From: an uncultured Chroococcidiopsis sp.
GTDB lineage: Bacteria > Cyanobacteriota > Cyanobacteriia > Cyanobacteriales > Chroococcidiopsidaceae
Direction of reading: 5' to 3'
Assembly: GCA_964248365.1 (NCBI GenBank)
Contig: CAXTYC010000048.1
Location: forward strand, 1 to 31,822
Length of the DNA: 31,822 nt
Positions 1 to 31,822 of this stretch are shown here, in pieces; within the stretch, counting starts at the first letter, position 1; the number at the start of each line of letters is the position of its first letter. The notes beneath the pieces are model-generated. The model was not told the DNA's origin and ran no database searches. It saw nothing but the letters and a program-made list of their open reading frames with translations. Both the position numbers and the translations under genes were made by a program.

Positions 1-405
1 TACTCTACCCATGCTCAAACAACTTGCTACTTCCGATCAAGGTGGGGATGTGCGAAGTGCAGCAGTGAAAGAATTAGCCCAAGGGTGGAAAGATGAACCC
101 GATACTCTACCCATGCTCAAACAACTTGCTACATCTGATGAGCATTGGTATGTGCGACGTGTAGCAGTGAAAGAATTAGCCCAAGGGTGGAAAGATGAAC
201 CCGACACTCTACCTATGCTCAAACAACTTGCTACTTCCGATCAAGGTGGGGATGTGCGACGTGCAGCAGTGAAAGAATTAGCCCAAGGGTGGAAAGATGA
301 ACCCGATACTCTACCCATGCTCAAACAACTTGCTACTTCCGATCAAGGTGGGGATGTGCGACGTGCAGTAGTGCGAGAATTAGCTCAAGGGTGGAAAGAT
401 GAACC
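1..405 (+). repeat. Four near-identical 102-bp coding tandem repeats
   Basis: Units start at 1, 103, 205 and 307 ((t/c)actctacc(c/t)atgctcaaacaacttgctac). Confidence 0.95.
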
Positions 406-625
406 TGGGATGTTTGAGTTTTTGCACGATCGCGCCATCTACGATCCCTTTGAGCGTGAGACTGACTGGCAAACCAACCCTCGGCAAGCAACACTTGAGG
501 CAATCATCGAGCATTATCCCAACCATCCCCAAATTCTACCACTGTTGCGCGACAGAGCGGAAAATGACCCCGATGAGCAAGTACGCAAATTTGCTAGGGA
601 GAAATTAGCAGATTTAGAGAACTAA
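2..625 (+). CDS. C-terminal part of a HEAT-repeat protein (5' end lies outside the window)
   Basis: Frame is open from base 2. Four 34-aa HEAT-like units (TLPMLKQLATSDxxxxVRxxxVxELAQGWKDEP), then a capping region ending DPDEQVRKFAREKL. Confidence 0.85.
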   Translation, partial: TLPMLKQLATSDQGGDVRSAAVKELAQGWKDEPDTLPMLKQLATSDEHWYVRRVAVKELAQGWKDEPDTLPMLKQLATSDQGGDVRRAAVKELAQGWKDEPDTLPMLKQLATSDQGGDVRRAVVRELAQGWKDEPGMFEFLHDRAIYDPFERETDWQTNPRQATLEAIIEHYPNHPQILPLLRDRAENDPDEQVRKFAREKLADLEN

Positions 626-652
626 AATTAGGAAAAGCGGGAAAATACAATT

Positions 653-907
653 ATGACTACATCTGTTAAAACTACCAGAGTATACGACGAAATTATTGAC
701 TTCATTGCTGCTGGAACTACTCCCCAAAGTGCGATCGATTTTAAACTATCAGATGCAGCACAAGAGCGTGTAGCTGATCTAGTTTACCTGGCAAAAACTG
801 AAGGTCTTACAGGGGATGAAAAGAAAGAATTAGACCACTACCTGACGCTAGAGCATATAATGAGGCTGGCAAAAGCACGGGCTTATACCTACATTAGCAC
901 TGAGTAA
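653..907 (+). CDS. Small hypothetical protein, putative antitoxin-like partner of the downstream HNH gene
   Basis: 84-aa helical ORF ending 9 nt before the HNH ORF; the arrangement resembles a two-gene toxin-antitoxin pair. Confidence 0.65.
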   Translation: MTTSVKTTRVYDEIIDFIAAGTTPQSAIDFKLSDAAQERVADLVYLAKTEGLTGDEKKELDHYLTLEHIMRLAKARAYTYISTE

Positions 908-916
908 ATATTCAAA

Positions 917-1357
917 GTGTCACGTTCTTACATTAATGCAGATCTTCGGCGTTTAGTTGCTGTCCGTGCTGATTATCTGTGCGAATACTGCTTGATTCCA
1001 GATACAAACGGCTTAAGCTTTCAGGTTGACCATATTATCAGTGTAAAACACGGTGGACTCGCAACAGAAGATAATCTTGCCTATGCTTGTGTTTTCTGTA
1101 ATCTCCAAAAAGGGACTGATTTGGGATCGATAGTTTGGCGGACTGGAGAACTAGTTAGATTCTTCAACCCACGTCGAGACTTTTAGGGAGATCACTTTCG
1201 ATTAGATGAGTCTTTGATTCAACCGTTGACAGATATTGGCGAAGTGACAGCACGAATTTTCGATTTCAATAATAATGACCGAATTATAGAGCGGCAGGCA
1301 TTGATAGCAGTTGGTAGGTATCCATCTGCGTCTGCATTACGACGTATGACTAGGTAA
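917..1357 (+). pseudogene. HNH endonuclease interrupted by an in-frame TAG at 1184-1186
   Basis: Motifs CEYC, DHII..KHGG, NLAYACVFCN, FFNPR. After the TAG the same frame continues GDHFRLDESLIQPLTDIGEVTARIFDFN...GRYP to TAA at 1355-1357 (146 codons in total). Confidence 0.85.
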
Positions 1358-1426
1358 GCACAAAAAGGCATCGCAACTCCCACTATGCTTTAATGGATTA
1401 GCCGAACCAGCCCAATTGCTACACCT

Positions 1427-3304
1427 GTGAAGCTACATCCATCCTTTGGTAGATTTATCGTGCTGATGTCAGTCTTGAGTTGCCTGGGTTTAGCCAGCTT
1501 GGGCTATAGAGCATCGCAGCATCCGAAACCAACGGCAAAAACTAATCCTCCCCAGACACCTACTGGCTTTTCTCAGCTTTCACCCCTCCCCCAACCTGGG
1601 GAAACTTGGGAATGCTCGGTTATCGTGGTTGGTGGTTCTTTGGGAGGAGTAGCGGCTGCATCTGTTGCTATGCAATCTGGGGCTAAAACTTGTTTAATTG
1701 AAGTTAGTCCTTGGTTAGGAGGGCAAATTAGCTCTCAAGGAGTATCAGCAGTAGATGAATCATTGGCGATGCGGGCGAAGGAAAATTATTCGACGAGTTG
1801 GAGCAATTTCAAGCAGTTAATCGCACAGCAATCGGTAAATCTTCCCGCTTGGACTAATTCTTCTCCCCGTCAGGTAAAAGACATTAATAGCTGTTGGGTA
1901 GGAAAGCTCTGTTTTCCCCCCACAGCCGGAGCAGCAGCAGCAGAAAAACTGCTAAAATTATCATCACAAAAGGCTCCTGGTAGTCGTTGGGGAAGTGCGA
2001 TCGCTTTTAAAGGAGCCTCTTTTGACAGCACGGGTAAGCAGATTACAGCTATCTATGCAGTGCGTAGAATACCACGCGATCGCAACTATATTCCTAAAGG
2101 TAGGCTATCGCAAGAATTGACTTCTTGGTATTCCTGGTATAGCGATTCTGAATTTGAAAAAGTGCCTCTACGTCTGCAAGCTCCTCCCAACAAGAAACTA
2201 ATAGTAATCGATGCCACTGATACGGGAGAATTGGTAGGATGGGCAGGTATCCCCTATCGCCTGGGTTCAGAATCTCGTGCTACAACGGGTGAACCCCACG
2301 CCGCACCCAAAGACAACCCAGAATGCACCCAAGCATTTACTTTTCCCTTCGTACTTGCGATTCACGATGATGGGGGTTTTAGCCGTAAGCAATTAGCTAA
2401 CATCCAATCAGGAATTTCTGTAGCAGAGCATCGCCGTGATTTCTCCCTAGAAGGGTTTCCCGTGTTTGCGGGTAGGAGCTTTTTTAACTACCGCCGCCTT
2501 GTCAGCCTCACTCGTAATAATCCTTTTGTTGCAACTCCTTCGGCTGGAGATATGACGCTTGTCAACTGGAATCGGGGTAATGACTGGAGTTGGATGAACC
2601 CACCTCTGATTCTGACAGAGAAATTGCTTGCTAGCTCTGGGCAACGTCAAAACTGGATGGGGGGAATTTCCTTAGATGCGCTCAAGGAAGCGGAAAATCA
2701 TGCCCTACTGTTCTCCCAATGGCTGATGGAAACCCAGTCAAAAAAGAATTTTCCCTTGGCGCATTTATCAGGGGCTGATTCGCCTATGGGTACGCTTTCG
2801 GGGTTGAGTATGATGCCTTATATCCGCGAAGGACGAAGAATTTTAGGACGCAAAGCTTACGGGCAAAATCAGTTTATTATGCGTGAACAGGATCTGCGTA
2901 CTGATTTACCAGGTGGGCGCAACTTCAAGACAACGGCTGTAGCCTTGACTCACTATGATATCGATTTACACGGGTGTCGTTATCGCAACTGGCATCCCTC
3001 CTATGAGGCTACATCAGCACCTGCAAGAGAATTTGTGATTCGACCGACTTTTATTCCTTTAGAGAGTTTAATTCCCCAGCAGATTGATAACTTACTTATT
3101 GGTGGTAAGAGCATCGCCGTTACTCACATTGTAAATTCTGTTACCCGCATCCATTACAGCGAGTGGAGTGTCGGCGCGGCGGCGGGTGTAACTGCCAGCT
3201 GGCTGCATCAAAAGAATGTGACTGCGGCTGAGATTGTACCAAAGAAATTAATGCCGCAATTGCAACAAAACTTGAAAAAACAGGGCTTGCGTCTTTCTTG
3301 GTGA
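1427..3304 (+). CDS. FAD-dependent oxidoreductase (FAD_oxidored family) with N-terminal signal/anchor
   Basis: Rossmann motif VIVVGGSLGGVAAA, WLGGQ, IDATDTGEL, PYIREGRR, IPLESLIP, NLLIGGK; hydrophobic N-terminus. Confidence 0.88.
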   Translation: MKLHPSFGRFIVLMSVLSCLGLASLGYRASQHPKPTAKTNPPQTPTGFSQLSPLPQPGETWECSVIVVGGSLGGVAAASVAMQSGAKTCLIEVSPWLGGQISSQGVSAVDESLAMRAKENYSTSWSNFKQLIAQQSVNLPAWTNSSPRQVKDINSCWVGKLCFPPTAGAAAAEKLLKLSSQKAPGSRWGSAIAFKGASFDSTGKQITAIYAVRRIPRDRNYIPKGRLSQELTSWYSWYSDSEFEKVPLRLQAPPNKKLIVIDATDTGELVGWAGIPYRLGSESRATTGEPHAAPKDNPECTQAFTFPFVLAIHDDGGFSRKQLANIQSGISVAEHRRDFSLEGFPVFAGRSFFNYRRLVSLTRNNPFVATPSAGDMTLVNWNRGNDWSWMNPPLILTEKLLASSGQRQNWMGGISLDALKEAENHALLFSQWLMETQSKKNFPLAHLSGADSPMGTLSGLSMMPYIREGRRILGRKAYGQNQFIMREQDLRTDLPGGRNFKTTAVALTHYDIDLHGCRYRNWHPSYEATSAPAREFVIRPTFIPLESLIPQQIDNLLIGGKSIAVTHIVNSVTRIHYSEWSVGAAAGVTASWLHQKNVTAAEIVPKKLMPQLQQNLKKQGLRLSW

Positions 3305-3318
3305 ACTAGGGGCTAGGA

Positions 3319-3351
3319 GCTAGACTTGCTCCTACGCTCTGGCCTGGGAGC
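3319..3351 (+). repeat. 33-bp dispersed hairpin repeat, copy 1
   Basis: gctagacttgctcctacgctctggcctgggagc, identical to 4097-4129; internal stem gctcc...ggagc. Confidence 0.9.
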
Positions 3352-3490
3352 GAAAAGGGGGTTAGGAAGAAATTTATCTGTTCAGGTTGCTCGTGCGATC
3401 GCACACGAGCGCGTATTAGTTAACACTCAATGCTTAATATGTATATGATAGAGATAGATTGTTATCTCATTACCTGTTGAGGTGAGCGAG

Positions 3491-3853
3491 ATGAAAAAGA
3501 TCCTGGCTCTAACTGCTCTACTAACGCTTTGTACGGTAACTCCTGTTCAAGCAGGGGCGCGAGTAAATTTCGGAGTGTCGGACGATAATGGTTCAGGGGT
3601 AATTATAGTTCCTTCTGGTCAGCACTATTGGAATGACTCACTAGGCTACCACAACAGTTGGGTTCGCCCATATTACTATCCACGCTACAGGTACAATCGG
3701 TTTTACGATCCGCGCGTGGGAGGTTTTAGCCCACGCTACAGGCGGTACAGTCGGTTTTACGATCCGCGCGTGGGAGGTTTTAGCCCATATCATCGGTATC
3801 GTCGATACTACTATCCACGTCGTAGCTTCATCCAATTCGGAATTGGTTTTTGA
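3491..3853 (+). CDS. Small exported Tyr/Arg-rich protein with an internal tandem duplication
   Basis: Shine-Dalgarno GAGGTGA just upstream of ATG 3491; Sec signal MKKILALTALLTLCTVTPVQA; RFYDPRVGGFSP occurs twice; ends QFGIGF. Confidence 0.8.
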   Translation: MKKILALTALLTLCTVTPVQAGARVNFGVSDDNGSGVIIVPSGQHYWNDSLGYHNSWVRPYYYPRYRYNRFYDPRVGGFSPRYRRYSRFYDPRVGGFSPYHRYRRYYYPRRSFIQFGIGF

Positions 3854-4096
3854 ACAGCTCAATGGTAGCCATGAAGCCAACGTTTAGCTTTTAGCCCAAT
3901 AAACCAGATTCCTCTCAATTGAAAAACACTTGCGATCGCGCTTTTAACTGCATTTCCATACCTTTAGCAGTTGGAAGCGATCGCCCCTATTTATAAAACT
4001 CGATTGCTTCAAACTTTTAGTATCAACTTAATTTAGCTTTTAGCTACACACTCTTTATATTGATTGTAAGCACAATTAATTGTACTAGGGGCTGGG

Positions 4097-4129
4097 GCTA
4101 GACTTGCTCCTACGCTCTGGCCTGGGAGC
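4097..4129 (+). repeat. 33-bp dispersed hairpin repeat, copy 2
   Basis: Identical to 3319-3351, embedded in ctagggg-type STRR. Confidence 0.9.
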
Positions 4130-4190
4130 AAGGAGGGGGCTAGGGGTTTGTTGGGTGCGGGAAAATTTTTCTAATTAAAGTTTGAGTTTT

Positions 4191-4227
4191 GCATAAAATT
4201 TGCCCATAAAGTGCGAGAGATAAATAG
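4191..4227 (+). promoter_or_regulatory. Putative ECF-type promoter GCATAAA-N16-CGAG-N7-TAG upstream of the sigma-like gene
   Basis: GCATAAA at 4191-4197, CGAG at 4214-4217, TAG at 4225-4227; the same motif with the same spacing occurs at 19842-19806 (-). Confidence 0.55.
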
Positions 4228-4260
4228 AAGGTTGCATCAATTTGACGCTTTTGGGGGCAA

Positions 4261-4905
4261 ATGAATCAAATGGGTAGAGAAGAACTAGATGAGCAACTCG
4301 AACAGCTAGCACTCATTGCCCAACAGCATCCACAGGGGACACCAAAGCGCCAGCTAGCTTTAGGGCAGCTGGTTGGGATGATTTTGACATCAAATCGGCT
4401 TTGTCGTCCACAACGGGGGAATTTCGCCCATCGTTATGAAGAAATTTATGAGGAGGCAAGACAGGATCTCTTGTTTTATGTTTGCCAAAATATTGATAAG
4501 TATAATCCAGAACGTGGAGGGGTGATGGCATGGTGTAATGTTTTGCTAGAAAGGCGATTTTTTAGAGAAGCTATTCCAAAGGTTTTAGATAAGCAAGATA
4601 TTCAGAAAGTGACCATTACCGATTTAGATAATTTTGCTTTGCCTGAAGAGTCGCCAAGTCTAACAGAAGTCATTCAGGAATGTATAGCATTAGATCCTGA
4701 GAATTTGTTCAAAAATTCTTATATAGAAAACAATCCACAAGCTAATTTTCAAATTTTGACTCAGCAAAGATTAGCAGGAAAGTCTTGGAAAGATATTTCT
4801 GAAAGTTTTGGGATTAAGTTACCAACGCTTAGCAGTTTTTACTACCGTTGCTTAAATCGATTTGCTTCTTATTTAAAAGAATATTGTAGCAGAAATTTAA
4901 CTTAA
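4261..4905 (+). CDS. Sigma-70/ECF-like RNA polymerase sigma factor
   Basis: Region-2-like EEARQDLLFYVCQNIDKYNPERGGVMAWCNVLL; region-4 HTH GKSWKDISESFGIKLPTLSSFYYRCL; 214 aa. Confidence 0.8.
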   Translation: MNQMGREELDEQLEQLALIAQQHPQGTPKRQLALGQLVGMILTSNRLCRPQRGNFAHRYEEIYEEARQDLLFYVCQNIDKYNPERGGVMAWCNVLLERRFFREAIPKVLDKQDIQKVTITDLDNFALPEESPSLTEVIQECIALDPENLFKNSYIENNPQANFQILTQQRLAGKSWKDISESFGIKLPTLSSFYYRCLNRFASYLKEYCSRNLT

Positions 4906-4922
4906 ATTCACCTGACAAACCA

Positions 4923-5858
4923 ATGACGAAAGAATTATCAAATTTAACCTTTAACGTACCTTTGGGAGCAGAAGCTCATCGCCTAGCTCAACAGTTTTGT
5001 AGAAAACAAAGCGGCTCTAAAGTTAAACAAGTCTATCTCAATACTTTAGCAGTGTCTGCTGTCAATTTCTACCTGCAATGCATGGGAATTAAAACAAACT
5101 GGAAAGGTAGTTTAAGTTATTCTCTAGTATTGGGGTCACTTATGGATGTTGCCGATCTAGAAATTCCTAAAATAGGCAAGTTAGAATGTCGTCCAATTTT
5201 ACCACAAACAAATATACTTACTATCCCACCAGAAGTATGGTGCGATCGCCTTGCTTACCTAGCTGTAAGACTTGACTCTTCGCTTGAACAAGCAACACTG
5301 CTAGGATTTACTAAAAAGGCTCCAGAAAGTGGTGAGTTACCCATTAGCCAGTTGCATTCTCTCGAAGATTTTCTCGAATACTTGCATCAAATTAGACAAC
5401 TTCAACCAGCTACAATGCGGGTGAACCTCAGCCAATGGTTTGATCATGTTTTTACAGATAGTTGGCAATCGGTAGAAGCACTTTTAACTACACCAGAAAA
5501 TTTAGCCTTCAGCTTCAGGAGTGCTTCAAGATTGGGTGAAGCTGGTGTTAAAAGGGCGAAACTAATCGACTTGGGATTGCAACTAGCAAATCAGTCTGTA
5601 GCATTACTGGTGGCGATCGCGCCAGATGTCGATGACAAAGTGACTATTCTGGTACAATTACATCCAACGAATGCAGATTATCTGCCACCCGACATCAAAC
5701 TAATTCTACTCTCGGATGGCTCAACACTTCAACTTGTTGAATCTCGCACTGAGGATAACTACATTCAACTGAAACGATTTCGAGTTAACCCAAACGAATG
5801 CTTTGATATTCAAGTAGCTTTTGGTAATGTTAAAGTAACCGAGTCTTTCACCATCTAA
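4923..5858 (+). CDS. DUF1822 family protein
   Basis: Characteristic QVYLNTLAVSAVNFYL, GKLECRP, IPPEVW, VNLSQWF, RAKLIDLG and YIQL motifs; starts 17 nt after the sigma gene. Confidence 0.85.
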   Translation: MTKELSNLTFNVPLGAEAHRLAQQFCRKQSGSKVKQVYLNTLAVSAVNFYLQCMGIKTNWKGSLSYSLVLGSLMDVADLEIPKIGKLECRPILPQTNILTIPPEVWCDRLAYLAVRLDSSLEQATLLGFTKKAPESGELPISQLHSLEDFLEYLHQIRQLQPATMRVNLSQWFDHVFTDSWQSVEALLTTPENLAFSFRSASRLGEAGVKRAKLIDLGLQLANQSVALLVAIAPDVDDKVTILVQLHPTNADYLPPDIKLILLSDGSTLQLVESRTEDNYIQLKRFRVNPNECFDIQVAFGNVKVTESFTI

Positions 5859-5877
5859 TCGCTTTCCTTAGACGGCA

Positions 5878-8172
5878 ATGAATAAGTTGGTTGTCTTGAG
5901 CCTGGGAAATGGTAACTTGTATAACGGCTTTCCTACCGTTACTGCACAGGTTTGGGAACAAAGCGATCGACCAATCAAATTTACAGGCTGTTTACCAGCT
6001 TCCCCTGAAATTGCCGAACTATATAAATATTGGCAACTGCTATATTCTGCTCTCTATCAACGTCTCGATTTAAATCCTCGCATTGAAATTGATGCTGGAG
6101 ACGTGACTAATGTTTCTTCTGTTGAGTTTAGTCATTTGTGTGAGCGTTTGTCAAAGGAAATTAATATTTGGTTAAAATCTGAATCTTTTCGCCACATTGA
6201 GCAGCAATTACGCACATATTTGCACTCAGATGAAGAAATTCGATTCATTATTGAAACCAGCGACAATCTGCTAAAAAGATTGCCTTGGCATTTATGGCAA
6301 TTGTTTGAAGATTATCCCAAAGCGGAAGTTGCCTTAAGTGATACACAGTACCAAAAACCAAATAAATCAATTGCGAAGAAAACGAAATATAAAGTTAGAA
6401 TTTTAGCAATTTTTGGTAATAGTAAAGGAATCGATTTGAGAAAAGATCGATTTTTTTTAGAGCAATTATCGGACAAAGCAGAAATAAAATTCTTAGTAGA
6501 GCCGCGACTAGAGATTTTGCACGATCGCTTGTGGCAAGAATGGGATATTCTATTTTTTGCAGGTCATAGTTTCAGCAAAGAAAAAGGGATAATTCAGCTT
6601 AATCAAACTGAAGCGATCGCGCTTGACTCTTTAAAATATGCCTTGAAGAAAGCTATTAGCAAAGGATTAAAGCTAGCGATTTTTAACTCTTGTGATGGCT
6701 TAGGCTTGGCGCAGGCACTATTTGATTTACACATTCCCCAAGTTATAGTAATGCGAGAGCCAGTGCCAGACGTGGTGGCTCAAGAATTCTTAAAGCATTT
6801 TCTGGCGACATTTTCAAGTGGACAATCTTTATATGCTTCAGTGCGGGAAGCACGAGAAAGGCTACAAAAACTAGAGAATAAATATCCTTGCGCTACTTGG
6901 CTACCTGTAATTTGCCAAAATCCGGCACAAATACCGACTACTTGGCAAGAATGGTGTGGAACAAAAAGCCACTCGTTCAAAACCAGCAAGCAGCGTCTTC
7001 AAAAGATACTGCTGGCGAGTGTGGTGGTAACTGCTTTAATCATGGGAGTGCGCCAGCTAGGAATGCTACAAAGTTGGGAGTTGCAGGCTTTTGACTCTTT
7101 GATCCGGTTGCGATCAGATGAAAAGCCAGATCCACGCCTTTTGATAGTTACTGTAACTGAAGAAGATATTCAGAATCAGAATATCAAGGAAATGAGAAGT
7201 TTATCGGATGGTGCGTTAACGCAACTATTAAAGAAACTACAGCCATATCAACCGCAAGTTATTGGCTTGGATATTTATCGCAATTTCCCTGTAGATCCCA
7301 ACTATGCAAATTTAAAAACATATTTGCAGGATCGGCGCTTGATTGCTGTTTGCGAAGTTGGTGAAAACGATTATAAAGGAATTGGACACCCACCAGAAAT
7401 TCCACAAGATCAAATCAGTTTTAGCGATTTTCCAGTTGATAGCGATCGCGTCATTCGTCGTCAATTATTGGGTATGGCTCCCGATCCGAAGTCTTTTTGT
7501 TCAACAGATACATCATTTAGCTTCCGAGTCGCGCTAAATTATTTATCTAGCCTCGGCATTGAGTCTAAACTAACCCCAGAAAGAAACTGGCAAATCGGCA
7601 ATGTCGTTTTTAAGAAACTCGAATCTGATGCAGGCGGTTATCAGCAGTTAGATGCATTGGGATACCAAGTATTGCTCAATTACCGCTGCTCTAATTCTGT
7701 GGCAAAGCAAGTCAGTCTTTACGACATCTTAAGCGGTTCGCTTGATGCTGAATTACCTAATTTAGTTAAAAATAAAATCGTCTTGATTGGCACTACAGCC
7801 AAAAGCTTTAAAGATTATTTTACCACACCTTATAGCGCTGGTCAATCATCTGAGGAACTGCCTGGAGTGGTTATTCATGCAGAGATGGTGAGTCAGATTA
7901 TTAGTGCTGTATTGGATCGGCGAACAATGTTGTGGTGGCTACCTGGTTGGGGTGAAACGCTCTGGATCTGGAGTTGGTCTTTTGTGGGTGGTATATTGGT
8001 ATGGTTGCGATCGCCTGTACGTCTTGGCGGTGCGATCGTCTTTGCACTGATTATCTTATCTGGACTTTGCTTTGTTGTGTTGCTTTTGGGTGGTTGGATA
8101 CCACTCGTACCCTCAGCCTTGGCTTTATTACTCACTAGCGGTAGTTTAGTTGCTTATAAGATATTGCAGTAG
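5878..8172 (+). CDS. Membrane protein: N-terminal CHAT (caspase-like) domain, TM, CHASE2 sensor, 3 TM
   Basis: CHAT motifs LPWHLW, FFAGHS (His), IFNSCDG (Cys), VMREPVPD; CHASE2 motifs DPRLLIVTVTEEDI, IGLDIYR, KIVLIG, PGVVIHA; three C-terminal hydrophobic helices. Confidence 0.9.
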   Translation: MNKLVVLSLGNGNLYNGFPTVTAQVWEQSDRPIKFTGCLPASPEIAELYKYWQLLYSALYQRLDLNPRIEIDAGDVTNVSSVEFSHLCERLSKEINIWLKSESFRHIEQQLRTYLHSDEEIRFIIETSDNLLKRLPWHLWQLFEDYPKAEVALSDTQYQKPNKSIAKKTKYKVRILAIFGNSKGIDLRKDRFFLEQLSDKAEIKFLVEPRLEILHDRLWQEWDILFFAGHSFSKEKGIIQLNQTEAIALDSLKYALKKAISKGLKLAIFNSCDGLGLAQALFDLHIPQVIVMREPVPDVVAQEFLKHFLATFSSGQSLYASVREARERLQKLENKYPCATWLPVICQNPAQIPTTWQEWCGTKSHSFKTSKQRLQKILLASVVVTALIMGVRQLGMLQSWELQAFDSLIRLRSDEKPDPRLLIVTVTEEDIQNQNIKEMRSLSDGALTQLLKKLQPYQPQVIGLDIYRNFPVDPNYANLKTYLQDRRLIAVCEVGENDYKGIGHPPEIPQDQISFSDFPVDSDRVIRRQLLGMAPDPKSFCSTDTSFSFRVALNYLSSLGIESKLTPERNWQIGNVVFKKLESDAGGYQQLDALGYQVLLNYRCSNSVAKQVSLYDILSGSLDAELPNLVKNKIVLIGTTAKSFKDYFTTPYSAGQSSEELPGVVIHAEMVSQIISAVLDRRTMLWWLPGWGETLWIWSWSFVGGILVWLRSPVRLGGAIVFALIILSGLCFVVLLLGGWIPLVPSALALLLTSGSLVAYKILQ

Positions 8173-8189
8173 GGTGGGCATTGCCCACC
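8169..8189 (+). repeat. GTAG-type REP-like palindrome overlapping the stop codon of the CHAT-CHASE2 gene
   Basis: gtagggtgggcattgcccacc; stem ggtgggca/tgcccacc; its TAG is the gene's stop codon. Confidence 0.8.
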
Positions 8190-8241
8190 AAGTTATTTTT
8201 AACGAACCGCAGAGAACGCAGAGAACGCAGAGGTAAGAAAA

Positions 8242-8303
8242 GCGGAAAGTCGGGGTGTTTTTAGAGATGGGGTCTCCCCATCTCCTCCCGAACTTTCCAA
8301 GAC
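8242..8303. repeat. Small inverted-repeat element (gcggaaagt...aactttccaagac) with a nested palindrome
   Basis: Same ends as the element at 10906-10953; contains gagatggggtctccccatctc. Confidence 0.7.
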
Positions 8304-8423
8304 AAGAGAGATTTTCATGAATCATACGGGATTGTTGTAGTCAATAATGGTAGTTTGATTGCTTATCCGATATTGCAAGGTAAACAAGTGTAATTAAATA
8401 TATAAGAATTTGGTGCGCTACTG

Positions 8424-9296
8424 ATGCATTTGTCTCGATACGCACTTGCCTGCATTTTGGCATTTATCAGCTTCGCAAACCCATCCAGATTGTCCGCGCA
8501 ATCTCCAACCACTAATAACACATCCAAACCACCTAAGAGTACTTCCAAACCAACTAACAACATTCCCGATAGTAAACCACGCAGGCAACCACAAAGGCAG
8601 CAGCAGGAAAAAATTGATTTTTCTAGTTACGGTAGACCTGGAAATCGGGCAGGAGGAGGAAGCCGTAGCCCCTGCTCATCTACGAGTATACCTCTAACTG
8701 CCTTAATGCCTGAGTCTAACTGGGGAAAAACAGTTGCAGCTACACCGACTTTTTGGTTCTATGTTCCCTATTCTCCGACTGAAGCACGTTCGGGGGAATT
8801 TGTTTTGCAAGATGAAAAATACAATGATATCTACCGTACTCCTTTTACTTTGCCGCAAACGCCAGGTTTTGTTAGCTTAACCGTTCAGTCTCCTGAAGGA
8901 ACTCTCCAGACGGATAAGTGGTATTTTTGGTCTTTCAAGCTTTATTGCGGTCAAAAATCATCTACGCCTGTTTTTGTGGAAGGATGGGTGCAAAGAGTTG
9001 CATTAACAAGTCAACTTGAGCAACAGCTAAAAACAACAACAGAAGATTATGCGGTTTATTGGGCAGGGGGTATTTGGTACGATGCTGTAGATCGTCTTGC
9101 TAAGCTTCGTTTGGCTGATACGAAAAACGTTTTGCTCAATCGTGAATGGGTTGAGTTGTTGGAGTCAAGAGGTGTTGGTTTGAATCAGTTGGCGCAAGAG
9201 TCGATGGTTGGGGAGGTGAGATATTATTTAACGAACCGCCAAGACGCTAGCCTGGGGTTTAAACCCCAGGGAAGCGCGAAGGAAGGAAATAGGTAA
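8424..9296 (+). CDS. DUF928 domain exported protein
   Basis: Signal peptide; G(R)PGNRAGGGSR..C, LTALMP, PTFWFYVPY, GWVQRV, GIWYDA motifs. Confidence 0.88.
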   Translation: MHLSRYALACILAFISFANPSRLSAQSPTTNNTSKPPKSTSKPTNNIPDSKPRRQPQRQQQEKIDFSSYGRPGNRAGGGSRSPCSSTSIPLTALMPESNWGKTVAATPTFWFYVPYSPTEARSGEFVLQDEKYNDIYRTPFTLPQTPGFVSLTVQSPEGTLQTDKWYFWSFKLYCGQKSSTPVFVEGWVQRVALTSQLEQQLKTTTEDYAVYWAGGIWYDAVDRLAKLRLADTKNVLLNREWVELLESRGVGLNQLAQESMVGEVRYYLTNRQDASLGFKPQGSAKEGNR

Positions 9297-9304
9297 TTAC
9301 ATCC

Positions 9305-12172
9305 TCAAAGCCAGTTACCTACTAGAACGTAAGCAGCCCAGAAGTAAGGACGTTTCCAGTCTTGGCTTGGGTTTTTCCATAGGGATAGTTGGGCGCGTTG
9401 GAGTGCTTCAGCTTTGGTTAGATTGTGATCGCCTAAAGATTTGTAGAATTCATTCATGAGTGTAGCAGCAGAGCGATCGTCTACTGACCACAATGTTGCT
9501 AAGGTACTACGTGCGCCAGCTCGCACGGCTATCCCAGCTAGTCCTAAAGCGGCTCGATTGTCTCCTGCTGCTGTTTCACAAGCACTGAGGACGAGTAATT
9601 CGATCGCTCTAGACTTGTCCCAGTTACTATTTTTGATTAAATTATCCAAGTCAGTTATCTTTAGCAATCGATCCCAGGTGAGAATAAAGGTTTCGTCCAG
9701 GTTGGAACTGAATTGTCCGTGAGTTGCCATGTGAACTACGGAAAAGGGAGCCGAGTTGAGTTGATTTTGAATGTTTGTTGTAGTAAATTTATTGTTGAAT
9801 ATCTCCTTACTTTTTGGTACTTCAGATTGAATTTGCTTTAATTCCAATCTGGCGTTTTTAAGTTCGGGAAATTCTTGACCTTCAACTTTGCGTTTTTGAT
9901 CGAGTCCAGCAACCAAGACATTTAGCTTTTCCCTTTGCAAAGATTTGGGTTCTAATAGTTGTAAGCTTGGAGTTAAGGCGATCGCATATTTCTCTAAGAG
10001 ATACTTTTGCTGTTTGTTGTCGTATAAAACAGCCATCGGAATATTTCGCAAGGCACTATCTAGCACAAATACTAGTTTTTTAACCTGCGTTTTTTCTAAA
10101 TCAGCCTCAAGCGGTTGAATCAGCCAGCTATAAACGAGGGCAGATAATTTCTGCACGTCATTGGTTCGATCGGGTTCTCTTAAGTATTGTTGCAGTTGTT
10201 CTAGAGTTGTTTCTACTTCTGTGTTGGATATATTCGTCGCATAGTGACGCAGCGGTTGATTTGGTAACTTGAGGACGATCTCTAACCGTTGTGGCAATAT
10301 AATTGAATAGATAACGGATGTATAGCGATCGCCCAAGTCAACAACGCGATCGATCAGTTCTGGCTGAGGATTTAAACAAGCTGAACGAAAGAAATTTTCT
10401 AATTCTGCTAGCTGCAATGATTCAATTGTATTTCGAGCAAGCGTGAGATTCTCGTTTTCAGAAGGCGATTGCAATAGCAAGTCAACTAACTGGCGATAAA
10501 CTGGTTCGACTTCATCCCGAAAGTTAAACTGTACCTGTGGGTTAATTGCAACTAAATCTTTACGCAGGAATTCGAGGTTTTTAACTGCTTGGGAGTATGC
10601 TGCGATCGCATCGGGAATATTTCCCTGCTCTCTAAATATACGCCCTAACTGCCACTGCCAACGATATGCAATATCTGTTGCATCAATTGACTGTGCTAAA
10701 AACAAAGCTTCCTGGGTGAGTTTTTCAGCATCATTCCACTGTTGGGTTTGTTCGTACAAACTACCTAAACTACCCAAAGCATAAGCTTCTGCGCGCTTAT
10801 CTCCCAAACTTTTAGCCTGTTGCACTGCTGTAGATAAGATTTGAGCAACAGAAGAGGGGCTATATGAGGGGCTAGAGGCTAGGGGCTGGGGGTTAGGGAA
10901 ATTTTGCGGAAAGTTGGCGGTGTCGGTTTCCGTCCCGCCAAACTTTCCAAGACGGATTTTAGATTTTGGATTTTGGATTGTCAATTCCTCCCCTTGTCCC
11001 CCTTGTCCCCCTTGTCCCCCTTTTCCTCTAGTTCCTTCTTCCCTAGTCCCTAGCCCCAAGCCCCCAGCCCCTAACTTCATCAAACTTTGGGCAAAGTTAA
11101 TTTGAGCGTAAACAGCCGTTCGACTGGGTGGCAAGTTGGCAAGCCCAGCCTGGATTTGGGGATATAATACTTTAGCCCAATCCCATTGCTTTGTTTCTAC
11201 CAATAAGCTAAGTTGATTTAGCTGCGCTTGAAGGCGTGTAGTTGATGCAGATGCATCTTCTGCCTGCTGATAAAACTTTAAAGCAGCTTGGGTGTCTTTT
11301 TGGGCGCGGGCAGTGTTACCTAAACTAAGTAGAGTATCGCTGATAGCTTGGGAAGAATGCGATGCCGAAGGCGGTTCGCTTTGCGACCATCGCGTTGCCA
11401 CATTCAAACTTTCCTCTAATACCTGACGAGATGCTTTTAAATTGCCGACAACGCGAAAGACATTGCCAAGACTACGCAATCCTAACGCTTTAAGTTCAGA
11501 ATTTGGTTGTTTTTGCAGACTTTGTTGGACTTTTGTTAAAGTTTTCTCTGCTTGACGATAATGCCCCAGAGTTTGTAGAGCTTGAGCAGAATTGATTTGG
11601 TTACGGGTTAGCCCAGCATCATCTTTTAATTTTACATAAATATCAGCTGCTTGTCGCCAAGTAGTTAAAGCTAGTTCAGTTTTTCCTTGTGCCAATTGCA
11701 GACGACCTTGAATATCTAAAGCTTGGGCAAGAACATCAAGATTTTGGATTTTAGATTTTGGATTTTGGATTGCATCTCCTCTGCCCCTCTGCCCCTCTGC
11801 CCCTCTGCCCTTCTCCCCAGAATATCCCAGTAAATTGAGACAGGAGGCGATCGCCAATTGTGCTTTGTCCCACACTCCGAGTTGCTGATAAGCTAAGGAA
11901 AGATTGCTCAAGCTCAAGGCTTGGTTGAGTTTATCCCCAGAAGCTTTGAAGGAATTAACAGCTTGTTGCAAGAGTGCGATCGCAGAGGTATACTGTTCGG
12001 CATCGTAGAATTTTTTGCCTTGCTGCACCAATTGTTGGGCATTGGGATTTTGAACGATAGATTCCGCAGTTGTATAAGCAAGGGTGGGCGGCAATACTGC
12101 TGTGCATAATAATAGAACCAAAAATATTACGATTCTACTTTTACGAATAAATGTAGGCTGTTTTCTTCCCAT
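9305..12172 (-). CDS. Exported TPR-CHAT (HetF/caspase-like) protease
   Basis: N-terminal signal peptide; many TPRs; IESLQLAELENFF; catalytic HMATHG and LSACETA; LATLWSVDD; C-terminal PYFWAAYVLVGNWL. Confidence 0.92.
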   Translation of the reverse strand: MGRKQPTFIRKSRIVIFLVLLLCTAVLPPTLAYTTAESIVQNPNAQQLVQQGKKFYDAEQYTSAIALLQQAVNSFKASGDKLNQALSLSNLSLAYQQLGVWDKAQLAIASCLNLLGYSGEKGRGAEGQRGRGDAIQNPKSKIQNLDVLAQALDIQGRLQLAQGKTELALTTWRQAADIYVKLKDDAGLTRNQINSAQALQTLGHYRQAEKTLTKVQQSLQKQPNSELKALGLRSLGNVFRVVGNLKASRQVLEESLNVATRWSQSEPPSASHSSQAISDTLLSLGNTARAQKDTQAALKFYQQAEDASASTTRLQAQLNQLSLLVETKQWDWAKVLYPQIQAGLANLPPSRTAVYAQINFAQSLMKLGAGGLGLGTREEGTRGKGGQGGQGGQGEELTIQNPKSKIRLGKFGGTETDTANFPQNFPNPQPLASSPSYSPSSVAQILSTAVQQAKSLGDKRAEAYALGSLGSLYEQTQQWNDAEKLTQEALFLAQSIDATDIAYRWQWQLGRIFREQGNIPDAIAAYSQAVKNLEFLRKDLVAINPQVQFNFRDEVEPVYRQLVDLLLQSPSENENLTLARNTIESLQLAELENFFRSACLNPQPELIDRVVDLGDRYTSVIYSIILPQRLEIVLKLPNQPLRHYATNISNTEVETTLEQLQQYLREPDRTNDVQKLSALVYSWLIQPLEADLEKTQVKKLVFVLDSALRNIPMAVLYDNKQQKYLLEKYAIALTPSLQLLEPKSLQREKLNVLVAGLDQKRKVEGQEFPELKNARLELKQIQSEVPKSKEIFNNKFTTTNIQNQLNSAPFSVVHMATHGQFSSNLDETFILTWDRLLKITDLDNLIKNSNWDKSRAIELLVLSACETAAGDNRAALGLAGIAVRAGARSTLATLWSVDDRSAATLMNEFYKSLGDHNLTKAEALQRAQLSLWKNPSQDWKRPYFWAAYVLVGNWL

Positions 12173-12282
12173 TTTCTAGCTCTTGCTTGCCCTTATGCGT
12201 AAGCGTTGCGTAGACGTTGTTATCGCCACCAATTTAATATAAATACCCTTGACAAATTTATATATCACTGCATATAGTTCGA

Positions 12283-15078
12283 TTACTTTGCATGACATTT
12301 AGCTGGTGTCTGCTTGGAATTACCTGGTAATACGGGAGTAGCAGAGGCTGTAAGGATAACATTGCCATTGTTAGCGATCGTCCAGCCAGTAGCTTCTAGG
12401 ATAGAATCTGGCTCAGGTGTGGTTATATTTGTGGAAACACCTTGGTTGCGGTTTTCTACTTTTGGATTGAGAGTTACCCAATCAACCTGTACAGCATCAC
12501 TGCTGAGCGTTTCGTCTGGACTAGGAGGCAAGCCGCCGCGACCTGTGACCACAAATTCGCTTTGTGCTTGATTTCCACTCGGTTGACAAGTCTGTGCTAC
12601 CCTAGCTTCAACTAGCTGGACTGGCAGGTTTATTAGCCCACTATTAGGTTCAATGCCTGGTGTATTGATGTCTACTACGCCGTTTACTCCAAACTGGGAA
12701 CTGGCAGTAATGTCACTTTCTGGAGTTAGTTGTGAATGGTACTTTAGTCCATAGATGCCTTGGGCAGTGATGTTGATGTTTCCTCCCCGACCTTGAAAGG
12801 CATTGGCAGTGATGTCGCTGTCTTCAATAGGGACAGCAACGATGAAGCCATTAGGAGCATTGATGGTGATATTACCGCCGTCTCCTCCTTTCTGGCCTGT
12901 GCCTGCATTCGTAGAAATTCGACTACCCTGACGCAGCAGCAGGATGTCTCGCAGCTTTATCCCAATCTCACCACCTTGAGTACTAAATGTTTCTGCTGAA
13001 ATCTGCCCTTGATTCTTAAGGATTAAACTGCCAGCCTGAACGTCAATTTTGCCTCCTTGTCCATTTCCTTGACTATTAACTGCTATTTCGGCACCGCCTT
13101 GAAGCGTCAATTTGCCGGAATTAATGACAATATCACCGCCAAAGCCTTCTGTGTTGGGGTCGGTGTTAGCAAACAGCCCGCTGACAGCACCTAAATTGCT
13201 AACACTGCCTCCATTTCGGCTGTCTCCAAATTTAGTGAGTCGGTCATCGTAGGTAGGGTCACTACCAGAAAGGGTAGCGCTACCAGTAATGTTGAGAGTT
13301 ATATTGCCTGCTTTTCCACTGTTATAAGTTCTTGTAATTATTTGTCCACCATTAGTTGCTTCAAAGGTATCTGCATTGATGGTGAGGCTACCTCCAGGTT
13401 TGGAGTTGTTAGTTTGAGCTTCTACAATTGCTCCATCAGCTACACGAAACGAGCCTGTACTAACTGTAGCTTTGCCTGCTGCTCCTGCGGTGTCATTTAT
13501 ACTTGCGACACCTATTAAGCTAGAAAATCCATTGTTTCCTACCCCCTGTAAAAAAACAGTATCCGGGGCATTGATATTCACATTGCCTGCATTTCCTTGA
13601 CCTCTAGTGATGGCAAGCAGTTGAGCACCATTGGTAACAGAAAGCGACCTGGTGCTGATGCGGATCTCCCCACCTTGTCCTCTGCCAGTTCTGCCCACGT
13701 CACTGAAGGCATCACTACCAGAACTACCATCGCTACTTCTGCCATCGAAGGAGACGCGATCGTGGGCATCGATGATGATATTCCCTGCATCACCCTCTCC
13801 ATCGGTACTGGCAACCAATTGAGCGCCGTTTGTAAGTGAAAGTTCCCTGGTGCTGATGCGAATGTCTCCACCCTTTCCTATGCCAGTCTTATCAACAGAG
13901 CTGAAGATAGCAGTGGAATAATTAGGATCGCTACCTTTGCCATCCAAGGAGACGTGATCGCGGGCATCAATAATAATATTTCCTGCATTCCCTTGACCAA
14001 GGGTACTGGTACTCAGTTGAGCGCCTTTTGTAAGTGTGAGTTCCCCAGTGCTGATGCGGATATTGCCACTGTTGCCCGTAGCTCCTGATACCACCCTATT
14101 TGTAAACAAACTGTTATTAGTAAGGTTTATTGTTCCTGTAGCGTTAACTTCTATATCCCCTGCTTGAGAGCCAACAGAACCCAACCCTGAACCTATCCCC
14201 GCCCGCAGCCTACTTTCTCCTGCCAGATTCAAGTTTTGGGCATTGACTGCAATACTTCCACCGCCGCTAGCACGTACATTCACATCAGCGCCATTATTAA
14301 GGAATACGTCTGCTCGTGGTAAACCATCAGGAAAATTCAAACGCAGATCGCTATTATCAACATTCAGCCCTACAGTTCCCGATCCTGCCACACTTCCCAA
14401 CTCGACACGCCCGCCAGGAGCAAAGATTTTCCCACCCTCTAAGCTGACATTGCCACCTACTAATAACAAACTCTTGCCTTGAGGTACTTGTAACCCCCTT
14501 GAGTCAGCTGTAGAACGATTGACAATCTCTTGTGTCTTAAGTTGATTAAAAAGCAATGCATTCGGATTCACATTCAACAGTTTTGTGGGCAGGGGTGCTT
14601 GTGGATTAGTACTAAAAATATCTCCATTAGTTAATCCAATCCCATTAGCTGTTGTTCCAACAAACGAACCTTTAACATCTAAACTTGCATTTTGTCCAAA
14701 AATAATCCCATTCGGGTTAATCAAAAATAGGTTGGCATTGCCTAATACTCCCAGCTTGCCAAGTATTTGAGAGGGATTACCTCCTGTAACTCTACTCAAG
14801 ATGTTCTCAATTCCAGTAGGGTTGGTAAAATAGACCGATCGCCCTTCACCGACATTAAATTCCCCAAAACTGTGAAACAGGTTAGCGCCTCTAGTTGCGC
14901 CGCCGTTGATAGAGTCAACCGATCCTGTTGATTTAACTGTAGAATTTTCATTACCCAATGTGTTATCAGGTATAACCTGGGCATAAGCGCAATTTGCCCA
15001 AGTGTTAGCGAAGCTTAACGAAGTTATCGCACCACTCATCACTAAAGTCGCTAACCCTAGTTTCCAGCTTTGAATCAT
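12283..15078 (-). CDS. Filamentous haemagglutinin N-terminal-domain (TpsA-like) beta-helix exoprotein
   Basis: Signal peptide ending AYA-Q; NLFHSFGEFNV, NILSRVTG, NPNGIIFG; Gly-rich GGNI.I repeats including three 198-bp units (gtgctgatgcg at 13652, 13850, 14048); C-terminal FVVTGRGGLPPSP and EATGW. Confidence 0.9.
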   Translation of the reverse strand: MIQSWKLGLATLVMSGAITSLSFANTWANCAYAQVIPDNTLGNENSTVKSTGSVDSINGGATRGANLFHSFGEFNVGEGRSVYFTNPTGIENILSRVTGGNPSQILGKLGVLGNANLFLINPNGIIFGQNASLDVKGSFVGTTANGIGLTNGDIFSTNPQAPLPTKLLNVNPNALLFNQLKTQEIVNRSTADSRGLQVPQGKSLLLVGGNVSLEGGKIFAPGGRVELGSVAGSGTVGLNVDNSDLRLNFPDGLPRADVFLNNGADVNVRASGGGSIAVNAQNLNLAGESRLRAGIGSGLGSVGSQAGDIEVNATGTINLTNNSLFTNRVVSGATGNSGNIRISTGELTLTKGAQLSTSTLGQGNAGNIIIDARDHVSLDGKGSDPNYSTAIFSSVDKTGIGKGGDIRISTRELSLTNGAQLVASTDGEGDAGNIIIDAHDRVSFDGRSSDGSSGSDAFSDVGRTGRGQGGEIRISTRSLSVTNGAQLLAITRGQGNAGNVNINAPDTVFLQGVGNNGFSSLIGVASINDTAGAAGKATVSTGSFRVADGAIVEAQTNNSKPGGSLTINADTFEATNGGQIITRTYNSGKAGNITLNITGSATLSGSDPTYDDRLTKFGDSRNGGSVSNLGAVSGLFANTDPNTEGFGGDIVINSGKLTLQGGAEIAVNSQGNGQGGKIDVQAGSLILKNQGQISAETFSTQGGEIGIKLRDILLLRQGSRISTNAGTGQKGGDGGNITINAPNGFIVAVPIEDSDITANAFQGRGGNINITAQGIYGLKYHSQLTPESDITASSQFGVNGVVDINTPGIEPNSGLINLPVQLVEARVAQTCQPSGNQAQSEFVVTGRGGLPPSPDETLSSDAVQVDWVTLNPKVENRNQGVSTNITTPEPDSILEATGWTIANNGNVILTASATPVLPGNSKQTPAKCHAK

Positions 15079-15206
15079 CCCTAATGCCTCTAGCTTGAAA
15101 CAGTCTTTACGCGAACCACAGCCGATCGCCTATCAGAATAAAAGGAAAGTGAACCCTAAAACGATAAAGATAGTTAAGAATAGTTGCGTAGATATGCATT
15201 TACCCG

Positions 15207-16586
15207 TTACACATCTGCAATCAGCCTTGCCTTTCTCAGAAAGAATTGCAGTACAGTTTCTTCTCTTGAGATAATATCGGCTGTACCTTCCATGCCCAAT
15301 TGGATCGCACACTGATGTTCGCCTCTACCTAAAGTAAGATTTTCTGGCTCAATCGTTACCTGATAAAAGGAAGCAACAGCCGCTTTTTGGCTTGCATCTG
15401 TTGTCGCGGCGCTATTTGCACCATTTGCTTGGGGAGTAATTGCATCTGGGGAAATCGCCTTAACCTTACCTTTGAGAGTGCCGTAATCAGGATAAGGACA
15501 GGCAGAAACGCGCATTTGTACGTTTTGACCTGCTTTCAATTTGTTTTTATCCCCAAGTGCGACGGCTGCCTTTATAACTATAGGTGCATTACTTGGGACA
15601 ATTTCAGCAATTTCCTCGCCTGCGCTGACTGTTTGACTGTTGTTGCGTAGTTTCAGCCGTGAGATTATACCATCAGAGGTTGCAGTAATAACAGTGCGAC
15701 CGAGTTCAATATTTACTTGTCCTAGTTCGCGGCTATCCCCATCTAGCTGTTTTTGAATTTCAATTCTTTGACCGATCAAAGCATCTCGTTCTTTATTTAA
15801 TGTAGCAATGTTAGCTGTTCCTGTCGCTTTTTCTTGGGCGATGCGTGAAGAAGCGATCGCAACTTCTGCATTACTCGGATTAAGGAGGGCGATCGCGTGA
15901 TGCAACTTGGCTTTAGCCGCCGAAACTGCTTGTGATTGCTGGCGGACAGCTAGTTGTGCTTCCTCAAATTGATCTTGAGACAAAGCACCAACTTTTGCTA
16001 CACTTGCGTATCGGTTGCGTTTTGTCTGGGCTGCTTTCAGACCAGCCTCGGCTGCTTTTACATTCGCTTGTGCTTCCTCAACATCAGTGGCGGTAGTAGT
16101 TTGTTTGTCTTGATATTCTCGACTACGACCGCTTAATTCAGCTTCCGCCGCAGCGACAACGCGATCGCTTTTTTCAGTTTCGGCGCTTATTTGCCGATTA
16201 AGGGCATTGATCTGACCGTTGATTTGAACGAGTTGTAATTTCTGAAGCTGTATACTATTTTGCAGTTGACTTTTTTTGGTTTGCAAGCGGGAATCGTCAA
16301 TAGTTGCGATCGCATCTCCGGTTTTAACCGTTTGATTCTCTTTGACCGAGATACTCATAATCGAACCTTCCGTTGCAGCGTTAACAATCCGCAACTCACC
16401 AGTCGGTCGAACATTCGCCTCTGCTTTGACCGTCACCTTATATTTAACCACAGAGGCAAGCGCGATCGCTATTACCATTGCACCGAGCATAACCATTCCG
16501 CCGAAAGTAGTCCAACGACCGAGTGGTGGAAGAAACTCGTTATCTTGAACTTGAGGTAGATAGTCTGAATTGGAGTGACTAATCAT
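15207..16586 (-). CDS. HlyD-family periplasmic adaptor of a type I exporter
   Basis: N-terminal TM, lipoyl-like VKENQTVKTGD, long coiled coil, ACPYPDYGTLKGKVKAISPD, GMEGTADII. Confidence 0.93.
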   Translation of the reverse strand: MISHSNSDYLPQVQDNEFLPPLGRWTTFGGMVMLGAMVIAIALASVVKYKVTVKAEANVRPTGELRIVNAATEGSIMSISVKENQTVKTGDAIATIDDSRLQTKKSQLQNSIQLQKLQLVQINGQINALNRQISAETEKSDRVVAAAEAELSGRSREYQDKQTTTATDVEEAQANVKAAEAGLKAAQTKRNRYASVAKVGALSQDQFEEAQLAVRQQSQAVSAAKAKLHHAIALLNPSNAEVAIASSRIAQEKATGTANIATLNKERDALIGQRIEIQKQLDGDSRELGQVNIELGRTVITATSDGIISRLKLRNNSQTVSAGEEIAEIVPSNAPIVIKAAVALGDKNKLKAGQNVQMRVSACPYPDYGTLKGKVKAISPDAITPQANGANSAATTDASQKAAVASFYQVTIEPENLTLGRGEHQCAIQLGMEGTADIISREETVLQFFLRKARLIADV

Positions 16587-16637
16587 CAGAGTAGGGGTGA
16601 GGGATGAGGGGTGAGGGGTAACTGCTAACTGCTAACG

Positions 16638-16862
16638 GCTAATTACTTACTGCTTTAAGCTAATTGCTTTCTGCTTTGAGCTAATTGCTTACTAAAAACA
16701 GCTAATTGCTTTCTGCTTTGAGCTAATTGCTTACTGAAAACACGTAATTGCTTACTGAAAACACGTAATTGCTTACTGAAAACACGTAATTGCTTACTGA
16801 AAACAGCTAATTGCTTACTGCAAACACTTAATTGCTTACTGAAAACAGCTAATTGCTTACTG
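16638..16862. repeat. 21-bp tandem repeat array, about 10.7 units (consensus gctaattgcttactgaaaaca)
   Basis: Units start every 21 nt from 16638 to 16848; two tail variants (gctttga and gaaaaca); flanked by short STRRs. Confidence 0.95.
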
Positions 16863-16962
16863 GTAATCGGTAATGGCAGGTGGAGTATAGTTGATGGTTG
16901 ATGGTTCAATGCAATGAACAATGAACACTACTCACTACTCACTACTCACTACTGACTACTCA

Positions 16963-19149
16963 CTACCAACTACCACTAACAACCAAACCATTTGTTGATG
17001 GGAGAAAATCGTCTAGAAAGTCCAAGTGTTCGCCAGCCATGTGACGCAGAGTTTCTGGAGTGCCTTGAATTTTCAATTTCCCTTCTTCTAGCAGTACAAT
17101 CCAATCAGCCCGTTGGATAACTTTCGGGCGATGACTGATCGTAATTGTGGTTTTGCCCTGTCTATGGTATAACAATCTATCTAAAACTTCCGCTTCACTG
17201 ACTGGATCGAGAGCGCCTGTAGACTCATCTAAAATAAGTATGGGTGGATCGGTGACAATGGCTCTAGCGATCGCTAATCTCTGTTTTTGACCACCAGACA
17301 AATTCGCGCCAAATTCTCCCAAAACAGTTTGATACTTATCCGGCAATTTACTGATAAATTCATCTGCACCAGCTATTTGACAAGCGAGGACAATTTGTTC
17401 AAAACTAATATCAGGATAGCTAAAGCGGAAGTTATCGACGATTGAGCGACTCCAAAAGTGGGGTTCTTGTGGGACTAATACCACCTGTTGGCGCAGACAT
17501 TCTACCGAGAGGTCTTGCTGATTGTATATGCCATAGCGGATATTACCAGACTGACAGAAATATAAACCAGCAATCAGTTTGGCGAGGGTACTTTTACCAC
17601 AACCGGATTTACCAATCAAGGCAATAACTTTACCGCCAGGGATATTCAGGGAAAAATCTTCAAGCAAGTCAACTCTACCTGCATGATGAAAATTGAGATT
17701 GGTGCAGATAATATCTGTATTGTTGGGAATTTCAGCCCAAGGCTTTTTCTCGTCTTTTTCATCTTCTGGGGTAGCGTCAATCACTTCCGTCAGACGTTGA
17801 ATCACAATCTGGGCAGTGATAAACTCATCAACTAAGCCGATGGCTGCGCTCAAAAAGCCAAGAAAGTTGCCACTCATACCGCTAAACGCTAGCAACTGAC
17901 CAATGCTGAGGGTACGATTAATCACTAAGTACGAGCCTATCCAAAGTAAGGCAATACTAGTAAAATTAGAGAGAATACCAGTGATTGTGCTACTGTAAAG
18001 CCCCAATTTCATCGTACTCCAGCCCAAATTAGCCAGCCGACCAAAATTAGTTTGATATTCTTGCCAAGCTTGCCCAGTGGCTTGGGTAGTCTTTAGCACC
18101 TGGACACCGCGAAATGTTTCCACCAAAAAGCCTTGGTTTTCTGTACCTAAGACAATTTGGTTACGAGTTTTTTGGCGCAAGGCTGGGAGAAACAGCAGGT
18201 TAACTATTGTGACAATGATAAACGCAGCGATGGAAGCCAGAGTCAGTCCCCAGCTGTAGAACAGCATAAAGCCCAAGGACACTATGGCGATGAAAAACTG
18301 GCTGGGTAAACCAAGGACGATTTGGGAAACTAAGGCATTGATATGACTAACATCAGCAATGCGACTGACAACTTCCCCGCTACGTCGTCCTTCAAAATAA
18401 GTCAGGGGTAAGTGCAGAAGTTTTCGCCCGTATTCCAGCAGCAGCCCTAATTGTAGCCGTTGACCAAAGTGACCGATTAGGTGAGACTGGACTAAATTAA
18501 TGGCACTTCTAAATAAGTTCATAGCTATAACACCAATTGCCACAGTTGTCAACAATTGGGGATCTCCTCTCACCAAAACGTCATCGGTGAGAAGTTGCAT
18601 CATCAAAGGCGAGGCGAGGGACAATAAACCAACAGCTATGTTAATTGCGATCGCCTGAGCCAAAATAGACCGATAGGGCAATACTCGCTTGAGATAACGC
18701 CCAAAACCGCCAACCTTATCATCTTGCTGCTCGTAAAAACGGCTATCGTCTGGTGTCAGCAGCAGCATGATACCATTACCCCAACCGAGGACTAACTCCT
18801 CGCGGGTAAGGTAACGGATGCCAACACCAGGGTCAGAAATTACAAATTTTTTCCCTTTTTGCCCGTATAAAACTACCCAGTGATAGCCTTTCCAGTGAAT
18901 GATAGCTGGAAGGGGTGCTTTGTGCAAAGAGTCAAGTATTTGAGCAGAGGCTTTAACTTGGCGGGCATGAAATCCAAGGGCTTCTGCACCCCGCTTCAAC
19001 CCTAGTAAAGTCGTTCCCCGCGATCCCGTGCCAACAGCTTCTCGTACTCGACCTATGGCAAAGGTGCGTTTGTAGTGTTTGGCAACAGTGGCAATGCAGG
19101 CAGCACCACAGTCTTCTTCACTGTGTTGTAGAACAATTTTGTATTTCAT
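16963..19149 (-). CDS. Peptidase-containing ABC transporter (C39 peptidase, ABC membrane domain, ATPase)
   Basis: QHSEEDCGAAC (catalytic Cys), HWVV..D; Walker A GKSGCGKS; signature LSGGQKQR; Walker B ILILDE. Confidence 0.96.
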   Translation of the reverse strand: MKYKIVLQHSEEDCGAACIATVAKHYKRTFAIGRVREAVGTGSRGTTLLGLKRGAEALGFHARQVKASAQILDSLHKAPLPAIIHWKGYHWVVLYGQKGKKFVISDPGVGIRYLTREELVLGWGNGIMLLLTPDDSRFYEQQDDKVGGFGRYLKRVLPYRSILAQAIAINIAVGLLSLASPLMMQLLTDDVLVRGDPQLLTTVAIGVIAMNLFRSAINLVQSHLIGHFGQRLQLGLLLEYGRKLLHLPLTYFEGRRSGEVVSRIADVSHINALVSQIVLGLPSQFFIAIVSLGFMLFYSWGLTLASIAAFIIVTIVNLLFLPALRQKTRNQIVLGTENQGFLVETFRGVQVLKTTQATGQAWQEYQTNFGRLANLGWSTMKLGLYSSTITGILSNFTSIALLWIGSYLVINRTLSIGQLLAFSGMSGNFLGFLSAAIGLVDEFITAQIVIQRLTEVIDATPEDEKDEKKPWAEIPNNTDIICTNLNFHHAGRVDLLEDFSLNIPGGKVIALIGKSGCGKSTLAKLIAGLYFCQSGNIRYGIYNQQDLSVECLRQQVVLVPQEPHFWSRSIVDNFRFSYPDISFEQIVLACQIAGADEFISKLPDKYQTVLGEFGANLSGGQKQRLAIARAIVTDPPILILDESTGALDPVSEAEVLDRLLYHRQGKTTITISHRPKVIQRADWIVLLEEGKLKIQGTPETLRHMAGEHLDFLDDFLPSTNGLVVSGSW

Positions 19150-19176
19150 AGTTTAGAACTTACGCACAGGAGAAAG

Positions 19177-19204
19177 TGCGATCAAGGCTTTTGCCCCGAT
19201 CGCA
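19177..19204 (-). terminator. Stem-loop / probable weak intrinsic terminator between the cargo gene and the transporter
   Basis: Minus strand tgcgatcggggc-aaaa-gccttgatcgca (12 bp with 2 G-U pairs) followed by ctttctcct. Confidence 0.55.
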
Positions 19205-19330
19205 TTTAGTATTCAGTGTGTCAGAGAAGCTTGACCCTACTTAAAAATGAGTAGCATAAAGATCGCTCTAACTAAATTTTTCAATGCAGAAGTCGGACGA
19301 GACTAACGACGAAAAGCTAAAGCCATCTCG

Positions 19331-19726
19331 CTAGTAGGTGATCCGCCCTGCAATGTCGAAGGCACGGTAACCGCTGTCACCCTCAAAGTCGAGCTTGAAG
19401 GGGGTGTTATCGCGCACGTCCGCTGCAACAGTGAAGACTCCGTCGATGTTTGCAGGAATAGTCCTCTGGTAACTGCTTATATCAGTGCCATCGGGACGCA
19501 CAGCTTTAACCTTCACGTCATACGGGTGCTTAGTCAATCGAATTGAAATGTCGTTGAATTGGCTAGTGGTGGTATACACCTTTGGGAATGTCTTTGATCC
19601 GAATGCCGGAACTCTGCCTGCGATAGGTGATAAGGCTCCTCCTGTTATAGAAGCAGAATTGTTATCTGAAATTTCTTCAAACAGAGGGGCTTCGGTCAAC
19701 TGTTGTTCATGCTGATTGTCTTTCAT
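19331..19726 (-). CDS. Double-glycine-leader secreted protein (30-aa leader + 101-aa mature domain), likely substrate of the adjacent exporter
   Basis: Shine-Dalgarno AGGAG before ATG 19726; leader ...PLFEEISDNNSASITGG then ALSPIAGR...; lies directly upstream of the C39 transporter. Confidence 0.85.
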   Translation of the reverse strand: MKDNQHEQQLTEAPLFEEISDNNSASITGGALSPIAGRVPAFGSKTFPKVYTTTSQFNDISIRLTKHPYDVKVKAVRPDGTDISSYQRTIPANIDGVFTVAADVRDNTPFKLDFEGDSGYRAFDIAGRITY

Positions 19727-19805
19727 CTTTTTCTCTCCTATTGAAGTGTGAATGATTCTGTGATGTTTCGAGTTGGCAAACTGCAAAACCTGTTGTTTTG
19801 TGTTG

Positions 19806-19842
19806 CTAGTTCTTACTCGGAGGGTTACGCCTTGGTTTATGC
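19806..19842 (-). promoter_or_regulatory. Putative ECF-type promoter GCATAAA-N16-CGAG-N7-TAG upstream of the cargo/exporter operon
   Basis: Minus strand GCATAAA (19842-19836), CGAG (19819-19816), TAG (19808-19806); matches 4191-4227. Confidence 0.55.
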
Positions 19843-20017
19843 CAAATGTCAGTTCTTGTAATATTCCTTAACAAATTGACTCGGATGCAGCCCGTTGTAT
19901 CCCCAGCCGCGCCCCCACAGCAGGCTAAAAAGGGCAGGTTTTACCTGACAGTAAAGAGCCAAAAGGATTTAAGATCCATACACTAGCCTCAGTTTTTGCC
20001 AGGGTGGGAAACGCTTT

Positions 20018-23000
20018 ATGTCTTTCGTCGGTCTACACATTCACAGTGATTACAGCCTACTTGACGGTGCTAGCCAGTTACCGCAATTGGTAGATAGAGC
20101 GATTGAATTAGGGATGAAGGCGATCGCTCTGACCGATCATGGAGTAATGTATGGTGCGATCGAGTTAATTAAAACCTGTCGCAGCAGAAATATTAAGCCG
20201 ATTATCGGCAATGAAATGTATGTAATTAATGGTAATATTGAAGAACAGAAGCGCTGCAAAAAATATCATCAAGTTGTTTTAGCTAAAAACGATAAAGGTT
20301 ATAAAAATTTAGTTAAATTAACAACCATTTCTCATCTGAAAGGCTTTCAAGGTAAAGGTATATTTGCTCGTCCTTGTATTAATAAAGAACTATTAGCACA
20401 ATATCATGAAGGCTTAATCGTTACTAGTGCTTGTCTAGGTGGTGAAGTACCTCAAGCAATTTTGGCAGGTAGACCGGATGTGGCTCGGAAAACTGCCCAA
20501 TGGTACAAAGATGTATTTGGGGATGATTACTATTTAGAAATTCAAGATCACGGTTCGCCTGAAGATCGAATCGTCAATGTTGAAATTATCAAAATTGCCC
20601 AAGAACTAGGGATTAAATACGTTGCTACGAATGATTCCCATTATATTTCTTGCTATGACGTTGAGGCTCATGATGCATTGCTATGCATTCAAACAGGTAA
20701 GCTGATTGTTGAAGATAAACGAATGCGCTACAGCGGGACAGAGTATCTCAAATCTGCTGAAGAAATGGCATTTCTATTTCGAGATCATCTGCCAGAGGAT
20801 GTAATTTCGCAGGCGATCGCTACTACCCAAGAAGTAGCCGACAAAGTTGAACCATATCATATTATGGGTGAACCGCGCATTCCTAATTATCCAGTTCCGG
20901 CTGGACACACCGCTGATACATTTCTAGAACACGTAGCTTGGGAAGGATTATTACAACGCTTCAATCGCAAATCCCGTGCTGAAATTGAGCCAATCTACAA
21001 AGAAAGGTTGGAATACGAACTGAAAATGATGCAGCAGATGGGATTTTCAACTTACTTTTTAGTAGTTTGGGACTATATCAAATACGCCAGAGATAATAAT
21101 ATACCAGTTGGTCCTGGTAGAGGTTCAGCAGCAGGTTCTTTAGTTGCTTATGCTCTGAAAATTACCAACATAGATCCAGTACATCACGGATTACTATTTG
21201 AGCGATTTTTGAACCCAGAACGTAAATCAATGCCTGATATTGATACAGATTTCTGTATTGAAAGACGAGATGAAGTTATAGATTATGTTACTCGCAAATA
21301 TGGGGAAGAGCGCGTAGCCCAAATTATTACTTTTAACCGATTGACATCAAAAGCTGTATTAAAAGATGTAGCGAGAGTATTAAATATTCCTTACGGTGAC
21401 GCAGATCGCATGGCGAAATTAATTCCTGTTGTGCGGGGTAAACCTACTAAACTGAAAGTGATGATTTCCGACGAAACTCCATCACAGGAGTTTAAAGAAA
21501 AATACGAAACTGACCCGAATGTCCGCCATTGGGTTGATATGGCGATGCGGATTGAAGGGACAAACAAAACTTTTGGTGTCCATGCGGCTGGCGTAGTAAT
21601 TTCATCTGAACCGCTGGATGAAATTGTCCCATTGCAAAAAAACAATGATGGGTCAGTAATTACCCAGTATTTCATGGAAGATTTGGAATCAATGGGTTTA
21701 TTGAAAATGGATTTTTTGGGATTAAAAAATCTCACACTCATCCAAAATACAGTTAATTTAATTAAGCAAAATCAAAAGATTGATATAGATCCAGATAAAC
21801 TGCCGCTAGAAGAAAGAAGAGTGCAGAAGATATTGGCAAAAGGCGAACAGAAAAAAATGCCCGAAGACGTTGAAAAAGCCTATAAAATTTTAGAAGCAGG
21901 GGATTTAGAAGGCATATTTCAATTAGAATCTTCAGGAATGCGTCAGATAGTACGAGATTTAAAACCTTCCTGTATAGAAGATATTTCCTCAATTCTTGCC
22001 CTATATCGACCAGGACCTTTAGATGCAGGCTTGATCCCTCTATTTATTGACCGTAAGCATGGGCGGGAAGAAATTAAATACGAGCATTCAATACTAGAGC
22101 CGATTTTGGATGAAACATATGCAGTTCTAGTGTATCAAGAACAAATCATGAAAATGGCTCAGGATATGGCAGGATATTCCTTGGGACAAGCTGATTTGTT
22201 AAGACGAGCAATGGGTAAAAAGAAAGCTTCTGAGATGCAAAAACATCGAGAAACTTTCGTGGATGGTGCAGCTAAAAATGGAGTGAAAAAGCAGATAGCA
22301 GAAGGTCTATTTGACCAAATGGTGAAGTTCGCTGAATACTGTTTTAATAAATCCCATTCAACGGCTTATGGTTATGTAACTTATCAAACTGCATATTTAA
22401 AGGCAAATTATCCGGTTGAATATATGGCAGCACTGTTAACAGCTAACAGTGGTGATACTGATAAGGTGCAGAAATATATTTCTACCTGTATGAGTATGAA
22501 TATACAGATAGAGCCACCGGATATTAACCGTTCAGGGGTGGATTTTACACCGTTGGAAAAAAAGATTTTGTTTGGATTTTCGGCTGTCAGAAATGTAGGA
22601 CAAGCAGCGATCGCCTGTATTTTAGAAGCAAGAGAGAAAGGCGAGTTTAAATCCTTAGCAGATTTGTGCGATCGCGTCGATCTGCGCGCTGTTAACCGCC
22701 GCGCGTTGGAAGCATTAATTAACTGCGGTGCTTTCGATCAAATTCAACTCAACCGCCACCAGTTAATTAAAGATCTTGAACTGGTATATGATTGGGCGCA
22801 ATCTCGTGCTAAAGATCGAGCAAGTGGTCAAGTAAGTTTATTTGACTGGGGTGGCATGACTTCTATATCTTCAAATAATAACTTTGATTGTGCCCCCAAA
22901 GCTACCGCTGTAGATGATTTCCCTCAATCAGAAAAGCTGCGACGGGAAAAAGAATTACTGGGTTTTTATGTCTCAGATCATCCCCTTAAGGCGGTACGAC

Positions 23001-23569
23001 AAGCAGCACAAATCATGGCTCCAATTAACTTAAGCGATTTGGGCGATGTGGGTGAAGATACGCTGTTGAGTGCTGTCGTGATGCTGACGAGTATCAAGCC
23101 AGTGACGACAAAAAAAGGCGATCGCATGGCGATCGTACAAATAGAAGACTTGACAGGACAAACAGAAGCAGTCGTCTTCCCCAAGGCTTACGAACGGATT
23201 GGATCTTTATTGGTAGAAGATACGCGAATGATTGTTTGGGGCAAAGTAGATCGCCGAGACGATCAACTACAGCTAATTGTAGAGGATGCAGAGCCAATTG
23301 AAAACGTCCAGATGGTGATGGTGGAACTAACCCCCCAACAAGCAGGGACGTTTGAAGAACAGAACCGTCTGGGAGGAATTTTGCAAGAACAGATAGGCGA
23401 GAAAGAAAAAGCTAAAGTTCCCGTATTTGGAATTATCACGGCTGCAAATCGCCGTCAAATTGTCCGATTTGGGCGCTCATTTTGGGTACAGGATGGTTTT
23501 GCTGCTGTGGAAGCGCTCAAAGCAGCGAGATTCCCCGCTCATGTGCAACCCCTCGTTAGTCAGGTATGA
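20018..23569 (+). CDS. dnaE: DNA polymerase III subunit alpha, contiguous and intein-free
   Basis: PHP motifs [11 protein letters not shown] and [33 protein letters not shown]-terminal OB fold; 1183 aa. Confidence 0.98.
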
Positions 23570-23640
23570 GGTAGGGGCATGATTGAGGATGCAGAGCATC
23601 CAAATTATCTAGCTCCCAGGCTGAGCCTGAGAACTAGATC

Positions 23641-23717
23641 AAAGGGAGTAGGGGCGGGTTTACCCAGAAATTTGGTGAAAATCGAAGCCTTTTAGTAAAA
23701 CCGCCCCTACTCCTTTT
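23641..23717. terminator. GTAG-type long inverted repeat between convergent genes, likely bidirectional terminator
   Basis: aaagggagtaggggcgggtttac ... gtaaaaccgcccctactcctttt, ~23-bp arms, followed by a T run. Confidence 0.7.
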
Positions 23718-23725
23718 TTGCCATC

Positions 23726-24919
23726 TTAACGCGCCCTGAGTTCCAGTTGCCCAGAGACGTTGATGTTAAACGTAAATCGGATGTTGATGTAGCTTTTTGG
23801 ATAGCCAGTAGGCAAAGGCGCAAAAGGAGCCGCCCGACTGACAGCGCTAAGTGCGGCAGAGTCAGTTATGCTAGAACCAGAAGGTCGCACAATCCGCAGT
23901 CCACTCACTTGACCGGAACGGCTAACAGCAAAGTAAACTACTGTCTGCCGAGAATTTTCGGTTAGTCCTGGTATCCATTGCTGCCCCACCCGTTGCTGAA
24001 GTTGCATCAGGTAAGAACCCATATCTACATCACGACGAGCATCAATTCCCTCTGCACCCCGATTAAAGCGGTTGGAATTAGGTAGGGCTGCCTGATAATT
24101 GCCATTAAAATTACGACTCGATACACTCATTGAACCACCCAAGCGACTTGCTGCCCCAGATGTTCGGGATGGCTGAGTTTGAAACTGTGTTTTTGAAGTA
24201 GTCCTAGTTGCCAATTGCGAAGATGCTGCGGAGCGTGGTTGCAGATCCTGACGTGGTTGGCGTTTTGGCGAGTGGATATTTGTTGGAGCGATGCTACTAG
24301 TTTGAGATAATGGTTTTGGCTGTGAAATTCTGCGGGTAGCCCTAGTTGCCACTTGCGAAGATGCTGTGGACGGCGGTAGTAGATCTTGACGTGGTTGGCG
24401 TTTTGGCGAGTGGATAGTTGTTGGAGCGATAACTCCGTTAAGCTTCGCTAACGCCTCTGTTCGCCTCTGTGGTTGTGGGATAGTCGGAGTCCACGCCTCT
24501 GTTCGCGGTTTAAGTTTTGCGATCAGGGACGATCTGCGCTCTGTCTGAGAATTTTGAATTGAATTTTCTCCTCTGCCCCTTGCGCCCCTTGCCCCTTGCG
24601 CTCTCTGCCTTCCTACTACCGAAGGTGCTAATCTAACAGCAACAGGTTGTTCTGGTTTTGCTTTCCCACCTGCAACAGAATTGTTAGCAGCCCGACGCTT
24701 GGTTTGGGGGGGTGGTGTCTGCTTAGGATTAGGAGGAACTTCAACAAACTCAATTGGAATGGGTTGCGAAGACAGCGATGGTTCAGGCTTAAAAGCTCTG
24801 AGCCAATAATCGTAGCCAAAAAATAGAGTTAAGTGCAGGAGAATGGAAACAACTATACCAACGAGCAAATCTCCAGGGCGATCTCTCCTGTCGCGGTAGA
24901 ATTTCTGATCCAATGTCAT
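23726..24919 (-). CDS. TonB/TolA-like membrane-anchored protein (TonB C-terminal domain)
   Basis: TM with SILLH motif; Pro/Ser/Arg-rich linker; C-terminal YLMQLQQRVGQQW...SGSSITDSAALSAV..AAPFAPLP. Confidence 0.85.
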   Translation of the reverse strand: MTLDQKFYRDRRDRPGDLLVGIVVSILLHLTLFFGYDYWLRAFKPEPSLSSQPIPIEFVEVPPNPKQTPPPQTKRRAANNSVAGGKAKPEQPVAVRLAPSVVGRQRAQGARGARGRGENSIQNSQTERRSSLIAKLKPRTEAWTPTIPQPQRRTEALAKLNGVIAPTTIHSPKRQPRQDLLPPSTASSQVATRATRRISQPKPLSQTSSIAPTNIHSPKRQPRQDLQPRSAASSQLATRTTSKTQFQTQPSRTSGAASRLGGSMSVSSRNFNGNYQAALPNSNRFNRGAEGIDARRDVDMGSYLMQLQQRVGQQWIPGLTENSRQTVVYFAVSRSGQVSGLRIVRPSGSSITDSAALSAVSRAAPFAPLPTGYPKSYINIRFTFNINVSGQLELRAR

Positions 24920-25013
24920 GTTATTGTGCCTTCACTCGACAGCAGATCCGACAGCTTATCTATCAGTGTAGGCAGGATAACAGAAACAGTTCAATCAGGG
25001 TAGAACTAAAGCG

Positions 25014-25661
25014 CTAAAAACGATAGTTGCGATCGCTCACCCAGAAACTCATCGGTACTGCATGACCTTGATTATCTACCTTCACTTCAACAACTACAGA
25101 TTGCGCTCTACCATTTCGAGCCTGCCCTATGTTTTGGTTAATTTCATCTCGGCGTGACTCTGGCATATAGTAGGTTTCCACACCATATTCAACCGAATTA
25201 TAATTAGACTTGCCTTGGATAGCGATTTGATTAGCAGCTAAAGATGTGGGGCGATCCCCCCTCACCCGCACAGGTTTCCAAGCCTGGGGCGGAGTCGATG
25301 AGGTAGCAGGTGCTGACAAAATCACATACAATTTAGTTCCAGCAGCTAAATAGTCTCTTGAATTTCCACCTGCTAACTCATTCCAACCAGGAAGACGGCG
25401 CAGTGTCTCAAGCCGAGAAATATCATAGTTGAGTGTCTGCGAATAGCCCCGCAGGAAATCATAAGGATCGGTGGCAATAGTCTGTAGAACAACCGTTTTC
25501 CCAGTAATTTGCGTATAAAATGACTGAGCAGGTATCGCCAGAATCAAACCTGTCTGCAACAGCAAGGGAACCCAAAGCCGCCAAACTGGTAAACGTTCTG
25601 GTATTAGAGATTGTCTTTCCTTCAACCCAGGCTTTGTTAATGATTCCGAGCTATTAGTCAT
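25014..25661 (-). CDS. GDYXXLXY domain membrane-anchored protein
   Basis: N-terminal TM; DPYDFLRGYSQTLNYDIS; YGVETYYMPE; lies downstream of the DUF2157 gene. Confidence 0.85.
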   Translation of the reverse strand: MTNSSESLTKPGLKERQSLIPERLPVWRLWVPLLLQTGLILAIPAQSFYTQITGKTVVLQTIATDPYDFLRGYSQTLNYDISRLETLRRLPGWNELAGGNSRDYLAAGTKLYVILSAPATSSTPPQAWKPVRVRGDRPTSLAANQIAIQGKSNYNSVEYGVETYYMPESRRDEINQNIGQARNGRAQSVVVEVKVDNQGHAVPMSFWVSDRNYRF

Positions 25662-25689
25662 AAGTAATTCTTTTTAGATGATAGAGAAC

Positions 25690-25797
25690 TATGAAGTATG
25701 TAGAGACGCAATATATTGCGTCTGCTTCCGTTGTATGAAGTATGAAGTATGAAGTATGAAGTATGAAATTTCAACCTTCAACCTTCAACCTTCAACC
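25690..25797. repeat. STRR cluster (tatgaag)n and (ttcaacc)n with an inserted GTAG palindrome
   Basis: gtagagacgcaatatattgcgtct at 25700-25723 among heptamer repeats. Confidence 0.8.
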
Positions 25798-27266
25798 TTT
25801 CCCCTTTTCCCTTTCCCCAGAGTGTTCCCCAGAGTGCTGACATAGCGCTCGAACCAAAGTCCGATCGCAATAACACCAACACCACACAAAATAAAGACTA
25901 GGGATTTAAACAATAATTCTGTATTAGATAGTACAAACCAATTGAGAATTCGTAGAATTAATAGCACCATGCCACCCCAAAAGGCGCGTCGCCTTCCAAG
26001 GGCTAGTCCTTCGCGGATCAAGCCAGCAGCCAAAAGGAACAATAGCGCGTTAAAAATAAATGTGGCAACTAGGGGAATGGGAGCGATACTTGTATGCCAA
26101 AAGGGTACTAAGGCTGATATACAGATAAATACACCAATAACTATAGTGGTGAGATTGTCCCCGCGATCGCCACCCCCCTGTTTCCCCCCTAGTAGGGGGG
26201 ATGTAAGGGGGGTTGCTAAACGCCACCACTCAAACATTGCGAAGCAACTCAAAATTAGGGCATCGAGCAATAAAAACCAATTCAGCCTTGATGGTGTCGT
26301 TGCAGTATGAGATCGTGATCCCCAAGACGAATAGAAAGACAAGGAATAAAACGAGATACCCAGCCAAACAAGCGCCAGCTGACGAGAAATAGGCTGAAAC
26401 GATCCTCCGCTGGAGTGCAATCGCCCATTTGACAGCCCAGGGAAGTTACCATAAACCCACCATGAGTCATCGTAGCCCCATAATAGTGCTGGTGGTAAAG
26501 CAACTGCGATCGCTAACACCCAAGGTGCTGAGTTTAATAAGAATAATATATTGGCTGACAAAGAATACACGAGCGCGATCGCTCCTAAAACAAAAATCCA
26601 ACGGGATCGACACCAGTAAGCTAGGGGTATAAATAGCAACTGGGCTACAATTGGCATATGCTGCCCGATGAGGGATGCCCAAGAAAATTCATCTATAGAA
26701 GACGATACGAACCAACTTGATTGTACAAATTTCCCCCAAAAATCCCAATAACCCAAACCAATCAGGATAATTGACAGTACACCCATTGAAGTTAAACGCA
26801 AGCTGTAAGTCATTGCCAAAACACCAATTCCCCAGGCAAGCAATAACTCATAAAAGGGGGCATTGATGTGAAACATTTGTCCCATCAGCCCCATATTTGC
26901 GCCTAAGATGAACGCGCCTAAAAGCAATAATCCCTGCCCTAGTCGTTGTTGCGCGTGGTTGGGTTGCTTCCACTTGCTAAACCCAACAATATTTACCCCG
27001 ATAAACAAACTTAGTAGTATAATTACTTTAGCTATACGTGGCAACTCCTGCCAGTTTGCTGCCACAAAGGTAATCACCCCTAAACCGATCAAAATACTGC
27101 CCAACCCAATCAAAATCGTAACGAAACGGTTACGGGCAGAAGTATCAAGCGTGTTAAATTGATAACGCTCTAATAACTGTTCGTATTGGGAATCATCAAT
27201 CAACCCCTCAGCCCGCCATAGCTCTGCTTCATGTCGTAACTGATACCGAAACTTCTCTGAGATCAT
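25785..27266 (-). CDS. DUF2157 family polytopic membrane protein
   Basis: W..EGLID, LGSILIGLGVITFVAANWQELP, GANMGLMGQMFHI; many TM segments. Confidence 0.88.
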   Translation of the reverse strand: MISEKFRYQLRHEAELWRAEGLIDDSQYEQLLERYQFNTLDTSARNRFVTILIGLGSILIGLGVITFVAANWQELPRIAKVIILLSLFIGVNIVGFSKWKQPNHAQQRLGQGLLLLGAFILGANMGLMGQMFHINAPFYELLLAWGIGVLAMTYSLRLTSMGVLSIILIGLGYWDFWGKFVQSSWFVSSSIDEFSWASLIGQHMPIVAQLLFIPLAYWCRSRWIFVLGAIALVYSLSANILFLLNSAPWVLAIAVALPPALLWGYDDSWWVYGNFPGLSNGRLHSSGGSFQPISRQLALVWLGISFYSLSFYSSWGSRSHTATTPSRLNWFLLLDALILSCFAMFEWWRLATPLTSPLLGGKQGGGDRGDNLTTIVIGVFICISALVPFWHTSIAPIPLVATFIFNALLFLLAAGLIREGLALGRRRAFWGGMVLLILRILNWFVLSNTELLFKSLVFILCGVGVIAIGLWFERYVSTLGNTLGKGKRGKVEG

Positions 27267-27411
27267 GACAATCTCTACCTTCTGTTGTATGTAAAAGGCG
27301 CGGTAGTCGTCTACTATAAACTCCTGCCCCTACGAATTTATACTGAATGCAAATGTATGATTTTACTTGAGGGTTTGTGACAGTTGTGCTGGTGGTTGTA
27401 AATTAAAACAC

Positions 27412-27855
27412 TTAAATAATGCGATCGCGCAGAATCTCCCTTACTTCCATTAAAATCACACCGAGCATATTTTTGCCCGTACCATCAGCACCACATCCCC
27501 AGTAATAATCAGTTGGGGCTTTTTCTACCAGTAATTCATCACCTGTAGAAACTAGCACCTCGCGGATATCTGCATGGGTTTCAAATTTGCGTAAAACAGC
27601 TTGCCGCATGATATGATCTTTCACTAGCTCCCAATCAGAACGCAAAGGACGCGATCGGTCTCGCCCCATCTGTGCCGCTTCTTTTGGTGTTTTCGCCTGT
27701 CGAATCTCCTCAACATGAGGCGTACCAGCAAATTTTTGTGCCTGAAAATAATGCTCACTCGTTGCCCACCAAGCACCATCTAACTCAAAACCATGCCGAG
27801 AAAAGTTAGAGAAACAGCCGTATTTGTCCCTCGTGCCGTAAAAGTAAATAGTCAT
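27412..27855 (-). CDS. ybiA: NADAR family N-glycosidase (YbiA-like)
   Basis: FSNF, TSEHYFQAQKF, LRSDWE, D.YWG.G..G.GKNMLG..LM.VR. Confidence 0.92.
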   Translation of the reverse strand: MTIYFYGTRDKYGCFSNFSRHGFELDGAWWATSEHYFQAQKFAGTPHVEEIRQAKTPKEAAQMGRDRSRPLRSDWELVKDHIMRQAVLRKFETHADIREVLVSTGDELLVEKAPTDYYWGCGADGTGKNMLGVILMEVREILRDRII

Positions 27856-28013
27856 TTAAACTTATAAAAGCTGGGTATTTTTACCCCATGATTGATAACT
27901 AGTAATTGGTAATTCCTCAGCTTTCTCCTACTAACGAGAAAAAACTTCCTCATCTTTGCGCCTTTGCGCCTTTGCGCGACACAAATCCAAAATCCTGACA
28001 TCACATGAGAGAA

Positions 28014-29090
28014 TCATATCATCACCAACCGAGCGAGAGTTGCCTCCATCACAGCAGCGGTTTGCCCACTGACACTAAAAACCAGTGCTTCTCTGTAGAC
28101 ACGCTGTGCAGCATGGCTTGCGTAATTAGCCGCACCACCCGAAACCGTCACACCAGCATGAGCGCAGCGAACCGCTAAATCAATTGCCCAAGCCCGCAAT
28201 TCCAAACGTTTGTCCAGGGATGTATACTCGCTTTGAGCTTGCCTAATTGCACTACGACAATTGGATAATTCCTGGTTTAGCGTTTCATATGCTTGGGCGA
28301 TAAAGGAAAATTTTTTATTAGAATAGGCAGCTTGCACAATATCAAGACCAGCCATAGCACATCCTAAAGTCAAACCAGTTGCATTGAGAACATTCTTTTT
28401 GTCGTTTTCGTGAATCCATTGGCTAGGCTGAATCGAAACAACTGACTTTTCGGGTAATAACCAATTTTTCATAGTAGCAGTGACAGTGTTAGTTGATGTC
28501 ATTGCTGCTAGTTTTATTGGCTGACTGAATGTAATTGCACCCGTTGCACCCTGATTTGATTGTACAAAAGGCACGACACCAAAAACTGTTTGACCATCAG
28601 GCAAGCTAGCAGCCACAATAAACTTATCAAACAAGCCAAAACCAGTCACCCAAGGTACAAATCCCTCTATTTGATAACCTCCTGCCACCTCAATAGCTTT
28701 GACAACGGGTTCACCTCCACGTCGCAGATGAGAAAAACCAATGCCCAGTAGAACGTTACCATTACCCATTCGGGGTAGATATTCCTGCTTAAGCAACTCG
28801 TTTTGGCTTTGAGCAAGCATAGCAGCGGCACTTTGATGTTGAGTTTGGAGGAATGCCAAAGCACCAGAATGTCTAGCTACCAGTTCCTGAAAAGTCTGAA
28901 AAGTTTCTTCACAAACTGCCCTACCACCCCAACTTGAAGGAACCCTTAGTGCCAGTAAACCCAGCTTACCCAAATCTTTCAGGGCATTTTGCAGAGCCGA
29001 GGCATCACTATCAAGCATGGTGGCATGAGGTGTAACTGTCTGGTTTAAATAAGATTTGGCTAGATTTAGCAGGCTTTGATGAGGGTTCAT
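28014..29090 (-). CDS. Acyl-CoA dehydrogenase family protein
   Basis: LGLLALRVP..WGG, GALAFLQTQHQSA, PWVTG, AQRVYREALVF; ATG at 29090 is more plausible than the TTG at 29153. Confidence 0.85.
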   Translation of the reverse strand: MNPHQSLLNLAKSYLNQTVTPHATMLDSDASALQNALKDLGKLGLLALRVPSSWGGRAVCEETFQTFQELVARHSGALAFLQTQHQSAAAMLAQSQNELLKQEYLPRMGNGNVLLGIGFSHLRRGGEPVVKAIEVAGGYQIEGFVPWVTGFGLFDKFIVAASLPDGQTVFGVVPFVQSNQGATGAITFSQPIKLAAMTSTNTVTATMKNWLLPEKSVVSIQPSQWIHENDKKNVLNATGLTLGCAMAGLDIVQAAYSNKKFSFIAQAYETLNQELSNCRSAIRQAQSEYTSLDKRLELRAWAIDLAVRCAHAGVTVSGGAANYASHAAQRVYREALVFSVSGQTAAVMEATLARLVMI

Positions 29091-29626
29091 GTAATAATAT
29101 ATGCTTTTTGTGTAATTAGAGGGCAAAAAGCAAGTTTTTTCTATTTTCTTCAATTATTTCTGGACTAGCTAGAACCCCCTTGGTAAATAATCCACACCCC
29201 ACTAATAACTTTAAATAACTTTTTCTTAAGTATCAGTCAAATTTATTTGTGAAGTTTAGATAAAGTAGTTAAACTGAAATTATGAAGAAGGTGTTCGGTA
29301 CAATATTGTTTCAGCGCCATTCATCCTCCTCTAGATAGAAATCCCTATTTGGAGAAGACTTGTCTTTAGCAAATCTTTACATATTTTCAGTAGTTTCTAC
29401 AGTTCTAAGCAAGGGGAAGATAACATATCTTTATTTCATTGGTTCATAAGCAAACTTTATCTGAGTTTTTACGATTAAATTTAGCCATTGGTCTAGGTTC
29501 GTTACACGATATTCACCTACTTAGATGATTAGAGTTAATCGCTCAATCGGTTGAATTCGATTGAGTTTTGAATACCCCAGCCACTTTTTCATCAAAAATC
29601 TAAAAGTAATTCAATAAGTAAACATT

Positions 29627-30076
29627 ATGAAAGTAGAAAATAATAATAAACCTAATTCCACAAAATTTCAGACTAATGCTGATTCAACAAATTGGTATAA
29701 AAAGGGCGAACAGCTAGCTAACAGGGGCAATTATGCACAAGCACTGGCTTGCTTGGATCAAGCTGTAGCAATTCAACCGCAAGACAATGCAGCTTGGGTG
29801 TTGCGAGGCGTTGTCCTGATTCACTTGGAGCTATACAAAGAAGCACTTGCCAGTTGTAATCAAGCCTTGACAATTCAACCGACTGACAAACAAGCTTGGC
29901 TTTTCCGAGGTGCTGCTTTAAATCACTTAGGACGCTACAAACAGTCCTATGATAGTTATGACAAAGCCTTGGGTAGGGTGCGGCAATCAGCAGGGCAAAA
30001 ATTGGCTCAGATATTAAGAGGAATTTTCAAATATCAATTATCAATGAACAATGAACAATTAACAATGAACAGGTAG
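29627..30076 (+). CDS. Small TPR protein
   Basis: About three TPR units (WYKKGEQL..., AWVLRGVVL..., AWLFRGAAL...); the last residues are encoded by aacaatg STRR. Confidence 0.85.
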   Translation: MKVENNNKPNSTKFQTNADSTNWYKKGEQLANRGNYAQALACLDQAVAIQPQDNAAWVLRGVVLIHLELYKEALASCNQALTIQPTDKQAWLFRGAALNHLGRYKQSYDSYDKALGRVRQSAGQKLAQILRGIFKYQLSMNNEQLTMNR

Positions 30077-30142
30077 TAATTGATAATTGGTAATAGGTAA
30101 TGGGTAATTGGTAATAGGTAATTAATAATTGATAATTAATAG

Positions 30143-31162
30143 ATGAACTTACCTCAATCAAGCCGAATACAGTTTACTCTAGATTTAAACATCTGTCGTC
30201 TATTAAATGGGATGTGGCAGGTGTCGGGAGCGCATGGAGCGATAGAGCCAAAAAGCGCGATCGCCAGTATGTTTGATTATATGGATGCTGGTTTCACTAC
30301 TTGGGACTTGGCAGACCATTATGGACCTGCGGAAGACTTTATCGGCGAATTCAGGCGTAAACTTGTCGCCACGAGGGGTGAAGATGCTCTGTCCAACTTA
30401 CAAGCATTTACGAAATGGGTTCCAAGACCAACCAAAATGACTCGGCGCTTGGTGGAACAGAACATCGACAGATCCTTGAAAAGGATGGGTGTCGAAAGCC
30501 TCGACTTGATTCAATTCCACTGGTGGGAATACAGAGATAAAAACTATCTGGATGCTCTTGCTTATATGGCAGAACTCCAGAAAGAGGGAAAAATCAAACA
30601 CCTTGCCTTAACTAATTTTGATACTGAACACTTGAAAATTATTATCCACTCAGGCATCAAGATAGTTTCCAACCAAGTGCAGTTTTCTTTGATTGATCGC
30701 CGTCCCCTAGTAAAGATGGTGTCATTTTGTCAAGAGCATGATATAAAACTTCTTGCTTATGGCACACTTTGCGGCGGGTTGTTGTCAGAAAAGTATTTAG
30801 GACAATCTGAACCGCGAGGCGGAGTATTAAACACTGCGTCGCTGCGGAAATACAAGAATATGGTGGATGCGTGGGGTGGTTGGAGTTTGTTTCAAGAACT
30901 ACTGTCACTTTTGAAGCAAATTGCCGATAAATATGCTGTCAGCATCCCTAATGTTGCAGTTCGTTACATTCTCGACCAGCCAACGGTTGCAGGTGCAATA
31001 GTTGGCGCTAGGCTTGGTGTATCAGAACATCTAGCAGACAATGCTAGGGTGTTCAATTTCACACTCGATACAAATGATATTGAGCGAATAAATGCTATTG
31101 TCGGGCGATCGCGGGATCTATACCAGGCGATCGGTGACTGTGGCGACGAGTATCGGCATTAA
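30143..31162 (+). CDS. Aldo/keto reductase
   Basis: GMWQ, DLADHYGPAE, LDLIQFHWW, GKIKHLALTNF, NQVQFSLIDRR, YGTLCGGLL. Confidence 0.93.
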   Translation: MNLPQSSRIQFTLDLNICRLLNGMWQVSGAHGAIEPKSAIASMFDYMDAGFTTWDLADHYGPAEDFIGEFRRKLVATRGEDALSNLQAFTKWVPRPTKMTRRLVEQNIDRSLKRMGVESLDLIQFHWWEYRDKNYLDALAYMAELQKEGKIKHLALTNFDTEHLKIIIHSGIKIVSNQVQFSLIDRRPLVKMVSFCQEHDIKLLAYGTLCGGLLSEKYLGQSEPRGGVLNTASLRKYKNMVDAWGGWSLFQELLSLLKQIADKYAVSIPNVAVRYILDQPTVAGAIVGARLGVSEHLADNARVFNFTLDTNDIERINAIVGRSRDLYQAIGDCGDEYRH

Positions 31163-31163
31163 C

Positions 31164-31278
31164 TAGGGGCTAGGGACTAGGGGCTAGGGGCTAGGGAGAG
31201 TGGGAGAGGGAAAGACAAATTATCAATTACCAATTACCAATTACCAATCCAAAATCCAAAATCCAAAATCCAAAATCG
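31164..31278. repeat. STRR cluster (ctagggg)n, (aattacc)n, (aatccaa)n
   Basis: Heptamer tandem repeats filling the intergenic space. Confidence 0.85.
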
Positions 31279-31279
31279 C

Positions 31280-31669
31280 ATGACTGACGAGCGTAGGGAT
31301 GTATTAGCGGCTAATGAGGCTTTTTACCGCGCCTTTGAGAAAAAGGACATTGAAGCCATGAGTCGAGTTTGGTCGCAGGGAACTGGTAGCCTTTGCATTC
31401 ACCCTGGAAGCAAAGCTTTGCGCGGTTGGAAGGAGATTCGCTCCTCTTGGGAGAAAATATTTAAGAATACCAAGTACATTGAAATAGAGACAGAAATTAT
31501 CACTACGGAGATTCGCAACAATCTCGCCTACGTCATTGTTGTAGAAAATTTGCTGCAAATCGTCAGTGGTAGAAGAATTCAAGCGCAGTCGATGGCTACA
31601 AATATCTTTGAGCAAATGGCTGGAAAATGGTATTTAGTCCATCATCATGGTAGCCCCTTGGTGCGTTAG
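31280..31669 (+). CDS. SnoaL/NTF2-like family protein
   Basis: ANEAFYRAFE..D..AM..VW, CIHPG, ATNIF...GKW.LVHHHGS. Confidence 0.9.
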   Translation: MTDERRDVLAANEAFYRAFEKKDIEAMSRVWSQGTGSLCIHPGSKALRGWKEIRSSWEKIFKNTKYIEIETEIITTEIRNNLAYVIVVENLLQIVSGRRIQAQSMATNIFEQMAGKWYLVHHHGSPLVR

Positions 31670-31702
31670 AGCTTTCTTTTTAGATCTTCATTAATGTTTC
31701 TA

Positions 31703-31819
31703 TCCGCAATGAAATAAATTTCATTGCTCATAGCTTAAGTCCATTAAAATGGACTAGATTATTCTAACAGTCCTGTTTACAGGACTTTCGCTATTGGAAC
31801 ACAAATTGATTTGTGGGCG
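31703..31819. mobile_element. Four-hairpin palindromic miniature element (MITE/REPIN-like)
   Basis: Hairpins at 31706-31727, 31738-31755, 31769-31786 and 31800-31815, arranged with overall dyad symmetry. Confidence 0.6.
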
Positions 31820-31822
31820 AGT

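What the first reader, a model, noticed from the sequence alone, without database searches (positions are those of the whole stretch)
4191..19842. Candidate caspase-like protease / sigma factor signalling circuit coupled to type I export of a GG-leader protein
Seen in the sequence: nine contiguous genes in two convergent arms meeting at 9296/9305. The + arm is sigma-like, DUF1822, CHAT-TM-CHASE2-3TM and exported DUF928. The - arm is GG-leader cargo, C39 ABC exporter, HlyD, TpsA-like protein and exported TPR-CHAT. Both CHAT domains keep their His and Cys, and they are predicted on opposite sides of the inner membrane. Both arms share an upstream motif. Established: CHAT proteases cleave regulatory proteins (HetF cleaves PatU3; Csx29 cleaves Csx30, which binds a sigma factor), and CHASE2 is an extracytoplasmic sensor. 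Inference: an envelope signal involving TpsA-like, TPR-CHAT and DUF928 proteins is read by CHASE2, the cytoplasmic CHAT cleaves DUF1822 acting as anti-sigma, and the freed sigma induces itself and the secreted cargo. The individual families are common in cyanobacteria, but I know of no mechanistic description of this module.
Basis: partly seen in the sequence, partly recalled or inferred. Interest (0 to 1): 0.92.

Follow-up and report, generated by a model that had tools for sequence, protein, structure and literature searches.

The report
Protease-gated sigma controlling secreted proteins
This cyanobacterial gene cluster pairs a membrane sensor carrying a caspase-like protease with its own sigma factor, and a conserved promoter-like signal suggests that the sigma switches on itself and neighbouring secreted-protein genes, here a small-protein exporter found beside it in only one genus.

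Summary
All nine genes are real. Both CHAT proteases keep invariant His/Cys. The sigma/DUF1822/CHAT-CHASE2 core is the EACC2-caspase system described computationally by Kaur et al. 2021, and this scan found it before on other DNA (8 notes). The protease, anti-sigma, sigma logic is already shown for HetF-PatU3-HetZ, which are not detectably homologous. Added here: (1) The shared motif is a bipartite promoter-like element (GCATAAA-N16-CGAG). A matrix trained on other genomes ranks the sigma's site first among 11.15 million positions. The paralogous sigma has its own variant, and extra copies precede neighbouring, often secreted-protein genes. (2) The cargo's copy is weaker (top 0.3-0.8% of genes) but kept in two congeners. 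(3) The C39/HlyD exporter is accessory: 3 of 113 other sigma loci, same order in one. (4) DUF1822 models as a nuclease-like fold plus a beta-sandwich, with a conserved linker arginine (R199) as candidate cut site. (5) DUF928 tracks CHASE2 (62 of 63 versus 0 of 20). Binding, cleavage and transcription are untested. Verdict: a new variant of a catalogued but untested system, now with a promoter and a cut site to test.

The parts
4187..4228 (+). Bipartite promoter-like element of the sigma operon (GCATAAA 4191-4197, 16 nt, CGAGA 4214-4218)
   Evidence: Rank 1 of 11.15 million genome positions (35.2 bits) with a matrix trained without this genome; motif found de novo upstream of homologues
4261..4905 (+). 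Divergent ECF-type sigma factor, 214 aa
   Evidence: TIGR02937 E 4e-4; profile hits SigK E 2e-4; model pLDDT 91, sigma2 aligns to E. coli sigmaE Z 10.6, rmsd 2.4 over 91 aa, all 50 rows sigma factors or their complexes
4923..5858 (+). DUF1822, candidate anti-sigma: PD-(D/E)XK-like N-domain, linker with AFSFR-S (R199), beta-sandwich C-domain
   Evidence: Pfam E 4e-70; model pLDDT 90; I-Ssp6803I Z 8.5, rmsd 3.1 over 115 aa, Hjc Z 8.1; [FLYW]R in the linker of 97 of 113 homologues versus 21.5% shuffled
5878..8172 (+). EACC2-like domain + CHAT protease (H230, C272) + TM + CHASE2 + C-terminal TMs, 764 aa
   Evidence: Pfam CHAT 202-341, CHASE2 384-706; catalytic pair invariant in 30 of 30; hydropathy
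8424..9296 (+). DUF928, signal-peptide-like N-terminus, probable periplasmic partner of CHASE2
   Evidence: Pfam E 2e-55; present in 62 of 63 EACC2-CHAT loci with CHASE2 and 0 of 20 without
9305..12172 (-). Exported TPR-CHAT protease (H818, C865), 955 aa
   Evidence: Pfam TPR and CHAT E 7e-62; catalytic pair invariant in 23 of 23; hydrophobic N-terminus 14-32
12283..15078 (-). TpsA-like exoprotein (TPS domain, repeats, conserved C-terminal region with a Cys pair); no TpsB in this locus
   Evidence: PF05860 E 1e-57, TIGR01901; the only ShlB-type gene found in the genome lies in the paralogous cluster on C9
15207..16586 (-). HlyD-family adaptor
   Evidence: TIGR01843 E 3e-46
16963..19149 (-). 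Peptidase-containing ABC exporter (C39: C14, H90, D106)
   Evidence: Pfam C39, ABC_membrane, ABC_tran; residues read
19177..19204 (-). 12-bp hairpin between cargo and exporter (terminator or stabiliser, inferred)
   Evidence: region z -2.8
19331..19726 (-). GG-leader cargo: 30-aa leader plus a 101-aa mature domain of an unnamed secreted family
   Evidence: 24 hits among 1.84 billion representatives; the same mature domain occurs behind GG leaders and behind Sec-type signal peptides; no match in 60 related genomes
19805..19846 (-). Second, weaker copy of the promoter-like element upstream of the cargo (GCATAAA 19842-19836, 16 nt, CGAG)
   Evidence: 12.8 or 15.4 bits, rank 33 or 12 of 4375 genes; best minus-strand site in the window; orthologous sites of 18.9 bits (G005) and 18.6 bits (G004)

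Best explanation
A one-sensor proteolytic ECF switch with a plug-in regulon of secreted proteins. The steps, with their basis: (a) CHASE2 and its periplasmic partner DUF928 read an envelope cue (pairing shown by co-occurrence; binding inferred). The cue probably concerns the TpsA exoprotein and the exported TPR-CHAT (inferred from linkage and fusions). (b) The cytoplasmic CHAT is activated and cuts DUF1822 after the linker arginine R199 (inferred from the conserved site and the HetF/PatU3 precedent). (c) DUF1822 holds the sigma inactive until cut (inferred from gene order). (d) The freed sigma recognises GCATAAA-N16-CGAG, amplifies its own operon and drives whichever neighbouring genes carry a copy (motif and distribution shown; recognition inferred). 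In this genus one recruited target is a C39/HlyD exporter with an exchangeable small GG-leader protein. The exporter is an accessory output, not a core part.
For: Sigma fold. De novo motif information 18.5 versus 12.6 bits in shuffles. Each of the genome's two sigma paralogues is preceded by the top-ranked site of its own motif class (35.2 and 38.7 bits), and the class follows the sigma clade. The motif recurs at 18 bits or more before 18 of 58 independent further sigma genes. Extra copies: 20 in 13 of 30 class-A loci (21 per million positions) versus 3.3, 1.8 and 2.4 in class-B loci, unlinked C39 loci and the own genome; 24 in 14 of 20 in the second sample, 3 of them from a duplicate locus. 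Copies stand directly before a TpsA, a TPR-CHAT and several signal-peptide genes. In G004 the sigma-linked exporter has the site (18.6 bits) and its 86%-identical unlinked paralogue does not (8.5 or less). All 6 DUF1822 genes of this genome directly follow a sigma-like ORF. TPS-CHAT and TpsA-TpsB fusions occur. Precedent: HetF cuts PatU3 after R117 (PMC9457339); PatU3 inhibits the ECF sigma HetZ (PMC13342950).
Against: The cargo site is only 12.8-15.4 bits, and 159-235 genome positions score about as well. No site was found directly before TpsA, TPR-CHAT, HlyD or C39 here, and a hairpin and a 376-bp gap interrupt the minus arm, so one transcript is not assured. Apart from the sigma's own site, this genome holds no more strong sites than shuffled DNA. 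39 of 60 second-sample sigma loci have no site of 18 bits or more. DUF1822 shows no detectable homology to PatU (hhalign 0.5%), and its N-domain is nuclease-like with conserved D78/E88, which allows another role. 16 of 113 DUF1822 lack the [FLYW]R motif, and 13 of 15 without an adjacent EACC2-CHAT keep it. TPR-CHAT plus TpsA occur in only 32 of 82 loci with 15 kb or more downstream.
Confidence: 0.5

Rival explanations
1. Conflict or immunity system as proposed by Kaur et al.: the sensor triggers self-cleavage of the EACC2-CHAT protein, and DUF1822 is an adaptor or a nuclease-fold effector or co-activator rather than a cleaved anti-sigma. The sigma is a parallel output.
For: Section 9 of PMC8195603. 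Highly variable C-terminal sensor domains, including STAND-WD40 and a periplasmic binding protein in this genome. PD-(D/E)XK-like fold with D78 in 40 of 45 and E88 in 44 of 45. Variable cargo resembles polymorphic systems.
Against: The catalytic Lys position is Arg in 38 of 45 and Lys in none, as in inactive nuclease folds (own knowledge). DUF1822 follows the sigma in 108 of 113 loci, also where no CHAT is adjacent. The genes behind the extra motif copies look like surface or secreted proteins, not defence effectors (by eye).
Confidence: 0.25
2. The sigma module is as in the best explanation, but the C39/HlyD/cargo cassette is only a co-inherited neighbour in an island of secretion genes, with its own promoter. 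The motif likeness is chance, kept by shared descent.
For: C39/HlyD near the sigma in 3 of 55 and 0 of 58 loci, and two of the three differ in arrangement. This exporter subfamily occurs 1-5 times per genome in 22 of 41 relatives, mostly unlinked. The three supporting genomes are congeners, so not independent.
Against: The site has the right strand, spacing and position, and ranks in the top 0.3-0.8% of genes. It stays while the cargo behind it is replaced (G005, G004), and it is missing at G004's unlinked paralogue.
Confidence: 0.3
3. The motif is bound by another regulator or another sigma. The sigma-like protein acts elsewhere or is not a working sigma.
For: The sigma is below the curated TIGR02937 cut-off (20 versus 43 bits). 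Sigma4 was not separately confirmed by structure. Motif class and sigma clade could covary by descent alone.
Against: Two paralogues in one genome each carry the best site of a different class. The 16-17 nt spacing matches sigma promoters such as those of HetZ (PMC13342950).
Confidence: 0.1

Closest known systems
EACC2-caspase systems with ECF sigma and DUF1822 (Kaur, Iyer, Burroughs, Aravind 2021, PMC8195603; section 9 read whole)
   Same: Constant N-terminal domain + caspase-like domain + variable C-terminus including TM-CHASE2, next to an ECF sigma and DUF1822; sigma proposed as output.
   Different: The paper proposes autoproteolysis and calls DUF1822 a TPR protein; the model here is alpha/beta plus beta-sandwich. 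Its main text has no DUF928 (library search) and no hemagglutinin or ShlB, and section 9 gives no promoter or exporter. Its figure source data were not seen.
HetF - PatU3 - sigma HetZ of Anabaena PCC 7120 (PMC9457339 parts 1 and 3 of 5; PMC13342950 parts 1-2 of 7 and passages)
   Same: Membrane-anchored CHAT protease with a periplasmic domain cuts, after Arg, an inhibitor encoded just behind an atypical ECF sigma; promoters with 16-17 bp spacing.
   Different: No detectable homology (sigma versus HetZ 1.5%, DUF1822 versus PatU 0.5%). The sensor is CHASE2, not TPR. The motif differs from TCCGGA. Protease, inhibitor and sigma are in one operon, and the outputs are secretion genes.
Csx29 - Csx30 - CASP-sigma of type III-E CRISPR (PMC10028731; abstract and section headings)
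   Same: A CHAT protease cuts a sigma inhibitor to start transcription.
   Different: The trigger is target RNA via Cas7-11. TPR-CHAT here scores 17 bits against a cut-off of 300 for Csx29 and looks exported. No Cas genes in the window.
Peptidase-containing ABC transporters with GG-leader proteins, e.g. PteB/EbfG1-4 of Synechococcus elongatus (PMC4997328; abstract)
   Same: C39-ABC exporter with an active-site Cys and small GG-leader proteins.
   Different: The cargo is a folded 101-aa domain of an unnamed family, swapped in congeners for beta/gamma-crystallin and other domains. It sits behind the sigma's motif.

Membership tests
EACC2-caspase system (Kaur 2021) | Constant EACC2 domain N-terminal to a caspase-like domain | tested here: inconclusive
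   A conserved ~165-aa N-terminal region precedes CHAT in 92 of 113 loci, but no EACC2 model was available to confirm identity
EACC2-caspase system (Kaur 2021) | Variable C-terminus, including TM-CHASE2 | tested here: met
   CHASE2 here; STAND-WD40 and periplasmic binding protein in paralogues
EACC2-caspase system (Kaur 2021) | Adjacent ECF sigma and DUF1822 genes | tested here: met
EACC2-caspase system (Kaur 2021) | Autoproteolytic activation | not testable with these tools
   needs an assay
ECF sigma factor | Sigma2 domain fold | tested here: met
   Z 10.6, rmsd 2.4 over 91 aa to E. coli sigmaE; SigC sigma2 Z 10.0
ECF sigma factor | Sigma4 helix-turn-helix | tested here: inconclusive
   C-terminal helices present; full-length alignments to sigma factors have high rmsd; domain not searched alone
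ECF sigma factor | Reaches the curated TIGR02937 cut-off | tested here: not met
   20.1 bits versus 42.9
ECF sigma factor | Bipartite promoter upstream of its own gene | tested here: met
   (sequence motif only)
ECF sigma factor | Directs RNA polymerase; held by an anti-sigma | not testable with these tools
   no complex prediction or assay obtained
HetF-PatU3-HetZ | Sigma belongs to the HetZ family | tested here: not met
   No NF037963 hit; hhalign 1.5%
HetF-PatU3-HetZ | Inhibitor homologous to PatU | tested here: inconclusive
   hhalign 0.5% with a shallow PatU alignment; only the C-terminal strand-rich regions line up
HetF-PatU3-HetZ | Membrane CHAT protease with intact His/Cys and an Arg site in the inhibitor | tested here: met
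   cleavage itself untested
Type III-E CASP (Csx29/Csx30/sigma) | Csx29 with Cas7-11 | tested here: not met
   NF041237 17 bits versus 300; no Cas7-11-sized or Cas-like ORF seen in the window
Peptidase-containing ABC transporter system | C39 with Cys/His/Asp, ABC and membrane domains, HlyD, GG-leader substrate | tested here: met
Peptidase-containing ABC transporter system | TolC-type outer-membrane channel | not tested
   none in the window; genome not searched
Two-partner secretion | TpsA with TPS domain | tested here: met
   PF05860 E 1e-57
Two-partner secretion | Cognate TpsB in the locus | tested here: not met
   Absent here; one ShlB-type gene on C9; present or fused in 21 of 113 other loci

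The most novel reading that the evidence does not exclude
Cyanobacteria carry a large unstudied family of caspase-gated ECF sigma switches that monitor their own exoprotein secretion. An exported TPR-CHAT processes the TpsA C-terminus, DUF928 presents the product to CHASE2, and the cytoplasmic CHAT cuts DUF1822, a dead nuclease fold serving as a new class of anti-sigma. Each sigma clade reads its own promoter, and genomes rewire the output by placing promoter copies before any secreted-protein cassette. This would be a two-caspase relay across the inner membrane and would give CHASE2 a protein ligand.
Probability: 0.25. Interest if true: 0.85.

Novelty: new variant of a known kind. Interest (0 to 1): 0.58.

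Why it matters
The sigma family is present in 81 of 121 sampled genomes of the order, and no experimental study of it turned up in the searches run. CHASE2 is a common sensor, and the one search for its ligand found nothing. A predicted promoter, a candidate cut site (R199) and a fixed partner (DUF928) turn a catalogued gene neighbourhood into three direct experiments. The published E. coli system for HetZ can be reused for them. If true, the HetF-PatU3-HetZ logic is a general cyanobacterial device used for envelope and secretion control, not only for heterocysts.

Tried and rejected
Complex prediction of sigma with DUF1822 was not available, so binding is open. Expression is open: only one public RNA run held a small share (0.05) of the stretch, no read layout was obtained, and it is no evidence. 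Homology of DUF1822 to PatU and of the sigma to HetZ was not detected. The genome has two distant HetZ-family ORFs without a following patU. Foldseek gave no E<=0.001 match for DUF1822 or the sigma; absence of a family from those lists excludes nothing. DUF1822 as a TPR protein is not supported by the model's secondary structure. ESM Atlas gave only sub-0.9 unnamed hits for the cargo and DUF928. There is no solved relative of CHAT-CHASE2 or the cargo by sequence. A genome-wide regulon scan found nothing above shuffled background except the sigma's own site; other top sites were not pursued. Sigma70-consensus promoters and terminators were at chance level. The exporter as a core member was rejected. 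The label 'HetZ' in my script output marks long sigma-like ORFs before DUF1822 and is not a family assignment. The paper search was uninformative.
Full report
OBSERVATION. Pfam and NCBIfam confirm DUF1822, CHAT+CHASE2, DUF928, TPR+CHAT, TPS, HlyD and C39-ABC. The 214-aa gene has only a sub-threshold TIGR02937 hit and the cargo has none. H230/C272 are invariant in 30 of 30 aligned CHAT-CHASE2 proteins, and H818/C865 in 23 of 23 TPR-CHAT proteins (subsets of the full-length homologues listed plus own-genome paralogues). Hydropathy fits a cytoplasmic CHAT, one TM, periplasmic CHASE2 and at least two closing TMs, and a signal-like start on most TPR-CHAT homologues. Location is inferred. The minus arm has a hairpin after the cargo and a 376-bp repeat-filled gap before HlyD.

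WHAT IS CONSERVED. The sigma family matched 32 of 41 relatives as a single query and 81 of 121 genomes of the order as a profile. I read two samples of neighbourhoods. Set 1 had 55 loci: 15 and 40 of the 58 foreign matches. Set 2 had 60 of the 156 matches, minus 2 duplicates, so 58. DUF1822 was present in 54/55 and 54/58, EACC2-like+CHAT in 49/55 and 43/58, and CHASE2 in 46/55 and 23/58. Among loci with 15 kb or more downstream, a second CHAT plus TpsA were present in 18/32 and 14/50, and a convergent CHAT in 18/32 and 10/50. So the two arms do co-occur, but not obligately. DUF928 accompanied 62 of 63 EACC2-CHAT loci with CHASE2 and 0 of 20 without; earlier scan notes had suggested this pairing. 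C39/HlyD appeared in 3/55 and 0/58. One has the same order (G004, same genus), one lies upstream and one faces the other way. In congener G005 the whole cluster is tiled over four contigs with overlapping ends, mostly at 82-89% identity. The exporter is therefore a genus-level accessory. This genome has a second full module on C9 without an exporter, and six DUF1822 genes, each directly after a sigma-like ORF (one of the six only through similarity to another).

THE SIGMA AND THE MOTIF. The AlphaFold model (pLDDT 91) aligns to sigma2 of E. coli sigmaE at Z 10.6, rmsd 2.4 over 91 residues, and all 50 rows are sigma factors or their complexes (a second look at Foldseek's hits, none of which reached E 0.001). 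A Gibbs sampler on 41 non-redundant upstream regions from other genomes found a bipartite motif, 18.5 bits against 12.6-12.7 in shuffles. A matrix from 27 such sites ranks window 4187-4228 first among 11.15 million positions at 35.2 bits; the next is 22.6 and block-shuffled DNA never exceeds 22. A second class from 9 foreign sites ranks the C9 sigma's site first at 38.7. Class follows clade: 10 of 11 class-B sigmas form one clade with 0.997 support (65 sequences), which fits specificity or plain descent. In set 2, 20 of 60 sigmas (18 of 58 without duplicates) have a class-A site of 18 bits or more, 1 has class B, and 39 have neither, though several show weaker copies. Extra copies of 16 bits or more number 20 in 13 of 30 class-A loci of set 1 (21 per million positions). 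The comparison rates are 3.3 in 16 class-B loci, 16.7 in 8 unclassified loci, 1.8 in 16 unlinked C39 loci and 2.4 genome-wide. In set 2 the figures are 24 in 14 of 20 (33 per million; 3 from a duplicate) against 7.6 in the other 40. Most are intergenic, and they stand before a TpsA, a TPR-CHAT, an EACC2-CHAT, large repeat proteins and signal-peptide genes. The groups were defined by the sigma-proximal site and kin are not independent, so these are not formal tests.

THE CARGO SITE. It scores 12.8 bits (rank 33 of 4375 genes), or 15.4 bits with a matrix of 81 sites that leaves out G000, G005 and G004's window-type locus (rank 12). The matching sites score 18.9 in G005 and 18.6 in G004, each before a different cargo. 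G004's unlinked 86%-identical exporter has none above 8.5, and G014's locus is cut by a contig end. This favours, but does not prove, sigma control. No site lies directly before the other four minus-arm genes. The cargo's mature part (from A31) belongs to an unnamed family found behind GG leaders and behind Sec-type signal peptides, which supports the leader boundary and secretion. It had no match in 60 related genomes.

DUF1822. The model (pLDDT 90) has an alpha/beta N-domain most like PD-(D/E)XK nucleases (I-Ssp6803I Z 8.5, rmsd 3.1 over 115; Hjc Z 8.1; modest scores) and a beta-sandwich C-domain. D78 and E88 are conserved, but the Lys position is Arg in 38 of 45. The linker holds [FLYW]R in 97 of 113 homologues against 21.5% in shuffles, most often FR followed by S; here AFSFR199-S. 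HetF cuts PatU3 between R117 and S118 (PMC9457339). Profile comparison with PatU and HetZ from 13-14 genomes shows no homology, so the likeness is of logic, not descent.

MECHANISM. Shown here: gene content, catalytic residues, sigma2 fold, the motif and its distribution, the CHASE2-DUF928 pairing and the conserved Arg. Inferred: signal, binding, cleavage and transcription. The rivals are the autoproteolytic conflict model (0.25), an unregulated exporter beside a real module (0.3, which concerns only that part), and a motif read by another factor (0.1).

PRIOR ART. PMC8195603 (passages and section 9; supplements not seen) describes the core and proposes caspase activation with a sigma output. 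PMC13342950 (parts 1-2 of 7, passages) shows HetZ is an ECF sigma inhibited by PatU3. PMC9457339 (parts 1 and 3 of 5) shows the cleavage. PMC10028731 (abstract, headings) shows CHAT cleavage of a sigma inhibitor. PMC4997328 (abstract) shows GG proteins exported by a cysteine-peptidase transporter in biofilm formation. PMC5587647 (passage) notes a CHASE2-DUF928 neighbourhood, and PMC9679502 (passage) only lists DUF1822. Searches for DUF1822 (2 papers), DUF928 (1), EACC2 (1 relevant of 3), CHASE2/CHAT/cyanobacteria/caspase (15), GG/C39/hemagglutinin (11), CHAT/two-partner secretion (11) and CHASE2 ligand (3) showed no experimental study and no promoter for this system (other hits seen as listings only; subscription journals are mostly not covered). 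The scan had noted the core 8 times on other genomes. Word look-ups for the promoter or the exporter link returned none.

VERDICT. Real, conserved and untested; a new variant of a known kind. The new, testable content is the clade-specific promoter with its local secretion regulon, the candidate Arg cut site in a non-TPR DUF1822, and a genus-level exporter plugged into that regulon. Interest 0.58.

Noticed in passing
G000:C9:524-13479 (L106): A complete paralogous module with ShlB and a small TPR-like gene but no exporter. Its sigma is preceded by a different motif class (GCATAATT ... CTGATAA), rank 1 in the genome.
   Followed up: yes
G000:C3:257959 minus strand (upstream of the ORF in L118): The second-best class-B site in the genome (28.4 bits) lies 265 bp before a distant HetZ-family ORF: a possible sigma cascade.
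   Followed up: no
L037:9353-9604, L055, L136, L137, L155: A small ~80-aa gene without a Pfam family recurs divergently from the sigma behind a strong copy of the motif.
   Followed up: partly
L038:3327-3887, L047:6808-7320, L086:9231-9860: All three sigma loci that have a C39 exporter nearby also carry a similar HTH gene preceded by a motif-like site of 13-18 bits.
   Followed up: no
L045:10663-13959; L110:3112-6353: Two DUF1822 genes whose neighbour is a caspase-type rather than CHAT protease (Pfam C14 for L045; by motif for L110) lack the linker Arg motif: possible covariation of cut site and protease, n=2.
   Followed up: no
L054, L058, L138, L139, L144; L170, L171, L179, L193: TpsA-TpsB single-chain fusions and TPS-CHAT fusions occur in these modules.
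   Followed up: no
L086, L088, P0024: The same type of exporter or leader carries beta/gamma-crystallin domains as cargo in relatives.
   Followed up: partly
window 16619-16862: 11.6 copies of a 21-bp repeat between C39 and HlyD.
   Followed up: no
window 20018-23569: DnaE as one 1183-aa ORF that appears uninterrupted; many cyanobacteria have a split, intein-bearing dnaE (recalled).
   Followed up: no

Follow-up and report, generated by a model that had tools for sequence, protein, structure and literature searches.

The window, a stretch of 31,822 nt from an uncultured Chroococcidiopsis sp., carries the gene of a sigma-like protein and, on the opposite strand, a gene for a double-glycine-leader cargo protein, each preceded by the same bipartite sequence. 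This raises the question of whether the sequence is a promoter that the sigma-like protein reads, both at its own gene and at the cargo gene.

A bipartite motif upstream of two genes

A pattern search of the window locates GCATAAA-N16-CGAG exactly at 4191-4217 (+) and at 19842-19816 (-). The two 37-nt blocks that begin with these sequences are both in sense orientation and stand 33 and 79 nt from the ATG codons at 4261 and 19726, respectively, in agreement with the preliminary description, which had a same-spaced bipartite motif heading both arms. It had also described the spacer as largely dissimilar, and only 4 of the 16 spacer bases are indeed identical in the two copies. At the sigma gene, the predicted -35 element is an exact GCATAAA (4191..4197, +), the predicted -10 element is CGAGA (4214..4218, +) and an ATAGA block follows (4224..4228, +), all three being conserved in relatives; from this geometry only, transcription would start near A4226 (+/-2). 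At the cargo gene, the corresponding elements are GCATAAA (19836..19842, -) and CGAGT (19815..19819, -), and a CTAGC block (19805..19809, -) with a start expected near A19807.

Taken as a pair within this genome (G000), the two copies are no better than chance. A genome scan, as had been suggested, does find both exact matches to GCATAAA-N16-CGAG inside the window, but two matches in 5.58 Mb compare with ~1.95 expected per spacer length. When up to two mismatches are allowed, the window contains 9 matches versus 9.01 expected, and the 21 of 37 bases shared by the two blocks are equalled or exceeded in 177 of 250 upstream regions drawn at random. The motif is established by its conservation in relatives, and not by the pair in this genome. 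The earlier count of only two sites was too low, an error in the finding's favour, as a third is present at G000:C4:156337-156375 (+). The surrounding segment, G000:C4:156295-156787 (L187), is homologous to the entire cargo promoter block and precedes a 94-aa ORF without a Pfam match.

Conservation upstream of sigma homologues

Eighty loci encoding homologues of the sigma protein were gathered, of which five had no usable upstream region and were dropped. In 65 of the 75 regions scored, a three-block model, TTGCRTAAA-N16-nGAGA-N5-ATAGA, exceeds the 99th percentile of shuffles, the model having been trained on these same regions, among them some from close kin and one duplicate pair. Conservation reaches down to homologues with 26% protein identity. 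The spacer is 16 nt long in 53 of 64 sigma sites, 15 nt in 7 and 17 nt in 4, and the -10 block has its G in 68 and its A in all of 70 training sites. Variants of the motif track the sigma clades (TCCGAAAA-AGAAA, TGGATAA-CGATA, GCATAAT-N15-TGATA and others), and different cassettes within one genome have different variants, GCATAAA-N16-CGAGA and GCATAAT-N15-TGATA in G000 and three in G338. The second G000 variant belongs to a second complete cassette, at G000:C9:527-12740; its sigma homologue was considered as a candidate HetZ and rejected, as it belongs to this paralogous cassette. In G491 and G551 (L205, L213, L214 and L216), there are sigma-family paralogues of ~380 aa, whose matches to the profile are split into separate pieces. 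Motif variants lie back to back upstream of these paralogues, and the same variant heads glycine/aspartate-repeat genes.

The predicted sigma factor and its putative recognition helix

The gene at 4261..4905 (+) encodes a protein of 214 aa that a weak HMM match and the predicted fold suggest to be a divergent ECF-like sigma factor. Its scores are below the curated cut-offs, 20.1 bits versus 42.9 for TIGR02937 (E 0.00038) and 13.9 versus 25.7 for PF08281, and in this it differs from the ECFs of the published classification (Casas-Pastor et al. 2021, PMC7826278), being below both the Pfam and the NCBIfam thresholds. Sequence searches of the PDB returned nothing significant, and Foldseek, run on the structure model (pLDDT 87.6), gave no match at E 0.001. 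In direct comparisons, the N-domain of the model aligns with SigC sigma2 over 86 residues (Z 9.9, rmsd 2.1), and each of the nine best structural matches is a sigma domain. The C-domain resembles helix-turn-helix proteins with Z scores of 6.5-6.8, which are middling taken alone.

Among 42 sigmas with <70% identity, the column that co-varies most strongly with the first base of the -35 block is residue 192, which is located in the predicted recognition helix and is S in the sigma of the window. This base is not G in 7 of 7 sigmas with D or E at residue 192 and in 2 of 35 others, a difference with a Fisher p of 1.3e-6 that ignores kinship. The D/E-192 sigmas occupy six tips or small clades, and the poor resolution of the deep branches of the sigma tree makes the count of independent D/E origins uncertain. 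From this co-variation we infer that sigma4 reads the -35 block, with residue 192 setting its first base. Aligned by eye, residue 192 would be the counterpart of D294 in sigma-HetZ, the acidic sigma4 residue that contacts a C-rich -35 element (Hu et al. 2026, PMC13342950).

Sigma-HetZ, with its partner PatU3, is also a late-found, atypical cyanobacterial ECF with two motifs 16-17 bp apart and a co-transcribed inhibitor, but has no detectable homology to the protein described here, has 397 rather than 214 aa and recognizes TCCGGA / TGnA (PMC13342950). A HetZ-like label, the first lead, was dropped in the absence of homology, with a profile-comparison probability of 0.62%; no match to a HetZ model was found in the sigma protein, nor any between the DUF1822 protein and the product of the ORF that follows hetZ.

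The DUF1822 protein and the putative sigma operon

Downstream from the sigma gene are genes for a DUF1822 protein (4923..5858, +; Pfam PF08852), a CHAT (caspase-like)-CHASE2 membrane protein (5878..8172, +) and a DUF928 protein (8424..9296, +), the last two recognized by domain search. A stretch of ~200 aa without domain assignment precedes the CHAT domain. DUF1822 is predicted, from a model of its complex with the sigma factor, to be an anti-sigma-like partner. This model scores 0.83, versus 0.00 for the best control, with 86% contact agreement and a partner pLDDT of at least 80; of the solved complexes, 116 of 157 attain the mark set for such scores, as do 2 of 215 mismatches. The modelled contact covers sigma residues 187-195, and with them the predicted recognition helix, and would fit an anti-sigma role for DUF1822. 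None of 14 control genomes encodes a DUF1822 protein.

The sigma, DUF1822 and CHAT-CHASE2 genes are adjacent, as in the EACC2-caspase / ECF / DUF1822 system. Such neighbourhoods were catalogued in 2021 (Kaur et al., PMC8195603), and share with the window an ECF-like sigma, DUF1822 and a caspase/CHAT protein with CHASE2; a proteolytic step that acts towards the sigma is proposed there. In its accessible text, this computational catalogue names no promoter, target genes, DUF928 protein or upstream activator site. Neither DUF1822 nor CHASE2 occurs in the main text, or in the part of the supplement that was searched, of the ECF classification (PMC7826278), which does document comparable autoregulated promoters, with a group-specific bipartite motif that precedes the sigma gene itself and varies by subgroup. 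The accessible parts of PMC9679502 and PMC2758279 add nothing that bears on the promoter, and a literature search, with few subscription papers within reach, found no paper on the promoter, regulon or targets of the cassette. What is new here is a promoter and target genes, both predicted, for an already catalogued cassette; an autoregulated ECF-type promoter is of a known kind.

Second sites and the predicted regulon

A leave-one-out scan of both strands of 55 neighbourhoods (3.33 Mb), with close kin kept in the model, gave 72 matches, 68 of which are outside ORFs, versus 6 in the reversed-sequence control. There are 35 second sites, in 23 loci, and the genes behind them encode TPS and TPR-CHAT proteins, very large secreted proteins and a small conserved protein. 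In 19 collapsed loci with sigma identity <60%, the core bases of a second site match those of its own sigma's site at 9.82 of 11 positions and those of another sigma's site at 8.36 of 11 (p=0.0001), whereas the values for the spacer bases are 4.03 and 3.61 of 13 (p=0.11). That the core co-varies with the resident sigma while the spacer does not argues against the second sites being recent copies. When second sites were compared out of sample with the resident sigma, G503 matched; G491, G551 and G659 seemed unmatched until a TAGAAA-N16-TGATT variant was seen back to back with the longer sigma-family genes. G010 has two homologous target-type sites, and neither of its two sigma homologues has a matching site of its own.

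The exact pattern, built from the two sites in the window, was searched for in 61 genomes. The 24 genomes that have a strong homologue of the sigma contain 31 matches (control 0), or 28 in 23 when G000 is omitted, with G054 alone supplying 10 of the 31. The 22 genomes with a weak homologue have 7 matches (control 4), and the 15 without a homologue have 1 (control 2); as the pattern is near absent from these last, a common chromosomal sigma is unlikely to be its reader. In a separate scan of G000 there is no genome-wide excess, with 39 matches versus 47 in the reversed sequence; these counts, at control level, speak against a large regulon, and the regulon in this genome looks small. Sixteen short-sigma-independent target or cargo proteins were also scanned, with matches that include PEP-CTERM/exosortase proteins, subtilases, M50 and trypsin-like proteases, a glycosyltransferase and a crystallin.

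The cargo gene and the exporter arm

The cargo gene (19331..19726, -) encodes a protein of 131 aa that has a double-glycine leader and no family match. On the same strand are genes for a peptidase C39 ABC exporter (16963..19149, -), an HlyD-family adaptor (15207..16586, -), a TPS / filamentous haemagglutinin-like protein (12283..15078, -) and a TPR-CHAT protein (9305..12172, -), with the exporter, adaptor and TPR-CHAT protein identified by domain search. TPS or TPR-CHAT genes have motif sites of their own in other genomes; in the window, there is a weak motif-like site (score 3.7) upstream of the TPS gene. No relatives of the cargo were found in 60 genomes, and its atlas matches are all <0.9. 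The mature part of the cargo varies among genomes (19331-19726 in the window, L048, L050, L268) and is crystallin-like in G004 and G146, with the leader and exporter conserved. A 21-nt tandem repeat (16619-16862; 11.6 copies) fills the gap between the C39 and HlyD genes. An unsplit dnaE (20018-23569) is encoded on the strand opposite to the cargo motif, with its start 175 nt away.

The site upstream of the cargo gene scores 3.1 with the strict autopromoter model and 12.2 with a relaxed model, and the latter value is at the genome background, as 181 sites in G000 reach 12 compared with 208 in the reversed sequence. Five syntenic or near-identical loci have a close C39 exporter and a cargo gene (G000, G005, G004, G146, G393). 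Three of them have the site, which is missing in front of the syntenic cargo genes in G146 and G393. In G004, the sigma site (GTGTAAA) and the site before the syntenic cargo gene (GTGGAAA) are both shifted from the common sequence and both have 17-nt spacers, and in G005 the motif precedes a different cargo. Homologous blocks of the cargo type with the motif are also present at G000:C4 and in G003, G006, G010, G011 and G503. A 5′ hairpin after the cargo-type start, with a consensus energy of -1.93 kcal/mol and 1 of 9 pairs changed on both sides, is weak and was not counted.

The sigma factor probably targets the cargo gene. Read-through from the cargo promoter into the exporter genes, to give a single long transcript, may occur, but the cargo gene is followed by a 12-pair hairpin (19177..19204, -), which could be a terminator or a processing site, and the intergenic gaps within the arm are 110-376 nt. 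Terminator-like sites are overall at chance level (17 versus 15.8). The initial suggestion that two operons form one regulon is therefore retained for the cargo gene as a likely target, but weakened for the arm as a whole by the hairpin, the gaps and the lack of a cargo site in G146 and G393.

An HLR1-like repeat upstream of the motif

HLR1, the RpaB site, consists of two KTTACAWW octamer direct repeats 2 nt apart and is activating when centred between -66 and -45 (Riediger et al. 2019, PMC6525291). A direct repeat with 13 of 16 matches to this consensus (PMC6525291) is present at 19858..19875, 13 nt upstream of the cargo motif block. It resembles RpaB-HLR1 activation in the octamers, the 2-nt spacer and the activating position, and differs in that it fronts a predicted ECF-type promoter; its binder is putative and may be another OmpR-type regulator. 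With the start placed at the A of TAG, the repeat is centred near -59, within the activating range. HLR1-like repeats with at least 13 of 16 matches are present in 42 of 64 sigma promoters, versus 4.5% of shuffles, and in 35 of the 42 they lie 12-14 nt in front of the motif. Such a repeat (13/16) is present at 13 nt at both the cargo site and the C4 site, the spacing seen at the sigma promoters of relatives, and the window's own sigma promoter has lost it (10/16). We infer from this arrangement that an RpaB-type activator may bind the repeat. For a promoter of the ECF type, it would be unusual to have an activator site upstream. Sites for NtcA have the consensus GTA-N8-TAC, and none of the 64 upstream segments contains one.

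A probable promoter for the predicted ECF-like sigma factor

The motif is likely a -35/-10 promoter read by the predicted ECF-like sigma factor encoded at 4261-4905. This factor would direct transcription of its own operon, sigma-DUF1822-CHAT/CHASE2-DUF928, and of a few genes for secreted proteins, here the double-glycine cargo and the gene behind the C4 site. The preliminary description had proposed the geometry of an ECF promoter and autoregulation, and both find support, at the level of sequence and predicted structure, in the fixed spacer, the sigma2 fold, the co-variation and the near absence of the pattern from genomes without the sigma. That the two copies resemble each other by chance is extremely improbable: their similarity is at chance level within G000 taken alone, but conservation and co-variation in relatives say otherwise, and for the sigma site the 65 of 75 upstream regions already refute chance. 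The sigma site could instead be a real promoter and the cargo copy a relic moved by a mobile regulatory block, with the exporter arm controlled otherwise. Consistent with this, blocks homologous to that of the cargo precede unrelated or no clear genes (at G000:C4 and in the five other genomes listed above), the cargo site scores weakly and is missing from two syntenic loci, and a hairpin follows the cargo gene. We nevertheless consider a relic unlikely, as the cargo site matches the resident sigma variant perfectly, retains its upstream repeat at the right distance, is maintained in front of another cargo in G005 and has shifted jointly with the sigma site in G004.

The identity of the reader can also be questioned. 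A conserved chromosomal sigma (SigF, SigG, HetZ or another) might recognize the motif, with the cassette just one of its targets, as could be argued from the orphan target-type sites in G010, the slight resemblance of GCGTAAA to the GGTAA element of SigF (PMC2532724), and a likeness to HetZ promoters (PMC13342950) in spacing and in the G of the -10 block. This is very unlikely given one match in 15 genomes without the sigma, no excess in G000 and different variants in cassettes of the same genome (two in G000, three in G338). A SigF promoter has TAGGC at -32 and GGTAA at -12 (PMC2532724), an order other than that of the motif, and the consensus does not conform to it; the TCCGGA and TGnA of HetZ are also unlike the motif (PMC13342950). 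It is decidedly unlikely, too, that the blocks form an operator, at which the sigma gene product acts as an ordinary activator or repressor or which DUF1822 binds, rather than a holoenzyme promoter. The failure of the protein to reach any sigma HMM cut-off or to give a Foldseek match at E 0.001 would fit an operator, and the co-variation points to recognition by a cassette product but not to its mode. The blocks are, however, asymmetric, with a fixed 16-nt spacer and always in sense orientation to a gene, and the protein is predicted to have an N-terminal sigma2 fold and a C-terminal helix-turn-helix. In addition, a consensus scan, at chance level overall, listed no sigma70-type site within 400 nt upstream of the sigma gene.

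If the motif is the promoter of this sigma factor, a signal at the CHASE2 domain would activate the CHAT protease and DUF1822 would then release the sigma, presumably through proteolysis; a caspase-like CHAT step that frees the sigma has been put forward as a possibility (PMC8195603). The sigma holoenzyme would initiate near 4226, resulting in positive feedback, and near 19807, where an RpaB-type activator might assist in transcription of the cargo gene. Both starts are predictions from the motif: the literature search found no published start-site set for any genome with the cassette, and the one RNA run that matched (share 0.05) has contigs of a different but related strain and carries no start information.

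Much more tentatively, this could be a widespread cyanobacterial sigma family, missed by standard models, that reads a three-part promoter with -35 specificity provided by one helix residue, and that joins a caspase-like trans-envelope signal and RpaB light/redox control to switch on a secreted surface proteome of PEP-CTERM proteins, giant proteases, TPS fibres and double-glycine cargo. A caspase-linked signalling cassette catalogued by computer would gain a predicted output, namely a promoter, start sites, target genes and a swappable residue-base pair, with targets that point to the building or remodelling of the cell surface. Sigma-promoter pairs of different variants could be used as orthogonal switches in cyanobacteria and, if the prediction is true, would constitute a readable, orthogonal sigma-promoter code.

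Additional features of the loci

In G054 (L249-L253), at least 14 motif sites precede genes for PEP-CTERM proteins, giant subtilase/Calx-beta proteins, an M50 protease and a glycosyltransferase. At five loci (L038:9353-9604, G312, G053, G030 and G100), a protein of 61-86 aa with its own copy of the motif is encoded near the sigma gene, mostly divergently; the one example searched has no Pfam or NCBIfam match. In the window, a 123-aa ORF (3482-3853) contains a repeated stretch (3700-3790) that matches a repeated RYRRYSRFYDPRVGGFSP-like peptide.
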